Source of the DNA: an uncultured Actinomyces sp. | Lineage (GTDB): Bacteria > Actinomycetota > Actinomycetes > Actinomycetales > Actinomycetaceae | DNA length: 64,000 bases | Direction: 5' to 3' | NCBI GenBank assembly: GCA_964616925.1 | Contig: CAZTTD010000002.1 | Location: 810 to 64,809, forward strand | Shown here: positions 1 to 64,000 of the stretch, one piece after another | Layout of the letters: each line of letters starts with the position of its first letter | Position numbering within the stretch: position 1 is the first letter of the stretch | Position numbers and translations under genes: made by a program | The notes under the pieces: model-generated | Databases searched by the model: none | What the model was told of the DNA's origin: nothing | The model's input: only the letters and a program-made list of their open reading frames with translations

Positions 1-353
1 ACATCAGCGGCTTCAAGTGTGGATTCCTCAACCGAATCCGCGTAGTACTCACCCAGACCATCCAGTGTTGGACCGCGCTGGACCTCAACGCCAAGGTTTG
101 GAACTTCAGCGAACTCAACGGTGCAGTTGGGCTCAGCGTAGATAGCTTCTGAGACGTCCTTGCCCACCTTCGCGGCATCCACGTCAAACGCGGCCACGAT
201 CTTCACGCTGTCCACGTCGTAGTCACCGAACTGCACGTGCATGATGCCCGGGATCTTGTCGCCATCCTGCGCGTCTTTGTAGTACGTGAGGCCTTGAACT
301 AGGGATGAGGCGCAGTTTCCTACACCTACGATTGCTGTGCGAATCTCGCTCAT
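1..353 (-). CDS. ino1: myo-inositol-1-phosphate synthase, N-terminal part (gene continues past window start)
   Basis: Reverse translation from the ATG at 351-353 gives [47 protein letters not shown]..., the conserved Ino1 N-terminus with its [13 protein letters not shown] motif. A PadR gene lies directly upstream, as in mycobacterial Rv0046c-Rv0047c. Confidence 0.85.
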
Positions 354-409
354 TCGGCTTCCTTTGTGTCTTGAACGTGACGTCTTCTATCGGGGTTTGC
401 GTAACGTCT

Positions 410-991
410 CTATACGGATTCTCTTGTCGGTCCGGACGCTTTTTCCGGATAGGGTTTGTCGGATTGGATTAACTGATCAATCCATTCCAGTTCGCTTTGA
501 GCCTGCTGACTGTCCAGCTCCGCCTTTGAGCGGATCCAGAAATCATTGGATTCTTTTCCTTCGCGTCCTGCTTCCGCGCGGGCCAAGACCTGCTCCCGGC
601 GTTCCATTAGTAGCGCCAGACGCGTCGCCGGAGTCGCTTTCGACATCAAGCCCATAGTTAGCGGCAAAGAGTCATCATCCACGGCGGCGGTTGCAAGTGA
701 AGAAACCAAAAACTCCGAACCCACTGGCGTTATTTGGTAAGTCACCTGTTTACGGGTGCTTTTCGGCGCATCCTTCTTATCGGGGCGGCGCGGCCCGTCG
801 GAACCATCGGAGATCACGCGGATCAATCCACGCTCCTCCAGCCGGTGTAGCGCAGGATAGAGGGAACCAAAAGACAGTCGGCGCAGGGGGCCCAGGTTTC
901 GCGAGAGCAACTTGCGCAACTCATACCCGTGCAGCGGATGCTGAAGTTCGCCAAGAATGGCAAGTTCCAGCATGCTGGAGCGAACGCCCAC
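410..991 (-). CDS. PadR family transcriptional regulator
   Basis: 193-aa ORF. LELAILGELQHPLHGYELRKLL...FGSLYPALHRLEERGLI is the PadR winged-helix signature. It is co-oriented with ino1. Confidence 0.85.
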   Translation of the reverse strand: MGVRSSMLELAILGELQHPLHGYELRKLLSRNLGPLRRLSFGSLYPALHRLEERGLIRVISDGSDGPRRPDKKDAPKSTRKQVTYQITPVGSEFLVSSLATAAVDDDSLPLTMGLMSKATPATRLALLMERREQVLARAEAGREGKESNDFWIRSKAELDSQQAQSELEWIDQLIQSDKPYPEKASGPTRESV

Positions 992-1094
992 CGCGCCCTC
1001 GTCTCTTGAGACAACAACTAACGAGGTTCACAGTAGCAAAAATGTATCGTCGCGACATATCACGCCGATATTAGGCGCATCACAAGGGCGTTGT

Positions 1095-1173
1095 GGGGCG
1101 AGGGCGGCGGCGACGCGGGGCGAGGGCGGCGGCGACGCGGGGCGAGGGCGGCGGCGACGCGGGGCGAGGGCGG
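1095..1173. repeat. 22-bp tandem repeat GGGGCGAGGGCGGCGGCGACGC x3.6
   Basis: Three perfect units read directly (1095-1116, 1117-1138, 1139-1160) plus a partial fourth. Intergenic between padR and the SprT-like gene. Each unit carries the over-represented CGAGGGCG 8-mer. Confidence 0.9.
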
Positions 1174-1229
1174 ACGGGCCGGGCAAGCTCCGTGAACGTC
1201 TAGCGTTTGGATTCGAGGACGATCCGCAC

Positions 1230-1751
1230 CTACTTCCGCGAGCGCCCCCGTCTGATCCGCGCCAATTCCTTCGCGTAGCTGCCCGTCGGCGCCGTTGGGT
1301 GGCCATTTCGGCTCCAGTCAAGCACTAGGTCTTCCCGGAATGACCGCGAGCATTTCCCACACGACACCACCCTTCTTGGCATCGAATGCAGCCGCTTCAC
1401 AAGCCCGCACTGTCGACATGTGCCAACCCACGGCTGAGGTGGGGTAGGTAGCGTTGCGGGTAGCAAGGCCCGCGGTGTGGCGCCCAGCGACCGCGCAACC
1501 TTTTTCCAGTACGCATCATGGTTGTGCGCCGGTCCCGCAAGGGCGTGCGCGACCTCGTGTAGCACCACGTCTTTCATGGTCGAGGGCGGGTAGATCTCAG
1601 CCAACGTCCTCGAAAACGTGATCTTCTTGGCCCCGTGTACGCACTGGCCGGCGCGCCTTTTCGCGCGGTCCCAGCCGACGCTCCAGTCTGTTAGGCCGTG
1701 CTTGTCCAGCGATTCGCGGGCAAACCCAAGCACATCAAAGTTTTCCATCAC
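1230..1751 (-). CDS. SprT-like zinc metalloprotease domain protein
   Basis: 173-aa ORF with an HEVAHAL (HExxH) motif and a C-terminal CxxC...CxxC zinc ribbon (CRQCG...SCGKCS). Its start overlaps the hrpA stop (ATGA at 1748-1751). Confidence 0.75.
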   Translation of the reverse strand: MMENFDVLGFARESLDKHGLTDWSVGWDRAKRRAGQCVHGAKKITFSRTLAEIYPPSTMKDVVLHEVAHALAGPAHNHDAYWKKVARSLGATPRALLPATLPTPPQPWVGTCRQCGLVKRLHSMPRRVVSCGKCSRSFREDLVLDWSRNGHPTAPTGSYAKELARIRRGRSRK

Positions 1752-4700
1752 GCACTCTCCAACGTTTCCAGCCGTCGCAGCAGCCTGGGCGCCGAAACGC
1801 GTCCCGACGTGCCAAGATCCTGGGCGAACAAAGAGACACGCAGCTCCTCCGCCGCAGACATAATCCCCTCCAGTTCGAGGGCGTGCGCGGCCGAGTAAGG
1901 CCGGGCTTCCAGACGCGCCTGCGCCTCAGCGAGGGCGGCTTCAACCTCCCGAATCGTCTTCTCATTTGCCAGGTCGCGCGACAACTCCTTGGCGCCACGC
2001 GCCCCCCTCTCCACGCGACGGGCGTCCGCAAGCAGATAACGACTCACGTGTGGTGCAATGAGCAGGGAGTTTCTGCCCAGATAACCGTCCTGGAAAATTG
2101 ACTTCGCGTGGTTGCGGGCCGCGCGGGTGACGCGCTTGTACGTGTCCTGAGGGTGGTTCGCCAAAGCCTCTTCCAACCGTGCGTAGGCCTGAACTTCGGT
2201 GGTTACGCGGGTGAGGACCTGATAGACCTCGTCCTCGAACAAATCACGTAAACTGTCCCTCAACTGCACGTATGATTCTTGGTCGCGTACCGTGTGGGGC
2301 GTAACGTCCTTGCGGCGCAGCAGTTGCCGAAGCGCGGCGACCTGCGCGTCCGCCACCAGCGAGGGCGTGTCCGGATACGGCGAGCCCGCCAGCAGCAGCG
2401 CCTGATTCCCACTCCACCGGCTGGTGATCCGCCCGGTCTCCAACGCAAGATCAGCTAGCAGGAGCGCCGCAAGACCGTCCGCGAACTTGGCGTTCGCCTC
2501 ATCCCGCGTGGGGAGGATTTGGACAGAAACGGTCGCGTTGGGGGCAACTTTTTGCGTGACGAGGGCGGGGTATCCGCGCACCCGCAACCCGCGCGCATCG
2601 GTGGCCTCCACGACTTGGGGAAGGCCCTCTTGCGGGAGTTGGTCCAGTTTCGAGGTGACTAGGCCCGCACCAAGTTCCGGCGGTGTCGTCCTCGCAGAGA
2701 CGCCCCCCGCCGTGCCCCCAGCGCCGCTTCTCGCCGTGCCCGTGCCGGGGCCTCCAGGAGGGCCGTCAGCAAGTCCCGCATCGCGTCCGCCGGCAGGTCC
2801 TGCACCACGTCCGCCGGCAGGGCCCGCCGCTCCCTTGGCGCGAGCCGCCTCCAGGGCTTCCTTCACGCTTGACTGGAGCGCCCGCGTCGATTGCCCGCGG
2901 AACCGTTTCTGCAGGCGAATCAGGGAGTCGTCCGCCCCCAAAATCGCACCATTGTCGTCCACCACCCGGAAACCCATCTTGAGGTGCGCGGGAAGGCTGG
3001 CATGCGCCGCCGCAAGGTCGGAGGGGGCCAGGTCGATGCCCGTCCGCCCTCGGACCGCGCGTGCGAACTCTTCATCAAACGTCCGTGCTCGTATGCGCTT
3101 GCGGGACGCGGCCCGCGGGCTGTCTTTGGGGGGCGAGGGCGGTGTTGTCGAGGGTGGCGGGCCCGCGGGTGGCACCGGTGTCGAGCGTGGCGGGCCCGCA
3201 GATGGCGCCGGCGTTGAGGACGATCGGGCCGAGGCCGCCGGCGTGGTCGAGGCCGGCCTGTTCGAGGACATCCGCATAGACCCGCTTTGCGCCCCCCAAC
3301 TCTGCAGTCGCGCTAGCGACGCCTCCAGAGAGTACGGGTTCGACGTGTCACCGTCAGCGCCCGAGCCGCTGCCTCCGCCGTCGGTTTTGCCGCCCCCGAC
3401 AGCACCGCCGTCGACAACAGCGCCCTCGCCCCGACCCCCTTGTCCGTCCGTCCCGCTGTCTCTGCCGGTCCCACTGTGTCCGGCAGGTTCGTCTACCAGA
3501 CGCTCCCGCTCTAAGGTGGCCGCGATTTCCTTTCCCGTCTGCGTCGCGGGCGCCAAGAACCGCCGCTTGGCTTTAGGAAGCCCGCGGATCATGGCGACGC
3601 ACAGGTCTTCCAGCAGCCCCGGCACAAGCCAGTCGAAACCCGTGTCCTGGACGCGCCCAAGGGAGGATAGGGGGATCGTGATGCTCACACCGTCCTCGTT
3701 CGCACCCGGATCAAACGCGTAGGAGACCGCCAGCTTCAGGTCGCCCTGCTCCCACGTCTGCGGGAAGGCCGACGGGTCCGCCAGGGACGCGGCCGGCAAC
3801 AGGTCCTCAAGATGGTAATCCAGCAGGTGCGGCGCCTCCGTCACCTTACCCTTCCACCACTTCCCGAACGAGGCCGCCGATGTAATATACGCGGGCACCC
3901 GCGCGTCGAAGAACCGATAACGCACCGCCTCATCCGGCACGAGGGCGGGGTCACGCATCCTCTCCGACAGGCGCTCCGCCTCCGCCATGACATCCCGGTT
4001 GCGCTTCATAAACGCTAGGTGGTTGTCACGCCAAGCACCCTCCACAAGGGCGTGGGTGATGAACATTTCGCGGGCCAGGGCGGATGCGGTGAGGTTCGCA
4101 CCGAGCTGAGTGTTCAGGCCGGTTCTGCGCGCGGTGTCCAGTTCGTCGACCAGCTGGCTGCTCAACTGGTTTTCCATCTGCGCGGTTGCGCCCGCGACAG
4201 ACCCCAACCCCGAACGGGACCAATCTTTCCCAAGGATCGTCTCCTTGAGCGAGGCCAACGGCACCTGGCGGTCGGCGACCAGGGTTAGGCCGTAGAGCAT
4301 CACGCGCTCGTTCACCACGGCGCTGCCCTTCGCCCTAGACCAGGTTGGTTCGGAATACGACTTCTTCACCAGGTTCTGGGCGTACTTCTCTATCCACTCC
4401 GGCTTCACACCCGCAACGGTGCGGGCAAACAGGCGGGAGGTCTCCACCAGCTCCGCCGCCATCACCCAATCCGGACGTCTGCGCTTCAGGGTGGAACCAG
4501 GCCAGATCGTGAACCGGGAGCCGCGCGTGCCGGCGTACTCCTTCTTAGGCTCATCCCAGGAACCAACGTTGGAAAGGAGGCCGGAAAGGATGGAACGGTG
4601 AATCTCCTGTGCATCCACTGCCTTGGCGCTGCGACCGTAGTCCAACACGGCGCTTATTACAGGGTTCTGTTCTTCCCGGTGTGCGTCAATGAAAGAGCGG

Positions 4701-6736
4701 CTAGGCACACCCAGGCTGTCGACGTGGATCCCCACCTGGCGGCACATCTGGCGCAATTGCCCCACGATGTCGCGCCACTCCCGGTAGCGCAGGTAGTGGA
4801 AGTACTCTTTGCGGCACATGCGACGAAAGGCGCTTCCCGACAGGTCGCGGGCTTGGACGTTTAGGTAGCGCCACATGTTCAGGTAGGTGATGAAGTCGGA
4901 GGACGGGTCAGCAAACCGGCGGTGGGCCTGATCGGCTTGCTCCTGGAAGTCCACGGGGCGCTCCCGCGGATCCTGAATGGAAAGCGCAGCGACGATTACC
5001 AGAACCTCAGAGGCGCAGCCGTTGTTCGAAGCCTCAATCAACATGCGCCCAAGGCGGGGGTCTATGGGCAACTGCGCCAGCCGGCGACCCAGCGCGGTTA
5101 TGGCACCTGCCGGGCTTAAGGCCCCGATCTCCACCAGAAGCTGCACCCCATCGCGAACCGCCCGCGGATTCGGTGGGTCGAGGAACGGGAAGTCCTTCAC
5201 CTCACCCAAGCCCAGGGACGCCATCTGCAGGATGACCGCGGCCAGGGAGGTGCGCAGGATCTCGGGTTCCGTGAACTCATCGCGAGCGTTGAAGTCCCGC
5301 TCCGAGTAAAGGCGGATTGCTATGCCGTCACTGGTACGCCCCGCGCGACCCGAGCGCTGCGCAGCTGAGGCCCGCGACACCGGCTCAATGGGGAGCCGCT
5401 GCACCTTGGTCTTATTGGAGAACCTACTGATGCGCGCCAGCCCCGCGTCGATTACGTACCGGATTCCGGGAACCGTGAGGGACGTTTCCGCGATGTTTGT
5501 GGACAGGATGATGCGCTGCAGTGAGTGGGGAGCGTAGATGCGGTGCTGTTCCGCAGCACTTAACCGCGCGAAGAGCGGCACTATCTCCACCCCGTTTGGG
5601 CCGTGCGGGTCGCGGGGGTCACGGACATAACGGCTGCCCAAATGCTCTTTGAGTGCGGCGGTGGCGTCAAGGATGTCGCGCTCACCAGGCAGGAAGACCA
5701 AGATGTCCCCGCGGTCCTCCGTCAACAGTTCATCAACCGCGTGGAGGAGACCGGTTTCAAGGTCTAAGTCCTCCCCCAAGCCATAGCCGAGGGTCTCAAA
5801 AGTATCGAGCGCATCAGCCTGAGCCGCTTCCCCTGCCCCCCGGGCACTGCCTGCCGGACCGGTCTCCGTAGGCGCCACATCTGCCGAAAGTGGGCGATAC
5901 CGGATTTCCACAGGGTAGGCACGTCCCGAAACTTCTATCACTGGGACCGGCTTGCCACTGTGCTTCTCAAAGTGTTCCGCAAAGCGCTGGGAATCGATGG
6001 TGGCGGAGGTGATTATCACCTTCAGATCCGGCCGTTTTGGCAGCAGCCGGCTCAGGTATCCCAGAATGAAGTCAATGTTTAGGCTGCGTTCGTGTGCCTC
6101 ATCCACGATGATTGTGTCGTAGCGCGAAAGGAGCGGGTCAACGCTCATTTCAGCCAGCAGGATGCCGTCGGTCATCAACTTAACAAGAGTGGTCGGCCCC
6201 ACCTCATCCGTGAAGCGGACCTGGTAGCCGATGATGTCACCCACTTCTTTGCTGACCTTCTGGCCCAACTCATCCGCAATCCGCTCCGCAACCGCGCGCG
6301 CCGCCAGACGCCGCGGCTGGGTGTGTCCGATCATCGCGGAGATCCCACGCCCCAACTCCAGACAAATCTTGGGCAACTGGGTCGTCTTCCCCGACCCCGT
6401 CTCTCCCGCGACAATTACGACCTGGTTTTCCCGGATGGCGGCGGCAATGTCCCCTCTGCGAGCACTCACCGGCAAATCCGGATACGTCATGACCGGCAAC
6501 GCTGCGGCCCGCGCTGCTAGTTGGGATGGGCTGAACGTGTAGTCCCGCGGGGTTTCGGGGCGAGGGCGACGAGGCCTGCGGGAGCGCCGGGTTTGGCGTG
6601 ACTGCCCGCTTTGGCGAGGCTGCCCGGTCTGGCGTGACCGTCCGGCTTGGCCTGATCCCGTTTGGCGGGCCGCCTCCCCGCGCCCTTCGTCGGACCCCTT
6701 CCGCCCTCGCCCCGCCCCGGAGGACGGCCTGCTCAT
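1748..6736 (-). CDS. hrpA: ATP-dependent RNA helicase HrpA (DEAH-box), expanded by low-complexity inserts
   Basis: Motifs GETGSGKTTQLP, DEAHERS, SATID, TNIAETSLTVPGIRYVID and QRSGRAGR, followed by a long HrpA-type C-terminal region. The maximal ORF reaches 6793, but the ATG at 6734-6736 overlaps the upstream gene's stop (ATGA), so I prefer that start. Confidence 0.9.
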   Translation of the reverse strand: MSRPSSGAGRGRKGSDEGRGEAARQTGSGQAGRSRQTGQPRQSGQSRQTRRSRRPRRPRPETPRDYTFSPSQLAARAAALPVMTYPDLPVSARRGDIAAAIRENQVVIVAGETGSGKTTQLPKICLELGRGISAMIGHTQPRRLAARAVAERIADELGQKVSKEVGDIIGYQVRFTDEVGPTTLVKLMTDGILLAEMSVDPLLSRYDTIIVDEAHERSLNIDFILGYLSRLLPKRPDLKVIITSATIDSQRFAEHFEKHSGKPVPVIEVSGRAYPVEIRYRPLSADVAPTETGPAGSARGAGEAAQADALDTFETLGYGLGEDLDLETGLLHAVDELLTEDRGDILVFLPGERDILDATAALKEHLGSRYVRDPRDPHGPNGVEIVPLFARLSAAEQHRIYAPHSLQRIILSTNIAETSLTVPGIRYVIDAGLARISRFSNKTKVQRLPIEPVSRASAAQRSGRAGRTSDGIAIRLYSERDFNARDEFTEPEILRTSLAAVILQMASLGLGEVKDFPFLDPPNPRAVRDGVQLLVEIGALSPAGAITALGRRLAQLPIDPRLGRMLIEASNNGCASEVLVIVAALSIQDPRERPVDFQEQADQAHRRFADPSSDFITYLNMWRYLNVQARDLSGSAFRRMCRKEYFHYLRYREWRDIVGQLRQMCRQVGIHVDSLGVPSRSFIDAHREEQNPVISAVLDYGRSAKAVDAQEIHRSILSGLLSNVGSWDEPKKEYAGTRGSRFTIWPGSTLKRRRPDWVMAAELVETSRLFARTVAGVKPEWIEKYAQNLVKKSYSEPTWSRAKGSAVVNERVMLYGLTLVADRQVPLASLKETILGKDWSRSGLGSVAGATAQMENQLSSQLVDELDTARRTGLNTQLGANLTASALAREMFITHALVEGAWRDNHLAFMKRNRDVMAEAERLSERMRDPALVPDEAVRYRFFDARVPAYITSAASFGKWWKGKVTEAPHLLDYHLEDLLPAASLADPSAFPQTWEQGDLKLAVSYAFDPGANEDGVSITIPLSSLGRVQDTGFDWLVPGLLEDLCVAMIRGLPKAKRRFLAPATQTGKEIAATLERERLVDEPAGHSGTGRDSGTDGQGGRGEGAVVDGGAVGGGKTDGGGSGSGADGDTSNPYSLEASLARLQSWGAQSGSMRMSSNRPASTTPAASARSSSTPAPSAGPPRSTPVPPAGPPPSTTPPSPPKDSPRAASRKRIRARTFDEEFARAVRGRTGIDLAPSDLAAAHASLPAHLKMGFRVVDDNGAILGADDSLIRLQKRFRGQSTRALQSSVKEALEAARAKGAAGPAGGRGAGPAGGRDAGLADGPPGGPGTGTARSGAGGTAGGVSARTTPPELGAGLVTSKLDQLPQEGLPQVVEATDARGLRVRGYPALVTQKVAPNATVSVQILPTRDEANAKFADGLAALLLADLALETGRITSRWSGNQALLLAGSPYPDTPSLVADAQVAALRQLLRRKDVTPHTVRDQESYVQLRDSLRDLFEDEVYQVLTRVTTEVQAYARLEEALANHPQDTYKRVTRAARNHAKSIFQDGYLGRNSLLIAPHVSRYLLADARRVERGARGAKELSRDLANEKTIREVEAALAEAQARLEARPYSAAHALELEGIMSAAEELRVSLFAQDLGTSGRVSAPRLLRRLETLESA

Positions 6737-7545
6737 TGCGTGCGCGTCCTCACCGGCACCTGCCGCTCCGCCCACGTCTTCGCAATTGCCCATAGCGCCG
6801 AGAGGTCGTGTTCACTACTGAAATCCCCCTCCTGCACCACGTCCAGACGCGACCCCTGCTGGAGCAACGGGAAGGCTTCCATCCCGCCGTCATCCATCCC
6901 GCGTGCGACGTCTGCCCGGTCGTATACGAGGGCGATCGGCTTAGTGACGTCCGCCAGCAGCGACTCCGGCGTATTCAAGGAAAGGTCGATCAGGGTTTGG
7001 GGAGTCACGTGGAGGTAGGAGCGTCCACTTGGCATGTCCTCAAGAATGAGCGTTTCCTGACGCTTCTCCAGATCCTCCAACTGCTCCGGGGAAAAGATGG
7101 CTTCCCAGTCAAAGTCCAAGGGCCCCATCACGGGACTGGACAGCAGCATGGTCTGAACGGCCCTTGGCGCTGCACGCAATGCAGATATAGAACCGGAGGA
7201 ATGGGCATGCAGTATCTGCCGCCTGAACCCCTGGTCTTCAAGCCAACCGGAGACTGCCCGGAGATCCTCCACACGCGCCTCCGACGTGATGGGGTCATCA
7301 TCGGAACTTCCGTGTCCGGAGTAGTCAAATATTAAGGTGGCGTAGCCAAGCGAGCGGTATTTTGCAGCCAGAAGCGGGAAATGCGGGCTGGACATCCGGT
7401 CACAGAGGAAGGCATGAGAGAACAGCACGGCCGCATCCGTAGAGTCAACCGGGTTCACGAAAGTTCCCCTTAGCGTCAAGCCGCGAGGGGTGTTGATCTC
7501 AACCTCTGCCACACAACCAACGTACCTAACCCCTCCGACAAACAC
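6733..7545 (-). CDS. alpha/beta hydrolase
   Basis: 270-aa ORF. It has FDYSGHGSS, the nucleophile elbow HAHSSGS (GxSxG-type) and a C-terminal His region. Confidence 0.7.
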   Translation of the reverse strand: MFVGGVRYVGCVAEVEINTPRGLTLRGTFVNPVDSTDAAVLFSHAFLCDRMSSPHFPLLAAKYRSLGYATLIFDYSGHGSSDDDPITSEARVEDLRAVSGWLEDQGFRRQILHAHSSGSISALRAAPRAVQTMLLSSPVMGPLDFDWEAIFSPEQLEDLEKRQETLILEDMPSGRSYLHVTPQTLIDLSLNTPESLLADVTKPIALVYDRADVARGMDDGGMEAFPLLQQGSRLDVVQEGDFSSEHDLSALWAIAKTWAERQVPVRTRTQ

Positions 7546-7612
7546 ACCGCCGACTCATGGCAACGCCCAAGATTTTGTCGTCAGCGAAACAATACTGGCC
7601 TAGTGTGTACCA

Positions 7613-8038
7613 ATGGAGACAAACGAGACGGGAAACCAAGACTCATTCGTGAACAGCCCGGATGCCGACAAAGTGACCGAATTCTGGTCCTTTGCAAGGG
7701 ACAAGGTTGGCTGGGCAACGTTGGAGGGCATATTTGGGCAGCAGCAGGCGTCGTCGGTGGAGCCGCCGTGGATGCACCTGGGGGACACGATCGGGGAGTC
7801 GGACGCGAAGTTAGAGGAGTTACTCGCAAAAGGGACCCTGGTGTTGGCAAGCCCGCTGGATGTCTACCCTGAGGACGGAGACCTGCCGCGGCGTGGGGAC
7901 CTGGCGGTGGTCTGCACGGGACACGGGCGCCCAACCGCCCTGGTCGCCACCTTGGACGTGCGCGTCTCTCAAGGTAAGGATGGCGCCGGTAGGATTGTGG
8001 AAGAGAAACTGCGCTGCCTGTATCCGTCAGTGAGCTGA
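7613..8038 (+). CDS. ASCH-domain-like protein
   Basis: 141-aa ORF. The pattern FW.F......LG....D.L..LL..G...A..S.......E.LP..GD..VV......P is typical of ASCH/YqfB-like proteins (from memory). Confidence 0.55.
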   Translation: METNETGNQDSFVNSPDADKVTEFWSFARDKVGWATLEGIFGQQQASSVEPPWMHLGDTIGESDAKLEELLAKGTLVLASPLDVYPEDGDLPRRGDLAVVCTGHGRPTALVATLDVRVSQGKDGAGRIVEEKLRCLYPSVS

Positions 8039-8071
8039 CACCGACAGCGCCGAAAAGGAGTGGGCAGACCA

Positions 8072-8368
8072 ATGCGAACCAGGTTGACTTTAGGGGCGGG
8101 ATTAGTGGTCGGCTTCCTGCTGGGTTCCAAGGCCGGTCCGAAGCCGTATGAGACGTTCCGCGCAGGAATGCGGTGGCTACGCGGCACACGCGTCGTGTCT
8201 GCTCCGATTGAGGCGACGGCGTATAACGTATCGGAGCTCGTCCGTTCTCAGGGAGAGAAGATGACGGATCGTGCGGCCAGCACCGTCTACCAGAAAATCG
8301 CGGGCGCCGGAAAGGGCCCCCTGGTCGTTGAGGCACGCGTAACCACGGTGGAAGAGGTTCAGGAGTAA
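8072..8368 (+). CDS. small membrane-anchored hypothetical protein
   Basis: The ORF has an N-terminal TM segment (LTLGAGLVVGFLLGS). AAGGAG lies upstream of the ATG at 8072, and GTG at 8060 is an alternative start. Confidence 0.5.
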   Translation: MRTRLTLGAGLVVGFLLGSKAGPKPYETFRAGMRWLRGTRVVSAPIEATAYNVSELVRSQGEKMTDRAASTVYQKIAGAGKGPLVVEARVTTVEEVQE

Positions 8369-8412
8369 CGTCTGTTCGTTGACGCTCGTTGACCGACGTC
8401 TGAGACAAAGGT

Positions 8413-9213
8413 TTGCGGATGGAGTTAGAGAGCATCTACGGCATCGCATTTGACGATGTCTTCCGGGTCATCGATCTGACAGGGGTTGTGCTGAACGGGA
8501 TCCTGGGTGGAAAGTTGGCGCGCTCCAAGCATTTTGATGCCGTCGGATTCGTGGTGTTGGCGGTGATGTCAGCGATGGCTGGCGGAATTGTCCGCGACGT
8601 CATGCTGCAGGTTGGGCCGCCGGTCGCGATTACGGACCCCCTCTACATATCCACAGCTCTCATCGGGGCGGCCATTGCGTTCCTGTGGAAACTGGAGTCT
8701 CGCTCTTGGGTGGTGGCCCTGATCCTGGCGGACGGAGTCGTGCTGGGATGCTGGGCGGCCACGGGTGCCATGAAGACACTGGCCGCGGGTTTCGGCATCA
8801 TGCCGGCCTTGCTTCTGGGGATTACCACCGCGGTCGGTGGCGGGATGATCCGGGACGTGACCGCAGGGAATGTTCCGCAGGTCTTTGGCGGGAACAACCT
8901 GTATGCGACGCCCGCCCTCGTCTCCGCGGCGGTGATGGTGGGTTTTTACACGATGGGCTATTCCACGGTTGGGATGATTGCCGCGACGGTGGTCGGCTCC
9001 TCTTTTACCGTACTGGCCCACTGGCGGCGCTGGCAGCTCCCGGTTCATAGTGACTGGAGCCTGTCCCTTACGCCCTCGCAGCTCAAACGGCTTTTGGCGA
9101 CCCGGCCGGGCTTGCCGGAGCCGGGCCCGAATCCGCCGGACGCCCTCGCCGGACTGGAGAATGAGATGGACGAGGTCGAGGAGACCTCCGACCGACACGA
9201 AAACGGTGAGTGA
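8413..9213 (+). CDS. TRIC/UPF0126 (YadS-type glycine-transporter domain) membrane protein
   Basis: Two UPF0126 repeats, with GGIVRDVML and GGGMIRDV motifs, in a seven-TM-like hydrophobic profile. Confidence 0.8.
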   Translation: MRMELESIYGIAFDDVFRVIDLTGVVLNGILGGKLARSKHFDAVGFVVLAVMSAMAGGIVRDVMLQVGPPVAITDPLYISTALIGAAIAFLWKLESRSWVVALILADGVVLGCWAATGAMKTLAAGFGIMPALLLGITTAVGGGMIRDVTAGNVPQVFGGNNLYATPALVSAAVMVGFYTMGYSTVGMIAATVVGSSFTVLAHWRRWQLPVHSDWSLSLTPSQLKRLLATRPGLPEPGPNPPDALAGLENEMDEVEETSDRHENGE

Positions 9214-9216
9214 ACC

Positions 9217-10170
9217 ATGTGCGGAAGATTCACGATGTTCAGCGATGATGCTGAGTTGGTGTCCCTGTTCGACATCGATGTCCTGGAGGGGGAGCATCAG
9301 GCGGCGTATAACCAGGCGCCCTCCCAGCTCATCCGCGCGGTGACGGCGAACGTGCCTCGGGAGGAGTTGGGCGAGGGCGACGCGGGCGCCGTTCCTGGCG
9401 GCCAAACCCCGGGTGACCAGGGTGAACGTGGGGGTGAGATCGAGGGCGAGGGCGAGGCGCGCGCCGTGGCAGCTTCCGAAACGAGGCGGCTTGGGCTCCA
9501 GCAGTGGGGTTTCGTTCCGTCTTGGGCGAAGGAGGGGTTCCGCCCCCTGATCAATGCGCGTTCCGAAACGGTGACCTCCAAGCCGGTGTTCCGGGGTGCG
9601 GCTTCGCGCCGCCGCTGTCTGGTGCCAACCAACGGTTATTTTGAGTGGCGGAAGATGCCCGATGGTAAGAAGCAGCCGTACTTCTTCAGTCTGGCCGACC
9701 GCGAGGGGCGCGCGGCCCCTGTGGGGAGCGAGCCGATTATGGCGATGGCTGGCATCTGGGAGTACTCGGAGGAAGGTGCCCCCACCGTCGCACTGCTCAC
9801 CAGGGCGGCCAGTGAGCCCCTAGCGTTTATCCACAATCGGATGCCGCTATTTGTGCCCAGTTCTCTCTGGGGAGCGTGGATGGACCCTGGTCTTGTGGAT
9901 AAGGAGACGGTGGCAGAGTTGATCCGAGAGCTCCCGCCACCACCGCTGATACCCCGTATGGTGAGACCCGCGGTTGGGAATGCGCGTAACAACTTTCCTG
10001 GGCTGATCGACCCGTATGATCCGGCGGTTTCTGCCCTGGATTCCTCTGGCCGGGCGGCTTCCGCGCTGGACTCTTCTGGCCGGGCCCCGGCTTCCGCCCT
10101 CGACCCGAATCTGGGTGGCGCGAACGGTGTGGCTGGTGGGCAGGGCGTCTTACCGTTGGACGGATTGTGA
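9217..10170 (+). CDS. SOS-response-associated peptidase (SRAP/YedK family), with acidic insert and C-terminal repeats
   Basis: It starts MCGRF (catalytic Cys2). Further on are ...SWAKE...INARSETV..KP.FR and NGYFEW. An insert (EELGEGDAGAV...GEGEA) and a SALDSSGRA tandem near the C-terminus are present. Confidence 0.85.
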   Translation: MCGRFTMFSDDAELVSLFDIDVLEGEHQAAYNQAPSQLIRAVTANVPREELGEGDAGAVPGGQTPGDQGERGGEIEGEGEARAVAASETRRLGLQQWGFVPSWAKEGFRPLINARSETVTSKPVFRGAASRRRCLVPTNGYFEWRKMPDGKKQPYFFSLADREGRAAPVGSEPIMAMAGIWEYSEEGAPTVALLTRAASEPLAFIHNRMPLFVPSSLWGAWMDPGLVDKETVAELIRELPPPPLIPRMVRPAVGNARNNFPGLIDPYDPAVSALDSSGRAASALDSSGRAPASALDPNLGGANGVAGGQGVLPLDGL

Positions 10171-10965
10171 CGGCTTGGGCCCTCGAAGTGCCTTGACCAG
10201 CATCTGAATGGCGACGGCGCCCAGGAAGATGGAGAAGAAGATGTTGGCCACGCGCGGGGAGGTACTCTGCGCCGCGATGGACCCTAAGTAGGTTGTCGCG
10301 CTTGCGGACACGCCGACGGTCAGCGCCGCGGGCAGGTCCACGTTCTTGTTTTTGATGTTCGTGGTCGTCCCTACCAGCGCAGACGGAATCATCACCAGCA
10401 GGGACGTGCCCTTCGCGATTAGGTCGCTGGCGCCGAAGAAGAACATGAGCGCGGGAACGATGATGACGCCGCCTCCAACTCCCAAAAGTCCGGACAGGAT
10501 GCCCGTAACTAGGCCGAGGACGGCCAACCCAATCGCCGCGCCAACAGTGATAACCAGTTGTTCACCGCGGACCGGCACCACCAGGTACAGGCTCACTATC
10601 ACGACCCCCATGAAGAGGGCGAAAAAGATCTGGAGCGGTTTCGGACGGACTATGGCCAGCAGGCGGGTACCGATTTTGGAGCCGATCATCGCGCCGGCGG
10701 CCAAGAAGATAGCGGCGACCCATGCCACGGAGTCGGCCATGGCGTATGAGATGACGCCGACCGCGGCCAGCGGCACGATCGCGGTCAGTGAAGTGCCGGA
10801 GGCCAGTTTTTGCGAGAAGTGGGCGATCATCATAAGACCCGGCACAATCAGGATCCCGCCGCCGACGCCAAACATCCCCGACAGGAAGCCGGCTCCGAGC
10901 CCCAACGCGACTAGCGCTGCCCATTGACTCGGCGTCCTTTGGGATGCGGTTTGAAGGTCTGGCAC
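10150..10965 (-). CDS. sulfite exporter TauE/SafE family membrane protein
   Basis: 271-aa polytopic ORF with a duplicated 4-TM TauE-type pattern (GGGILIVPGL / GGGVIIVPAL). It overlaps the SRAP 3' end by 21 nt (convergent). Confidence 0.8.
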   Translation of the reverse strand: MPDLQTASQRTPSQWAALVALGLGAGFLSGMFGVGGGILIVPGLMMIAHFSQKLASGTSLTAIVPLAAVGVISYAMADSVAWVAAIFLAAGAMIGSKIGTRLLAIVRPKPLQIFFALFMGVVIVSLYLVVPVRGEQLVITVGAAIGLAVLGLVTGILSGLLGVGGGVIIVPALMFFFGASDLIAKGTSLLVMIPSALVGTTTNIKNKNVDLPAALTVGVSASATTYLGSIAAQSTSPRVANIFFSIFLGAVAIQMLVKALRGPKPSQSVQR

Positions 10966-11251
10966 GTTCGTCCCTCGATTCTTTGAGTAGCGCCAAGAGT
11001 TGACGCACCGGAGCCCATGTCCGTGGACGGCCCGTGAGGTGCGCGCGGAAGTGGCCCCCGTGAGAGTATCAAATGTGGCGGTCGGCCATTAGCGCGGTGC
11101 TGGTTGGATGCGGCACGCTGTTGGTCTAGTCTTCACGGCCGCCCCCGTTCCCGCTCGTCTCCGTACCGGCACGCCCTCGCCCGGCGCGCGTGTGGACCGC
11201 CGACGGCCCAGACGAAGGGTTGGTTACGCCCTCGCCCCGATGTCTTCCTAG

Positions 11252-12016
11252 TCACCCATCGGGTATCGCCTGTTCCGGGCATTTCGCAAGTGTTTGGGCG
11301 AGGGCGTCGTGCTCCGACCGTGTTACCGCCAAGCCCCACTTGTACTTGACGATGACTTGCCGCGCGGCATATTCGCAGTGCACCTTCTTATTCGTGGGGA
11401 CCCACTGGTCAAACGTCGCTGCCCCCTTCTCTTGGTTGGCGTCACCATCCACGGCCAGCAGGTTCAGCGGGTCATTCGAAAACTGCAGGCGCTGTTCCGT
11501 TTCCCATTGCCACGCGCCAGAGTTCCACGCGTCAGCCAACGCAACAACATGGTCGATCTGCACCATCTGGCTGGTCGTCTCTCCACGTTGAAACTGGATG
11601 GTGGTGGCGGTATAGGGGTCATCCAAAATGCCCGATTCCACAACACAGTCGTTGGTCCCGCCCCGGTACACGACTTCCGTCAGGTCGCGCGAAAGGATTT
11701 CGTTCCTGGTGGAGCACCCGTCGCCATCAAGGTCCCCCCATCCATCCCCGAACTGAGAGCGAGAGTAAGGTGGCGCCTCCCCGCTGCCCCCGTCGGCCAC
11801 TATTTCAAGGGCCGCGAGCTGCCGTTCGGCTTCGGTCGAGGGCGTTTTTGGGCTGGTGCCACCACCGGCGGCTTGGAAACCAGACAGCATCGACGGGAGG
11901 AACAGCCACACGGCGAGAGCGAGCGTCGCCAGCGCGACCATTCTCAACAGCAGCGGCTTCCCTCCGCGGCCAGCACGGGAGCCGGCTCGGCGTCCGGGAG
12001 TCGAGGGCGTGTTCAT
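11252..12016 (-). CDS. membrane-anchored/secreted DUF1524 (HNH-like, GmrSD C-terminal type) nuclease
   Basis: N-terminal TM or signal sequence. Motifs: GDGCSTRNEILSRDL, QIDHVVALADAW, NLLAVDGDANQEKG. Confidence 0.75.
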   Translation of the reverse strand: MNTPSTPGRRAGSRAGRGGKPLLLRMVALATLALAVWLFLPSMLSGFQAAGGGTSPKTPSTEAERQLAALEIVADGGSGEAPPYSRSQFGDGWGDLDGDGCSTRNEILSRDLTEVVYRGGTNDCVVESGILDDPYTATTIQFQRGETTSQMVQIDHVVALADAWNSGAWQWETEQRLQFSNDPLNLLAVDGDANQEKGAATFDQWVPTNKKVHCEYAARQVIVKYKWGLAVTRSEHDALAQTLAKCPEQAIPDG

Positions 12017-12263
12017 CTAACCATTGTGCCCGGGTCGGGGCGCGGGTTTCGTTACCGGTGGCAAATTGGGGATAGATCGATGATTTCCACAGGGCGTGCG
12101 CTGGACACCGCACGCCGTGCAGAATGTTTCGCCGGGCGCACGCAAGACACCTCGAGGACACGGCCTCGTACTCGCCCTCGTCCCCGTACTGGGGCTCATT
12201 CCCGTGCCCGTACTCGTCCTCGTCCTCGTCCAAACCTCTCCGTCGTCATCTCCGTCGCCATCA

Positions 12264-13091
12264 TCACGCCACATGTTTCGGCGGACCGTTTCGCCGTTTT
12301 CGGCGCGCCAGTTTTTCTTGGATCTGTCTGGTTTGATCCGCCATCACGTGGTTGAGCCAAGATCGCCTAGTGTCATCGGGATGAAGCCGACTTATCCAGG
12401 CCGGCGGCTTAACAAAGGGAATACCTTTTTGCATTTGGATTTCCCAACCACTGGTATCGATGTTCGCGTGGTGGGATCGACAGAGTAATGCTCCGTTGTC
12501 AGTGTGTGTCGGTCCTCCATGGGAATGGGGGGTGACGTGGTGTACTTCGCACCATGCGGCCGGGGTGTTGCACCCCGGAATCACACAACCACCATCCCGC
12601 AGAGAAATTGCCCGACGTTGATTGGCAGTGAAAAGGCGCTGTGGTGACCCGAGTCCCGTAATCTTCCCCAAGCTGTTCCGCACGACCGCCTGAATATTAG
12701 CGTTGCAGGACAAGGAATGAACACTGCGCATAGGAATAGGAGTTGGATCCCCATTATGGTCAATCAGCCAGCCCACGGCATTGGCATTGTTGAGATTCTC
12801 CTGTTTGACCTCTACGACAATGGTGGCGCTGGCGCCTTGCAGCACAGGAAGGTCCCGGTCTGCCAACGTAACACTCAGAGCCATCGCCAACGCATCGTGA
12901 CGTTTCTGGCCCGGACTGCGCTCATCGGTTGGATCGGAACCAAGGTCTACGCCCTCACCCGAGGGATCAGGGCCAAGACCTCCGTCCTTGCTCACAGAAT
13001 CGGACCCAAGCTCTACGCCCTCATCCGTGGTTTCAGCAGCCATGGCCGGAGCGTCTCCCGTGTCGTAGTCGATGCCAGTGGCGGCCTGCAC
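12264..13091 (-). CDS. HNH endonuclease of the actinobacterial DUF222/13E12 type, apparently N-terminally shortened
   Basis: LRDGGCVIPGCNTPAAWCEVHHVTPHSHGGPTHTDNGALLCRSHH is the HNH signature. The protein is only 275 aa with an acidic repeat N-terminus, whereas family members are usually about 400-500 aa (from memory). Confidence 0.7.
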   Translation of the reverse strand: MQAATGIDYDTGDAPAMAAETTDEGVELGSDSVSKDGGLGPDPSGEGVDLGSDPTDERSPGQKRHDALAMALSVTLADRDLPVLQGASATIVVEVKQENLNNANAVGWLIDHNGDPTPIPMRSVHSLSCNANIQAVVRNSLGKITGLGSPQRLFTANQRRAISLRDGGCVIPGCNTPAAWCEVHHVTPHSHGGPTHTDNGALLCRSHHANIDTSGWEIQMQKGIPFVKPPAWISRLHPDDTRRSWLNHVMADQTRQIQEKLARRKRRNGPPKHVA

Positions 13092-13129
13092 CAGGCAACC
13101 CTCCGCGCCACGCGGTCTTCCGCCCTAGA

Positions 13130-13166
13130 ACGCAAAGGACCCCCAGCCTGTTACAGCTGGGGGTCC
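13130..13166 (-). terminator. intrinsic terminator downstream of cspA
   Basis: 11-bp stem GGACCCCCAGC / GCTGGGGGTCC (13137-13147 / 13156-13166). On the minus strand it is followed by TTTGCGTT. Confidence 0.6.
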
Positions 13167-13253
13167 GTTAGTTTGCCACCCTCCGAAGATGGCCCCTGAA
13201 CTAGCGCTGCACGGACGCAGTCCGGCAGTGGAAGATCAGGGAATCATGGTCTA

Positions 13254-13475
13254 TCAGTCAAGAATGACGATGTCTGCAGCGAGCAGACCCTTGTCACCCT
13301 CTTCGACCGAGAACTCAACGTGCTGGCCCTCTTCGAGGTCCAAACGCCCATCGCGCTCACGACGAATGTTCTTGAAGTGCGCGAACAGGTCTTCCGAACC
13401 GTCGTCGGGGCTAATGAAGCCGTAGCCCTTTTCGCTGTGGAACCATTTGACGACACCAGTGGTGCGATCAGCCAT
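13254..13475 (-). CDS. cspA: cold-shock protein (CspA family)
   Basis: MADRTTGVVKWFHSEKGYGFISPDDGSEDLFAHF... contains the RNP1 and RNP2 motifs. The start is the ATG at 13473-13475, and a long untranslated leader lies upstream. Confidence 0.9.
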   Translation of the reverse strand: MADRTTGVVKWFHSEKGYGFISPDDGSEDLFAHFKNIRRERDGRLDLEEGQHVEFSVEEGDKGLLAADIVILD

Positions 13476-13728
13476 GCGGATACTCTTTTCTTTTGCCGCT
13501 AGGTGTGAACGAAGGCCCGTCGGGCTTTCGTTGCAGTAAAACTTCTTCGTTGCACACCGCGGGAATCCGCTGGGTACTTCTATGCAAGTTGAAACTACAT
13601 AGGACACGGTACCTAATATCTCTGCCCTTTGATACCGGAGCCACGCCATCCGCACTTTTGGTTCCCAAGGTCATAAAATGGGCGTTAGTTTCCAACATCG
13701 CTGGCAGACCCCGCTGGGAGGCAAAATC

Positions 13729-14184
13729 ATGAGCATTACGACGCGTTTGCAGGAACTGGGCATTGAACTCCCAGACGTCCCCGCCCCCGTTGCCGCATAC
13801 GCGCCCGCAGTCATTGTTGGAAATATTGTGCGCACTTCAGGGCAGCTTCCCATGCGGGATGGGGAACTGATGGTGACGGGGCGTTGCGGGACGCTGGCGG
13901 TGACGGATGAACAGGCGTACGAGGGCGCTAAGCAGTGCGCCCTCAACGCCCTGGCAGCCGCGGCCGACGCGGTAGGTGGGGTTGATCGTCTTGTCCGCGC
14001 CGTCAAAGTCATAGGCTTCGTGGCGTCCAGTGATGACTACTTCGCGCAGCCGGCGGTCATCAACGGCGCCTCCGACCTCCTGCAGATTGTGTTCGGTAGC
14101 CGCCACGCGCGCTCCGCGGTTGGGGTCGCGGCCCTACCGCTGAACGCGACGGTCGAGGTCGAAGTGGAGTTTGAGTTCAACTAA
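13729..14184 (+). CDS. RidA/YjgF family protein
   Basis: MSITTRLQELGIELPDVPAPVAAY.P.V..GN.V.TSGQLP ... ARSAVGVAALPLNATVEVE is the typical RidA-fold pattern. Confidence 0.8.
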   Translation: MSITTRLQELGIELPDVPAPVAAYAPAVIVGNIVRTSGQLPMRDGELMVTGRCGTLAVTDEQAYEGAKQCALNALAAAADAVGGVDRLVRAVKVIGFVASSDDYFAQPAVINGASDLLQIVFGSRHARSAVGVAALPLNATVEVEVEFEFN

Positions 14185-14336
14185 CCACCACCCTTCCGGA
14201 TATATCGCGCCTGATATATCGCGCCGCTACAAGTTGTTTCTGGTCACATAACGGGGTTTCCTCTGGACAGTGGGTCATGGGTCCCAAATAGACTGAGGGA
14301 AGAGGCACTGAAAAGCCTAAAGTCGGAGGGTGACGC

Positions 14337-15032
14337 GTGAAAACAATCAGCTACAACCTGCGTAAAAACCGTGCAATCACTGAGATAGGTGAGCTGGCTG
14401 CAAATCACGGCGCCGACATTCTGTGCCTGCAAGAAGCAGATCCTGGGGCCCTCCCGGAGCGTCTTGGCGCAATGAGCCTTGTCCATGCCACGGAAAAGAA
14501 CCGTCTAGGTCTGGCAATGTACGTTCGCGATGAACGACTGAAGGTCCGCTCTGCGCACACGTTCCAGCTCAAGAAGTCGCTGCACGACCGCGTTTTGGCG
14601 CCCGCTCATGAGCGTCTGCTTGGGGCGCGCTTGCATGACCGCGCTACCGGCCTTGACCTAGTTGCCGCCTCATTTCACGCGGCCCCACTGACCGCACGCA
14701 ACAAACTGCGTCGGCACCAGATTGACACGGCGCTCTTTGAGTTGAACAAGATCGGCCCAGGCCTGCCCCTGCTGATGGTGGGCGACTACAACTACCCGGT
14801 GTTCAAGGACAAGCTGGACCGCCATGTGCGCGATGCTGGTTACGATCTAACGATCAGCGACCGGCGCACATACAACCGTTACAAGGTGTTCCGCGGTCAC
14901 TATGACTTCGCTACGTCCGCGGGTCTGCGCGTGGATAGCGTTCAGACGCTAGATCGTGGGTCCAGCGACCACCTGCCGATCTTGGTGCAAACCGCAATGG
15001 AGCACAAAGAAGAACTGGTCGCGGTCGCGTAA
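14337..15032 (+). CDS. endonuclease/exonuclease/phosphatase (EEP) family protein
   Basis: ISYNLR, DILCLQEAD and SSDHLPI motifs. GTG start. Confidence 0.8.
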   Translation: MKTISYNLRKNRAITEIGELAANHGADILCLQEADPGALPERLGAMSLVHATEKNRLGLAMYVRDERLKVRSAHTFQLKKSLHDRVLAPAHERLLGARLHDRATGLDLVAASFHAAPLTARNKLRRHQIDTALFELNKIGPGLPLLMVGDYNYPVFKDKLDRHVRDAGYDLTISDRRTYNRYKVFRGHYDFATSAGLRVDSVQTLDRGSSDHLPILVQTAMEHKEELVAVA

Positions 15033-15219
15033 GTTCGTCAAGGACGTCGCAAATACGCGGGCGAGGGCGATCGGCGAGCGCGCGGGCGCGCTGATCGGGT
15101 ATCGCGGGCGCGCTGACCGGGTGCCACGGGCGCGCTGACCGGATGTCTGTTGCACTGTTTGAGTGATGCCCCCTTTTTTCATGGCGGATGCTGGCACAGA
15201 CGGCAGATAGGAAAAACCC

Positions 15220-15329
15220 CTCGAAACTACATAGCGGGGCCAAAACTACATAGCGGGCAAAAATCACAGCGTTTTTATTGCTATTTTGCGTCCCCGTATG
15301 TAGTTTCGGCCCCGCTATGTAGTTTCGAG
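15220..15329. repeat. 110-bp near-perfect long hairpin (38-nt arms)
   Basis: The left arm is CTCGAAACTACATAGCGGGGCCAAAACTACATAGCGGG (15220-15257). The right arm is CCCGTATGTAGTTTCGGCCCCGCTATGTAGTTTCGAG (15293-15329). Each arm contains AAACTACATAGCGGG twice, and the loop is AT-rich. Confidence 0.85.
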
Positions 15330-15372
15330 AGAGGTTAGGCTCGTCTCGGCCCGTTTCAAGGTCTTCTTTGGC

Positions 15373-16170
15373 GGCTCTTTATAAAAGGGGCTGTGGGCAG
15401 GTTAGTTGGTGGCGGGTTAGTGGCTTTGTTGGTGCCTTGGCAGCCCTGTGCCTTTGGCTCCCAAGCGTCAGATATCGCCAAGTTGGCTCCAGATGGGCCG
15501 AGATGGCATGGCACGGATCAAGTTGGCTCTAGATGGGCCGAGATGGCATGGCACGGATCAAGTTGGCTCTGGATGGTCCGAGATGGCATGGCCATCTTGG
15601 GGGTTCGCGTGCCATCTTGACTATTTCTGTGCTTGACCGCGTGCTGCAGGCTGCGCGTGAGGCTTGGGTGGGCAGGTTGAACACAGGTTGTGTCAGTTGA
15701 ACACACGATGTGTTGATCGGACGCACGTTGTGTGCGTGCACAAGGTGCGTTGGACTAACACGCCTAATCGTTGTGCCCAAAATGCAACGATGTGCCCGTC
15801 GGTGAACGTTGTGCCCGAAAACAGGCCGTTCAGCTAACTGTGCCCAAAGTGCAACGATGTGCCCGTTGGTGAACGTTGTGCCCGGGAACATCGTTAGTTT
15901 CGTGCCACATCGTTAGCTCCACGACGTTCGCTGGCGATTTGTGAACGTTGTGCCCGAAAAGGGGCCGTTCAGCTAATCGTTGTGCCCAAAATGCAACGTT
16001 GTGCCCAAAAACAGGCCGTTCAGCTAATCGTTGTGCCCAAAATGCAACGTTGTGCCCAAAAACAGGCCGTCCAGCTAACTGTGCCCGCCGTCGAACGCTG
16101 TGTCACGAACCAACCAACCAGGCCCAAGAGGGACCGACTGACCCTTCTACAGCCTCTTTCATGAAGAGCC
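15373..16170 (+). mobile_element. MITE-like non-autonomous element, copy 1 (about 800 bp, no ORF)
   Basis: The left TIR is GGCTCTTTATAAAAGGGGCTGTGG (15373-15396). The reverse complement of the right TIR is GGCTCTTCATGAAAGAGGCTGTAG (16147-16170); 20 of 24 positions match. The 8-bp direct repeat TCTTTGGC flanks both ends (15365-15372 and 16171-16178). The interior consists of tandem repeat arrays. Confidence 0.75.
15764..16105. repeat. tandem array of about 51-bp units carrying 12+ copies of (C)GTTGTGCCC
   Basis: GTGCCCAAAAACAGGCCGTTCAGCTAATCGTT / GTGCCCAAAATGCAACGTT alternate repeatedly. The array lies inside MITE copy 1. Confidence 0.85.
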
Positions 16171-16264
16171 TCTTTGGCCATGGTGGCGGGCCAAATTGGT
16201 CCCTGCACGGCTCAGATCGTCGGTATCGTCTTGGATCGGCCCCTATAGCTATGCGACAGCGGGG

Positions 16265-16470
16265 GCGCGAACGAAACCGAGCATAAGGGCGGCAGTGAGT
16301 GCGCGAACGAAACCGAGCACAAGGGCGACCGCGAGCGTGCGAACGAAACCGAGCACAAGGGCGACCGCGAGTGCGCGAACGAAACCGAGCACAAAGGGCG
16401 ACAGCGAGCGTGCGAACGAAACCGAGCACAAAAACGCCCCGGCACGGAACGAAACCGGACCGGGGCGCCC
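16265..16470. repeat. 36-bp tandem repeat G(C/T)GCGAACGAAACCGAGCACAAGGGCGACCGCGAG(C/T) x about 5.5
   Basis: Units start at 16265, 16301, 16337, 16373 and 16410. The last partial unit merges into the pntB terminator. Confidence 0.9.
16430..16467 (-). terminator. intrinsic terminator of pntB
   Basis: On the minus strand the sequence reads CGCCCCGG-loop-CCGGGGCG followed by TTTTT (stem 16460-16467 / 16435-16442, T-run 16430-16434). It lies 13 nt after the pntB stop. Confidence 0.75.
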
Positions 16471-16479
16471 TCGTACTAA

Positions 16480-17967
16480 TTACGCGTTCTGCTTCACCGC
16501 CGACAGAATGTTGTCCACAGACGCCTTCGCGTCGCCGAACAGCATGTGCGTGTTCTCCTTGAAGAACAATGGGTTCTGCACGCCCGCGTAGCCAGTGGCC
16601 ATGGAGCGTTTGAAAACGATGACGTTCTTCGATTCCCACACCTTCAGAACCGGCATGCCGGCAATGGGGGAGCCCGGCTCTTCCGCGGCTGGGTTCACCG
16701 TGTCGTTGGCCCCGATGACTAGGACGGTATCAACGTCCGCGAAATCATCGTTGACCTCATCCATTTCTTTCACGATGTCGTAGGGAACCTTCGCCTCAGC
16801 CAACAGGACGTTCATGTGTCCAGGTAGGCGACCTGCGACCGGGTGCACGCCAAACTCCACGTCAACACCCATTTCGCGCAGCGCGGTCGTTAGCTCCGCG
16901 ACCGGGTACTGCGCCTGCGCAACCGCCATGCCGTAACCCGGGGTGATCATCACCTTGCGTGAACCGGCCAGCATCGCGGCAACTTGCTCGGCGTTGATTT
17001 CTTGGTGCTCCCCGTCCTCGTCCCCAGAAGCCTCCGTGGACTCTCCAGTTCCAAACCCACCCAGGATCACGGAAATAAAGGAGCGGTTCATGGCGCGGCA
17101 CATGATGTAGGACAGGAACGCACCGGATGAACCGACCAGCGCGCCGGTGATGATCAGCAGGTCGTTATTCAGCATGAAACCGGCGGCCGCAGCAGCCCAG
17201 CCGGAGTAGGAGTTCAGCATCGACACGACCACCGGCATGTCGCCGCCACCGATCGCAGCAACCAGGTGGACGCCCAGTGCGAGGGCGATGATCGTCATCA
17301 AGATGAACGGAACCCACGCGCCCCAGCCGTGGCCAACCGCGATGAACCAGCCCATCAGGACAATGGAGACGATGATGGCGCCCAGGTTCAGCCAGTTACG
17401 GCCAGGCAGCATCAGTGGCGCGCCGGAGATCTTCCCCGACAGTTTCAGGTAGGCAACCACGGAGCCGGTGAGTGTGACAGCGCCGATGAAGACGCCAAGG
17501 AAAACCTCTCCAAGGTGGAAGCCGCCCAGCGCAATCGCTTCGGCGTCCGGGGCCAGGAAAGAGTTGTAGCCAACCAGGACGGCCGCAAGGCCCACGAAGC
17601 TGTGCAGCAACGCGATCAGCTCCGGCATCCCGGTCATCTCAACCTTTGCGGCTTTCCACAGGCCAATGCCCGCGCCAATCAGCATGGCAACAGCGATCAG
17701 CAGCGCGGTTGTGAGTACACCGCGTCCCGGCCCGGATGACAGTGCCGCCAAGATGGTGGCCGCAAGCGCGATCCCCATCCCGATGATTCCCATGTTGTTT
17801 CCGTGGCGCGACGTCTCATGGGAGGAGAGACCACGCAGAGAAAGGATGAACAGGATGGCGGCCACAATGTACGCCAAGGTGACGACGTGGCCGGTCCAGT
17901 AGGAGGGGCTGGAGAACGTGTCGGCTGCCAGTGCGGGAAGAACAGTATTCATGATCAGTGCATTCAT
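16480..17967 (-). CDS. pntB: NAD(P) transhydrogenase subunit beta
   Basis: 495-aa ORF with an N-terminal polytopic domain and a C-terminal dIII NADP(H) domain ([37 protein letters not shown]). Confidence 0.95.
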
Positions 17968-17975
17968 CTTCTATT

Positions 17976-19520
17976 TCAGCCCTTCTGGAACATGGTCAGC
18001 ATGCGAGCAGTCACGCGGAACCCACCAAATATATTGATGGACGCAACCACAATCGCAATGAAACTGATGATGGTGACCGCTAGGTTGTCCGACCCGATCT
18101 GGCTGATCGCGCCAACCAGGATTATGCCGGAGATCGCATTCGTGACAGACATCAGCGGTGTGTGCAGTGAGTGGGCAACACCGGTGATCACGTAGAAACC
18201 AACCACGATCGCCAACACGAACACCATGTAGTGACCCAGTGCCAGGGAGGGCGTCACCATGACGAGGGCGGCGGCCGCCAAACCAGCCGCGAACATCCAC
18301 GCGAAACGCTTCTGCTTCGCAGCCGCAGCTTCCCGCGACGCCTCAGCCGCAGCCTTAGCGTGGTCAATGGGGTCCTTTGTCTCCGCAGCGGGTGCGGCCG
18401 ACACTTGAATGGGCGGTGGCGGCCACAGTATCTGCCCGTCATCCGTGACCGTGATGGTCCGAACAATCTCATCCTCCAGGTCGATGACCAGCTGTCCGTC
18501 CTTGTCCGGCGTCATCAGCTTCAGGAGGTTCACAATGTTCTGGGCGTAGAGCTGGGATGACTGGGTTGGCAGGCGCCCCGCCAGGTCCGTCCAACCGATG
18601 ATGGTCACGCCATTGTCGGTAACGACTTTTTCACCCGGCACGGTCTTCGTGGTGTTCCCACCGTTTGCCGCGGCCATGTCCACGATGACACTTCCGGGTT
18701 TCATCGCGGCAATCGCTGCATCGTCAAGCAGGATGGGGGACTTGCGCCCGGGAATGTTTGCGGTGGTGATGACAATATCGGAGGCAGCCGACTGCTTGGC
18801 GTACACCTGGTTCGCCAATGCCGCCTGGTCCTGCGTCATTTCCTTGGCGTATCCGTCTGTCGACTTCTCTTGCGCGGACGGTAGGGCAACGAACCTGGCC
18901 CCCATTGAGTTGACCTGTTCCGCAACCTCTGGGCGCACGTCTGAAGCGTAAACTTCAGCGCCCATGGAGTTGGCCGTACCGATTGCGGCAAGCCCGGCAA
19001 CGCCCGCCCCGATCACGTAGACGGACGCCGGAGGCATCTTCCCAGCCGCCGTCACCTGCCCCGTGAAAAGACGACCGAACTGGTTCGCGGCCTCCACGAT
19101 TGCCCGGTATCCAGCCACGTTCGCTTGGGAAGACAGAACGTCCATGGCCTGCGCCCTAGAAATCCTGGGAACGACGTCCATGGAAAGAGCGGTTATGTCA
19201 CGAGCCGCCAACTGCTCCAACAGCTCCTCATTGCGCATCGGAGCAAGACGGGAGATCAGCACGGCACCGGGATGCATCTTGTCCAGCTCATAGGGCTCTG
19301 GTGCGTCCAGGGTCAGCACGATGTCCGCGTCCAGCGCCTCATCGCGCCCCACGATCTGCGCGCCGGCCTCTTCGTATTGGTAGTCGGGGTAGGAAGATAG
19401 GTCCCCCGCCCCACTTTGAACGAGGACGGAATAACCCAACTTGATCAGCTTCGTCACTGTGTCGGGTGTGGCACCAACTAAGGGTTGGTCCGCCTTTTGC
19501 GCCGGTACACCAATACGCAT
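17976..19520 (-). CDS. pntA: NAD(P) transhydrogenase subunit alpha (fused alpha1-alpha2)
   Basis: MRIGVPAQ... is a dI domain with [15 protein letters not shown], followed by a C-terminal 4-TM part. The start is the ATG at 19518-19520, after AAGGA. Confidence 0.93.
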
Positions 19521-19652
19521 GTAAAATCCTTCAATTTTGTTAGGAGATGACCCAAGCCAACTATAGGCAACATGCGCCACACCTGCTGTCAAGATCCTCG
19601 GTGTTGTGCGACTCTCTTTCCCTTTTGCAGCGCCGGCGGGCTACGCTGTAAG

Positions 19653-19753
19653 TAGCCACGGGGCCCCTGATGCGGGGGTGAGAGGGGAACAGCAGTTCCC
19701 GACCGTCGAACCTGATCCGGTTAGTACCGGCGTAGGAAGGCATTCCGCGGCTA
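19653..19753 (+). promoter_or_regulatory. TPP (THI-box) riboswitch
   Basis: GGGGUGAGAGG ... ACCGUCGAACCUGAUCCGGUUAGUACCGGCGUAGGAAGG matches the conserved THI-box core. P1 is UAGCCACGG / CCGCGGCUA. It sits directly upstream of a ykoE-type S-component. Confidence 0.9.
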
Positions 19754-19789
19754 TGAAAAGTGGGTTTCAGTTAGTCCGTGGAGGAGAAC

Positions 19790-20383
19790 ATGACCGCTAA
19801 TAGATTCAGTTGGCGCGTTGTTGACATAGTTACCGCAGCCGTTTTGGGGACCGTCTTTGGTCTGGTCTTCTTTTTGTGGAATCAGGTGGGTTACGCAGCT
19901 TTTTCGGCGCTGGATGCACTGACTCCTGGAGTTGGCGGGATTGTGTCTGGCGTCTGGCTCATGGGTGGCCCAGTCGGGGCGCTAATCATTCGTAAACCGG
20001 GCGCCGCCATCTTTGTTGAGACCTTGGCTGCCGTTGTTTCCATGGGCCTTGGTTCCCAGTGGGGACCCGAGGCGCTGGTCGCGGGTCTCATGCAAGGCGC
20101 CGGCGCAGAAATCGCGTTCGCACTATTCCGCTACATGAAGTACACACCCGCAGTTGCCGCACTGGCCGGCGGACTGGCGGGTGTTGGCGCCATGCTCTTA
20201 GAAGGCGTCACCAGCGGAAACTTCGCCAAGTCCCTTCTGTTCAACGTCACCTACTGGTCGGCAACCATCATCTCCGGCGTCGTCATTGCGGGACTCGGCT
20301 CCTATTATCTGGTCGTTGCATTAGCAAAGGCCGGTGCCCTGGGACGTTTCGCCGCGGGGGCGGAACTTCAGAAGAGGGTTTAG
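19790..20383 (+). CDS. ykoE: ECF transporter S component, YkoE-type (thiamine/HMP)
   Basis: Roughly 197-aa six-TM protein whose pattern fits YkoE. GGAGGAG lies 4 nt before the ATG at 19790. It is downstream of the TPP riboswitch. Confidence 0.8.
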   Translation: MTANRFSWRVVDIVTAAVLGTVFGLVFFLWNQVGYAAFSALDALTPGVGGIVSGVWLMGGPVGALIIRKPGAAIFVETLAAVVSMGLGSQWGPEALVAGLMQGAGAEIAFALFRYMKYTPAVAALAGGLAGVGAMLLEGVTSGNFAKSLLFNVTYWSATIISGVVIAGLGSYYLVVALAKAGALGRFAAGAELQKRV

Positions 20384-20387
20384 TGAC

Positions 20388-22769
20388 ATGACGACGCCCT
20401 CGCCCCATGCAGAATCCGCCACGCTGGCCCAGCCGACCGTCCGCGCGGAAGGCTGGGGTTGGCGCCACCCGGGACGCAAAGCCTGGGCTGTCGAGGGCGT
20501 CGATGTGGATATCCCGGCGGGCCAGAAGGTGCTGCTCGTGGGCAGTTCCGGTAGCGGCAAGTCGACGCTTCTACACGGACTGGCTGGAGTTTTGGACCTT
20601 GATGGCGGTGAGGCGCGCGGCACCCTGACCGTGGACCAGCTTCCAGCCCAATCCCCGCGGGTACGAGGGCGTGTCGGCCTGGTCCAGCAGGACCCCGAAA
20701 GTCAGCGTGTCATGGGGAGGATTGGGGACGAGGTCGCTTTTGGTCTGGAAAACCTGGGCATCCCACAGCAGGAAATCTGGCCGCGTGTTTCTGAAGCACT
20801 GAAGATGGTGGGGCTTCACTACCCGCTGGCGCACCCGACCTCAGAATTATCCGGCGGTGAAAAGCAGCGGTTGGCGTTGGCCTGCGCGCTGGCAATGAAC
20901 CCGCAGGTCATGCTGTTGGATGAACCCACCGCCAACCTGGACCCGGAGGGGGCGGATGATGTGCGTGAATCCGCCCTCGCCCTTAACCGCGACACGGGCG
21001 CCACGCTGGTGATTGTCGAGCACAACATCGGCCCCTGGCTGCCACACGTTGACCGCATGATTGTGATGACCCGCGGGCACATAATCGCTGATGGAGACCC
21101 GGTGCAAGTGATTGCGCAGCACCGCGACGCCCTCCTGGAGGCGGGCGTTTGGCTGCCCGGGGAAAACCCACTGGACCACGTTGCATCCCCCGTGGGAAGG
21201 CCCGCACCAACGGGAGGCGTTGCGCTTTCCATGGCGGACCTGGCCGTAGGGTACCCGGGCGCGGAATCTCCCCAGAAGGACCTGAACCACCAGTTTCCCC
21301 AGGCCGTTTCCACCTGCGTGGTCGGCCCCAACGGCGTCGGGAAAACGACACTGGCGCTCACGTTGGCCGGGTTGCTGGCACCTGCCGCCGGGAAGGTGGA
21401 GGCGGGCAACTCCCTCACTTCCACCCTGGATGGGGCGCAAGTGTCCAGTTCAGAGCCCATTGAGTGGGACCCGGGAGAGTTGCTTGGCCGCATCTCCATG
21501 GTTTTCCAAGAACCCCAGTACCAGTTCGTGACGTCAAGTGTGGAGGAAGAACTCTCGCTTGGGCCAGGCCTGCTTGGCATGGAGCAGGCGGAACGCGAAG
21601 AGCTAGTTGAGATTTACCTTGACCGCCTGCGCCTACGCCACCTGCGGAAGGCCCATCCACTTTCTCTTTCGGGCGGTGAGAGGCGCCGATTGGGAGTCGG
21701 GACCGCGTTGATCGCATCGCCCTCCGTGGTCGTTTTAGATGAGCCGACCTTCGGCCAAGACTTCAACACATGGTGCGAACTGGTGGGCCTGCTGAAGGAC
21801 GCGCGAAGCCGCGGTGTCACGCTGATAGCGGTGACGCACGACCGGTACCTGGTGGAGGCGCTCGGTGAACAGGTCCTAGAGCTGCGGCCCCGCGAACTGC
21901 GCGTCGCGCAGGAGCTGCCGGTCGCGGGTGACCAAGCGGACGCATATCGGGGCGCGCCGAACCAAGCCGCGTCTCCGGCCGGGCCCCCCGCGCCCGCGTC
22001 CCCTCCACACGCCCCCAAAACCAGTGCGCTCTCCCGGGTGAACCCCGCCATTGCCCTCCTGGCACTTTTCGTGATGACCCTGCCCCTAATGGCCACAATC
22101 GACCCCGTGAGCGCCGGCGTGGCGGTTGCCCTTGAGCTTCTATTGCTGCCGCTTGCGGGCCTGCGCCCTCGCCAGTTTTTCATCCGGATTTCCCCACTCC
22201 TGTTCGCGGCGCCCCTAGCGGCAGTCTCTATGCTGCTCTACGCGGCACCAGCCGGAGAGATCTATGCCGCCTGGGGCCCCGTGGTGATCAGCCAGAACTC
22301 CGTGACCCTTTCGATCTCAATAGCGCTGCGCGTTTTCGCGGTCGGCATGCCAGCGGTGGTAATTCTGCCGAGCCTAGGATCAACCGAAGTCGCCGACGCC
22401 CTCACCCAAGTCGCTCACCTACCATCGCGCTTCGTCCTATCGTCACTGGCCGCGATCCGCATGGTCGGCCTCATGCTTTCTGATTGGCAGGCACTGCACC
22501 GAGCACGTCGCTCCCGCGGACTCAAGGGGACGAATTTCGCCCGGTCCGCGCTATCGCTAGTCACGTTCGCCCTGCGTCGCGCGGAAGCACTGTCCGTTTC
22601 CATGGAGGCGCGCGGGTTCGGGTCAGACATCCTGCGAACCAACGCTCGCGACTCCGTGCTGAGCAGGGCGGACGTGGTCATGATGCTAATCGCCCTAGCC
22701 GTTCCCGCAATCGCGTTGGTCGCATCCGCCCTAACCGGACAGTTCACGCTTTTCGGGATCGCGCGATGA
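20388..22769 (+). CDS. ykoD: fused ECF transporter ATPase-ATPase-T component (YkoD-YkoC fusion)
   Basis: Two ABC cassettes (GSSGSGKST...LSGGEKQR...LLDEPT and GPNGVGKTT...LSGGERRR...VLDEPT) are followed by a CbiQ/EcfT-like polytopic C-terminus. Confidence 0.85.
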   Translation: MTTPSPHAESATLAQPTVRAEGWGWRHPGRKAWAVEGVDVDIPAGQKVLLVGSSGSGKSTLLHGLAGVLDLDGGEARGTLTVDQLPAQSPRVRGRVGLVQQDPESQRVMGRIGDEVAFGLENLGIPQQEIWPRVSEALKMVGLHYPLAHPTSELSGGEKQRLALACALAMNPQVMLLDEPTANLDPEGADDVRESALALNRDTGATLVIVEHNIGPWLPHVDRMIVMTRGHIIADGDPVQVIAQHRDALLEAGVWLPGENPLDHVASPVGRPAPTGGVALSMADLAVGYPGAESPQKDLNHQFPQAVSTCVVGPNGVGKTTLALTLAGLLAPAAGKVEAGNSLTSTLDGAQVSSSEPIEWDPGELLGRISMVFQEPQYQFVTSSVEEELSLGPGLLGMEQAEREELVEIYLDRLRLRHLRKAHPLSLSGGERRRLGVGTALIASPSVVVLDEPTFGQDFNTWCELVGLLKDARSRGVTLIAVTHDRYLVEALGEQVLELRPRELRVAQELPVAGDQADAYRGAPNQAASPAGPPAPASPPHAPKTSALSRVNPAIALLALFVMTLPLMATIDPVSAGVAVALELLLLPLAGLRPRQFFIRISPLLFAAPLAAVSMLLYAAPAGEIYAAWGPVVISQNSVTLSISIALRVFAVGMPAVVILPSLGSTEVADALTQVAHLPSRFVLSSLAAIRMVGLMLSDWQALHRARRSRGLKGTNFARSALSLVTFALRRAEALSVSMEARGFGSDILRTNARDSVLSRADVVMMLIALAVPAIALVASALTGQFTLFGIAR

Positions 22770-23308
22770 TTAGCGAGGACGTAAGGCGCGGCGTCCAACA
22801 GATACTGGGGCAGCTGCGGCAAAAGGGCCTCGCTACGCCTGCCACCCCCGTCCACATTCTTATCGACGGGCCCTCCGGGTCTGGCAAAACTACGCTTGCA
22901 CAGGTGCTGGGGGAGGCCCTTGACGCGCCCGTTTACGGCTCCGAATACTGGGCGCCCGGGTGGGAGGGACTGGCGGAAGGTACGCGGATGACGGAGGAGC
23001 TGGTGTCTGGAAAGACGCCCTCGTACCGACGCTGGGACTGGGAAACGTACGGATTTGCCGAAGAGGTGCCCTTCGACGCGCAGGGGGCGTGGATCGTGGA
23101 GGGGTGCGGTGCGCTGACGCCCATGTCGGCGCAGCACGCGGACGTGACCGTGTGGGTGGAGGCGGACCCGAACGTCGCGAAGGCGCGCGGCTTGGGGCGC
23201 GACGGGGAGACCTACGCCGCGCACTGGGATTCCTGGCACCGCCAAGAGGTAGCCCACTGGGAGCGGAACGCGCCGCGGGACTTAGCCGACGTCACGATAC
23301 GCACGTAA
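22766..23308 (+). CDS. small P-loop NTPase (nucleoside/uridine-kinase-like)
   Basis: 180-aa ORF with Walker A GPSGSGKTT. Its ATG overlaps the ykoDC stop (ATGA at 22766-22769). It is the last gene of the riboswitch-controlled operon. Confidence 0.6.
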   Translation: MISEDVRRGVQQILGQLRQKGLATPATPVHILIDGPSGSGKTTLAQVLGEALDAPVYGSEYWAPGWEGLAEGTRMTEELVSGKTPSYRRWDWETYGFAEEVPFDAQGAWIVEGCGALTPMSAQHADVTVWVEADPNVAKARGLGRDGETYAAHWDSWHRQEVAHWERNAPRDLADVTIRT

Positions 23309-23328
23309 GGGACGCCGTCAGTCTGCGT

Positions 23329-24219
23329 TCAGTCGGCGTATTTTGGCGAGGGCGAGGCCGTCCACACGAACGTCACGTACGGCAGGTGGACGAGGGCGTC
23401 TTGCTCAAACCCCATGTGCTCAGCCAGGTACCACGCGAGGTTTTCCTGCATCTTTTCCCGCCGTGCCTCAGTCGCGTGCAGGTACGACGAGCGGGTTCGC
23501 GCCAGCGCCATCACTTCTTCCACGGTGAGGTTCTGCACCCAGGGGAACTGCTGGAGTGTAGGCGCGCCGAATGCGGGACCCAACTGCGGTGGGCGCTCAG
23601 CCCGCACGACATCCCCGGAGCGCATAATCCGGCTCAACCTGTGAATCCATGGGACGGAAACATCCAACTGGTTGGCGACAACCGCGAGCGTCCCGTTCGG
23701 AAGTAGGATTCTGGCGGCCTCGCTTGCCGCCGCCCGCACATCCAGCCAGTGGTAACACTGCGCCCACACCACCAAGTTAGCGCTTGACGCGGGCAGCCCC
23801 GTGTCCTCAGCCGTTCCGTCCACCACTTCTACGGAGCCTGCCCAAGGCTGAGCTTGAAGGACTTCGCGCATGGCCCCTGAGGGTTCGAGGGCGATTGTGC
23901 GAATCCCCCTCTCCACCAAACCCGCGGTGAACTGCCCGGTTCCAGCCCCGATGTCGACGGCCGTGAAGTCGCGAGGTGTGCCCTGGGTGGCGCTTGTCCC
24001 GCCCCTGTCGGCACTGCCGTCCTTGGGGCGGGACTGGTCCTTGGGGTGGGGTTCGGCCGTGCGCGCCCTCGCCAAAATCGCGTCAAAGGCGGGCGCGGGG
24101 TAGTCGGGCCGAACGCCCTGGTACTCAAGGGCTTGGTTCGGCCCCACCGGGCCCTCGAACGGATTGATGAGGGCGGGGTTGGACTCTAGGCCCGGGTAGG
24201 ACCGGCGGGGCTCAACCAA
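23329..24219 (-). CDS. class I SAM-dependent methyltransferase
   Basis: Motif I VDIGAGTGQFT, followed by a post-I acidic residue and the rest of the Rossmann MTase pattern. Confidence 0.8.
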   Translation of the reverse strand: MVEPRRSYPGLESNPALINPFEGPVGPNQALEYQGVRPDYPAPAFDAILARARTAEPHPKDQSRPKDGSADRGGTSATQGTPRDFTAVDIGAGTGQFTAGLVERGIRTIALEPSGAMREVLQAQPWAGSVEVVDGTAEDTGLPASSANLVVWAQCYHWLDVRAAASEAARILLPNGTLAVVANQLDVSVPWIHRLSRIMRSGDVVRAERPPQLGPAFGAPTLQQFPWVQNLTVEEVMALARTRSSYLHATEARREKMQENLAWYLAEHMGFEQDALVHLPYVTFVWTASPSPKYAD

Positions 24220-24228
24220 TCTGGGGGC

Positions 24229-25320
24229 CTACTGTTCCCCGTAAGTTACGCCGACCTGCGCCAACGCGGCGTCCATCATTTCTTGGACCGCAAGCGTGGC
24301 GTTCCACGGGACGACGGGGGACTCAAGGAGACCCGCGCGGATGCACCGGGCGGCCTCTGCGGCCTGATACTGGAACCCACCGACGATCCGCGCGTCCCAC
24401 TTGGCCTTCCGAAGGTTCCCTGCGGCGCCCGTCTTCGGGTCGAGGTCGTAAACGCGCAAGCTCACCTGTGTGGGGCGGTAGAACTGGGTGGGCATGACGA
24501 TACTTCCGCCCTCGAACGTCAGGGTTGCCTGCGTGGGGCTGATCCCGTCCAGTTGGCAGGTCGCGACGGACAGTGCCCCGTCGTGCTTGCCGATGACAAC
24601 GTCTCCCACGTCGATCCCGCGTTCGGAGAGGCGTCCGAGGGCGTTCTGCTCCCCGGGCTTCCCCAGCGTCATTTCGACCAGAGAGACGGGGTAGACGCCC
24701 AGGTCCAGCATGGCTCCGCCACCCATGGATGGCTCCACTAGGCGCGGGATGTGGGTGAGGCGCTGGCCGTGGTCGGCGGTGACTTCAACCAGGTTACCCA
24801 GGCGGCCGTTCGCGATTGCGTCGCGGATGAAGTGGTAGTGGGGAAGGTGACGGCTCCACATGGCTTCCATCGCGAACAGTCCCTTTTCGCGGGCCGTATC
24901 GAAGACCTCTTTGGCCTCTGCGGTGGACATGGCGAATGCTTTTTCCACTAGGACGGGCTTACCCGCGTTCAGCGCGAGTAGCGCGTCTTCGTGGTGGCGC
25001 ACGTGGGGCGTCGCGACATACACGGCATCCACGTTCGGGTCGGCAACCAATTCTTCGTAGCTTCCGTGAGCACCTGCGGCGGGGATGTCGTTCTCTTTCG
25101 CGAACGCCTGTGCCTTAGACAGGGTCCGGGATCCGATGGCAACAATTCTCTGGTTGGAGTAGCGCGGCACGTCCGTTGCAAAGGTGCGCGCTATGCCGCC
25201 TGCGCCAAGGATGCCCCAACGTATCGAGGGCGCGTCGAATGGTTCTGGCATGATAAAGCCTGGTGCCACTTCTGCGAACAGGTCGGGGAGGGGATTCGGG
25301 GAGATGTTTTTTGAGCTCAT
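24229..25320 (-). CDS. Gfo/Idh/MocA family oxidoreductase
   Basis: IRWGILGAGGIARTF dinucleotide fold and an EKAF motif. I chose the ATG at 25318-25320 (MSSKNISP...). Confidence 0.8.
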   Translation of the reverse strand: MSSKNISPNPLPDLFAEVAPGFIMPEPFDAPSIRWGILGAGGIARTFATDVPRYSNQRIVAIGSRTLSKAQAFAKENDIPAAGAHGSYEELVADPNVDAVYVATPHVRHHEDALLALNAGKPVLVEKAFAMSTAEAKEVFDTAREKGLFAMEAMWSRHLPHYHFIRDAIANGRLGNLVEVTADHGQRLTHIPRLVEPSMGGGAMLDLGVYPVSLVEMTLGKPGEQNALGRLSERGIDVGDVVIGKHDGALSVATCQLDGISPTQATLTFEGGSIVMPTQFYRPTQVSLRVYDLDPKTGAAGNLRKAKWDARIVGGFQYQAAEAARCIRAGLLESPVVPWNATLAVQEMMDAALAQVGVTYGEQ

Positions 25321-25424
25321 AGTCTGATTTTGCCCGTAAAACGTTCCGGGCGGTACCGTATGTCGGAATAACGGGCGTTGACCTTGCGGTTTGCCCCGTT
25401 TAGCTATCTTCTTTGGGGAGGCAC

Positions 25425-27125
25425 ATGCCACTGTATTCATTGCTTGGCGTCTTGATGGCCATGGTCGCCTACGCGATTTCGGTCTCCCCATCGTTGTTGC
25501 CGCGGCGCTGGTGGTGGCATGCGTTTGTGTCGGGCATAGTCACGGGGATTGCCTACGTGCTGGGTTGGGCTCTGACGCAGTTGGGGTTGTGGGCGTGGGA
25601 CTCACTGCGGATAGTCCTGACGGCACCTGAGGCGGTCACGCTGTGGCTGAAGTACATCGTGGTAGCCGTGGTGGTGGGGTGGACTTTGCGTTCTTGCTGG
25701 CAGTCCTACCATGCGGGGCGTCTGGCCGCGAACATGCAGGAGATGAAGCCGGTTGGTCCGGGGGAGTACCTGGCGGGGTTCTTGGCCTCCTTCGTGATGT
25801 TCGCGTTTGTGGTGCAGCTGGTTCACCTCTTGATAAGCATCTTTACACTCACGTTCAACCTCCTTCCGACCAACCTGTATGTGCCAGTTTCGGTCCTAAT
25901 CTCTGCCATTGTGACAGTGGCCTTGGTTTTGTTCGTGTCGAACAAGGTGGTTTTCAAGGCGATCATGGCGTTCTTTGCACGCAAGGCAGAGGCCCTCAAC
26001 ACAACTAGTGGCGGTGGCTACGACCAGCCGGTGGTCAGTGAGCGCTCAGGGTCTGCCGAATCATTGTCGACCTGGCCAACGATTGGTGGGCAGGGAAGGA
26101 AGTTCCTCACCAAGGGCCCCAGCGCCCAGATGATAACGGATGTAACCGGGGCGGATGCGATGGAGCCGATCCGCATCTACGTGGGCATGCCTAAGAGAGA
26201 TGCCGACCTTGAGAAGGTAGCGGACCTGGCGCTGGCGGAGATGGAGCGCACCCGTGCCTTTGAACGCGACGTGGTGTTGGTCAATACCGCGACCGGCTCA
26301 GGCTGGGTTGATGAGTGGCTGGTTCAACCCATGGAGTACCTAAGTCACGGGGACTGTGCAACCGTAACCATGCAGTACTCCTACTTGTTTTCAGCCGCCA
26401 TGCTGCTGTCGGATTTGGAGCCCTGCGCGCAAGCCGGACAGTATTTGTTTGAACGCGTGGAACACCGAATACTTCAGATGCCGGAGGAAGAGCGCCCTCT
26501 CCTGATTGCTGCTGGTGAGTCATTGGGGGCCTACGGGTCACAGTACGCATTTGAGGACTTGGAAGATTTGAGCATGCGGGTGGATGGTGCCATCTGGACC
26601 GGTTCACCGTCCGCGTCACCTCTTCACAGAGAAGGGACGCTGGGTCGTCATCGGGGCAGCCCCCAGGTGGCTCCCGTCTATGACAACGCACGTCATGTGC
26701 GGTTTGTGAACACCCCGGAACAGTTGGAGCGGGACATCTATGGCAGGGAACTACCCCCTTGGGAGTTCCCCCGGATTGTCTTTGCTCAACACGCGTCCGA
26801 CCCGGTGGTTTTCTATACCGCCGACCTGGCGTTCAGGGAACCGGACTGGATCCGTGAGCGGGCGGGACTGGACGTGTCCGACCTTATGAGATACACCCCC
26901 GGTGCCACATTTGTTCAGGTGGTGGCCGATCTGCCGGTCGCGGGCACCGCACCATCCGGGCACGGACACAGCTACCACCAGGAGCTGGTGGATGTCTGGG
27001 CAGCCGTTCTGGGTTTTGACCACGAAAGGGCGCTGGGGCGCCTTGGCGACACCGAATGGTTCACTTCGCAGATGAAAATTGCGATTGGGAACGCGATCGA
27101 CACCGACAATATGCGGGACCCCTAA
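25425..27125 (+). CDS. membrane-anchored alpha/beta-hydrolase family protein (Abhydrolase_9-like)
   Basis: An N-terminal multi-TM region is followed by a hydrolase domain with the GESLGAYG nucleophile elbow. GGGGAGG lies upstream of the ATG at 25425. Confidence 0.7.
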   Translation: MPLYSLLGVLMAMVAYAISVSPSLLPRRWWWHAFVSGIVTGIAYVLGWALTQLGLWAWDSLRIVLTAPEAVTLWLKYIVVAVVVGWTLRSCWQSYHAGRLAANMQEMKPVGPGEYLAGFLASFVMFAFVVQLVHLLISIFTLTFNLLPTNLYVPVSVLISAIVTVALVLFVSNKVVFKAIMAFFARKAEALNTTSGGGYDQPVVSERSGSAESLSTWPTIGGQGRKFLTKGPSAQMITDVTGADAMEPIRIYVGMPKRDADLEKVADLALAEMERTRAFERDVVLVNTATGSGWVDEWLVQPMEYLSHGDCATVTMQYSYLFSAAMLLSDLEPCAQAGQYLFERVEHRILQMPEEERPLLIAAGESLGAYGSQYAFEDLEDLSMRVDGAIWTGSPSASPLHREGTLGRHRGSPQVAPVYDNARHVRFVNTPEQLERDIYGRELPPWEFPRIVFAQHASDPVVFYTADLAFREPDWIRERAGLDVSDLMRYTPGATFVQVVADLPVAGTAPSGHGHSYHQELVDVWAAVLGFDHERALGRLGDTEWFTSQMKIAIGNAIDTDNMRDP

Positions 27126-27130
27126 ATCCC

Positions 27131-28123
27131 TTACCTGGATTCCAGGATCTCTTTCACCCAGTCCCGGGCCTGGTCAAAGTCCCGGTCGCTGGTGCCACGC
27201 TGGATTTGTGTCCGCACGCCATCAACCCGCGGGTACGACCCCAAGAACTGTACTTTCGGGCACGTCCGGTGCAGCCCCACAAGAGCCGCCTGCACCCGCT
27301 CTTCGGAAAGGTGTCCCTCAATGTCGATAGAGAATGCGTAGTGGCCCAGGCTGTCCCCTGCCGGTCTGGACTCAATCCGGGAAAGGTTCACGCCGCGAAC
27401 ACTGAACTGTTCCAGCATCTCTAGGAGCGCACCGGCCTCGTCCGTCGGGAGGTGCACCTGGACGGTTGTCTTGTCAGCTCCTGTTGCCGGGGGTAGATTT
27501 CCGGGCGGCGCAGCCATGACGAAACGCGTAACCGCACCACGGTTGTCCGCGACATCCGTCGCCAGGGGAACCAGGCCATAACGTTCCACAGATGTCGCGT
27601 TGCACAGGGTCGCCTCAAACGGCAGGTCCTCTGTTTGGCCGCTGAGTTCTCCCAGCAGTTCCGCACCAGCGGCCGTTGACGTGGTTGGTACGTGGATCAC
27701 CCCGGGCAGGTTGGATTCAGCCCAGCCGCGGCACTGCGCCCACGCGTGCGGGTGGGTCCCGACGCGCCTGATGTTCTGGATTTCCATGCCCGGCGGCGCA
27801 GCGAGGACGAAGCGCACCGGCACGATCATTTCAGACACGATGTGCAGCTCCTCCCCGCGGGAGAGGGAGTCGATGGTCGCGTTCACACCGCCCTCGATCG
27901 AATTCTCAATGGGAACCACTGCACGGTCCGCTTCTTTCAAGCGCACCATCTCCAGCGCCTGTGGGGCAGACGTTGCCGGAAGGAGGACGGCACCTGCCGG
28001 CGCAACTTGCCAAACTGCCTGTTCAGTAAAGGTTCCAAAGGGGCCCAAAAAGGAGATCCTGGTTTGGTCCCCGGCTGTTTTCGGCCCAGGAAAGTTCGTT
28101 ACGCGGCCCGTGGCTGCAGTCAT
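27131..28123 (-). CDS. pheA: prephenate dehydratase
   Basis: PDT domain (ISFLGPFGTFTEQA, TRF) followed by an ACT domain with the ESRP motif. Confidence 0.9.
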   Translation of the reverse strand: MTAATGRVTNFPGPKTAGDQTRISFLGPFGTFTEQAVWQVAPAGAVLLPATSAPQALEMVRLKEADRAVVPIENSIEGGVNATIDSLSRGEELHIVSEMIVPVRFVLAAPPGMEIQNIRRVGTHPHAWAQCRGWAESNLPGVIHVPTTSTAAGAELLGELSGQTEDLPFEATLCNATSVERYGLVPLATDVADNRGAVTRFVMAAPPGNLPPATGADKTTVQVHLPTDEAGALLEMLEQFSVRGVNLSRIESRPAGDSLGHYAFSIDIEGHLSEERVQAALVGLHRTCPKVQFLGSYPRVDGVRTQIQRGTSDRDFDQARDWVKEILESR

Positions 28124-28132
28124 ATGGAATCC

Positions 28133-30331
28133 CTACTCCGTCTCACACGCTGTGATCTTGTAAAGGCGGGCACTCCCGCCTTCTGCCACTAACTCAAACC
28201 CAACGGACGTATCCACGTTGTATAGGCCCGGCACTCGGTCAGATCGCGGCACCCCATAGTATGCGCCATCGGGAGCGGAGATGTAATGGGTGATCCCCGC
28301 TTTGATGATCGCGTCGCACACTTCCGGGTCCCAGGTGAGGTCCGCGAACCGATCGACAATCACGTCTTGGGTTGCGCGGTCGGCGTTCAGAAGCGACAGT
28401 TGCGGAAAGTACACCCACCGTTGCCCGATAACCTGGCTATACATGACGCCCGCTTTCGGATCCCCAAGTACGAGGGCGTCTTCCGGTAACAACTCCGGCA
28501 GCTCCCGCATCATATCCAGCATTTCCTGGTCCGCCATTCCGGATTTACCGAGGGCGGTCGCGTCCAGCACACTGCGGGCTGCCCATACCCGTGCATCGAT
28601 CGCACCGAAGGCCGAACCGGCCAGGAGGAGGCCGCCCAAGCAGACGGGAATGATCCGGCGGGCTGCTACGGTATTTGTGCCTTCGAGGTAGTTCCAAAGT
28701 CTCACTGCCCACTGAGCAAGAAGGGCGAAACCGACCGCCATTATGGGGATGAGCGCCAGCGACGCGGGCTCCATTATTCTTCTGCCGTCGTTGAACCAGG
28801 GGCCGACAACCCATGTGCGGATGGTCCAGTCGGGTCCGTATGCGAAGAATGTGATGATGGCGTAGATCAGGTAGGACCAGAGGGGCCACAGAAGTGGGCG
28901 CGGCACTTTCTCCCATTCGAACCAACGTTCCCACCTGGTTGATGGGGTGGTTGCGGGCGGGTTTCCAATGACGTCGTGGGGCCAGCGAGCCTGCGCATTT
29001 GCGGCACTGCGGCGGTTCACTACGCGACTGCCGATGATTCTGACGAACCCGGCAATCATGAGAATCACAAAAACCGTGTTGAACATGATCAAACCGATGG
29101 TCAGACCCCACGGAGGGTTGGGGACCAAAGCCTGAGACAGCCCTGCGTACACACTGACGCCACTTCGCGGGTAGGAGCGCAGCGAATCCATTTCCGGACG
29201 CATCTGCGCCCAGGTGAACACCATGATTGCGAGGACGCCACCGACGAACGTTCCGGCGAAGAGTCCCCACTTTTTCCGCTTTGCGGACCACCAAAGGATG
29301 CGCAACCAGCCGGCTGCGACCGCGGGTATAAGGAGGAAGACTAGGTTGAACGCGTACACCTGGTGGGCGACTACGCCACCTATGGTCGTCAAGACAACCA
29401 GGACTACAAGGATCCCGGTGTGCTTCCACGAACCTCTTAGTGGGCGCCCACCTGTCACTTTGGAGGCGACCACGCGCAGAGCCCCTGGAAGTCCCTTGCG
29501 TGTGTGTACGCCGGAAGAAGCAAGAGCCGATCTGCCGAGCAAGATCATCAAAGTCGCACCGCCCGGCAGGAACGCGACCGACATGGCGTTTGGCCACTGG
29601 GAGTATGCGGTCAGCGCGTCCCCCGGCATGGAGGGCATGACCCCGGCAACGACGGCGGCTGCGGTTGTAGCCATGCGCGACGGATACAACGTATACGTGT
29701 ACACCGCGGCTCCGATGATCCAGATCGCCATCAGCGCCAAAGAGCTGGCGTTTGCCGCTTGGACCGTGGTTGGGCCGGTCGCAAAAAGCGCGGTGAAGGA
29801 GTGCCATCCGATGGGATACGTCTCCGGTGATGTCCCCCCGTAGTTGTGCGACAATCCGGCGCCAGGCGCTCCAATGCCAAGTTGCGTCATGCCCCAAACG
29901 CCGTTGAGGTGGAAAGAAGGATCCCACTGCTGGGGTGGATTGTTTGGCGGTGCGACAAGGATTGTCGGCAGAATCGCTAGGATCCATCCGACGGTTGCCG
30001 CCACCGCAAAGGAGGGGGTGAGGAAACGCATGTCATAGCGCCCTCTCGCGGGGCTGATCCGCTGGGGTTTCAGGAAGAAGAGCGCCGCGCCAATGCCCCC
30101 GATTAAGGCTAGGGCGGGGAGTACCCGCGCCCCCGACCAAAACCAGCCAGCCTCCTCATAACCAAAGGAAAGCAGGAGGATTACGGTGGTTGTTAGCGCA
30201 GGTGAAGCAGCCAGTGCGGCGGGAGCCGGTACCTTTGATAGGCGCAGCCAGAAGTATGTCGTCCCGACCCAGGCAACTACCATGGCAGCTGCCACGCCTA
30301 TCCAGGGCAGCCACTGCGCCAGATATGTCAC
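28133..30331 (-). CDS. large polytopic membrane protein of unknown function (GT-C-like topology)
   Basis: 732-aa ORF with at least 12 hydrophobic segments and a soluble C-terminal domain. I recognise no catalytic motif. Confidence 0.55.
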   Translation of the reverse strand: MTYLAQWLPWIGVAAAMVVAWVGTTYFWLRLSKVPAPAALAASPALTTTVILLLSFGYEEAGWFWSGARVLPALALIGGIGAALFFLKPQRISPARGRYDMRFLTPSFAVAATVGWILAILPTILVAPPNNPPQQWDPSFHLNGVWGMTQLGIGAPGAGLSHNYGGTSPETYPIGWHSFTALFATGPTTVQAANASSLALMAIWIIGAAVYTYTLYPSRMATTAAAVVAGVMPSMPGDALTAYSQWPNAMSVAFLPGGATLMILLGRSALASSGVHTRKGLPGALRVVASKVTGGRPLRGSWKHTGILVVLVVLTTIGGVVAHQVYAFNLVFLLIPAVAAGWLRILWWSAKRKKWGLFAGTFVGGVLAIMVFTWAQMRPEMDSLRSYPRSGVSVYAGLSQALVPNPPWGLTIGLIMFNTVFVILMIAGFVRIIGSRVVNRRSAANAQARWPHDVIGNPPATTPSTRWERWFEWEKVPRPLLWPLWSYLIYAIITFFAYGPDWTIRTWVVGPWFNDGRRIMEPASLALIPIMAVGFALLAQWAVRLWNYLEGTNTVAARRIIPVCLGGLLLAGSAFGAIDARVWAARSVLDATALGKSGMADQEMLDMMRELPELLPEDALVLGDPKAGVMYSQVIGQRWVYFPQLSLLNADRATQDVIVDRFADLTWDPEVCDAIIKAGITHYISAPDGAYYGVPRSDRVPGLYNVDTSVGFELVAEGGSARLYKITACETE

Positions 30332-31116
30332 CGGACTTCGATTTCGGCTGTTTCAGAGTCTTCGGGTTCCTCCGCGGCCTTCTTCGCCCTGCGTTTGTTT
30401 AGAACGACCTCGACGACCATCGGGATGACGGAGACAACCACGATCAAAACGATGATCATTTCTAGGTTGTCATGCACGAATGGCACCCCGCCCAGCGCGG
30501 CCCCTGCCCACGTGATGCCCGCGCCCCAAACCAGAGCCCCCAACATGTTGAACATCATGAAACGTCCGTAGGGGAAGCGTGCGATGCCAGCTGCCAAGGG
30601 CACGAAGGTGCGCACGAACGGAACGAACCTTCCAAGCACCATGGCACGGCCGCCGTAGCGTCCGAAGAAGTTCTCAGCCTGCACCAAGTACTCTGTTTTG
30701 AGGAACCTGGCGTCGTCCTTGAATAGGGCCCGGCCCCACTTCTGACCTATCCAGTAGCCAACTGTGGAGCCCAAGAACGCGGCCACCAAGATGACTCCGA
30801 TCATCACCCACATGTTGATCCCCAACTGGGTGTGAAGTAGACCGGCCGCAAAGATAAGGGAGTCACCGGGCAGGATTGGGAAGAGAACGCCAGATTCCAC
30901 GAAAACTATCAGCGCCACCCCCAAAAGAACCCAGGGTCCCATCGCTATCAGTAGCGATGTTGGGTCCTTGAACCACTCCAGTACGGTGGAAAACCACCCT
31001 CCGTCTTGTGGGAGCAGGGGGAGGGCGTTTGGAAATAGAGAGGAATCCACGAAAAGCATGGCCTCAGTTAGCATGGGTCGCACCGGATCCTTTGGTTGTC
31101 TGCGTTTAGTGAGCAA
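30328..31116 (-). CDS. DedA family (VTT domain) membrane protein
   Basis: FPILPGDSLIFAAG and GRFVPFVRTF motifs. Its stop overlaps the downstream gene's start by 4 nt. Confidence 0.85.
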   Translation of the reverse strand: MLTKRRQPKDPVRPMLTEAMLFVDSSLFPNALPLLPQDGGWFSTVLEWFKDPTSLLIAMGPWVLLGVALIVFVESGVLFPILPGDSLIFAAGLLHTQLGINMWVMIGVILVAAFLGSTVGYWIGQKWGRALFKDDARFLKTEYLVQAENFFGRYGGRAMVLGRFVPFVRTFVPLAAGIARFPYGRFMMFNMLGALVWGAGITWAGAALGGVPFVHDNLEMIIVLIVVVSVIPMVVEVVLNKRRAKKAAEEPEDSETAEIEVR

Positions 31117-31204
31117 CTTTCAGCTGCCGCCGAAAGTGTGCCCACTGGCAACGATCCTATAAAAACAGGCCTCTTTAGGGCAGTAACTGCGTCCAATCTC
31201 AAAT

Positions 31205-33874
31205 TTGGCGGATGGCCCGAATGACTACAGCTTGTACCCGAATGGATACACCCAGTACCCATCTGGCTACACTTGGCCCATGTCTTCCGAAAATGTCGTG
31301 GAATCCGCCGAGGATAGCGGTGACGTTTCGGAAAGCCCCAAACCCATCGTTGAAACGCGGCTTGATCATCCCGTTTACGTATCGGACCGCATCCCGGGGC
31401 GCCAGCGACGACTGGAAGATGCCGCAGAAGTTGCGCTCACTACTGCCGGAATAGCAGTTGTGCTGCTGATGGGTATTTACGCAGCTTCAACAACACAGGG
31501 AGTCGAAGAGGACGTGCGGGCCGCGTTCGACTCCGTGATACGAAGCATCCTGTTCCTTCCACTCAGTGTTTTGGAGGGTTTCTTCGTCATAATCGCACCC
31601 GTCGCCCTGGTTATCGACCTGCTGCGAAGAGGAGAGTTCACCACCACGATCCAAGTGGTGGTGACAGGGATTGCAACATCCCTGATCGGGTGGGGAATCC
31701 TGCTGGGCTTCCCGCACTTACCGGAGGTGCTCACGTCCCCGTTGGAGGTTTCCACCCCAACGGGTCAAATCATGTCTATCAACATTGTGTTCATGGTCAT
31801 TTCCGCCATGACCACCGTCGTTGGGACCAGCGATACATCAAAGTCGGTGAAGTTCACTTGGATCGGCATTTGGATCCTCCTGTTTTTCGCCCTCATACGC
31901 GGCACCGCAACGCTGCCGGGAATCCTCATCACCGTGTTGCTGGGACGACTGTTCGGGTGTGTGGCGCGGTGGATTGGTGGGTTCAACGACCTGAGAGCAA
32001 TGCCCGTGGACCTGGTGGACGCTTCGCTGCGCGTCGGCCTCGACCCCTCACGAATCGTCCGGGTTGACCTGCCCACTGACGACCAACCCCTGGAGACCTG
32101 GGTCATCACGGAGAGCACCCAGAAACCCGACTACCGGCTGGGCCGGATTCACCCGCCGCTGGTCACCGACGCGGTTCCTAAGGAGTCAGACCAGTTCCTA
32201 GTTCCCTCCCAGCACGCGGAGGACTCCGATCGTCAATATCAAATGTGGCTGGAAAATGGGGACATTCTTGACCTACACGTCCTCGACCCCGAAGAAAGCA
32301 TCACCTCGCTGGTCGCAGATATTTGGCAGAACATACGGCTACGCGGGACGGAAAGGCTGATCAGTCCGGCCATAAAGATCAATGCACAACGGGAGATGCT
32401 TGCGGCAGAGACAGTCGCGTCCATGGGAGTGCGCACACCGAAACCCGTGGCCCTTTCCGACGCGGGAAGTTCCGTTGTGGTTTTTTGGGAACCCGTGCCG
32501 CCCACCGTTTCGCTGCTGCGCATGAGGGACGAGGGCGTGGAGATCAGCGACGACGCCCTCGACCAAGCATGGGCGCAACTGAAGATCGCGCACAGCCGCG
32601 ACGTTTGCCACCGCAACATCGATGAGAACGCGTTGACGATGGACACCTCATTCAACGTGTGGATGTTGAACTGGAACCATGCTGATATGGGCTCGAACGA
32701 CTTGGTTCGCCGAATCGACTGCGTCCAAATGCTGGTGTACCTGACTTTGGCGACAGACGTCGATAGGGCTGTGGCCGCGGCGCAACGTCAGATCGGGACG
32801 TCGGAGTTGCTGGCGGTCAGTTTGGTTCTTCAACCAGCCGCGCTGCCTCCGGGATTGAGGGCACGGGCGCGCAAGGCAGGCGTGTTGGATGAGTTGCGTG
32901 ACCGTCTTGCTACGATCGCGCCGCAGGTGAGCCCCGCGGAACCCATCAAGTTGCAGAGGTTCTCCCCACGCACGGTTGTGATGGCGCTGATCCTTGCGAT
33001 CGCGTTGGTTGCGGTCATGGGTTCCTTGAATTTCGAGGCCGTGGCCTCCGCCATCAGAGACGCGAACGTTGTGTGGATTGTGGTCGCGTTCCTGTTGGGC
33101 TCTGCCACGTGGGTGGGTGCGGCAATACCGCTGGTTGCGTTTGCTCCCAAGAAGATCAGTTTGGTGAGTGCAACACTGGCGCAGATGGCAGCCTCCATTG
33201 TCACTTTGGTTGCCCCCGCGGGAATAGGCCCGGCAGCCCTAAACTTGCGGTTCTTGAACAGGGAAAAACTGTCCACACCCGTCGCCGTAGCAACGGTCAC
33301 GTTGGTTCAAATATCGCAGTTCCTCACATCCGTTGTGCTCTTGTTGCTGGTGGTCGTGGGTACGGGTGCCTCCTTGGACCTGGATCTTCCAGTGACAACG
33401 ATCGTGTGGGTGGCGGCAGCCATAGCGACGCTGCTTGCGGCAACTTTGTCGATACGGAAGTTGCGGACGTGGGCTTGGGAAAAACTGCGGCCTTCTTGGG
33501 ATCAGGTTTATCCGCAGCTTCTTTGGATCCTGGGTCATCCGCGCCAGCTCTTGATTGCCGTCGGCGGCAACATGATCATGAACATTGGGTACATCGGCGC
33601 TTTTGGGGCGGCGCTTGCGGCTTTTGGCTATTCCATGAACCCGCTGACATTGGCGCTAACCTACCTGGCGTCCTCCACCGTAGGGTCGGTGATCCCCACA
33701 CCCGGTGGTATCGGACCGGTAGAAGCAGCCCTTACCGCGGGCCTGCAGGTCGCTGGCATTCCCCCTGCCATCGCATTGTCAACGGCAGTGCTCTTCCGTC
33801 TGGTTACGTTCTACGGTCGCATTCCCTTCGGTTGGGTTGCGCTGAAGAGGATGGAGAAGAAGGGGTTGCTCTGA
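31205..33874 (+). CDS. multidomain membrane protein: N-terminal TM region, kinase-like middle domain, C-terminal LPG-synthase-TM/flippase-like (UPF0104) domain
   Basis: The C-terminal third has the MprF-type flippase-like pattern (TPGGIGPVEAAL). The middle has an HRDVCHRNI-type kinase-like catalytic loop. The start is uncertain (TTG 31205 or ATG 31280). Confidence 0.7.
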   Translation: MADGPNDYSLYPNGYTQYPSGYTWPMSSENVVESAEDSGDVSESPKPIVETRLDHPVYVSDRIPGRQRRLEDAAEVALTTAGIAVVLLMGIYAASTTQGVEEDVRAAFDSVIRSILFLPLSVLEGFFVIIAPVALVIDLLRRGEFTTTIQVVVTGIATSLIGWGILLGFPHLPEVLTSPLEVSTPTGQIMSINIVFMVISAMTTVVGTSDTSKSVKFTWIGIWILLFFALIRGTATLPGILITVLLGRLFGCVARWIGGFNDLRAMPVDLVDASLRVGLDPSRIVRVDLPTDDQPLETWVITESTQKPDYRLGRIHPPLVTDAVPKESDQFLVPSQHAEDSDRQYQMWLENGDILDLHVLDPEESITSLVADIWQNIRLRGTERLISPAIKINAQREMLAAETVASMGVRTPKPVALSDAGSSVVVFWEPVPPTVSLLRMRDEGVEISDDALDQAWAQLKIAHSRDVCHRNIDENALTMDTSFNVWMLNWNHADMGSNDLVRRIDCVQMLVYLTLATDVDRAVAAAQRQIGTSELLAVSLVLQPAALPPGLRARARKAGVLDELRDRLATIAPQVSPAEPIKLQRFSPRTVVMALILAIALVAVMGSLNFEAVASAIRDANVVWIVVAFLLGSATWVGAAIPLVAFAPKKISLVSATLAQMAASIVTLVAPAGIGPAALNLRFLNREKLSTPVAVATVTLVQISQFLTSVVLLLLVVVGTGASLDLDLPVTTIVWVAAAIATLLAATLSIRKLRTWAWEKLRPSWDQVYPQLLWILGHPRQLLIAVGGNMIMNIGYIGAFGAALAAFGYSMNPLTLALTYLASSTVGSVIPTPGGIGPVEAALTAGLQVAGIPPAIALSTAVLFRLVTFYGRIPFGWVALKRMEKKGLL

Positions 33875-33957
33875 GCCTGCGGTGGTGCGTTTGCCGTGGC
33901 GAGTTTGCCGGTATTCCGGTCGCCAGCAGACTTGGCCTCTTGCGTGGTTTGTGGGAT

Positions 33958-34026
33958 CTCAAATGTTAGATCGCCGTTGTCGCTTAGCTATAGCGACGAT
34001 CTATCACGGTAACGACGATCTAAGGT
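33958..34026. repeat. palindromic repeat family B, copy 1
   Basis: CTCAAATGTTAGATCGCCGTTGTCGCTTAGCTATAGCGACGATCT...AACGACGATCTAAGG, with inverted AGATCGCCGTT / AACGGCGATCT-type arms. Related copies lie at 38951 and 55441. Confidence 0.8.
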
Positions 34027-34554
34027 GCACGGGATCGCTTCGGAGCCGCGAACATCCTGGCGGAGGCCCCGCAGCGGAGCGTTGACTACGAAATCCCAAG
34101 ACATTCAGAGTCGCGGGGAGCGAAGGGTTGGCGCCATCCGAAACATTCTCTGCCGGCTCACAGCTTTTCAGCGGATGATCGGAGTGATGGTCCAACCTTG
34201 CGTGCCCGGCGCGCAAACTGTGATGGCTGCCCGTATACGGGGGTCCACGATGACGAAGTCGTGGGCTGGAGGTGCGCTGCCGTGGAGAAAATCCCGAACG
34301 TGAGAGCGCTGGTGTAGGGCCGCCGACCCGCCGGGCACCAGGCCGAAGTTTCAAAGCCGAACGTACCGACTACCCTCCTTCAAGTCACACACAATCTCCA
34401 CAACTGATCCGTGGTCCAGTCGGGCTCCTTCGTCAGTCTCTGGAACTCTCCGCCTACCAGGCGTCGCCACGCATGCCAAATTCTGAGGACTGATTAACTA
34501 CACTAAGTTCATGTTATTAAACCGATAACCCGCTTCAAAGATGGGAGGAAGTCA

Positions 34555-34722
34555 GTGAAATCGCGAAAGAAGCACATGGCACTGTCGCTGGCAACGTCGT
34601 CACTCGTCAATTACGGCGGCGTGGGAACGACAGTTAACAGGAGCGTTGGCTCCGTTTCTATGATCAGGGCGTGTTATTCGCGTCCGGCTTTGCTGATGTC
34701 TTGCGGGTCTTGGAGTGGCTGA
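34555..34722 (+). CDS. candidate 55-aa small ORF (below the ORF-track cutoff)
   Basis: GGGAGGA lies 6 nt before the GTG at 34555. It translates to MKSRKKHMALSLATSSLVNYGGVGTTVNRSVGSVSMIRACYSRPALLMSCGSWSG. The stop is 3 nt before the start of the next gene. GC3 is about 65%. Confidence 0.3.
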   Translation: MKSRKKHMALSLATSSLVNYGGVGTTVNRSVGSVSMIRACYSRPALLMSCGSWSG

Positions 34723-34725
34723 CAG

Positions 34726-36462
34726 GTGAGTGGGACCCGCGTGTTGTTTTCCCGCAGTGCGCGGGTATCTGGCTGGGTTGTTGTTTTGTTGGGTGCGGCC
34801 CTTACTGTTCTGAGTGTGGTGTCCTTGGCGGTGACCCACGCTGCTTATGAGGTTCGGTCTGAGCGGACGAACGCGAGGGCGCTCTTGGAGGCACTCGATG
34901 GGGATGCTAACTACTTGTTCCGGTATTCTGTCGCTTCATTTGAAGGTCGTTCCCTTGCGGTTACCTATATTGAGCCCCTGACGGAGAATGCGGAACCTCC
35001 TCCTGGGTTGAAGGGTTGGATGACTCCAGGGGAGGTAGCTGCTTCTCCCGCTGTTGTTGACTCCACGGAGATCTGGGAGCGTTTTGGGCCCATTACCCAG
35101 GTTATTGGTGAAGAAGGTTTGGGTTCACCAACGGAGCGCCTCATTTACGTGCGTCCCCTGAGCAGCGCCAATGACACCGGGATGCTGCCAGCAGAGAGTT
35201 TCGGCCAGTTCTTTTCTTTGGAGCTGGCAAGTGAGGATATTCGGGCCCAACCAGAAGGAATGATGCTGGGGTTGCAGGCTGCATTCTTAGTGGTTCCAGC
35301 CGCTGTCCTCTTGGCGGTGGGGATCTCTTTGAGCACTCCAAGTATTCGCAGGCGCACTGTGATGCTGGAGGTCCTGGGGGCAGACCCAGTGCAAGCTTGG
35401 CGTCTTTCCACCGCAAGGTTAGCTGCGGCGCTCAGTATCGGAGCTCTGCTCGCGGGGGTAGTATCCGCCCTCGTTTCCAGCATTGGCCTGCGAATAGGAG
35501 ATTTTCAGATTTCTGGGGCGACCCTGACCTCGCATTGGCAGCAGATGCTGGGGTTCTGGGGATTGGGTTGCCTTCTGATCTTTGCGCTGGCGGCCGCGCA
35601 AACGGTTCCGTGGGGTGCGCAAGAAAAGCAGCGGGTCCAGGTCAAACAGAAACGCTATTCCGCTTTGATCGCGTTTTCTGCTTTCATTCTTATCTTGGGC
35701 CTGGGCTGGCTGATGCTCAGTATTGCCAGGATTGGGCAGCCACGCTGGATATACCTCCTGTTCCTCGGGGCAGTGGTTGTCGCTGCCGGTTCCACCACCA
35801 TGGTGGGCTGGGCCCTTCAACGCATCTCCCAGTTCATTTTGGGTTTGGGTAAGCGAACCAGTAACGCGGTCCTCCTCATCACAGGAGCTGAGGGTACCCA
35901 TGGAAGAGGTCGTGGCGCATTCGCGGGCGCAGCCGTAGTGATCTCTATCTTTATTAGTGTCCAGGTAGCGACCTACGCAATGATGCTGGGATCATCCAAC
36001 ACAGAGGCTCTTGAGTATCAGGCAAAGTTCGCGGACAAGGTGGTTGCCGTTGAGTTAGGTAACGCTCCCGAAACCACCCCACAGGCCGTGGAGGCGTTCC
36101 TTGACGATCTACCCAGCGGCACACAAAACACCATGGTGACGCAATCTTTGTCGGGATCTGACACGAACTTGGTGGTGGAGTGGAGGCAGTGGATGCTCCC
36201 GGGAAGCCAGGTCAGTGCAAACTCGATGACGCTGATGCGGGAAGCACTGTTCGGAGCCTTCGGCACCCTTCCGGAGGAGGCAGCACAGCGTGAAACCGCC
36301 CTCGACACCGAACTCCGCGACTCAGTTGCGAACCTACTGTTTAACACTGTGGCTGAACAGGGGGCGGCCCTGATCATTGCCACCCACGACCCTGCGCTTT
36401 CTGCCTCCGCTGATGCAACGTACGTTCTGTCCGAGGGCGAAGCCGGCGGCTACACACCCTAA
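34726..36462 (+). CDS. FtsX-like ABC permease fused to a C-terminal remnant of an ABC ATPase (possibly degenerate)
   Basis: TM1, a large loop and an FtsX-type TM bundle are followed by more TMs. The last 55 aa (ETALDTELRDSVANLLFNTVAEQGAALIIATHDPALSASADATYVLSEGE) match only the post-Walker-B tail of MacB/LolD-type ATPases. No Walker A or LSGGQ is present. Confidence 0.65.
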   Translation: MSGTRVLFSRSARVSGWVVVLLGAALTVLSVVSLAVTHAAYEVRSERTNARALLEALDGDANYLFRYSVASFEGRSLAVTYIEPLTENAEPPPGLKGWMTPGEVAASPAVVDSTEIWERFGPITQVIGEEGLGSPTERLIYVRPLSSANDTGMLPAESFGQFFSLELASEDIRAQPEGMMLGLQAAFLVVPAAVLLAVGISLSTPSIRRRTVMLEVLGADPVQAWRLSTARLAAALSIGALLAGVVSALVSSIGLRIGDFQISGATLTSHWQQMLGFWGLGCLLIFALAAAQTVPWGAQEKQRVQVKQKRYSALIAFSAFILILGLGWLMLSIARIGQPRWIYLLFLGAVVVAAGSTTMVGWALQRISQFILGLGKRTSNAVLLITGAEGTHGRGRGAFAGAAVVISIFISVQVATYAMMLGSSNTEALEYQAKFADKVVAVELGNAPETTPQAVEAFLDDLPSGTQNTMVTQSLSGSDTNLVVEWRQWMLPGSQVSANSMTLMREALFGAFGTLPEEAAQRETALDTELRDSVANLLFNTVAEQGAALIIATHDPALSASADATYVLSEGEAGGYTP

Positions 36463-36644
36463 AACAAACAAGCCAACGTCACTGGACTCAAGTGGGGCCG
36501 AACTCCGGCTTTAACCACGGAATTCACCTTGACACAACACGATGTCATTGACGCGCCACGAGGGCACTGCAAGCCTATTCTGCGTTATCCCGAATCCCAA
36601 AGGGACGTCAAGGTGGTCCAAGTCCTAGCTCAAATCGCCCTCGC

Positions 36645-38009
36645 TCAGATCTTGCGGTCCCAATCGGGGATAGCGCCGGGGGAGCCGGGAGCCACGCGGA
36701 TAAGCAACGCGCCCGCATCCACGCGTGCATGGATTGTCCGGGCGGTCCCGATGGGATCACCGTCGACCTGCACCGGGTAGGGCTTGGATATGTCCGCACG
36801 TGCGTCGGAGGCTTGGCGGAACTGGATTTGCGCAATGTCGTGCTTCGTATTGACGGGCTGAATACCGGCCTGGTTGACGAAAATCTTGGCGGACAGATAC
36901 GCCCACCCCAGAAGCCCACCCTTCGTGTCGATCGCTATGACGTCCAGTTTTCCATCGTCTACGAGGGCGTCCGGTGCCAGCTGCGCGAAAGGCAAGTCCC
37001 CGCAGTTGGCGAAGAGGATGGTGCGGGCCCGCACAGCTGTCATATCCCAGCTCTTGTGGGAGCGGATCGGCGGGTTCACTCCGTCAGGGGAACCCAGGGT
37101 GTGTGATGCCTCTACTGCTTCTTGGACAGCTCGGGGGATCGGGAGGCTGCCAGGTAGTTTCCTGCGCTGGAGCTTTCCCGGAGCATTGTCGTTGGGCTCC
37201 TTGAAGACGGTCACGGTGGCTTTCATGCGCTCGATCCGCAGTGAGGACAATGCCGTGAATACGTATGCGCTCCAGCCGACTCTCTTTTTGAGAGTCGGTG
37301 TTGTTTGAGCCATGGTTTCGCCGTCAAAACCGACGCCTGCGATGACCATGTAGGAGTACTCATTTTCCCTGGGTTCCCGCACCCCGTCTGGGTAGGTTCG
37401 CACGTCCGTAGCCCGGGCTTGGAGAAGCAACGCGCCCTCCGCTGGATACTCCGACGGAACGTCAACCCGTTCGGCCCGCAACCAGGCTATGTCTACGCGG
37501 CGACTAACGGGGTTCAATGCGATCTGGATCGCTAACTCAGGGTCCAGAGGAATGTTCAGATTTCGCGCTAGGAGGTTGCCGGTTCCCATTGGGAGAAGTC
37601 CCATGGGGGTGCGCGAATGGGCCATCGCTGCCGCAACCGCCCGAACCGTGCCATCTCCACCAGCGGCGATTACCAACGACGCGTTGTTGCGGAGCGCCTC
37701 GATGGCCTGTCCCGTGCCGGGGTCGGCAACAGTCGTTTCCAACCATCGGGGAGGGCGCCCGGTAGCCCGCTCAACCTCCCCGTCAATGAGAGCCTTGAAC
37801 TTTTCATAGTTGGAAGGCTTGATCGGATTTACGATCACCCAGATATCACGAACTAAAAGTCCGTCTGACCCGTGCGCTTCATGCGGTGCCACGTACGGAA
37901 TCCGTGTTGAGCGTCGCTTGGCGGTGTACACCATTGCGACCGCCACAATGGCGACGAGGACGATGATCGACAAGGAAACGATTGCCAAAATCAAGGAAGT
38001 GTCAGCCAT
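36645..38009 (-). CDS. diacylglycerol/lipid kinase (DAGK catalytic domain, YegS/LCB5-like) with N-terminal TM anchor
   Basis: VIVNP..., AAGGDGTVRAV and LPMGTGNLLARNL motifs. Confidence 0.85.
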   Translation of the reverse strand: MADTSLILAIVSLSIIVLVAIVAVAMVYTAKRRSTRIPYVAPHEAHGSDGLLVRDIWVIVNPIKPSNYEKFKALIDGEVERATGRPPRWLETTVADPGTGQAIEALRNNASLVIAAGGDGTVRAVAAAMAHSRTPMGLLPMGTGNLLARNLNIPLDPELAIQIALNPVSRRVDIAWLRAERVDVPSEYPAEGALLLQARATDVRTYPDGVREPRENEYSYMVIAGVGFDGETMAQTTPTLKKRVGWSAYVFTALSSLRIERMKATVTVFKEPNDNAPGKLQRRKLPGSLPIPRAVQEAVEASHTLGSPDGVNPPIRSHKSWDMTAVRARTILFANCGDLPFAQLAPDALVDDGKLDVIAIDTKGGLLGWAYLSAKIFVNQAGIQPVNTKHDIAQIQFRQASDARADISKPYPVQVDGDPIGTARTIHARVDAGALLIRVAPGSPGAIPDWDRKI

Positions 38010-38195
38010 TCCCTAAGGGTATCGGTTTGTGCGTAAACGCGGGCAGTGGGCGGTCAAGGCGCTGGCACAGATGCGCGGTTTACTGCGGCACTCCATTGCG
38101 TGGGGCAGTGATTACAGCGGGAGGGTCGCGTCGCCCTCCCAAACGGTGCTTGCGATAGGTTGGAATAATAGGACTAAACGTCAAAGGAGACCGCC

Positions 38196-38720
38196 ATGAA
38201 CCTTGATCGACCCATTGCCCCCAACCCGTATGAGATGCTGCCGGACGTTCCCACGTTTGAGGTTCGTTCTGTTGCATTCGAGGACGGAGAGCCACTACCC
38301 GAACTCTGCGCAGGCTCCGGCGGGAACATTTCCCCGGCACTTGAATGGAGCGGCTTCCCGGAGGGCACCAAGAGCTTCATGGTCAACTGCTTCGACCCGG
38401 ATGCTCCCACGCCCGCCGGGTTCTGGCACTGGACGGTTGCCGACCTGCCGACTTCAGTTACATCTTTGGCGGAAAATGCAGGAGAATCCGATGCGACCCT
38501 ACCTGCGGGTTTCCACATGGCCGGGGACGGCGGCGCCTACTCCTACTACGGCCCCTACCCACCGGAGGGCGATAGGCCGCACAGGTATTACTTTGCAGTG
38601 CACGCCCTTGACGTCGACACCTTGGGCCTAGACGCAGAGGCGACACCAACGGTTGTCGCATTCAACGCACTCTTCCACACGATCGGGCGCGCCGTCATCC
38701 ATGGGACCTACCAGAGGTAG
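38196..38720 (+). CDS. YbhB/YbcL family Raf-kinase-inhibitor-like (PEBP) protein
   Basis: DPDAPTPAGFWHW...GPYPPEGDRPHRYYFAVHALD is the PEBP signature. Confidence 0.9.
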   Translation: MNLDRPIAPNPYEMLPDVPTFEVRSVAFEDGEPLPELCAGSGGNISPALEWSGFPEGTKSFMVNCFDPDAPTPAGFWHWTVADLPTSVTSLAENAGESDATLPAGFHMAGDGGAYSYYGPYPPEGDRPHRYYFAVHALDVDTLGLDAEATPTVVAFNALFHTIGRAVIHGTYQR

Positions 38721-38950
38721 TCAATCGCGTTTCGGGTGAGCTCCGCGGCACGGGCACTGGTAATCGGCCTTGCCGTTTGATTCACGTCCCTGATTGTTCG
38801 ATTCTTGCGTCACATCGTTCGACACTCATTGGAGTTGTTGGTTGGCTAGTCGGTTTTTGTGCGCATGACTTGCTGCTCAGTGGCGGCGGGCCTCAAAGTG
38901 CCTGTGGCGCCACCAGTGGATGCTTCGTTCGCGCCCCCGCGGTTACGTCT

Positions 38951-39013
38951 GAAACGTTGGATCGCCGCTATAGCTATGCAACAACGGCGATCTAAAGCGA
39001 CAACGGCGATCTT
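38951..39013. repeat. palindromic repeat family B, copy 2
   Basis: GAAACGTTGGATCGCCGCTATAGCTATGCAACAACGGCGATCTAAAGCGACAACGGCGATCT. Confidence 0.75.
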
Positions 39014-39202
39014 TTGTGTGCGGAGACCCAGTTGGGGCTAAGTCCAAGCTAAGAGCTGACTCGCAAGGGCCCGCCGGGGCCCACAGAACCCTGCAAAGCC
39101 TGATTGGCAACCGGATCAGAGCCGCCCGCCGGTGTTGGGTTGCAGCAAACAGGAAAACGGACAGCAACCAGGGAAACAATCACTGTTTTGAAACAACAAA
39201 CA

Positions 39203-39814
39203 GTCGCTTCACAAAAGGGGCTGTGGGGACCACATAGTTCACGGCTGGCTAATGCCGCAGCGCCTGCGGCGCGCGACTAGCTGGTGGGATGGCCTTGGAA
39301 GTCTTCTTGGGGTGCATATGTCAACGCCGAGTTGGTGCGGCACGGATCAAGTTGGTTCTGGATGGGTCGAGATGGCTCTGTGCGGATCAAGTTGGCTCTA
39401 GATGGGCCAGGATGGCATAGCCATCTTGGGGGTTCGCATGCCATCTTGACTACCTCTGTGGTTGGCATCCGTTTCTTGAGGGCAGATATCGCCAAGTTGG
39501 TTCTGGATGGTTCGAGATGGCTCTGTGCGGATCAAGTTGGCTCTAGATGGGCCAGGATGGCATAGCCATCTTGGGGGTTGGCATGCCATCTTGACTACCT
39601 CTGTGGTTGGCATCCGTTTCTTGAAGGCAGATATCGCCAAGTTGGTTCTGGATGGGTCGAGATGGCTCAGCCATCTCGGGGGTCCGCATGCCATCTTGAC
39701 CATTTCTGTGATTGACCGTGTGCTGCATGCGGTGGGATAGGCACAGATCACCCCCAACTCAAGCAGGCACCGGGCCAACTGGTTTCATCTACAGCCCTTT
39801 ATTATCAAGTGCTC
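39203..39814 (+). mobile_element. MITE-like element, copy 2 (about 610 bp)
   Basis: The left end is GTCGCTTCACAAAAGGGGCTGTGG. The reverse complement of the right end is GAGCACTTGATAATAAAGGGCTGTAG. The interior has three rounds of the module ...GATCAAGTTGGCTCTAGATGGGCC.GGATGGCATAGCCATCTTGGGGGTT.GCATGCCATCTTGAC.... I see no clean TSD. Confidence 0.6.
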
Positions 39815-39840
39815 TTTTTTGAAGCGCGGTTAGGCCTCGC

Positions 39841-40000
39841 GGAGCCGGATGGAGCTGCATGGAGACGCATGGGGCCGTATGGAGCTGCATGGAGCCGGAT
39901 GGAGCTGCATGGAGCCGGATGGAGCTGCATGGAGCCGGATGGAGCTGCATGGAGCTGCATGGAGACGCGCGGAGACGCATGGGGCTGCATGAAGCCGCGG
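39841..40000. repeat. 16 consecutive 10-bp units (GGAGCTGCAT / GGAGCCGGAT and variants)
   Basis: Read directly: every decamer from 39841 to 40000 fits GGRGMNGNRY-like GGAGC(T/C)G(C/G)AT. The array ends 75 bp upstream of the serS ATG. Confidence 0.9.
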
Positions 40001-40074
40001 GATCACCCCACCCATAGAAGTGCGGCAAATCTGCTTCGATAGCCCCGGGGGCATGGGACCGTTAACATGGACCC

Positions 40075-41346
40075 ATGATTGATATGCGTTTTATCCGCGA
40101 AAACCCGCAGGCCGTGAAAGCATCGCAGGTTGCCAGGTTGGAAGACCCCGCAATTGTCGACGCATTGATTGAAGCCGATGAGCTGCGCAGGACTTCCCTC
40201 CAGCAGTTCGAAGCTCTCCGGGCAGAGCAGAAGGTCGTTTCCAAGAACATTGGTCGGGCCGCCCCCGAGGACAGACCTGCCGCACTTGCGGAAGCAAAGA
40301 ACTTGGCGGTGAAGGTTCAGGCTGCGAAGGAGGCAGCGGATGAGGCTGAACAGGCCGCTACCGCCCTCGCAATGCAAATTCCGAACCTGGTTGAAGAAGG
40401 CGCGCCCGCGGGTGACGCCGACGCATTTGAGGTTTTGCGTATTGAAGGACCCAAACCTCGGGACTTCGCGGCCGAAGGTTTCCAGCCCAAGGACCACCTG
40501 GAGTTAGCAGAGGGGCTGCAGGCGATTGACGTGAAGCGCGGCGCTAAGGTATCTGGCTCCCGGTTCTACTACCTGAGCGGAATAGGTGCGCGCCTAGAGC
40601 TTGCCCTGCTGTCCATGGCGGCAGACCAGGCCATCGCTGCGGGCTTTACGCTGCAGATCACGCCCACTTTGGTGAAGCCAGAAATCATGCGTGGCACCGG
40701 TTTCTTGGGTGAGCACGCCGATGAAATCTACTACCTGCCCACAGACGATCTGTACCTGGTTGGGACTTCAGAGGTGGCGCTTGCGGGCTTCCATGAGGGG
40801 GAGATCATCGATCTTTCTAACGGACCGCTTCGTTACGCAGGATGGTCGACCTGCTACAGGCGTGAGGCTGGGGCTGCCGGCCGCGACACCCGCGGGATCA
40901 TTCGTGTGCACCAGTTCAACAAGGTCGAAATGTTCTCCTTCTGCAAGCCGGAAGATGCCCATGAAGAGCACTTGCGGCTGCTGGGGTGGGAGGAAGAGAT
41001 GCTCGCGAAGGTGGAGCTCCCCTACCGCGTAATCGACACGGCGGCAGGTGACCTAGGAACGTCTGCTGCGCGCAAGTACGACTGTGAGGCTTGGCTTCCG
41101 ACGCAAGAGCGTTGGATGGAAGTCACATCGACCTCGAACTGCACCACTTTCCAGGCGCGACGCCTTTCGGTTCGGGAACGGACGGACGGCGGGACGGAGA
41201 CCGTCGCCACGCTCAACGGTACGTTGGCCACAACGCGTTGGCTGGTGGCGATGCTGGAGAACCATCAGAACGAGGACGGCAGCGTGAATGTCCCGAAAGC
41301 CCTCCAGCCATACCTGGGTGGCTTGAAAGTGATGAAGCCGCAGTGA
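40075..41346 (+). CDS. serS: serine--tRNA ligase
   Basis: 423-aa ORF with an N-terminal coiled-coil arm and class II motifs (FRRE-type ...TCYRREAG..., GTLATTR). Confidence 0.95.
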
Positions 41347-42287
41347 GCCAAGGTTTTGGCGCTCTGTCCGCGCATATGCCCCCCAGCTTGATTACGCCAC
41401 CTCCGCAGAGGGGCGAGGGCGTTCCGTACGGCCAGCAGGTGGAAAACGCGGCGCGCGCTCTACCGGCCACGTTGCCCGAGGATCCGCGGAAGGTGATGGT
41501 CGCCCTCGACGTCGATGGGACGTTGCTGACGGCAGAAGGCGCCTCCAAAAACGTCTATCGGACGGTGAACTCTGCGATTGAGGCGGGACTCAACATAGTC
41601 ATCGCGACCGGTCGCGGGCTGAGTGCGACGAAGCCGGTGTTTGAGGAGCTCGGTATGTCGCCCGGTTTCTCCGTCTCTTCGAATGGTGCCCAGATTGTTC
41701 TGTGGGAGCGCGCGGCTGACGGGCGGCACGTCTATACCAAATTGAAGGAGACGTTCTTCGATCCCAGGCGCGCTGCCGAGGCGATCTTGAGCGCAGTCCC
41801 CGACGCAATAATCGCAACTGACGACGGACACGACACCATGCGTGTCAGCAACCTGTTCCCGCCGGGGGAGCTGGCTTCGATTCAGGATCTGCAAGAGCTG
41901 GAGCATCTGCTGGCGGAACCGACGATACGCCTGATTGCGAGGGCGCCTGCGATGGAACGCGAAGCCTTTGCGGATGCACTTGCCAAAGTCGACCTGTCAG
42001 ATGTTGAGTGCGCGGTCGGTTGGACGTCATGGGCTGACGTGACGGCGTTGGGCACAACGAAAGCGCAGGGGCTTGGCGTGCTGACGGAACAGCTGGGGGT
42101 CGACCCAACGGGCACCATCGCGATAGGTGACGGCACGAACGACATAGCCATGCTGCGGTGGGCGGCCCACGGGGTTGCTATGGGAGGCGCGACGCCAGAC
42201 GTCGTTGAGGCGGCCAACGCGACGACGGGCGCCGTCGATCACGATGGCGCGGCGGCGGTTCTGGAGGCGCTGCTGCAACGGTACTGA
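41343..42287 (+). CDS. Cof-type HAD-IIB family hydrolase
   Basis: [10 protein letters not shown] (motif I), ATGRG and [10 protein letters not shown] motifs. The start is either GTG 41343 (GTGA overlap with the serS stop) or ATG 41376. Confidence 0.8.
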
Positions 42288-42410
42288 GTGGACGGTGACA
42301 AGTCGCCCTCGCCCTCGCCATGACATTTGGGAGTGGCGGAGCGGACTATGATTGGGCGGTGACCCGCTTTGGCGGGGTGGAACTGTTGTCGAGGGCGCCA
42401 AGGCGGGGAC

Positions 42411-43805
42411 ATGGGCTGGTTAGATTCGATAGAGCACAACCGATGGCTATCGCGAAACACGCAGGAGCTGCTGGAACACGGCCACGCTGCCTGGGCACCA
42501 ACCGGCTACGGCTACTTCCGGCCCGACGGGCGCCTTGATACGGATAGGCCGATCGACCTGGCCATTACGGCTCGGATGACCTTTGCGTTTTCGCTGGGCG
42601 TCTTGATGGGTATTCCGGGCAGTCGGCGGTACTGCGACCACGGGATCCGCTGCATGCAGACCTACTTCCGTGACCGGGAGTACGGCGGGTGGTTCACCGC
42701 GATTGAGCACGACCCAAATGAGGACGGACATGGGGTTCCGTGGCCGGATGATGGTGCAGTGAAGTGGCAGTATGCCCACTCTTTCCTGATCCTGGCGGCC
42801 GCGACAGCTACGAACGCGAACCGGCCGGGCGCGCATGAGCTGCTGAATGACGCATTGGCTGACCAGCTGGCCCACTGGTATGACCCGGAGACGGGGAAGA
42901 CCTACGACAGGTTCCTGCGGGACTGGTCCAGGAGTGAACCGTACAGGGGGATGAACTCCCTTATGCACACGGTTGAGGCGTACTTGGCGGCGTCGGAGGC
43001 CATTCAGGAGGTCGACTGGATCCACCGCGCGCAGGGGATGTTGGAGTTCGCGTATGCGGAGGCCAGTCACCATAACTGGCGCGTGCCGGAGCATCATGAT
43101 GAGAACTGGAGGCCGCTGCTCGACTTCAACAAGGACGATCCGAATGAGCCGTACTATCCGTACGGATTCGTCGTGGGCCACGGGATGGAGTTGGCGCGTC
43201 TGGGCGTCCAGTTGCGCGCGGCTTTGCGGGAAGAGGGGATGGCGGAGGCGACGTTCTTGCGCTACGGCCCCCAAGAGCTATTTGAGCGGGCCCGCAAGGA
43301 CGGATGGCGCAGAAATGGGCAGCCGGGCTTCCTTTACACCGTGGACTTCGAAGGGTCACCGGTGTTGAGTGAGCGGTTGCAATGGGTCCAATCAGAGGGC
43401 GTGTGCGCCGCAGTCGCCCTTCGCCGCGCCATTTTGGACGACGGTGGACACGCGGGGGACGTGGAGTTGTATGAGCACTCCTACCACTCCTGGATCGACT
43501 ACCTGAACGACTACATGATGCTGGAGCCGGGCGTGATGGCCCGCCAACTGGACCCCGACAACGAGCCGATGGAGGGCACAATTTCGTCCCGCCCGGACAT
43601 TTACCACACGATTCAGGCGTTCCTGATTGGGAGGGTGCCGTTGTGGCCGCCCATGGGTGCGGCTTTGGCGCGCGGGTTGCTGGACAAGCCGCAGGGCGCA
43701 CCGATCCGACCGCGGGGTAGGAGAGGGCGTAGGGAGGAGCGGGACGCCAAGCCGTTCTTCAGCTGGAAACAGGAACCGCGCGGGACAAACCAGTTTGGCG
43801 CGTAA
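42411..43805 (+). CDS. AGE family epimerase/isomerase (N-acylglucosamine 2-epimerase superfamily)
   Basis: About 465-aa ORF with an alpha/alpha-barrel repeat pattern (YAHSFLILAAA, HTVEAYL, GHGMEL, LQWVQSEG). Confidence 0.7.
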   Translation: MGWLDSIEHNRWLSRNTQELLEHGHAAWAPTGYGYFRPDGRLDTDRPIDLAITARMTFAFSLGVLMGIPGSRRYCDHGIRCMQTYFRDREYGGWFTAIEHDPNEDGHGVPWPDDGAVKWQYAHSFLILAAATATNANRPGAHELLNDALADQLAHWYDPETGKTYDRFLRDWSRSEPYRGMNSLMHTVEAYLAASEAIQEVDWIHRAQGMLEFAYAEASHHNWRVPEHHDENWRPLLDFNKDDPNEPYYPYGFVVGHGMELARLGVQLRAALREEGMAEATFLRYGPQELFERARKDGWRRNGQPGFLYTVDFEGSPVLSERLQWVQSEGVCAAVALRRAILDDGGHAGDVELYEHSYHSWIDYLNDYMMLEPGVMARQLDPDNEPMEGTISSRPDIYHTIQAFLIGRVPLWPPMGAALARGLLDKPQGAPIRPRGRRGRREERDAKPFFSWKQEPRGTNQFGA

Positions 43806-43926
43806 GGGGCGACCGTCGCTTCGGTTTCCTTCGGTTCGTTTCGGTTTTGTTTAGGGGCGAGGGCGGTTTTTGTCACAGCCCACGTTTATCTTCGAGGCCG
43901 CGGTCGCGCGGTACAATGTAGGTTCT

Positions 43927-44013
43927 GGAGGGCTGACCGAGTGGCCGAAGGTGTTGGTCTTGAAAACCAATGTGTCAGCAATGGCACCAAGGGTTCGAAT
44001 CCCTTGCCCTCCG
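43927..44013 (+). tRNA. tRNA-Ser (anticodon UGA)
   Basis: Acceptor GGAGGGC/GCCCTCC. Anticodon arm TTGGT-CTTGAAA-ACCAA. Long variable arm. T-arm AAGGG-TTCGAAT-CCCTT. Discriminator G. CCA is not encoded. Confidence 0.9.
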
Positions 44014-44020
44014 CCCATAG

Positions 44021-44051
44021 CCCCGGTAATCGTTGAGATACCGGGGTTTTT
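44021..44051 (+). terminator. intrinsic terminator after tRNA-Ser(UGA)
   Basis: CCCCGGTA-loop-TACCGGGG followed by TTTTT. Confidence 0.75.
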
Positions 44052-44128
44052 CGTTGCAATGACGCGGGAAACTCTTTTGGCAGCTTCTGCTCGTCCTCGC
44101 CGTAAGCGCCCCCAAAGTAGCCATAACC

Positions 44129-44437
44129 GGCGCTTCTGTAAGGGGTTGTAGATGAAACCAGTTGGGCCGGTGCCTGCTTAAGTTGGACGCGAGCTGCGCC
44201 TTATACGCAGCCTGTAGCACACGGTCAACCACAGAAGTAGTCAAGATGGCATGCCAACCCCCAAGATGGCTACGCCATCTTGGCCCCTCTAGAGCCAACT
44301 TGGCGTTGACATCCGCGCCCCAAGAAGACTTCCAGGGCCATCCCACTAGTTGGCCGGGCGCCACTGGCGATGAGGCATTAGCCAGCCGTGAATTATCGTG
44401 AATCATGTGGTCCGCACAGCCCCTTTTGTGAAGCGCC
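44129..44437 (-). mobile_element. MITE-like element, copy 3 (about 309 bp, inverted relative to copies 1 and 2)
   Basis: The termini are GGCGCTTCTGTAAGGGGTTGTAG... and ...CACAGCCCCTTTTGTGAAGCGCC, with a perfect 8-bp terminal IR GGCGCTTC. The element is flanked by the direct repeat CCATAACC (44121-44128 and 44438-44445). It contains one GATGGC(G/A)TAGCCATCTTGGGGGTTGGCATGCCATCTTGAC module. Confidence 0.8.
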
Positions 44438-44575
44438 CCATAACCGTCCAAGAATCGCCAGTTTTTGCGTGGGTTTAGGACAGCAGTAGGAGCCCTGTAG
44501 GCGCCTGGTAGGCAGCCGGGCAGACACTAGGCAGACTCCGGTCGGTATCTGCCTAGTTAGATGGTTTTGACTGAG

Positions 44576-44656
44576 ACTATCGAAGGACGTGGCTAACTAT
44601 CGAAGGTTGTTCCCGGGCACAAGTATCGATAATCGACCACAACCTTCGATAGTTTG
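44576..44656. repeat. inverted-repeat element family C, copy 1
   Basis: CTATCGAAGGACGTGGCTAACTATCGAAGGTTGTTCCCGGGCACAAGTATCGATAATCGACCACAACCTTCGATAGTTT, with arms AAACTATCGAAGGTTGT / ACAACCTTCGATAGTTT. A homologous copy lies at 55930. Confidence 0.8.
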
Positions 44657-44837
44657 CGTTGGCCTCACGGTTGGTCATCGCGATTCCCCTTTTTCCCGTA
44701 TTTGTCAGGCTTTTCCGTGCGACGGCCGTGCGACGGAGGGTGCACCGTAATGGGCATTTTCTCTGGCCAGTACGCGGGTCAAGTCGACCCAACCGGCAGC
44801 CGAGCGACACAAACGGTGGCAACCCAAGAACCCCGGA

Positions 44838-45857
44838 CTACATCACAGGTTGTGAAGCGGCGCCTTTCTTCTTCTTTGCGGACCAAATGTACACGCCAAG
44901 CCCGGCGCCCAAGGAGATGATCGCAACGATTATCGCGCCTCCCGCTACGCCCTGCACAGCTGTCGTGAGCGGATCCGAAAGGTAGGTCCAGACTTGTGCG
45001 GTGACTGCCGCGGCCTCGCCCTCGACAAGAACCCTGAAGTTGTCTTCCCCGATCTGGGGCACTGCGCGCCAGAGGAACGCGCTGGTGAGGAACGTAGCCA
45101 ACGCGCCTATGCCCAAAACAAAGAGTCTCTTCGGCGCCAAAACAAGCGCCAGCAGCGCAAATGCGACCGCGGACCAAGTCATCCACTGCTCAGACTGCTG
45201 GGCCAAGTCGTAGTAGCGTTGCATCTCCGCCAAGTTGGTTACTTCGACGATTGGAACGAGGGCGTCGACGGTGGGAATGTACTCCGCCCACCACTCGCCC
45301 TCGTCAAGTAGGGAGCTGCGAAGCGTCGCGATCAGTGGGGCAACGTTAATCTCAAGCGTCGATGACGTCGCAGAAGCCGCCGACTTGTTCTCCATCAGAG
45401 CCACGAACTGTCCGTGTGTCTCCCTGACGGCTGCATCCCAGACAGGAGGGAAATTGGGTCCTTGAACGAACGCCAGGGTTTGCTGCTGGACAACACTGGC
45501 AATGCTGTCTGCCAGCGCTGTGCCCGGACTGTCCAGGGCAGAACCCAGGTTCAGATCTATTGGAAGCGAATCTAAGAGGCTTCCAAATCCACTGGCCAAC
45601 GTGTTGATGGTCCCGACCGGAAGGTTCTCTTCTACCAACACGGTCGTCTGTTGTGCCGCGCTGGTCGCCAAGAAGTTCTGGAACTTAACGTTTTCGGATA
45701 GTGGAGAGAGAAGCTCAACTACCCGCTCCGTGTTCAGTATCGTGTTCTTCATCCAGTGGGCCGCCGTGGTCGCAGGTATAGAAAAGGCTGCGAGCAGCGC
45801 AAATATAACCGCTCCGATCCACCTAGCGACCAGAATTCCGGTGCTTTGCTGTTTCAT
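44838..45857 (-). CDS. hypothetical membrane protein (N-terminal TM, soluble middle, 3-4 C-terminal TMs)
   Basis: Starts at the ATG at 45855-45857 (MKQQSTG...), preceded by GAGAGGGG. I recognise no family. Confidence 0.6.
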   Translation of the reverse strand: MKQQSTGILVARWIGAVIFALLAAFSIPATTAAHWMKNTILNTERVVELLSPLSENVKFQNFLATSAAQQTTVLVEENLPVGTINTLASGFGSLLDSLPIDLNLGSALDSPGTALADSIASVVQQQTLAFVQGPNFPPVWDAAVRETHGQFVALMENKSAASATSSTLEINVAPLIATLRSSLLDEGEWWAEYIPTVDALVPIVEVTNLAEMQRYYDLAQQSEQWMTWSAVAFALLALVLAPKRLFVLGIGALATFLTSAFLWRAVPQIGEDNFRVLVEGEAAAVTAQVWTYLSDPLTTAVQGVAGGAIIVAIISLGAGLGVYIWSAKKKKGAASQPVM

Positions 45858-45942
45858 GGCAGCCCCTCTCAGATGTGAACTAGGCGCTGTTTGGCCGCTC
45901 AATTGGAATGTACCCAGTGTAGGCAAGTATCATAGTTGTGCT

Positions 45943-46031
45943 GGAGCCGTCGCATAGCCAGGTCGAGTGCGCCTCCCTGCTAAGGAGGTAGGGATTCACG
46001 TCCCTCGAGGGTTCAAATCCCTCCGGCTCCG
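45943..46031 (+). tRNA. tRNA-Ser (anticodon GCU)
   Basis: Acceptor GGAGCCG/CGGCTCC. Anticodon arm CCTCC-CTGCTAA-GGAGG. Long variable arm. T-arm GAGGG-TTCAAAT-CCCTC. Confidence 0.9.
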
Positions 46032-46040
46032 CAATGCAAA

Positions 46041-46077
46041 ATGGGGAGTGGTCTGAAAAGGCCACTCTCCATTTTTG
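46041..46077 (+). terminator. intrinsic terminator after tRNA-Ser(GCU)
   Basis: 13-bp stem ATGGGGAGTGGTC / GGCCACTCTCCAT with loop TGAAAA, followed by TTTTGT. Confidence 0.8.
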
Positions 46078-46142
46078 TATGCAGGTCTCTCCGGGCTGCG
46101 GAAGGCAGGCAATCGGGGTTGGTGCTTGGGTAAGCTCTGACT

Positions 46143-46535
46143 ATGTCCGTCGATGAACATGAGGCACACCCCGACGGCGCGCGCTGGCGTCGCAAAGGAT
46201 TGGTGTGGGCGTGGCCGATTACGGAAAGCATTGAGTGGGTAACACCGCGCGGTGACCACCTCTTTGGGTCCGTAGGGGATTGGTATGTGGTGTCGGAAGA
46301 TGGTTCGATGCGCACCGTTTCAGATTCAGCCTTCACCCAGAGCTATACGCATATAGAAAAGCAGGTGTACCGAAGGACTGGTGAGATCCGGGCTCGGCAG
46401 GTCTTCGTTCGGACTCCAGTCCCTACTCTGGAGGGCTCAGCTCACGCTGAGCCCGGAGACTGGGTAGCAACCGATGCTCTGGGAAATCGCTGGCCAATAC
46501 CAGCGGAAGTATTCGCAACGCTTTACGGACGGTAG
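46143..46535 (+). CDS. small soluble protein, PGDYG-like (two GDW-V beta-hairpin repeats)
   Basis: 130-aa ORF. GSVGDWYVVSEDG and EPGDWVATDALGNRWPIPAEVFATLY resemble the PGDYG domain (from memory; low certainty). Confidence 0.5.
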   Translation: MSVDEHEAHPDGARWRRKGLVWAWPITESIEWVTPRGDHLFGSVGDWYVVSEDGSMRTVSDSAFTQSYTHIEKQVYRRTGEIRARQVFVRTPVPTLEGSAHAEPGDWVATDALGNRWPIPAEVFATLYGR

Positions 46536-46539
46536 GACA

Positions 46540-48486
46540 GTGGACGCGTGGCTGGGAGCTTCCGCAGCCGTATGGTTCTGTACCATCGCATTCCCGACGA
46601 CAAGAGCTCGACGTACAGATTCTACGCGCCTGACCCCTTTGAACCTGCTGGTTCTGGGCACGGCATTGGCGTTGGCGATAGGTGCGATGCCCACTGCGCT
46701 GGCTGGCTCCACCAGCGGCGTCATTGGAACCATCGAAGCTATCCTCATGTCACTCTACGCTGCGATTCAAGCGTTCTCTTCCACCGCCAGTGCGACCGAC
46801 CTCCTTGAAGGGTTCCGCGGTGCGCAGGGATTGGGCAGCCAGCTCCTATATCTAATCACGGGATTAATCCACGTTTCTGCCCCGCTTCTCCTGATCGCTG
46901 CCGTCGTTTCGTTCTTCCAAACTCCCACCGCGACGGTCCGCTACTTCTGGCGTCGTAACCGGGATGCCTTCGTCTTCAGTGAGTTGAACGAGCAGTCGAT
47001 CGCGGTAGCAGAAAGCATTCGCGCATCCGACAAGAGATCGACGGTAGTTTTCACCGGTGTCGTACTGTCCACTCGTACCCCTTCCGCGGAGCTGATCGAC
47101 AGGGCGAAAGAGATTGGTGCAGTTTTCTTCAAGAGCAACATTCTGGCCGCTCCACTGCACCGTCGGAGCGAAAATGCGCGGATCCAGCTTTTCATCTTGG
47201 GAAACGACGAGGCCACAAATGCGTGGGTTGCGGTAGATGTCTTGGAGAAATCACGTCTGTCGGTGCGCGATCGAACCGATATGTATGTCTTTTCCACGAC
47301 GGTCGAGGGCGATCTGGCGTTCATGAGCCACGCCCTCGACACGAAGATTAGGGTCCGTCGCGTGAATCCCGCGCGAAACCTTGTCTACGGCTGGCTGTGG
47401 GGCGAGGGCGCGGATCTTTTCCGACCTCTGACTGCGGGTGCGACTGATTCAACAATCCGAGCCGCCATTATTGGTTTGGGTGCCCACGGCACCCAAATGC
47501 TGCGCGCACTCACCTGGTACTGCCGCATGGCTCTTCCGAACGGAGAGCGTGTTCACCTAGACCTAGAGGTTTTCGACAGGAGGCCGGACGCTGAGGATAG
47601 CCTCCGAGTGTCATTTCCAGGTCTGTTGCCAAGTCACTCCAGCCACAATCTGCACTCTGAAACCCAGATCACCGTGCATAGTGGCGTGCAAACTGTCACT
47701 GCTGCGCTACTTGATAGCCTGGCGGATCGGGGTGGCTTGGATTTCGTCTTCATAGCACTTGGAGATGACAGCGCGAACATACGGGTAGGTGTTGAGATTT
47801 TTCGGGAGTGCGTGCGGCGCGGCTGGCACCCTAGGATCCTCATCATGTCTAGGCACGCGTTGCGAATAGGAGAGTCTTTAGCAAAGCTCGAAGAAGAGGC
47901 AGCTGAGAGAGCCGGAGACGTGCAGCTGCCCAGCGTGCAGCTAATAGGTGAGGTGAAAGAGCAGTTTAGCTACAACACGGTGGTCCAGTCCGATATGGAG
48001 TTGAACGGCTTGGTCTGCCACATGGCATGGGCATTGGACGGCCTGACGGGGGAGAACCTTCCTGCCACTGTGGAGAGCTTCTGGCAGTCGGAGTATATGT
48101 ATTCGTCTTCTGTCGCCGTTCCTATTCACTGGCGTGCTAGACGCAAGGTAGGCACCCCTGGGGTGCATAAGGCGGCATCTGAGCGCACCGATGAAGAGCG
48201 TGAAACCCTGCACGCACTGGAGCACGATCGCTGGTGCTCCTTCCTGCTCAGCGAAGGGTTCGTGCCGGGGAAGTTCGCTAATGCGCACCTGATACGAACC
48301 CATCCGCTACTTGTCCCACGTGAAGAACTGAGCGGCGCAGAGCTTTCCAAGGATGACAATGATTCGGCCGATACTTTGCCCAAGCTGGAGAGGCACCCCG
48401 CATGGATCGACGCCGCTGCCGGCGAAGGCCCACTGGCTGAGCTAATAGAGCAGGTGCGCCGTTCCGTCGCCCTCGACCAAAAATAA
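46540..48486 (+). CDS. membrane protein with Rossmann (RCK/TrkA-N-like) domains and C-terminal RyR-like domain
   Basis: Four N-terminal TMs. IIGLGAHGTQMLRAL is a GxGxxG fold. The C-terminal LEHDRWCSFLLSEGF...HPLLVPREELSGAELSKDDND fits the bacterial RyR-domain pattern (W..GW...HP.LVPY.EL...EK..D). GTG at 46540 is 5 nt after the previous stop; the maximal ORF begins at 46474. Confidence 0.6.
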   Translation: MDAWLGASAAVWFCTIAFPTTRARRTDSTRLTPLNLLVLGTALALAIGAMPTALAGSTSGVIGTIEAILMSLYAAIQAFSSTASATDLLEGFRGAQGLGSQLLYLITGLIHVSAPLLLIAAVVSFFQTPTATVRYFWRRNRDAFVFSELNEQSIAVAESIRASDKRSTVVFTGVVLSTRTPSAELIDRAKEIGAVFFKSNILAAPLHRRSENARIQLFILGNDEATNAWVAVDVLEKSRLSVRDRTDMYVFSTTVEGDLAFMSHALDTKIRVRRVNPARNLVYGWLWGEGADLFRPLTAGATDSTIRAAIIGLGAHGTQMLRALTWYCRMALPNGERVHLDLEVFDRRPDAEDSLRVSFPGLLPSHSSHNLHSETQITVHSGVQTVTAALLDSLADRGGLDFVFIALGDDSANIRVGVEIFRECVRRGWHPRILIMSRHALRIGESLAKLEEEAAERAGDVQLPSVQLIGEVKEQFSYNTVVQSDMELNGLVCHMAWALDGLTGENLPATVESFWQSEYMYSSSVAVPIHWRARRKVGTPGVHKAASERTDEERETLHALEHDRWCSFLLSEGFVPGKFANAHLIRTHPLLVPREELSGAELSKDDNDSADTLPKLERHPAWIDAAAGEGPLAELIEQVRRSVALDQK

Positions 48487-48978
48487 CGTTCCGTCCCTCT
48501 CGGCCAAAGCGACCGCGGTGCGGAGGTCGGTCCGGGTCATGTCCAGTATTCGCTCCTAAGTTCCCAGGCCCGGGCGCGTCGGGTCAACGCCAAAATATGC
48601 CCTCTTGGTCCACCGCGGTGACGACACCGCCGTGATCAGAACGCGTTGCCGCGACTGTCCACCCGTCAGTGGAGACGAAGCCTTTGGGCCAGCGTCTGGA
48701 GAGCGCATCGATGGCAATCCAGGACCTGCCGTCGGCGGGGGCTGCTCCATAAGCCCAAGTCTGGGATGCGTGCGCTGTGGTGTACAGCTTTGCGTGAGGC
48801 CTAGTTATGGTGCACTTCCGCTATTTCGTTGCGGTGTACTTGGGATCTCATATGCTCGGAAGTGGCTCGTTTCGGAGCCAAGCTCCGGGGCCAAGCTTCA
48901 GGACAAAGGTGACTGACGGCTTGCCACGTCTTCCGCTGACAGCGTGGGTGACGTGTGCTGGCCACGTAAGGGAGGGCC

Positions 48979-50190
48979 ATGACCGACCCCGACTACCCGC
49001 AGGATTCGGACTACGACCAGTTTCCGCAATGGTCCGATGAGCCTGCGCCGCCACCCCCGGGTTATGAGCAGCCCCCGGGTTACGGGCAGGTCCCAGATCA
49101 CGAGCGTGTCCCGGACTACGGGCAGATCCCAGATCACGCGCACGCCCCAGATCACGCGCACGCCCCCGGTTATGGTCAGACGCCAAACGCGACCGACGCG
49201 CCCCGCCCTCGTAAACGTCGGGCCCTTCCCTTCCTGATTGGAGGGCTGGCGCTCCTGATCATCGCGTCTCTTGGAGGTGGATTCGCGGGCGGATGGTTCG
49301 TGAAGGACAGCATGCAGGCGGCCACCTTGAGTCCCACACAGGAGGTCATCGTGGTGGAGACCTCCGGCCCACAGTCTGGCGATGACTTGGAACTGGCGCC
49401 CGACCTGCGTGGGATGTCCCTAATGGTGGCCAAGCAGGTGTTGGCCGATATTGGCTTCCCCGTGTTTTCTCTGGAGGTCACCTCAACGCCCTGGGCTGGT
49501 CAAGAGGGGCTGGTTGTCGGTCAGGACCCCGTGGGCGGAGAAGTCTTGGGATCTTCAATGACGCTTCTTGTCTCCGAAGGCGCCAAGACACCCGACGTGG
49601 TGGGGGAGACCCGCGCGGTCGCGGTTACCGCCGTGCAGGAGTTCGGTGCGGAAGCTGTCATCACGGAGATCTACCAGTTTGACGTGCCAACCGGAACGGT
49701 CCTTTCCCAGAGTCCAGAGCCGGGTGAGGCCTTGCCTGAACAGGTGAACCTGACGGTGGCTCAGGCCGGCTCGTCCGTGTTCCTGTACAAACTGCCCACC
49801 GCCGACAGTTCGGGGTACTGCTACACGCGTGATGTCAGTTTGAATGGGAGTCTTTACAGCGACGCCCTCGAATGTAGGGCCTCCTCAGATGAGGGGTCCA
49901 CGGTTGCCTGGGTACTAGGGCGCCACGCGTCATACTTCACGGCGACCGTGGGTGTGTCGGATGCGGGGAAGGCGGACTCCAGCGCGACGGTTACCGTGCT
50001 TGCCGACGGCGTCGCCGTGCAGACCGTGAGTGTTTCATATGGTCAGACGACCTCTTTGGGGGTTGATGTCGAGGGCGTCCTGCGACTGGAGATCCGCTTC
50101 GTTAGCGACCAGCGCACCGACGTCTATCTAGCCGACGCCCTGATCAAGGGGACGGACGATCAGATGGATTTGCTGGTGGAGGACTCGTGA
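48979..50190 (+). CDS. single-pass membrane protein: Pro-rich cytoplasmic tail, TM, two PASTA domains, C-terminal NPCBM-like domain
   Basis: AAGGGAGGG lies before the ATG. There are two PD(L/V)(R/V)G...(V/L)...G-type PASTA repeats. The C-terminus (VFLYKL...W.LGR....F.A.VGV.D...A....V.V.ADG........G....L.V.V.GV..L.L) resembles NPCBM. Confidence 0.7.
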   Translation: MTDPDYPQDSDYDQFPQWSDEPAPPPPGYEQPPGYGQVPDHERVPDYGQIPDHAHAPDHAHAPGYGQTPNATDAPRPRKRRALPFLIGGLALLIIASLGGGFAGGWFVKDSMQAATLSPTQEVIVVETSGPQSGDDLELAPDLRGMSLMVAKQVLADIGFPVFSLEVTSTPWAGQEGLVVGQDPVGGEVLGSSMTLLVSEGAKTPDVVGETRAVAVTAVQEFGAEAVITEIYQFDVPTGTVLSQSPEPGEALPEQVNLTVAQAGSSVFLYKLPTADSSGYCYTRDVSLNGSLYSDALECRASSDEGSTVAWVLGRHASYFTATVGVSDAGKADSSATVTVLADGVAVQTVSVSYGQTTSLGVDVEGVLRLEIRFVSDQRTDVYLADALIKGTDDQMDLLVEDS

Positions 50191-52709
50191 TGCGCGGGTT
50201 CTCTGCCTCTTCGGGAGGTGCTAACCGATCATCTGGGGCGCGTGCGGCCCGACGCGCGGTTGCTTTCTTGGTCGCCGTGATTGCAACCTTTGCCGTGACG
50301 TTTTCTCCGCTCATTGCTCAGGCTGATCCGGATCCGGATAGCCAAAACTGGGGAGGGACACCCAATACTTCCGGTCCCAAGATTGCGCCCCTAGTAGTCA
50401 TTTTCGACACTTCTGGTTCTATGGATGCCGAGGACGCGGGCGGGACACGGAAGATTGACGCTGCGAAGCATTCAATCAACCAGCTGTTGAGAAGCTGGAG
50501 CACCAATGGCAGACATCCTTTGGGATTGTGGACGTATCCGGGAGGCGACTCTTCATGTTCGCCCGGCGGATGGGTTCCGGAAATGAAACCGGAGCAAAAT
50601 CCTGACGCGACAACACTTTCTGCTCAAATCGACCTCCTGGAGCCTCATGGCGACACCCCGACCGCGGAAGCATTGGAGGCGGTTGTCGATAGCTTGAAAG
50701 CGCAAGGTTACACTTCCGCGACCCTGCTGCTTGTATCGGATGGCGAGTCGACGTGTGCGCCCCCGTGCGACGTCGCCAAAAGTATTGCTGCCAGCGGCTT
50801 TGACATACAGATCCCGACAGCCGGATTCGAAATATCAGATTCCGGAGAAGAGGAGCTGAAGTGCATTGCCAGCGCCACGAACGCGCACTACACAAGGGTT
50901 GACAACGCGGAACAACTGGGCGATTTGTTGGATGAGTACCAAGCGAGTGAGCTTGAGTTGCAGGTGCAAGCCCCCGAAGTGATTCGTTCGGGCGGAAACG
51001 CGATTATCACCGCGACCATCACGAACCCATCCAAGGACACGATGCTTGAGGTGAAAGCCAATCTCTTCATGGAGCACGGCATGTCCAGGGAGATCTTCCA
51101 GTCCATCGTCGCTCCCCAACGGTACTTAGGCGCTTTGGGCCCAGGTCAGAGTACGCAGGTGTCGTGGATCGCCACCGGTGGTATTGGCAAGAGCGGACTT
51201 GCGGACTGGACAGTCCTTGTCGGGGCTCCCGGGGAAGGTGCGGTTCTGGAGAGCGGAACAATAGAAGTCAGAGACAGCGCGCTAGGACTGGCCCAAGCGG
51301 GTGGTGTATTGCGCGGGGTGACCGGTCCGATCGTCGTTCTTGGTGACTCCTTTTCCTCCGGCGAGGGCGCCAAGGACTACCTAGAGCAGGGGGACGTGGC
51401 CTGCCACCGGACGCAGAATGCATACGGTGGAGTTCTGGCGGGCGGCAAAGCGGAGATAATCGCATGTTCCGGCGCCGTGTCACCCCATATCACCAGCAAT
51501 AGTCAGTACAAAAACACGCCACCTCAGTTGAAGAGCCTGAAGGATCTGTCTTTGAAGGAGAGGCCAAGCGCCGTCTTCTTGACCACGGGTGGGAACGACA
51601 TCCATTTCGCGAATATCGTCAAACTCTGTCTCGTAGGTCCTGAGAATTGTTTCTTAGGCAACCGTTTTAGGGAAAGAGTTCTGATAAATGCAGCCGCTCA
51701 AAAGACGGATTTGGAGAACGTATACGTCGAAATCGCGCACAGCCTAGACGTTCTTTTCCCAGGGAAAACACCGATCCCACTGATCGTTTCGCCATATCCC
51801 AACCTACTGTGGGACGCGAAGAGAGGAACCTGCCTGAACAATGCGGCGCTGAACTTTTCGGCAGAGGAACTCCGCTTCGGTCACAAGGTACTGGAAACCC
51901 TCAACAACTCCATTGAAGGCGCGGTGGTGGGAGCGAGGGCGAAAGGCTGGCCCGTCTACTACGCCGACACGGTCGTGGACTTCGCGCAGCCAAATCACAC
52001 TCTATGTGCCACTGAGAAGGAGTCGTACTTCAACATCCCGACGGGCTCGGCCATGTTTAAGGGGTTCAGTTGGGCGTATCCGGATGAGAGCTTAACGGAG
52101 CTGGCGCATCCCAACGCGCAAGGCCATGAGGCGTGGTCACAGGCATTGGTCCAGTGGTCCCTAACGGGCGGTGCGGCGCCAATGACGGAGTCGGAACTAA
52201 CCCGGCAAGCCCCACCTAACAAAAACTGGTTGCTTCAGAAGCTCTCCGCTGCATTTCGTCCGACAATTTTAGCCGTACAGGGGACTCTTGACGCGCTTGC
52301 GGACTTGGACGGAGAGGTCTCCGACGGGGTGCAACTACTCTCAGCAAGGGCGGGGGACGCGGTGGACTTCTACATTGAGAACGTCCTCCCTGACTCACTG
52401 GTGACTGTCCGACTTCATTCCACCCCTAGGACCATAGGATCCCTGATCGCAGATGAAAACGGAGTTGCCACCGGAGAGGTCCAGCTGCCTCTGGATATCG
52501 ACTCCGGTGTGCACACGTTGGCATTGGACGGGATGGATTCCGACGGTTCATACGCCGTCCTCGACCTGCCCGTGACCGTGAAGGCGGCAATTCCAGTCTG
52601 GATGGTCGTCGGCGGCGCAGTGAGTGTGGTGGCGCTGGTGACCGGCGTGGTCCTCCTGACCATTGGGGTCGTTCGGCGGTCGCGGTCTAAATCAGCCCGA
52701 GCTTCTTGA
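50187..52709 (+). CDS. secreted, C-terminally anchored vWA-domain plus SGNH/GDSL-hydrolase protein
   Basis: Signal peptide. vWA MIDAS motif VVIFDTSGSMD with LLVSDGEST. SGNH blocks VVLGDSFSSGEG, TTGGNDI and AHPNAQGH. An Ig-like segment and a C-terminal TM with RRSRSK follow. The start overlaps the previous gene's stop. Confidence 0.8.
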   Translation: MMRGFSASSGGANRSSGARAARRAVAFLVAVIATFAVTFSPLIAQADPDPDSQNWGGTPNTSGPKIAPLVVIFDTSGSMDAEDAGGTRKIDAAKHSINQLLRSWSTNGRHPLGLWTYPGGDSSCSPGGWVPEMKPEQNPDATTLSAQIDLLEPHGDTPTAEALEAVVDSLKAQGYTSATLLLVSDGESTCAPPCDVAKSIAASGFDIQIPTAGFEISDSGEEELKCIASATNAHYTRVDNAEQLGDLLDEYQASELELQVQAPEVIRSGGNAIITATITNPSKDTMLEVKANLFMEHGMSREIFQSIVAPQRYLGALGPGQSTQVSWIATGGIGKSGLADWTVLVGAPGEGAVLESGTIEVRDSALGLAQAGGVLRGVTGPIVVLGDSFSSGEGAKDYLEQGDVACHRTQNAYGGVLAGGKAEIIACSGAVSPHITSNSQYKNTPPQLKSLKDLSLKERPSAVFLTTGGNDIHFANIVKLCLVGPENCFLGNRFRERVLINAAAQKTDLENVYVEIAHSLDVLFPGKTPIPLIVSPYPNLLWDAKRGTCLNNAALNFSAEELRFGHKVLETLNNSIEGAVVGARAKGWPVYYADTVVDFAQPNHTLCATEKESYFNIPTGSAMFKGFSWAYPDESLTELAHPNAQGHEAWSQALVQWSLTGGAAPMTESELTRQAPPNKNWLLQKLSAAFRPTILAVQGTLDALADLDGEVSDGVQLLSARAGDAVDFYIENVLPDSLVTVRLHSTPRTIGSLIADENGVATGEVQLPLDIDSGVHTLALDGMDSDGSYAVLDLPVTVKAAIPVWMVVGGAVSVVALVTGVVLLTIGVVRRSRSKSARAS

Positions 52710-53520
52710 ATGCGTTGGCCAGACCGTCCTCGTCAATATGATCGGTGACTAGGTCTGCGCGCTCTTTCAGGACGTCCTCGCCATTACCCATAGCAACGCC
52801 CGTCCCGACCAGTTCGATCAGTTCAATGTCGGGAGCGGCGTCGCCGAACGCGATCATGGTGTCGGTATCAGCGCTAAGGTGTTCCGCCAGTGCGTTGACG
52901 CCGACCGCCTTGTGGATGCCGATTTGGCCGAACTCCCCAAACTCCTGCTTGTTACCGGACGCCGTCCAGGTGGAGATCCGCGCCTTGCCTTCGAAGAGCT
53001 CCTGGAGCGCCTCAAGGTCAACATCCTTATGCATGGGGAAGCTGATCTTATTGACGTCGTCGTGTCCGCGCGTGGTGTCGTACACGGCGCCTGCCATCGC
53101 CTCATCCCAGACTTCGCGGATGTTCGCGTTGTCGGCACCAACGGCCAAGACGGTCTTGTCGGCAAGGTCGTCACTGGCGAAAAGTCCGGAGTTGCACTCT
53201 AGGTAGAATGCAAAACCTTCTGATTCAAGCCATTCGATTGCGCGCTCCACCGTTTCTTGGTCCATGACCTGGCGGTGGACAACCTCTCCGTCATGCTCTA
53301 CATAGGAGCCGTTCCCCAGGATCAGGCCATCGATTCCCAGGTCCCATAGGAAGTCGTAAATCTCCGCTTTGGCGCGGCCGGTGCACAGGTAGATTTCGTG
53401 CCCGTGGGCGCGTGCTTGCGCAATTGCTTCCTTCGCCGAGTCCGGAATCTGCAGGTTGTAGTTGACTACAGTTCCGTCGATGTCGAGCAAAATAGCGGTG
53501 GGCTCGCGAAGTTCGGACAT
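52687..53520 (-). CDS. Cof-type HAD-IIB family hydrolase
   Basis: LLDIDGTV, CTGR and FGDAAPDIELI motifs. Starts at the ATG at 53518-53520. The 3' end overlaps the convergent vWA gene by 23 nt. Confidence 0.85.
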   Translation of the reverse strand: MSELREPTAILLDIDGTVVNYNLQIPDSAKEAIAQARAHGHEIYLCTGRAKAEIYDFLWDLGIDGLILGNGSYVEHDGEVVHRQVMDQETVERAIEWLESEGFAFYLECNSGLFASDDLADKTVLAVGADNANIREVWDEAMAGAVYDTTRGHDDVNKISFPMHKDVDLEALQELFEGKARISTWTASGNKQEFGEFGQIGIHKAVGVNALAEHLSADTDTMIAFGDAAPDIELIELVGTGVAMGNGEDVLKERADLVTDHIDEDGLANAFKKLGLI

Positions 53521-53688
53521 GGTTGGTCTCCGTTCTGGGGCTCTTCGCCCTCGAACATACCTTTTCACAAAACGTGACGTTTGGGGATTGGCAGACGTGG
53601 AGTCATGGTTGCGGGTGTGAAAGGGCTCTCCCTCCGATAAGTTGTATAGCGGGTGGAGGGGTATCTATACTCAACTCGTAGCAAAAAG

Positions 53689-53761
53689 GCGCCCGTGGCT
53701 CAATGGATAGAGCATCTGACTACGGATCAGAAGGTTGGGGGTTCGAGTCCCTTCGGGCGCG
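53689..53761 (+). tRNA. tRNA-Arg (anticodon ACG), genomically encoded CCA follows (53762-53764)
   Basis: Acceptor GCGCCCG/CGGGCGC. D-arm GCTC-AATGGATA-GAGC. Anticodon arm TCTGA-CTACGGA-TCAGA. T-loop TTCGAGT. Confidence 0.9.
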
Positions 53762-53766
53762 CCAAT

Positions 53767-53807
53767 GTCCCTGCTGGTGAGACCCACCGGCGGGGACTTT
53801 GTCTTTT
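53767..53807 (+). terminator. intrinsic terminator after tRNA-Arg
   Basis: GTCCCTGC...GCGGGGAC stem with an inner GGTG/CACC pair, followed by TTTGTCTTTT. Confidence 0.7.
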
Positions 53808-53926
53808 CCGCACAGATTGGGGCATGTGCGCTGGTATCGTCGAAGCATCAGCTCCGGCGAACCGAGAGCAGATGTGTGGTGTTTTCGCCGCGAACGAAGA
53901 AGTTTGAGAAACGGAGATCCGAAGGA

Positions 53927-55090
53927 ATGTCACCCCAAGACCCCCAGCCAAGCGGCGGTGAGGACGCGCTGCGCAACCAGGGACAAGAAACCCGGAAGAT
54001 GCCGCCGCCTCCCCCTCCGCCTTCCACCTCTCAGCAAACCCCCGGTGGGCTGCCACCGGCGCCGCAACCCGTGCATTCGGCGCCGACACAGCCACTGTCT
54101 TACGCGCCTCCGCCAAATATGCCGCCCGCGCAGTCGGGGATGCCGCCGGCACCTCAATCCCGTGCTCAGGTTCAGGCGGCCGCGCAGTCCGGTTACGCCC
54201 CTGCGCCGCACGGGCAGGTCGGCCACACTCCCGGGTCTCAGCCAGCGGGGGCCCATATGCCGCAAGGGGCGCCGCAGCCGGTTCAGCCATACCAGCCGTA
54301 CGGCCACCCTGGTGGTGCGCAGCAGCATCCGGGAATGCCATCCGGGCAACAGCAGGCTCCGTACCCCGGCGCGTACGGGCAGGGAGAATACCCGCAGCCC
54401 ACGCCGGTAACCGTTGCCGTTGTGGAAGAGATCGAGGTCGTGCCGGTCGATCACGTCAGCATCACCACTGGGTTCAACTATGCGTGGATGAAGTTCCGTC
54501 AGCACATGGGCGTGCTTGTCTTGGCGGCCTTGGCATACATGGGGATCCTGGCAGCCATCGTGCTTGTGGTATTCGCATTGTCTGGCGTTGCGGGACGTCA
54601 AAACTCCATGCCGCTGTTCTTCCTGATATTCCTTATCGGCACTGCCGCAGCCATCATGTATCCCGCATTCGCTCAGGCGAACTTCTTACGCGGTGTCCTG
54701 CGGATCATGCACGATGAACCGGTCCAGTTTGGTACGTTCTTCCGGTTTGACCACGTTGGGAAGATTCTGCTGGCTTGGCTGATCATCGGTTTGGCGGGCG
54801 GCCTTCTGAGCTTCACGTTTGTCGGTCCCGTGGTAGTCGCCATGTTCACCGTCTTCACCAACTGGTTGATCGTTGATAAGGATTACGCTCCGTGGCTTGC
54901 GATCCAAACGTCGCTAAAGCTGGTTTGGAACAACATTGCGACCGTCGTCGTGTTTTTCTTGGCTGCGTTTATCGCAAACTCGGTCGGGTCACTGTTCTTC
55001 GGTTTCGGTGTCTTGTTCGCAATCCCGGTTGTGCTCATTGCACAGGGGTGGCTCTACAAGGTCCTGATTGGAGATAAGGAGGCCCGGTAG
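53927..55090 (+). CDS. membrane protein with about 150-aa Pro/Gln-rich N-terminal region and polytopic C-terminal domain
   Basis: The ATG at 53927 follows the tRNA and its terminator; the longer ORF in the track would overlap the tRNA. The C-terminal half has 5-6 TMs (DUF975-like topology, low certainty). Confidence 0.65.
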   Translation: MSPQDPQPSGGEDALRNQGQETRKMPPPPPPPSTSQQTPGGLPPAPQPVHSAPTQPLSYAPPPNMPPAQSGMPPAPQSRAQVQAAAQSGYAPAPHGQVGHTPGSQPAGAHMPQGAPQPVQPYQPYGHPGGAQQHPGMPSGQQQAPYPGAYGQGEYPQPTPVTVAVVEEIEVVPVDHVSITTGFNYAWMKFRQHMGVLVLAALAYMGILAAIVLVVFALSGVAGRQNSMPLFFLIFLIGTAAAIMYPAFAQANFLRGVLRIMHDEPVQFGTFFRFDHVGKILLAWLIIGLAGGLLSFTFVGPVVVAMFTVFTNWLIVDKDYAPWLAIQTSLKLVWNNIATVVVFFLAAFIANSVGSLFFGFGVLFAIPVVLIAQGWLYKVLIGDKEAR

Positions 55091-55102
55091 CCCCCCGGTA
55101 TT

Positions 55103-55180
55103 GCAGCCGCTCGGAACCTTCGGGCACTGCAGCCGCCCGGAACCTTCGGGCACGGCAACCGCTCGGAACCTCCCGCCGCG
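55103..55180. repeat. 26-bp tandem repeat GCAGCCGC(T/C)CGGAACCTTCGGGCAC(T/G) x3
   Basis: Units at 55103, 55129 and 55155 (the third is degenerate). The array starts 13 nt after the upstream gene's stop. Confidence 0.85.
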
Positions 55181-55440
55181 GGCTTGCGCCAGCTGTAATG
55201 CGGCACCACTTGCACCGCAAAAGTCGGGCGTCCTCGCTGTTTTTGGCGAGGGCGCCCGCCAGCACTTTAAACGGTGCTTCTGAAGTGGCTTTTCTGAGCT
55301 GGCTCTTCTGAGATGGTTCTCCTGTCGCAGCTCTTCTGTCATGGAATGGGCTCTAGTGGGTGAATCTGGTGTGCGTCAGTGATCTGTCTAGGGCTGTCGC
55401 AGGTGCCAGTGGATGTCCTTTCCACCCCCTGTAGCGAGGC

Positions 55441-55526
55441 CTCAAATGTTAGATCGCCGTTATCGCTTAAGATCGCCGTTCTTGCATAGCCATAGCGACG
55501 ATCCAGGACGATAACGGCGATCTAAG
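55441..55526. repeat. palindromic repeat family B, copy 3
   Basis: CTCAAATGTTAGATCGCCGTTATCGCTTAAGATCGCCGTTCTTGCATAGCCATAGCGACGATCCAGGACGATAACGGCGATCTAAG. Confidence 0.8.
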
Positions 55527-55929
55527 CCTCACAGGGGTCAATCTAGGCCGGTCGCAGCCCTGAAACAAGCCGAAACAAACCAAAACGGGCCAAGACAAAC
55601 CAAAACGGGCCGGTGACGGCTTCTCACGGTCTCTTCGCAGCAGAGTCCGGGGTGCCAAGCAAGTGCTGCGCTGCAGCAAACAGGAAAACTCACAACATCC
55701 AGGAAAACAATGGGCGGCGACGGTGCGACAAGCAGGAAAACAAACAACATCCAGGAAAACAAGCACTGTTTTGAAACAACAAGCAGGCTCATCCGCAACA
55801 GACAGGGACCACAACAAACAGGACCAACAGGAACTCCGTGCCCGGAACGAAGAGGAAACGGTCGGGGGCGAGCGCCGAAGGGCTTCGGCCGGAGCAGCCG
55901 AAAAAGGAGTTCGTCCTAGTGCGGCATGG

Positions 55930-56010
55930 ACTATCGAAGGTTGTGGCTAACTATCGAAACTTGTTCCCGGGCACAACCTTCGGTACTTGGCCACAACCTT
56001 CGATAGTTTG
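55930..56010. repeat. inverted-repeat element family C, copy 2
   Basis: CTATCGAAGGTTGTGGCTAACTATCGAAACTTGTTCCCGGGCACAACCTTCGGTACTTGGCCACAACCTTCGATAGTTT. Collinear with 44576-44656. Confidence 0.8.
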
Positions 56011-56515
56011 GGTGTGGATAGTTTGGGTCCTCTCAAACTGTCCTCTCAAAACCACCTCGGAGATGTCTGCGCCCGAAAAGGCGCTCCGGCGGCAGTGCCC
56101 ATCGGAGTTTTGTGGTTTGCGCCACTTCAGGTATGGCAACGACTAACTTGAGACAGATGTTGGCGAATCAACTCACTGTTAGGGTGGATTTAGGCGTACC
56201 AAGTCGAAATTATGGGGACGCCGGGCAGGACTTGAGGGTACTTGGTCGGATTTGGCGACGTCAAAGTGGGTTTAAGCGTGCCAAGTCGGCTCTAAAGGAA
56301 CCAACACGACAATGGCGCGTTGAACACTGCGCGGCACGCAAAGATTGTCTTTTGGGGCCCGAAAACGTCCGCGAAACCAAAAGGTTGCCATTTCGTAACC
56401 AATAATCGGTCATGTTTGCTTGCAGTTATCGGTCACATTTGGTGTACTTGGGAGCGCGCCCATACGTATGGGGTTGTTCACAGGTGTCATTCCGACATAG
56501 TTGTACGGAGGAAAT

Positions 56516-57913
56516 ATGAAAGTAAGTAAGAAGCGCTTTGCCGGCATTGCGGGTGCAGCGGCGGCTACCGCCCTCATCCTCTCTGCGTGTGGCAGTGGCG
56601 GCGGAGAAATCGGGGGAGACTCCTCGAAGGACAAAGAAAGCGGAGACGGCGACGCGGCCGCTGCCGAAGGCTGTGAAGATTTTGAGCAGTACGGCAGCTT
56701 CCCCGGGACGTCAGTGACTCTGTTCTCCTCAATCCGTGACTCAGAGGCAGACGATCTACAGGCAACGTTCGACAAGTTCACTGAGTGCACGGGTATCGAT
56801 GTCCAGCACAACGGTGTTGGTGAGTTTGAGCAGCAGCTTGTTGTTCAGGTTGAGGGCAACAACGCTCCCGACTTGGCAATCATCCCGCAGCCGGGCCTTT
56901 TGAAGCGCATGGTTGACACGGGCGAAGTCAAGGAAGCTAACGAAGAAGTCAACAAGCTGGTTGATGAGGGTTGGTCACCAGAATGGAAGGAATACGGCAG
57001 CGTTGACGGCAAGTTCTACGCCGCACCGATGCTTGCTTCCGTGAAGTCCTTCGTGTGGTACTCACCGTCCGCATTCGCTGAGCACGGCTATGAGATTCCA
57101 GAAACCCTGGACGAAATGATGGCGTTGACCGCCCAGATTGCTGAGGACACAGCAGGCGAAGGTAACACTAAGCCATGGTGTGCAGGCATTGAGTCCGGTG
57201 GAGCTACGGGATGGCCGGCAACCGACTGGATCGAAGACTACGTGCTCCGCATCGCAGGGCCGGACGACTACGACAAGTGGGTTAGCCACGAGATTCCGTT
57301 CAACGATCCCGTGATCCTGGAGTCCGCTAACGGAGTTGGTGACATCCTGCTCAACAACGACTACGTCAACGGTGGTATCGGTGACTCCCGCTCCATCGCA
57401 ACGACCTCGTTCAACGACGGCGGGCTGCCCATCCTGGACAACCAGTGCTACATGTACCGCATGGCTTCCTTCTACGAAGCACAGTGGCCAGAAGGCACGA
57501 CCGTTGCACCAGACGGAGACGTATTCGCGTTCTACCTGCCAGCAGAGACCACTGATGAGCACCCGCTGCTCGTTGCTGGTGAGTTCGTGGCACGCTTCGC
57601 CGACAGCCCAGAGGCTGAGGCAGTTCAGGCCTACATGGCTTCCGGAACGTTCGCCAACACCCGCGTTGAGCTGGGTGGCGTGACCTCCGCGAACAAGTTC
57701 GTGGATCCGGCACTGGCATCGTCTGACATCCTTCGCCTTGCGATTGAACTGTTGCAGGATCCGAACTCTGTGGCTCGCTTCGACGGCTCCGACATGATGC
57801 CTTCTGAGGTTGGCGCCGGTTCGTTCTGGACCGCTACGACCCAGTGGATCGACGGTCAGATTGACACGGAGACGATGCTGACAAACATCCAGGATTCCTG
57901 GCCGACCAGCTGA
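56516..57913 (+). CDS. carbohydrate ABC transporter substrate-binding lipoprotein
   Basis: GGAGGA before the ATG at 56516. Lipobox LILSAC. Family-1 solute-binding pattern. Confidence 0.88.
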   Translation: MKVSKKRFAGIAGAAAATALILSACGSGGGEIGGDSSKDKESGDGDAAAAEGCEDFEQYGSFPGTSVTLFSSIRDSEADDLQATFDKFTECTGIDVQHNGVGEFEQQLVVQVEGNNAPDLAIIPQPGLLKRMVDTGEVKEANEEVNKLVDEGWSPEWKEYGSVDGKFYAAPMLASVKSFVWYSPSAFAEHGYEIPETLDEMMALTAQIAEDTAGEGNTKPWCAGIESGGATGWPATDWIEDYVLRIAGPDDYDKWVSHEIPFNDPVILESANGVGDILLNNDYVNGGIGDSRSIATTSFNDGGLPILDNQCYMYRMASFYEAQWPEGTTVAPDGDVFAFYLPAETTDEHPLLVAGEFVARFADSPEAEAVQAYMASGTFANTRVELGGVTSANKFVDPALASSDILRLAIELLQDPNSVARFDGSDMMPSEVGAGSFWTATTQWIDGQIDTETMLTNIQDSWPTS

Positions 57914-57938
57914 CACTGACAAGGTAAGTAACTAGAGC

Positions 57939-57968
57939 GAGGCGCAGGGCCTAGCGGCCCTGCGCCTC
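57939..57968 (+). promoter_or_regulatory. perfect 13-bp intercistronic stem-loop after the SBP gene (no U-tract)
   Basis: GAGGCGCAGGGCC-TAGC-GGCCCTGCGCCTC lies between the SBP and permease genes. It is probably an mRNA-stabilising or attenuating hairpin rather than a full terminator. Confidence 0.6.
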
Positions 57969-57987
57969 ACAAGCTTAGGAAAACACA

Positions 57988-58971
57988 GTGAACTGGCTAC
58001 TACACACCAAGATCGGCCAGATGGTCCTGGCACTGATCGCAATTGCTTTAATCATCGCTTTCCTGCTGGTCCTTGCCTCTTTGGCGGACCGCCTCAAAGG
58101 TAAGGGAAGGAACACGGCGTCGGTCATAGTCTTCGTGCTTCCCGCGTTCGCGCTCCTTACTATGGCGCTCATATGGCCGGCAGTGCTGACTACCTATAAC
58201 TCTTTCTTTGACCGCAACTCGAACAACTTTGTCGGTATCGACAACTATTTGTGGTTGTTCACGAATGCTGATTCGCAGCGCGCCTTCATCAATACAGCGA
58301 TCTGGGTGCTGCTAGTCCCGATCGTTTCGATCGGGGTCGGCCTGCTGTATGCGTTGCTGATTGATGGAAAGAAATTTGAGAAGGGCATGAAGTCTCTTTT
58401 GTTCATGCCCATGGCTATATCGTTCGTGGGTGCAGGCATCATTTGGCGCTTCATGTACGACTTCCGCGGCGCAGGACAGACTCAGAGAGGTCTTCTAAAC
58501 GCCATAATCGTCGGGTTTGGTGGGGAGCCGGTGCGGTTCCTGCAAGATAGCCCGCTCAACACTCTCTTCCTGATCGTTGTTCTGATCTGGGTCCAAGCAG
58601 GTTTCGCGATGGTGCTGATTTCTGCAGCGATCAAGGGGATCCCAATGGAACTCATTGAAGCAGCGAAACTGGATGGCACCAATGCTTGGCAGATGTTCTC
58701 CAAGATAACGGTTCCTACGATTCGCCCGACCCTTGTTGTTGTTTACACAACCATTACCATTGCGACCCTGAAGGTCTTCGACATCACGCAGACAATGACG
58801 GGTGCAAAGTTCCAAACACAGGTTCTGGCAAACCAGATGTACGACCAATCATTTACATTCGGCAACGCCGGCTTGGGTTCGTCGACGGCGGTCATCATCT
58901 TCGTCCTCGTCATCCCCATCGTGGTGTTCAACATTCGCCAGATGCTGAAGAATAAGGAGGTCCGCGGATGA
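57988..58971 (+). CDS. sugar ABC transporter permease (MalF/BPD type)
   Basis: Six TMs and an EAA-loop region (IEAAKLDGTNAWQMFSKITVP). Confidence 0.9.
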   Translation: MNWLLHTKIGQMVLALIAIALIIAFLLVLASLADRLKGKGRNTASVIVFVLPAFALLTMALIWPAVLTTYNSFFDRNSNNFVGIDNYLWLFTNADSQRAFINTAIWVLLVPIVSIGVGLLYALLIDGKKFEKGMKSLLFMPMAISFVGAGIIWRFMYDFRGAGQTQRGLLNAIIVGFGGEPVRFLQDSPLNTLFLIVVLIWVQAGFAMVLISAAIKGIPMELIEAAKLDGTNAWQMFSKITVPTIRPTLVVVYTTITIATLKVFDITQTMTGAKFQTQVLANQMYDQSFTFGNAGLGSSTAVIIFVLVIPIVVFNIRQMLKNKEVRG

Positions 58972-59909
58972 GTACCATCTCAGAAGTGATGCCCGACGAC
59001 GTAGCGGGCAAGCAGAAGAAGTCCTCCAAAAAAGAGCACGTTGGCGCTGTGACCCTTGCCAAGAAGTCGCTGAGCAACCGCTTCGCGTCCCTGGTGGCGG
59101 TGCTGATTGCGATCTTCTGGACCGTCCCCACCCTGGGGCTTCTGGTCACGTCATTCCGCCCAGAGGCTGAAATCAAGTCGACGGGGTGGTGGACGTTCTT
59201 CGCGAACCCCTCCGTGACCCTTTCTAACTACCAGCAGGTGCTGTTTGGTTCGTCCTCGCAAGGGAACCTGGTGAACTACTTCATCAACTCTCTGGTGATC
59301 ACCGTACCTGCGACCATCGCGCCGTTGGCCATTGCAACAATGGCCGCCTACGCCTTCTCATTTATGAAGTGGCGAGGGCGGGACTGGGTTTTCATCGTCG
59401 TTTTCGCGATGCAGATTGTCCCTCTCCAGATGGCTCTGATCCCGTTGCTCCGGATCTTCAGCTCTGCATTTGGGCGCGACTTCCCATTCATGTCTATTTG
59501 GGTCGCGCACACAGCGTTCGCGCTGCCACTGGCAATCTTCCTGCTCCACAATTTCATGGCGGAGATCCCCCATGAGTTGATTGAGGCAGCGGAGGTTGAC
59601 GGCGCCGGCAACGTAACCACGTTCACGCGGATTGTTCTACCGCTCATGGTTCCAGCGATTGCATCTTTCGCGATCTTCCAGTTCCTGTGGGTGTGGAACG
59701 ACCTGTTGGTTGGTCTAACCTTCTCCGGTGGTCAGGCGCTGACGGCTCCGCTTACGGCGCGGCTGCAGTCACTGGCCGGCTCCCGTGGTCAAGACTGGCA
59801 TCTGCTTACGGCCGGTGCCTTCATCTCCATGATTGTTCCGCTGACAGTGTTCTTCTCTTTGCAAAGATACTTTGTCCGTGGTCTAACGGCGGGGTCTGTA
59901 AAGGGGTAA
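58968..59909 (+). CDS. sugar ABC transporter permease (MalG type)
   Basis: EAA loop LIEAAEVDGAGNVTTFTRIVLP. ATGA overlap with the upstream permease. Confidence 0.9.
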   Translation: MSTISEVMPDDVAGKQKKSSKKEHVGAVTLAKKSLSNRFASLVAVLIAIFWTVPTLGLLVTSFRPEAEIKSTGWWTFFANPSVTLSNYQQVLFGSSSQGNLVNYFINSLVITVPATIAPLAIATMAAYAFSFMKWRGRDWVFIVVFAMQIVPLQMALIPLLRIFSSAFGRDFPFMSIWVAHTAFALPLAIFLLHNFMAEIPHELIEAAEVDGAGNVTTFTRIVLPLMVPAIASFAIFQFLWVWNDLLVGLTFSGGQALTAPLTARLQSLAGSRGQDWHLLTAGAFISMIVPLTVFFSLQRYFVRGLTAGSVKG

Positions 59910-59925
59910 CCCGCAACCAATTGAA

Positions 59926-59963
59926 GAATGCCGGTGTCCACTTTGAAGTGGTCACCGGCATTT
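59926..59963. terminator. bidirectional hairpin between convergent permease and tetR genes
   Basis: AATGCCGGTG / CACCGGCATT outer stem with an inner CCACT/AGTGG stem. Confidence 0.55.
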
Positions 59964-60005
59964 CTCAATCGCTGCCCGCCTGGAAAACTACCCAAACGGC
60001 AATGT

Positions 60006-60707
60006 CTAGTCTTCGCCCTGTTCTTGCGCAGCCTGCCGATCCAACACGGCACGCACGCCCTCTTCAATGTCTGGAGTTCGCACCAGGGTCCACCCAAGGT
60101 ACAGAGACTCTAGGCTCTCATTGAACAGCTCTTCCGCTTCCTCTGACTCCAGGGGGAGCGCCCCGGCGATCTCCAAGGCAATGAAGCCGTGGATTACAGC
60201 CCACAGTGCCGTCGCCATGTTCGCCGGGTCCAGATTGGAGCCGGGGAAATCCTCTGCGATTTGTTCACAAAGTGCTATGAGCGGCTGATAGATCTTCGCG
60301 GAGATGTTCTTTACCTCCGGGTTGATCCGGTCGGTAAGCGATCCGGGCCTGCGCGCTTCTTCCATGGCTTCGAATGTTCCGTGGAAGGTGCGCGGGTCAG
60401 CAACCGCGTGTGAGCGGTATGCCCGTGCAAATTCAAACAGGTTAGTGCGCGCATCAGCGGCATCATTTAGCGGATGCGACGCCATCTTGTCATCCAGGTC
60501 CCTAACGACACCTTCGGCCATCAGAGCTTCCTTGGATCCAAACAGCGTGTAGACCGCATTCGTGGATGTACCGACATTCTTCGTCAGCACGCGCAAAGAC
60601 ACGCCGTGGTAGCCATCCTTGGACAGCATCGATCGTGCTTCCTCAATCAGGCGCTCACGAAGCGCTTCGTCGTACATTCTGGGACGGCCCACAGTTGCCT
60701 CCTTCAT
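60006..60707 (-). CDS. TetR/AcrR family transcriptional regulator
   Basis: N-terminal HTH (GYHGVSLRVLTKNVGTSTNAVYTLFGSKEAL). Confidence 0.88.
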   Translation of the reverse strand: MKEATVGRPRMYDEALRERLIEEARSMLSKDGYHGVSLRVLTKNVGTSTNAVYTLFGSKEALMAEGVVRDLDDKMASHPLNDAADARTNLFEFARAYRSHAVADPRTFHGTFEAMEEARRPGSLTDRINPEVKNISAKIYQPLIALCEQIAEDFPGSNLDPANMATALWAVIHGFIALEIAGALPLESEEAEELFNESLESLYLGWTLVRTPDIEEGVRAVLDRQAAQEQGED

Positions 60708-60851
60708 GTTTAGTCGCGGCAGGAAACCCCACCGTAGTTATCGAACCTAACTAAACATTAACTATCATCAAAAGAAAACGGTGCGGACAGTGTCCTTTTG
60801 CTCATTAGTGCACACGCATCACACACGTTCGACAACTTCACGGTACAAGTT

Positions 60852-61868
60852 CTAGTACATAAATGTCCAGCTGGTGAAAGGGCGTTTCAGCTGCGGGAAG
60901 ACATCTAAGAACTCCCGCGCGGTTCTGGGCGCGGGCTCCCCCAGCGAAGCTGAGATCATACTCACGACATCACCTGTGGTAACGCCAAGTTCGCGGAGCT
61001 GCTTCAACGTGACCGCGCCGTCCCTCTTGGCAAGGCGGGAGCCCGTGGGTCCCAATACAAGCGGAACATGTCCATACGTGGGCTCCGAACAGCCCAGTTG
61101 AGCCGTCAAATAAGAGTGGACGGGCGCGGACGCCAACAGGTCATCTCCGCGGACGATCTGGTCCACACCCATGGCTACGTCGTCCACCACCACAGCCAGG
61201 TTGTACGCGTGTTCCCCGTCCCCTCTTTTTAGGACAACGGAGTCGACCGGTCCCGTGTATGGCCCGGAATACATGTCTTCTACGGTCCACTGGGGGATCG
61301 AGGGCGCAAGTCGCAACGCGGGCTTCAACCCGCGTGAGGCCATCTCTTCCCTCCTCCGCCCTCGTTCCGCATCACTCAAGTGCGCGCACGTCCCCGGGTA
61401 ACGGCCCGGCGGGGAATGGGCGGCGGAAGCGGCCTCCCGAATGTCCTTGCGGGAGCAGTAACACTCAAATACCAGCCCCTTGTGACGGAGTTCATCCAGG
61501 GCGGCGTCGTAGAGTTCCAGACGCTCACTCTGGGTGACGATTTCACCGTCCCAGTCGATTCCGATTTCTTCGAGGTCGCTGATCTGCCCCGAAGGGTCCC
61601 TTGCGCGGCCCCGGTCTAAGTCTTCAAGGCGTAGGTAGAAGTCGCGGCCGGTTGAGCGGGCCGCTGCCCACGCCAAAAGGGCCGTGCGCAGGTTGCCGAC
61701 GTGGAGATCCCCGGTGGGGGAGGGTGCGTATCGTCCGGCACCCATGAGGGCCTCCAATTCTTCGTTTCGAGGGCGTCGTGCGTCACGAAACCCCAGCTTG
61801 TCCACACTACGGACGCCCGGTTTTGGCGTGTAGGCATCTACTACATCTATTATCATCGGAGAAACCAT
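60852..61868 (-). CDS. gluQ: tRNA glutamyl-Q(34) synthetase
   Basis: GRYAPSPTGDLHVGNLRTALLAW (HIGH-type), RLEDLD and LAKRDG (KMSKS-like). No anticodon-binding domain. Confidence 0.88.
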   Translation of the reverse strand: MVSPMIIDVVDAYTPKPGVRSVDKLGFRDARRPRNEELEALMGAGRYAPSPTGDLHVGNLRTALLAWAAARSTGRDFYLRLEDLDRGRARDPSGQISDLEEIGIDWDGEIVTQSERLELYDAALDELRHKGLVFECYCSRKDIREAASAAHSPPGRYPGTCAHLSDAERGRRREEMASRGLKPALRLAPSIPQWTVEDMYSGPYTGPVDSVVLKRGDGEHAYNLAVVVDDVAMGVDQIVRGDDLLASAPVHSYLTAQLGCSEPTYGHVPLVLGPTGSRLAKRDGAVTLKQLRELGVTTGDVVSMISASLGEPAPRTAREFLDVFPQLKRPFTSWTFMY

Positions 61869-61950
61869 CTAGAGCAGCTGAGAGACCTGGCTCCGTGAAG
61901 CTGCAGCAACCAGCAAACGCAAGGTGCTACGGCCAGGACCGATGGAGGAA
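61865..61950 (+). promoter_or_regulatory. candidate SAM riboswitch (SAM-I clan, short SAM-IV or SAM-I/IV-like form) upstream of metNIQ
   Basis: GAGAGACCUGGCUCCGUGAAGCUGCAGCAACC-AGCAAACGCAA-GGUGCUACGGCCAGG aligns with the SAM-I core GAGGGACUGGCCCGAUGAAACCCGGCAACC-loop-GGUGCCAAUUCC. Possible P1: CCAUC (61865-9) with GAUGG (61941-5), overlapping the GGAGGA SD of metN. Confidence 0.45.
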
Positions 61951-61952
61951 AG

Positions 61953-62942
61953 TTGATTGAACTAGTGGACGTAGCGAAGGTCTACGACATACCTGGCGCC
62001 ACACCCGTGGTTGCCCTGGATGACGTAAACCTTTCTATTCCAGCGGGTGCCATCCACGGAATAGTGGGGCAGTCAGGCGCGGGTAAGTCCACGCTGATTC
62101 GGTGTTTGACGGCGTTGGAGCGGCCGACCTCGGGCAAAATCGTTGTCAACGGGATCGACATGACCGCGTTGGACGGGTCAGCATTGCGTTCTGCAAGGCG
62201 CAACATCGGCATGGTTTTCCAAGCGCCGAACCTCCTTGATTCACGTACCGCGGCGGCCAACGTTGCGTTCCCTCTGAAACTGGCAGGTGCCGATAAGAAG
62301 GAAGCCGCGCAGCGTGTGCAGGACCTGCTGACCGTGGTCGGCTTGGGGGACCGCGGTAAGTCCTACCCCGCCCAGTTGTCAGGCGGGCAGCAACAGCGTG
62401 TCGGGATTGCACGCGGCATGGCGACCAACCCGCCGGTGCTGCTGTGTGATGAGCCCACCTCCGCCCTCGACGCGAACTCCACAAAGCAGGTCATGAGTCT
62501 GCTGCAGAAGCTCCGGGATGAATCTGGCGTGACGGTCGTGATCATCACCCATGAGATGGAAGTGGTCCGTGACTACTGCGACTCCGTGACTTTGCTGCAG
62601 CACGGTCGGGTGGTGGAATCCGGCCCCATTGAAGAGGTCCTACAAACTCCAGACTCCGCGCTGTCAGAGGACCTGGTTCCGCGACCCAACATTGATGGGG
62701 TTGAGATACCTGCGGGTAGCGCCCTCTTAGACATATCCTTCACGTCGCATCCGGGCGTGCCCACGGGAGCGACAGTGTTGAACCTGGTCGCCTCCCTAGG
62801 GGCAGATGTTGCTGCCGGTCGTTTTGAATCGATAGGGCAGATCCAGGTGGGACGACTTGCGATCACGGTGCCGAAATACCATGCTCGGGCAATTCGCGGG
62901 CAGTTGGAACGAAATGCCATCCTTGTAAGGGAGTGGGTGTGA
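61953..62942 (+). CDS. metN: methionine ABC transporter ATP-binding protein (with C-terminal NIL domain)
   Basis: GQSGAGKST, LSGGQQQRVGIARG and LLCDEPTSALD motifs. TTG start. Confidence 0.92.
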   Translation: MIELVDVAKVYDIPGATPVVALDDVNLSIPAGAIHGIVGQSGAGKSTLIRCLTALERPTSGKIVVNGIDMTALDGSALRSARRNIGMVFQAPNLLDSRTAAANVAFPLKLAGADKKEAAQRVQDLLTVVGLGDRGKSYPAQLSGGQQQRVGIARGMATNPPVLLCDEPTSALDANSTKQVMSLLQKLRDESGVTVVIITHEMEVVRDYCDSVTLLQHGRVVESGPIEEVLQTPDSALSEDLVPRPNIDGVEIPAGSALLDISFTSHPGVPTGATVLNLVASLGADVAAGRFESIGQIQVGRLAITVPKYHARAIRGQLERNAILVREWV

Positions 62943-63649
62943 TGGGCGCATTTGTGAACCTGCTTGTCGCAGCCCCCGGTGGCCCCAGGTGGGGGGACAA
63001 CCCCGCCATTCAGCAGAAGTTTTGGCCCGCGGTTTGGGAGACCTTGCTGATGGTCGGCTGGTCGGGCGTCCTAACGGTTGCGTTGGGTCTGCCCCTTGGA
63101 TTGCTGCTGGCGTCCAGCTCCCGTCAGGGTCTGAAGCCACGACCGGCCTTGAACCAGGTGGTTGGCGTTGTCGTGAACGTGGTGCGTTCCTTCCCCTTCA
63201 TGATTTTGCTGATTGCCCTCTTCCCGTTCACGCGTCTTGTGGTTGGCACCGCCCTCGGATGGAAAGCCACCGTTGTGCCACTGGTGATTGGCGCGGTTCC
63301 GTTCTTCGCGCGTTTAGTGGAAACAAACGTGAACGCGGTCAGTCCTGGAAAGATTGAGGCAGCCCAGATGATGGGCGCCTCCAACACGACGATTGAGTGG
63401 ACCGTGCAGACACGGGAGGCACTTCCGTCCCTAGTCCAATCGGTGACCGTCCTGCTCATCACGTTGATCGGATACTCCGCGATGGCGGGGGCCGTTGGCG
63501 GTGGTGGACTTGGCGCGCTTGCAATCAACTACGGCTACAACCAATGGCAGGATGATGTGATGATCCTTACGGTGATTGCGATCATCGTTATTGTGCAACT
63601 GATCCAAATGGTGGGCGACATGATTAGCCGGTTGGTGGATCACCGCTGA
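62942..63649 (+). CDS. metI: methionine ABC transporter permease
   Basis: Five-TM MetI pattern with IEAAQMMGAS (EAA loop). The ATG at 62942 overlaps the metN stop; GTG 62933 is an alternative start. Confidence 0.9.
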   Translation: MGAFVNLLVAAPGGPRWGDNPAIQQKFWPAVWETLLMVGWSGVLTVALGLPLGLLLASSSRQGLKPRPALNQVVGVVVNVVRSFPFMILLIALFPFTRLVVGTALGWKATVVPLVIGAVPFFARLVETNVNAVSPGKIEAAQMMGASNTTIEWTVQTREALPSLVQSVTVLLITLIGYSAMAGAVGGGGLGALAINYGYNQWQDDVMILTVIAIIVIVQLIQMVGDMISRLVDHR

Positions 63650-63815
63650 GGCGCCGCCAGCCGGAGTTACTTCCAAAACATGTACTCGGCACAATTGTCC
63701 CAATCTTTCGTTCCCGGATAATCCGGGCGAACCCGATACCCAACTGAATGCCCACATCCGGGCAAAACCCGCTTTCCTGGCACACCGGGAAAGCAAAACA
63801 AATGGAGGAAATCCC

Positions 63816-64000
63816 ATGCGTTCTATTCGTAACTTTGCCGCTATCGGTGCGGCAGCCGCCCTCGTACTGGCAGGCTGCTCATCAGGCGCCGGCGACAAGC
63901 AGTCCACGGAAGCAGAAATCAATGATGAGGCCACAGCGGAGGCGGAAAACTCCGACGTCCAGGTCCTCACCATTGGCGCTTCCCCCAGCCCGCACGGCAA
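63816..64000 (+). CDS. metQ: MetQ/NlpA family lipoprotein, N-terminal part (continues past window end)
   Basis: The ATG at 63816 follows GGAGGA. MRSIRNFAAIGAAAALVLAGCSS contains a lipobox. Operon context with metNI. Confidence 0.8.
   Translation, partial: MRSIRNFAAIGAAAALVLAGCSSGAGDKQSTEAEINDEATAEAENSDVQVLTIGASPSPHG

Follow-up and report, generated by a model that had tools for sequence, protein, structure and literature searches.

Abundance of the octamer

The question raised by this locus, a 64-kb stretch of DNA analysed as a whole (the window), is why one octamer, CGAGGGCG, recurs all along it, and what kind of process could have placed it there. The source organism is an uncultured Actinomycetaceae species near Actinomyces minihominis. 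Genome-wide signature words of this type have so far been known mainly as DNA-uptake sequences, in Neisseria and Haemophilus, and as cyanobacterial HIP1, and we found no published description of this octamer in the literature.

By exact search, CGAGGGCG is present in 88 copies, 50 on the + strand and 38 on the - strand, where it reads CGCCCTCG (Table 1). One hundred dinucleotide-preserving shuffles gave an expectation of 5.46 (sd 2.6, maximum 14), and Markov models of order 1, 2 and 3 gave 5.4, 3.9 and 3.7. Models of order 5-6 expect 40-74 copies, only because their sub-words are almost wholly copies of the motif. The octamer ranks first by far among all 8-mers of the window; the second independent 8-mer, CGAGGACG, occurs 25 times, and control words made by reversal or permutation occur 2-9 times. 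The excess, about 16-fold over chance and about 9-fold over codon usage, is seen on both strands and in genes as well as spacers, as the initial annotation had proposed for the whole window; its coordinates were correct to about 10 bp (2570, 3950 and 6937 become 2560, 3940 and 6927). At 1.4 copies per kb, rising to 1.8 per kb once the A variant is included (88+25 copies in 64 kb), the word is no sparser than DUS/USS, which occur about once per kb, and this density counts toward an uptake-type reading.

Table 1. Octamer copies and notable sites in the window, in + strand coordinates.
Feature	Position	Strand	Evidence
CGAGGGCG starts (1-25)	1099, 1121, 1143, 1165, 1581, 1876, 1930, 2360, 2560, 3134, 3940, 6561, 6927, 9372, 9441, 9447, 11299, 11837, 12002, 13920, 15062, 17280, 18263, 20492, 20664	+	exact search
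CGAGGGCG starts (26-50)	23347, 23391, 23886, 24636, 25225, 28471, 28549, 32530, 34874, 36432, 36962, 41414, 41938, 42390, 43858, 45257, 47304, 47403, 50070, 51362, 51934, 55247, 59373, 61299, 61768	+	exact search
CGCCCTCG starts (1-19)	994, 3045, 3421, 6702, 8913, 9071, 9141, 10095, 11172, 11227, 12173, 16466, 20395, 20972, 22164, 23016, 24064, 24507, 27889	motif on -	exact search
CGCCCTCG starts (20-38)	32554, 35466, 36297, 36636, 40362, 41501, 42304, 42310, 45017, 45296, 47331, 48468, 49204, 49863, 53546, 61357, 62462, 63250, 63857	motif on -	exact search
Perfect 22-bp tandem repeat GGGGCGAGGGCGGCGGCGACGC, 3.6 copies, four motifs as GGGGCGAGGGCG	1095..1173	+	100% matches, score 158
Overlapping double CGAGGGCGAGGGCG, 6-bp register, inside SRAP-family gene	9441..9454	+	exact search
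Three-copy cluster (11172 -, 11227 -, 11299 +) around tauE-like / GmrSD_C-like spacer	11172..11306	both	sequence
Motif (16466-16473) as 5' foot of intrinsic-terminator hairpin downstream of pntB (CGAGGGCGCCCCGG...CCGGGGCGTTTTT)	16435..16473	-	fold -42 kcal/mol; terminator-like site 16451-16435
Copy inside pntB, sense strand C-GCC-CTC-G (Ala-Leu)	17280..17287	+	locus comparison
Convergent intragenic pair, 24 bp apart (CGAGGGCG...CGCCCTCG), in 889-aa LPG-synthase-domain gene	32530..32561	both	pair analysis
Overlapping double, non-coding, 17 nt past stop codon of HAD-hydrolase gene (41343-42287)	42304..42317	-	exact search
Non-coding copy, extended form AGGGGCGAGGGCGG, then TTTTT	43858..43865	+	sequence
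Inverted pair, A-variant + motif (CGTCCTCG-N10-CGAGGGCG), hairpin with T-rich loop, non-coding	55229..55254	+	sequence, pair analysis

Several arrangements that had been pointed out at first inspection were recovered: the 22-bp tandem with its four octamers, which occupies the spacer between a padR-like gene (410-991, -) and a sprT-like gene (1230-1751, -), the doubled copies at 9441/9447 and 42304/42310, and the T-runs beside the copies at 43858 and 55247. The copy at 43858 lies 53 nt past the stop of a GlcNAc-2-epimerase-like gene and immediately before a tRNA-Ser. Overlapping doubles of CGAGGNCG number five in the window (9441, 12215, 23347, 42304 and 45011).

Consensus and flanking bases

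The recognition unit is better written CGAGGRCG, with G much more frequent than A at position 6, and with a G/T-rich 5' flank. The A form, CGAGGACG, is about 3-fold enriched in coding sequences and enriched outside called genes too. Flank positions -3 and -2 are G in 51 of the 88 copies, and C is nearly absent at -2 (2/88) and -1 (5/88), so the initial view that flanking bases are not conserved was right only in part. The fullest extended form is that of the tandem repeat (up to 12 bp with the flank), and both spacer copies of the cluster at 11172..11306 are extended as GGG(G)CGAGGGCG.

Coding and non-coding copies

Called genes contain 67 of the copies, with all six frames used, and 21 lie outside. 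Shuffling synonymous codons, with protein sequence and codon usage left unchanged, gave 7.4±2.8 coding copies, close to the codon-aware expectation of about 10 that had been roughly estimated, and the observed number exceeds it by a ratio of about 9. Of the positions where the peptide permits the motif, 31% are filled by it; for 40 permuted 8-mers the median is 3.6% and the maximum 11.6%. Although 47 of the 67 are in NNC-GAG-GGC-GNN and NNC-GCC-CTC-GNN, the other 20 are in the remaining four frames, and rare-codon frames are used as well (CGA-GGG-CG at 4/9 compatible sites, CGC-CCT-CG at 3/6). The effect is specific to the flanking C and G of these codon pairs: C stands before 11% of all GAG codons and before 64% of GAG-GGC pairs. 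On the sense strand of genes we counted 42 CGCCCTCG and 25 CGAGGGCG, in line with the ratio first reported; this bias arises because Ala-Leu dipeptides outnumber Glu-Gly (266 versus 76, of which 11% and 22%, respectively, carry the motif). Octamer density falls as the codon optimisation and constraint of a gene increase (rho -0.34), the same direction as for USS, which are rarer in constrained proteins.

In the 9,797 bp that are strictly non-coding there are 15 copies where 0.59 are expected, an excess of about 25-fold that substantiates the earlier remark on copies between genes. The density of 1.5 per kb in non-coding DNA is scarcely different from the 1.3 per kb in coding DNA, whereas neisserial DUS are denser between genes. 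These data confirm that the octamer excess acts at the DNA level and is not a coding phenomenon.

Strand symmetry, pairs and terminators

In the window, CGAGGNCG occurs 72 times on the + strand and 63 times on the - strand, although from 8 to 64 kb the cumulative GC skew climbs; the non-coding octamer copies are divided 11:10, and strand ratios are near 1:1 in every related locus. This absence of polarity is like USS/DUS and unlike Chi or KOPS. An excess of inverted pairs was not found in the window, where pairs at up to 100 bp comprise 52 direct, 23 convergent and 23 divergent (random 2:1:1). The pair at 55229..55254 is the only clear DUS-style inverted pair, and convergent pairs such as that at 32530..32561, with others at 47304/47331 and 45257/45296, are not above chance in number. 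Nor was a concentration in terminators found in the window: terminator-like hairpins are at shuffle level and contain about 3 motif copies, the one at 16466-16473 among these few, whereas terminators contain about half of all uptake sequences in the Neisseriaceae and Pasteurellaceae. The two absences concern hallmarks of uptake sequences and count against uptake. Thus, the likeness to DUS/USS over Chi/KOPS suggested initially holds for density and near-equal strands but not for inverted pairs and terminators.

Distribution and turnover in the clade

The motif clade comprises the window organism, an 81%-identical relative (L001) and, more weakly, the A. minihominis group; on a PntAB tree these lineages are monophyletic. 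The sister clade (L004-L009), L011, Actinobaculum and 18 Corynebacterium loci showed no G-variant enrichment. The related loci are not an independent genome-wide sample, since all come from the same syntenic region.

Between the window and L001, 18 of 29 octamer sites are conserved, against 5.6 expected after frame-class matching (p=5e-7). At about 72% nucleotide identity sites are conserved at background level, and those genomes carry copies of their own; for USS/DUS likewise, positions common to close relatives are reported to give way to others as distance grows. The L003/L010 pair (90% identity) keeps its sites no better than background (5/10 vs 45%) and has nearly all its copies in one codon frame, and therefore the strong form of the phenomenon is documented for the window and L001 only. 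The copy in pntB is kept in 5/5 motif-clade loci, the sister-clade orthologues having CCAG(N)GC(G/A) or similar. Relatives that are not enriched still encode Ala-Leu at the corresponding positions but use different codons (T-GCC-CTG-G, for instance), and the word is thus synonymously recoded.

A possible self-tag for uptake or recombination

We read CGAGGRCG as a signature word that acts at the DNA level and is specific to one small clade of Actinomycetaceae. The likeliest kind is a self-tag for uptake or recombination like DUS/USS, an assignment that we make tentatively. A sequence-specific force on double-stranded DNA, blind to strand, frame and coding status, would have written the word into the chromosome. 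We infer biased uptake or recombination as this force, and a receptor to go with it: a DNA-binding component of the pathway would favour word-bearing fragments, so that uptake and recombination would more often bring in alleles from dead kin that contain the word. Selection for self-DNA may reinforce this molecular drive, and near-matches would steadily become perfect copies wherever the protein sequence allows.

The DUS of Neisseriaceae (GCCGTCTGAA and dialects) and the USS of Pasteurellaceae (AAGTGCGGT core) are, like the octamer, short, asymmetric, present at about 1 per kb or more, nearly equal on both strands, found in several gene frames and between genes, and lineage-specific with related variants. 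They have a core with weaker flanking preferences, and measure 9-12 bp where the octamer has 8 (up to 12 with its flank). Three hyper-abundant short words are known. DUS and USS both serve as uptake signals, a precedent that would support the same role here, and the third, HIP1, has been reported to raise natural-transformation efficiency (2024 preprint). On the other side, the Neisseriaceae and Pasteurellaceae are the only families known to have uptake-enhancing sequences, the host is a Gram-positive actinobacterium with no known receptor such as ComP, we found no report in the literature of natural competence or uptake specificity for Actinomycetaceae, which counts against uptake, and no com genes lie within the 64-kb window.

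Alternative explanations

It is conceivable, if doubtful, that the octamer is a selected motif with a chromosome-wide function other than uptake, as the target of an orphan DNA methyltransferase or of an abundant nucleoid protein; nucleoid structure, and replication or repair marking, would be candidate functions. HIP1 (GCGATCGC, cyanobacteria) has the same descriptive profile: 8 bp, around 1 per kb, an excess of at least 15-fold, presence both inside and outside genes, above-background conservation of sites among related genomes, and a distribution limited by lineage. It also recodes synonymous sites, it is patchy among lineages, and its function is unresolved. The purine allowed at position 6 and the biased 5' flank are also as expected of a protein recognition site. 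However, HIP1 and most solitary-methylase targets are palindromic, HIP1 lying within the targets of two orphan methyltransferases and being quasi-periodic on the chromosome, whereas our octamer is asymmetric, has no methylase link known, and is irregularly spaced with mild clumping (CV 1.2). The loss of site conservation at 72% identity and its absence in L003/L010 argue against strong selection on individual sites.

We consider it unlikely that the octamer is a functionless word, the neutral by-product of a repair or mutational bias that turns near-matches into it, for example by very-short-patch-like mismatch correction or templated conversion. A repair-driven signature had also been suggested in the initial annotation. 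Coding and non-coding densities are almost equal, and therefore the process is indifferent to location; site positions turn over fast between species; and 3'-side near-misses are depleted in the window, where 88 of the 100 CGAGGG hexamers continue with CG, and the six variants at positions 7-8 together have 4 copies versus about 15 expected. Very-short-patch repair (Dcm/Vsr, CCWGG over CTWGG) could likewise enrich a target and deplete near-misses regardless of coding, but its effect is small, well under 2-fold, and specific to the deamination product, while the octamer is enriched 16- to 25-fold and no deamination signature is present: the transition products CGAGGGTG and CGAGGGCA show the weakest depletion of any variant at their positions, and an enrichment is seen for TGAGGGCG and CAAGGGCG. 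Moreover, the near-miss depletion weakens when other clade loci are pooled, and sites are kept 3-fold above background in comparison with L001. Above-background site conservation was taken by Xu et al. as evidence against neutral replenishment of HIP1.

A Chi-like signal, read as single-stranded DNA by the clade's RecBCD or AdnAB/AddAB-type helicase-nuclease and switching it from degradation to RecA loading, seems improbable. The octamer is in the length class of RecBCD Chi (E. coli GCTGGTGG) and is likewise G-rich, non-palindromic, lineage-specific and over-represented throughout core genes; Pseudomonas Chi is GCTGGCGC according to PMC5959072. Chi is nevertheless polar, and the octamer is not, despite the consistent GC-skew trend over the 64-kb stretch. 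About 75% of E. coli Chi sites are co-oriented with replication. With about 1 copy per 0.7 kb and an enrichment of at least 16-fold, the octamer is several-fold denser and far more enriched than any known Chi (about 1 per 3-5 kb, only few-fold enriched), and we know of no Chi for actinobacterial AdnAB. KOPS/SRS and other architecture-imparting skewed octamers (GGGNAGGG, GAGAAGGG; FtsK/SpoIIIE) are also G-rich with one degenerate position, and the extended form GGGCGAGGG superficially resembles the KOPS GGGNAGGG, the spacing of the G-runs differing by one base, but KOPS are much rarer and more than 85% skewed toward dif.

Finally, a codon, dipeptide or codon-context artefact of a GC-rich genome, for which the two predominant frames would speak, is refuted as the main cause of the excess by the synonymous shuffle, the other four frames, the rarity of C before GAG and the non-coding copies, together with the lack of G-variant enrichment in Corynebacterium and the sister clade. 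Such a generic effect exists and explains only part of the C and T variants: CGAGG[A/C/T]CG occurs at about 1-2 per kb in Corynebacterium loci of 65-69% GC, and at 3-4 per kb in GC-rich phage contigs, nearly all in that frame type.

Abundance of the octamer in the window

An exact search of both strands of the 64-kb window found 88 copies of the octamer CGAGGGCG (the word, or G variant); along the + strand 50 of them read CGAGGGCG and the other 38, which lie on the − strand, read CGCCCTCG. In 100 dinucleotide-preserving shuffles the mean was 5.46 copies (sd 2.6, maximum 14), which puts the word about 16-fold over expectation in the whole window. It is the top 8-mer by a wide lead: further 8-mers high in the ranking are shifted sub-words of it, the next independent one is the A variant, CGAGGACG, with 25 copies, and control words of equal composition, reversed or permuted, occur 2-9 times each. 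Markov models of order 1, 2 and 3 predict 5.4, 3.9 and 3.7 copies. The initial annotation had suggested a high-order Markov null, but orders 5 and 6 predict 40 and 74 copies because the 6- and 7-mers on which they condition consist almost wholly of motif copies (CGAGGGC occurs 91 times in the window and GAGGGCG 111 times). Such models absorb the signal rather than test it, so we set them aside as uninformative and relied instead on codon shuffles that preserve the proteins. The exact search also placed the individual copies listed in the initial annotation, its 22-bp tandem at 1095-1173, its overlapping doubles at 9441 and 42304 and its sites next to T-runs (actual positions 43858 and 55247) within about 10 bp of where they had been reported.

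The excess inside and outside genes

Gene calling by a simple script based on codon likelihood gave 45 genes; the method is crude, yet its calls agree with Pfam hits. Inside these genes lie 67 copies of the word, whereas shuffling synonymous codons within each gene, which keeps the protein and the gene's codon usage, gave 7.4±2.8 (maximum 16 in 500 shuffles), and shuffling codon order gave an expectation of 5.2. The initial annotation held that coding copies nearly always fall in two frames; these do hold 47 of the 67 (xxC-GCC-CTC-G, 30; xxC-GAG-GGC-G, 17), but the remaining 20 use the other four frames, including ones that require rare codons. Sense strands read CGCCCTCG 42 times and CGAGGGCG 25 times, an asymmetry that arises because the supply of peptides differs, the called genes containing 266 Ala-Leu dipeptides (11% occupied by the word) and 76 Glu-Gly dipeptides (22%). 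The flanking bases matter as well: C precedes 62 of 576 GAG codons (11%) and 18 of 28 GAG-GGC pairs, and codon usage predicts 12 GCC-CTC pairs where there are 45. Where the word could be reached by synonymous choice alone, it is present at 67 of 216 positions (31%); the same measure for 40 permuted 8-mers has a median of 3.6% and a maximum of 11.6%.

For non-coding DNA we used a strict set, from which called genes, ORFs with Pfam hits, some long ORFs without hits, generous N-terminal extensions and tRNAs had been removed. This set (9,797 bp, 57.6% GC) contains 15 copies, or 12 with the tandem counted once, and Markov-1 simulations of the same DNA predict 0.59±0.84, an enrichment of about 25-fold. 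Non-coding DNA thus carries the word at 1.5 per kb and genes at 1.3 per kb. The initial annotation had considered that the excess might disappear under a codon-aware null, or that the flanking C and G might be irrelevant and intergenic DNA unenriched; neither is the case. A codon, dipeptide or codon-context artefact is a most improbable source of the word's abundance, and we exclude it as the main cause, since the synonymous null, the use of the four other frames and the non-coding copies all stand against it.

Strand, spacing and position

The word has no strand polarity in the 64-kb stretch or in the syntenic loci of relatives. Its fully degenerate form CGAGGNCG, with any base at position 6, occurs 72 times on the + strand and 63 times on the − strand, while cumulative GC skew climbs steadily from 8 to 64 kb, which suggests that the window lies within one replichore. 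Copies of the word outside called genes divide 11:10 by strand, and the ratio is about 1:1 in five related loci. In the two halves of the window the counts are 32:19 and 18:19, and they track gene direction, not replication.

Spacing is mildly clumped (CV 1.2), with 21 gaps below 100 bp against 11 expected; some of these short gaps come from overlapping doubles in a 6-bp register, and the 22-bp tandem contributes others. Given this clumping, we rejected regular spacing like that of USS (an uptake sequence); for a periodicity like that of HIP1 (a cyanobacterial octamer), on the 10-90 kb scale, 64 kb is a short stretch. Pairs no more than 100 bp apart, pooled over six loci, comprise 52 direct, 23 convergent and 23 divergent ones (2:1:1 at random), without an excess of inverted pairs. 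Nor is the word associated with terminators in the window, where terminator-like hairpins occur at shuffle frequency and contain about three motif copies. Per-gene density correlates with GC content (rho 0.47) and inversely with a codon-optimisation score (rho -0.34), and PntAB and the membrane permeases have few copies.

The exact unit and its variants

Counts of single-substitution neighbours show that position 6 of the word is soft. The A variant, expected about 4 times in the window, is found 19 times in coding sequence against 6.1 in synonymous shuffles (3-fold), which leaves about 6 of its 25 copies outside called genes, where the rough expectation is below 1. The C and T variants are raised about 2-fold, in coding sequence only and nearly all in one codon frame. 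We left them out of the word because GC-rich phage and Corynebacterium show the same generic NNC-GAG-GNC-G effect: CGAGG[A/C/T]CG occurs at about 1-2 per kb in Corynebacterium loci of 65-69% GC (L013-L030) and at 3-4 per kb in GC-rich phage contigs (among viral loci L033-L152), almost wholly in that frame. This codon-context effect can mimic a degenerate motif, and we therefore rejected the fully degenerate form as the motif. Beyond the generic effect, only the G variant and, less strongly, the A variant stand out in the window, also outside genes, so that the consensus is CGAGGRCG.

Upstream of the core, G stands at position -3 in 51 of the 88 copies and at -2 also in 51, and C hardly ever occurs at -2 or -1. 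Most intergenic copies read GGG(G)CGAGGGCG, a 12-mer form with 13 copies in the window. Flanks past positions -3 to -1 have background composition, and an interspersed repeat, MITE or REP element was ruled out, as there is no conserved sequence well beyond the core. Of the 100 CGAGGG hexamers in the window, 88 continue with CG, and AGGGCG without the leading CG is at background (65 against about 57). Near-misses on the 3' side thus seem, tentatively, to be depleted, an effect that weakens when other loci of the clade are pooled.

Distribution among relatives and turnover of sites

The genes of the window are ordinary chromosomal ones (among them hrpA, pntAB, pheA, serS, a GluQ-RS-like gene, SRAP, a sprT-like gene, and ECF and ABC transporters), accompanied by three tRNAs and by TPP and SAM riboswitches. 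Gene calls and Pfam searches found no com, rec, adn or restriction-modification methylase gene among them. All comparisons set this one 64-kb window against the corresponding syntenic loci of relatives, each 8-22 kb long. The PntA protein shares 96% identity with that of an uncultured Actinomyces MAG (L001), 85-88% with those of A. minihominis and of two more MAGs (L002, L003, L010), and 62-79% with those of other Actinomycetaceae and Corynebacterium.

G variant in coding sequence per locus, against the synonymous-shuffle expectation
Locus	Observed	Expected
Window	67	7.1
L001	31	3.8
L002	19	3.4
L003	18	4.5
L010	10	3.1
L004	2	1.8
L009	2	0.8

All five enriched lineages group together as a single clade in a PntAB tree, next to a sister clade (L004-L009) without the enrichment. 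The 18 Corynebacterium loci and Actinobaculum all have raw G-variant densities of 0.05-0.3 per kb. The full pattern, with all frames and non-coding DNA occupied, is seen in the window and L001; copies in L002, L003 and L010 are nearly all in the two main frames, and in L010 and L002 the A variant is about as frequent as the G variant. The locus of Schaalia vaccimaxillae DSM 15804, placed outside both the motif clade and the sister clade, contains 60 CGAGGNCG copies in 21.5 kb, mostly in one frame, each of the four variants exceeding the synonymous-shuffle null 3- to 4-fold, with A preferred at position -1; by its sequence this may be a related dialect or only codon-context bias. When viral contigs were scanned for motif pairs, generic high-GC contigs came up; in none of them did CGAGGGCG clearly stand out among the 8-mers (L149 being marginal), and no phage of the motif clade was found. 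Short contigs 99.9-100% identical to the window occur in several public metagenome runs; they added no new regions and contained no polymorphism that would polarise gains or losses of the word.

Between the window and L001 (81% nucleotide identity), 18 of 29 alignable word sites are intact, against 5.6 expected for frame-class-matched 8-mers (binomial p=5e-7); GC-rich control 8-mers are conserved at 21%. At about 72% identity, in L002, L003 and L010, sites are conserved no more often than background (1/13, 2/17 and 1/11), and these loci have their own copies elsewhere. L003 and L010, which are 90% identical, share 5 of 10 sites against a 45% background, no excess. Where Ala-Leu is conserved at word sites, orthologues of the sister clade recode it, for example as T-GCC-CTG-G or GCT-TTA. 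From this combination of conservation, turnover and synonymous recoding we conclude that copies arose largely by point substitution, often synonymous. Most of them were gained along the branch to the window and L001, and they are kept over moderate distances and replaced over longer ones.

Possible causes and likeness to known systems

The data require a sequence-specific force that acts on DNA itself, blind to strand, frame and coding status, in one small clade, and the overwriting of about a third of the permissive coding positions makes it a strong one. Our tentative preference, held as a serious possibility, is biased uptake or recombination of kin DNA: DNA of relatives would be taken up or recombined in with a bias toward the word, in the manner of DUS and USS, the uptake sequences of Neisseriaceae and Pasteurellaceae. 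This reading fits the density, the strand symmetry, the clade restriction, the conservation followed by turnover, the recoding by synonymous codons and the scarcity of the word in the genes under most constraint. As precedents, DUS and USS are uptake signals, and a 2024 preprint reports that HIP1, the third known hyper-abundant word, improves natural transformation. The word resembles DUS and USS in its scale of about 1 per kb, far above composition and codon expectation, and in its two near-equal orientations in the 64-kb stretch and syntenic loci. About half of the uptake sequences of those two families lie in transcriptional terminators, often as inverted pairs. Against the reading, this hallmark is absent from the word, for terminators in the window and for pairs over the six loci, and the literature holds no reports of competence or uptake sequences in Actinomyces or Schaalia. 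From its sequence features, the word probably works most like DUS and USS, yet we do not class it as a member, because the terminator and inverted-pair feature fails and biased uptake, the defining function, lies beyond sequence data.

It is unlikely, if conceivable, that the word is instead the selected target of a methylase or nucleoid protein, as in HIP1. The same descriptive profile would suit such a target, since the word, like HIP1, is at least 15-fold enriched in coding and non-coding DNA with sites conserved above background against L001. HIP1, however, is a palindromic octamer overlapping orphan-methylase targets, whereas CGAGGGCG is not its own reverse complement and its per-site conservation fades fast.

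Neutral repair or mutational bias would account for the equal coding and non-coding density and the depleted near-misses. We consider it distinctly unlikely, given the absence of a deamination signature and the conservation of sites above background; moreover, we know of no repair bias within an order of magnitude of this effect. A VSP-repair bias would specifically deplete the C-to-T (or G-to-A) deamination neighbour of the word, yet its transition variants are the least depleted ones at positions 7 and 8 and exceed expectation 1.2- to 2.8-fold at positions 1 and 2. A Chi-like signal, which a RecBCD/AddAB-type enzyme would read with attenuation of its nuclease and which length and G-richness would match, is improbable in view of the very high density, the 16-fold enrichment and the lack of polarity: the word shows no co-orientation with replication (72:63 where cumulative GC skew rises monotonically from 8 to 64 kb), and its ratio of about 1:1 also separates it from KOPS, which are skewed by more than 80% toward dif.

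To our knowledge DUS, USS and HIP1 are the only well-documented families of hyper-abundant short genomic words, and the first two are DNA-uptake signals. Each changed the understanding of gene flow and of self/non-self discrimination in its host. The word adds a fourth case, asymmetric, non-polar, terminator-independent and in a Gram-positive actinobacterial clade. A full-text literature search with either orientation gave no description of the octamer, its matches being unrelated, and we found no uptake sequence in the literature outside Neisseriaceae and Pasteurellaceae. It is possible, if doubtful, that CGAGGRCG is the first DNA-uptake or self-recognition sequence outside Proteobacteria, through which a clade of gut or oral Actinomycetaceae, Gram-positive and not known to be competent, would favour kin DNA in uptake or recombination via a putative receptor, with the genome recoded at about one third of permissive positions as a result. 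Biased uptake, if true, predicts competence in Actinomycetaceae, and adding the octamer to transforming DNA could give a simple genetic handle on bacteria that are hard to manipulate. Should the word instead be the target of a methylase or nucleoid protein, or reflect a new repair bias, it would point to a new mechanism shaping genomes. The word is also a sharp k-mer marker that could aid the binning of this clade from metagenomes and the spotting of foreign DNA in its genomes.

Other repeats and elements in the window

Repeats, hairpins and riboswitches in the window
Feature	Position	Remark
Perfect 22-bp tandem GGGGCGAGGGCGGCGGCGACGC, 3.6 copies	1095-1173
22-bp unit x2.8	15081-15142
40-bp unit x2.8	15479-15592
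CGTTGTGCCC(AAAA), ten same-strand copies (eight exact, two with one mismatch)	15769-16057	iteron-like look
36-bp unit x4.9	16253-16431	runs into pntB terminator
pntB terminator containing the word	16435-16473
TPP riboswitch	19,648-19,755	upstream of ECF-type transporter genes (19778-22769)
145-bp unit x2.2, CAAGTTGGCTCT...GATGGC family	39348-39668
(GGAGCCGCAT)x15.8	39841-39998	after the 145-bp repeat of the CAAGTTGGCTCT family
26-bp tandem x2.7 (TGCAGCCGCTCGGAACCTTCGGGCAC)	55,102-55,171	just downstream of gene ending 55090
Hairpin of A variant and motif copy	55229-55254	sole clear hairpin pair
SAM riboswitch	61,862-61,948	upstream of ABC transporter operon (61953 onward)

A non-coding stretch of 1.45 kb, from an Exo_endo_phos gene to pntB (15,050-16,470), is packed with unrelated repeat arrays. 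A second repeat family, of CAAGTTGGCTCT...GATGGC units, occurs at 39,340-40,000, 44,242-44,282 and 15,591-15,619, and the 9-mer CAAGATGGC has 11 copies against 0.74 expected, in three non-coding clusters plus a single copy at 60481. The GGGGCGAGGGCGGCGGCGACGC tandem presents eight consecutive G-runs on the + strand and could therefore form a G-quadruplex; conspecific metagenome contigs end inside or beside it. Both the TGCAGCCGCTCGGAACCTTCGGGCAC tandem and the hairpin formed by the A variant and a motif copy are housed in one non-coding gap of 1.4 kb.

At 11,252-13,091 a GmrSD_C-like gene (type IV restriction C-terminal domain) adjoins a gene of the DUF222 family, whose genes are often mobile in Actinobacteria; the region is not depleted of the octamer, with about nine CGAGGNCG copies in 2 kb. 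The hrpA-like helicase gene (1681 aa) contains 8 motif copies and, at 2,769-3,425, in-frame tandem repeats (24-bp x2.5, 33-bp x2.2 and 15-bp x2) that span roughly residues 1120-1340.

Follow-up and report, generated by a model that had tools for sequence, protein, structure and literature searches.

The 3′-3′ spacer between an Exo_endo_phos gene (14337–15032, + strand) and pntB (16480–17967, − strand) extends over 1447 bp in the window, i.e., the whole 64-kb stretch of DNA analyzed here, and contains an element of 798 bp, el1 (15373–16170). An earlier note on this DNA had read el1 as MITE-like. This raises the question of whether el1 is a mobile element at all, which enzyme might have moved it, and what its repeat-filled interior stands for. 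We conclude that el1 is very probably a non-autonomous transposable element mobilized by an ISL3 transposase, i.e., a large MITE. The MITE-like reading was strengthened by copies at other loci, by the absence of coding capacity and by ends that match those of ISL3 insertion sequences (IS).

The ends of el1 were read in the sequence between window positions 15000 and 16600 (Table 1). They are 24-bp terminal inverted repeats (TIRs), the left one, GGCTCTTTATAAAAGGGGCTGTGG, being identical at 20 of 24 positions to the reverse complement of the right one, GGCTCTTCATGAAAGAGGCTGTAG, and a perfect octamer stands at both junctions; coordinates and strings are those that the earlier note had given. The bases flanking the TIRs, C at 15372 and T at 16171, are not complementary. 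The inverted repeat hence cannot be extended outward, which fixes the duplication at exactly 8 bp, directly adjoining the two ends. The octamers do not belong to a larger repeat, as seen both in the sequence read and by BLAST.

Table 1. Features of el1 and of its two further copies in the 64-kb window.
Feature	Position	Strand	Remarks
Left target-site duplication copy, TCTTTGGC	15365–15372		Identical to 16171–16178; abuts left terminus
Left terminal inverted repeat, GGCTCTTTATAAAAGGGGCTGTGG	15373–15396	+	22/24 vs ISL3 IS terminus of L045
40-bp tandem module (CAAGTTGGCTCTAGATGGGCCGAGATGGCATGGCACGGAT), 2.8 copies	15479–15592	+	Tandem repeat analysis; copy number varies between family members
Family core GAGATGGCATGGCCATCTTGGGGGTTCGCGTGCCATCTTGAC with GATGGC..GCCATC palindrome	15580–15621	+	Common to the three window copies, L009, L050 and L054
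Short palindromic motif run, ACACA-n3-TGTGT and GCACG-n7-CGTGC	15676–15770	+	
Array of 12 direct AACGWTGTGCCC motifs	15767–16086	+	Spacings of 19, 29 and 32 bp, one of 72 bp
Right terminal inverted repeat, CTACAGCCTCTTTCATGAAGAGCC; reverse complement GGCTCTTCATGAAAGAGGCTGTAG	16147–16170	−	Sequence read
Right target-site duplication copy, TCTTTGGC	16171–16178		Sequence read
Second family member, decayed	39203–39828	+	Left terminus GTCGCTTCACAAAAGGGGCTGTGG; right terminus interrupted by ~19 bp
Third family member, 309 bp, single module	44129–44437	−	Downstream of tRNA-Ser(tga)

Such a structure might also be due to chance, i.e., an immobile spacer rich in minisatellites that happens to be bounded by an inverted repeat. 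The spacer is indeed packed with unrelated repeats: besides el1, there are a repeat of 22 bp, an inverted repeat of 38 nt, one half of a further repeat family and an array with 4.9 copies of a 36-bp unit. However, a degenerate 22-nt terminus pattern, allowing up to three mismatches, matched four times in the window, compared with 0.00 matches expected from 100 dinucleotide-preserving shuffles. Moreover, perfect 8-bp duplications flank two copies in the window, at a chance probability of about 1.5e-5 for each of them, and termini of identical type are found on transposase-bearing IS copies (see below). The copies at other loci refute the chance reading, to which we give an almost vanishing probability.

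The terminus pattern led to the second and third copies. By BLAST of el1 against the window, all three copies have the termini and the module/core region in common; the TGTGCCC half is found within the window in el1 only. The second copy lies upstream of serS, its interior is built from a 145-bp higher-order unit (2.2 copies), and no target duplication was found at its junctions. The third copy is flanked by a perfect 8-bp duplication of a different sequence, CCATAACC (44121–44128 and 44438–44445). Both are inverted with respect to each other around serS, a HAD hydrolase gene, an N-acylglucosamine-epimerase-like gene and tRNA-Ser(tga). We considered and rejected a composite transposon formed by this pair, as its outer flanks (AACAAACA vs CCATAACC) do not match, the third copy has a duplication of its own, and a relative without the elements has the enclosed housekeeping genes in synteny. 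The family is thus dispersed: the 64 kb hold three copies, two of which are flanked by perfect 8-bp duplications, and other assemblies have copies at four or more further loci.

These further loci came from public assemblies. When the terminus pattern was run against a single genome for each GTDB species, five loci were obtained, three of which (L006–L008) were chance matches in low-G+C DNA, as were most low-G+C metagenome matches to the pattern. Another of the five, L009, is a 987-bp element on a 2-kb MAG contig that aligns with el1 end to end and has an end identical to the right TIR of el1. It differs from el1 in module number, in the number of TGTGCCC units and by an insertion of about 260 bp, and it is flanked by a decayed duplication, TTTAAGGG and TTTAACGC, with six of eight positions identical. 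We suspect that the Lachnospiraceae label of this contig is a binning error.

Two more copies, L050 and L054, were recovered by a protein-database search with a spurious 120-aa ORF of el1. L054 comes from another sample and sits at the insertion site of L009. L050 is a separate locus, and its left end keeps IS-like sequence past the TIR, where BLAST still finds identity up to about position 32 of the IS. The metagenome scan also gave L027, a 275-bp MITE with GGCGCTT-type ends at yet another locus; a partial copy of it adjoins an IS in L038. In its interior, L027 has no more than a distant similarity to the third window copy, but it keeps a CCAYCTYG pair about 20 bp apart and a distant counterpart of the family core (given as GAGATGGCATGGCCATCTTGGGGGTTCGCGTGCCATCTTGAC or GCCATCTTGGGGGTTSGCRTGCCATCTTGAC). 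In a plasmid collection, blastn with el1 found no match. The earlier note had proposed counting further copies; there are two in the window and, elsewhere, L009/L054, L050, L027 and L038.

Family lengths range from about 0.3 to 1.0 kb (309–987 bp; 275 bp for L027). MITEs are usually shorter than about 500 bp, a limit within which the third window copy and L027 fall, whereas el1 and L009 exceed it, which for el1 speaks against a typical MITE. The excess length of both consists of internal tandem repeats.

According to the ISfinder consensus, ISL3 elements have TIRs of about 15–39 bp with a GGCTCTT start, and an 8-bp duplication is the rule of the family. Both termini of el1, GGCTCTTTATAAAAGGGGCTGTGG and GGCTCTTCATGAAAGAGGCTGTAG, conform to this, and so do the 8-bp target-site duplications of el1 (TCTTTGGC) and of the third copy (CCATAACC). 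The classical actinobacterial ISL3 member is IS31831. It prefers A/T-rich targets (PMC1590026). GGCTCTT-type ISL3 termini and the 8-bp duplication rule are further supported by work on Microcystis (PMC11448079).

Transposase-encoding elements with matching ends were reached via L005, a non-autonomous element of Scrofimicrobium canadense (4815–5491, NZ_VULO01000013) that, with 677 bp, is similar to el1 in size. Its termini, GGCTCTTCTTAAAAGGGGCTGTAA and GGCTCTTCATGAAAGGGGCTGTAG, are similar to those of el1, the right one at 23 of 24 positions. Pfam gave no ISL3 match for the transposase fragment of L005 alone; the link was made through homologues of this fragment, which led to L012; the other full-length copies came from the metagenome scan. 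Altogether we analyzed full-length IS copies of 1410–1415 bp from metagenomes (L012, L034, L045 and L038, also L037). Their 24-bp termini, GGCTCTTCATAAAAGGGGCTGTAG, agree with each end of el1 at 22 of 24 positions and are identical at both ends in L045. These IS copies carry a single ORF for a 438-aa ISL3 transposase. The L012 transposase matched PF01610 (DDE_Tnp_ISL3, E = 5.9e-56) and PF13542 (HTH_Tnp_ISL3), as well as NCBIfam NF033550, 'ISL3 family transposase', with 328 bits (cutoff 180). Among annotated ISL3 transposases on plasmids, the nearest come from actinobacteria and are about 50% identical to the 438-aa protein. The transposase ORF ends with HLQPLL* inside the right IS terminus (CTACAGCCCCTT), and the MITE ends retain this string; the CTACAGCC string in the MITE ends is hence explained by the ORF terminating within the right terminus. 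The full-length copies examined here have no clean 8-bp duplications themselves, a point against the ISL3 reading; two lie inside other IS copies.

The earlier note had named GGCTCTT-type ends with an 8-bp duplication as typical of actinobacterial ISL3 elements, and the near-identical ends on IS with a PF01610/NF033550 transposase support this assignment. It had also stated that the window holds no transposase, and tblastn of the 64 kb with the matching transposase found no ISL3 transposase, the best E value being 1.1. Candidate autonomous partners are the full-length ISL3 IS with matching ends in other metagenomes, the source of all IS copies described here; the window contains none, and neither the genome nor the metagenome contig scan returned the window's own copies.

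El1 might then be an internal-deletion remnant of a full-length ISL3 IS that decayed in place. L005, with termini of identical type, is a comparable case, i.e., its interior is a transposase remnant (residues 1–171, 72.5% identity). The interior of el1, in contrast, is unrelated to the IS. We compared the three window copies, L009, L050 and L027 with four full-length IS copies and L005 by short-word BLAST, and homology between MITE and IS was confined to the terminal 22–32 bp. The family hence did not arise from the IS by simple deletion. Moreover, the interior of el1 is common to other non-coding copies at different loci, it has hence transposed as a MITE after its acquisition. We regard the remnant reading as largely refuted and very improbable. 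A full-length ISL3 IS (L012/L034, L045, L038), with 1.41 kb and a 438-aa transposase, has only its ends in common with the non-coding el1.

El1 has no coding capacity. The earlier note had seen no plausible gene in the interior, in accordance with our finding that the interior ORFs have no Pfam match and that none is conserved. The longest one (120 aa) agrees with its counterpart in L009 over about 20 N-terminal residues only, after which the reading frames part; searched against a protein database, it gave four homologues, including calls made on the element copies L050 and L054. It could still be argued that the product of el1 is a small protein or a structured non-coding RNA, the inverted ends being incidental, given that its predicted fold is more stable than that of shuffled sequences (z = −8.7 for the + strand and −5.9 for the − strand). 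However, both strands fold stably because inverted and tandem repeats at the DNA level produce such scores. Rfam gave no family in el1 at gathering and E-value thresholds, and a promoter and terminator scan found no such site inside the element. Large insertions and deletions distinguish the copies, and no ORF is conserved in frame. In an alignment of el1, L009 and L050, the palindromic block at 15676–15770 is the best conserved part of the interior; it has no compensatory changes, with variation too small for a covariation test. We consider an RNA or protein product highly improbable. Rfam miRNA-type matches on a neighboring hairpin (15220–15329) were dismissed as spurious.

The interior of el1 is composed of minisatellites whose copy number differs between family copies. 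The earlier note had put the module period at 44 bp; tandem repeat analysis corrected this to 40 bp in 2.8 copies, in agreement with the unit quoted in the note, which has 40 nt. The palindrome-containing segment and the GTGCCC array that it had described are both present, the former as the family core, the latter as 12 TGTGCCC occurrences (15772–16086), all on the + strand. L009 has two 40-bp modules and L054 has three at one and the same insertion site, the interior hence behaves as a variable-number tandem repeat. The AACGWTGTGCCC array, with repeat units of 19–51 bp, is found in el1 and L009 and is absent from the second and third window copies. Pneumococcal BOX elements likewise have a modular interior, with module numbers varying between copies as in el1. 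To our knowledge, BOX elements are without transposase-matched, IS-type terminal repeats and without target duplications, which, compared by description, sets them apart from el1.

The regularity of the array suggests another possibility, namely that el1 is the vehicle of a functional cargo, its arrays being putative protein-binding sites spread by the MITE. The sites would be the 12 AACGWTGTGCCC motifs in one orientation, about two helical turns apart, together with the AGATGG/CCATCT modules, and the binder could be the transposase itself, an iteron-, centromere- or titration-type binder, or a regulator. In addition to the regular spacings of 19, 29 and 32 bp, it speaks for this that the arrays are kept in L009 at another locus, that the CCAYCTYG pair recurs in the otherwise divergent L027, and that the inner IS terminus, CTGTAGATGGTGG, resembles the AGATGG module motif. 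These motif resemblances are, however, only 6–7 nt long, the arrays are absent from the second and third window copies and from L027, and no candidate binding protein is linked to el1. In a single pairwise alignment of el1 and L009, mismatches amounted to 13% at motif positions and 15% in the spacers. The motifs are thus no better conserved than their surroundings, which argues, for this one comparison, against selection on them; the array region as a whole diverges faster than the rest of el1 (6.5%). Finally, the host is full of unrelated intergenic tandem repeats, i.e., arrays of this kind arise readily. We therefore find a functional cargo improbable. If it were real, transposition would distribute sites for titration, iteron-like sites or transposase-landing sites over an actinobacterial chromosome. 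The biological interest of the family would grow only if the interior arrays proved to be protein-binding.

Returning to el1 as a MITE mobilized by an ISL3 transposase, its features can be joined in a tentative sequence of events. The element would carry nothing but TIRs of about 24 bp, to be recognized by an ISL3 DDE transposase, and a non-coding interior unrelated to the IS. Most likely, a full-length ISL3 element with matching ends provided, in trans, the transposase that bound both termini. El1 would then have been excised or copied and inserted into the Exo_endo_phos/pntB spacer, where repair of the staggered cut would have duplicated 8 bp, TCTTTGGC. The intermediate was presumably a circle, formed by copy-out-paste-in; circular intermediates, presumably arising by this route, have been described for ISL3 elements (bioRxiv 10.1101/2023.06.07.543989). 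Later, the 40-bp modules and the 19–51-bp AACGWTGTGCCC units would have expanded and contracted as minisatellites by slippage or recombination, resulting in family lengths between 0.3 and 1.0 kb. Mobilization in trans, the chemistry of transposition and neutrality of the interior are what we infer; the ends, the duplication, the copies at different loci, the matching full-length ISL3 elements, the lack of coding capacity and the repeat-number variation are what we observed.

A precedent for such mobilization is found in Microcystis aeruginosa PCC 7806, with a 187-nt ISL3-associated MITE that has GGCTCTTCG termini and 8-nt direct repeats and has been attributed to trans mobilization by an ISL3 transposase (PMC11448079). 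Compared by description, it resembles el1 in being non-coding and in having imperfect terminal repeats that start with GGCTCTTC as in the co-resident ISL3 elements. It differs from the el1 family in length (187 nt vs 309–987 bp) and in its cyanobacterial host, compared with a probably actinobacterial genome of 60% G+C; the el1 family, in turn, has a modular minisatellite interior and no partner IS in the window. As a kind of mobile DNA, el1 is hence ordinary, a routine example of trans-mobilized non-autonomous elements. The family itself is apparently an ISL3-derived MITE family, undescribed until now, in an uncultured high-G+C bacterium.

To see el1 in its genomic surroundings, we compared the locus with GCA_964344825.1, a syntenic relative of about 80–84% nucleotide identity. 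Here, only 74 bp separate the Exo_endo_phos gene from pntB, compared with 1447 bp in the window. A 100-N scaffold gap in this spacer was taken for an artifact, given that the two contig ends have some 55 bp of unique sequence in common. Likewise, the second copy lies in a spacer of about 1354 bp, whose ortholog in the relative measures 134 bp, and 33 kb of this relative were free of family members. GCA_964344825.1 shows that the el1 locus is unoccupied in a sister lineage. Lack of conservation in the immediate flanks keeps this from being resolved to the base, and what is missing from the relative is a repeat block of 1.37 kb that includes more than el1. Reconstructed empty sites (CAAGGTCTTCTTTGGCCATGGTGGCGG and CGTTTCAAGGTCTTCTTTGGCCATGGTGGCGGGCC, with a single TCTTTGGC) gave no BLAST match in the sequences gathered, an exact-protein look-up with SerS gave no match either, and L013 was rejected as an empty site, since it diverges after 44065 into a different repeat. 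Of the search for empty sites that the earlier note had proposed, the short spacer of the relative was hence obtained, a base-precise empty site was not.

The window is rich in unrelated intergenic tandem repeats. Together with such neighboring repeats, the el1 family inflates intergenic spacers about 10–20-fold compared with the sister species. Short-read assemblies of the host of el1 break in the repeat-rich spacers: contigs of its species all end at 16342, inside the 36-bp array of the el1 spacer, and same-species contigs also end at 44065–44069 and at 44627/44686. Samples that carry the species are ERR13763365, ERR13763367, ERR13763368, ERR13763414 and SRR11702771. The variable modules, for their part, could serve as strain markers.

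The spacer between the Exo_endo_phos gene and pntB, in which the 798-bp ISL3-type MITE (el1) lies, also holds two tandem arrays with units of 36 bp and 22 bp, respectively. Every short-read contig of the species ends at position 16342, inside the 36-bp array. To the left of el1, at a distance of 43 bp, lies an inverted repeat composed of four copies of the motif AAACTACATAGCGGGG, one pair in direct and one pair in inverted orientation. The only Rfam matches to this inverted repeat were spurious, of the miRNA type. A small repeat family distinct from the MITE has inverted arms GATCGCCGTTATCG...CGATAACGGCGATC around the centre CATAGC(C/T)ATAGCGAC; at least four copies or fragments are present in the window, and another one in the strain-variant metagenome contig L013.

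Features in the window and in related contigs
Feature	Location	Details
Inverted repeat	window 15220-15329	arms 38 nt, complementarity 92%, loop 34 nt
22-bp tandem array	window 15081-15142	2.8 copies
36-bp tandem array	window 16253-16431	4.9 copies; unit contains ..GCGAACGAAACCGAGCACAAGG..
10-bp tandem repeat	window 39841-39998	GGAGCCGCAT, 15.8 copies
CATAGC-centred repeat family	window 55434-55518, 38955-39015, 16210-16262, 33974-34032; L013 3944-4168
ISL3 right-end fragment with flanking repeats	L046 3271-3500; L047 2754-3050; L029 952-1200
578-aa ORF	window 34726-36462	inside 33878-36646
TPP riboswitch	window 19648-19755	Rfam score above gathering threshold
SAM (S-box) riboswitch	window 61862-61948	Rfam score above gathering threshold

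A right-end fragment of an ISL3 element, 124-134 bp long and of the same family as the el1-type ends, was found on three metagenome contigs of high G+C content (L046, L047 and L029). On these contigs, a second terminus-like sequence is followed by the right-end fragment and then by tandem repeats of about 35 bp (GGAGCCGGTCGGGCTTAGCGAGCCAG..). This arrangement may represent another non-autonomous ISL3 derivative filled with repeats. At the loci L012 (1-330) and L034, the full-length ISL3 element appears to be nested, in inverted orientation, within a second copy of the same insertion sequence. Contig L054, which carries a MITE copy, has Illumina adapter sequence at both of its ends (1-45 and 800-849) and is therefore an assembly artefact surrounding a genuine insert.

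Downstream of tRNA-Ser(tga), window positions 44066-44626 vary at the strain level. L013 (ERR13763414) agrees with the window up to 44065 and continues with a different sequence; other contigs end to the left of this stretch, at 44065-44069, or to its right, at 44627/44686. The syntenic relative GCA_964344825.1 has no counterpart of about 2.7 kb of the window (33878-36646), where an ORF encodes what, judged from its sequence, looks like a membrane protein. Also missing in this genome is the 10-bp tandem repeat upstream of serS, which in the window lies immediately 5' of the gene and separates its start from the decayed MITE family member at 39203-39828. Moreover, two riboswitches, i.e., TPP and SAM (S-box), were detected in the window.
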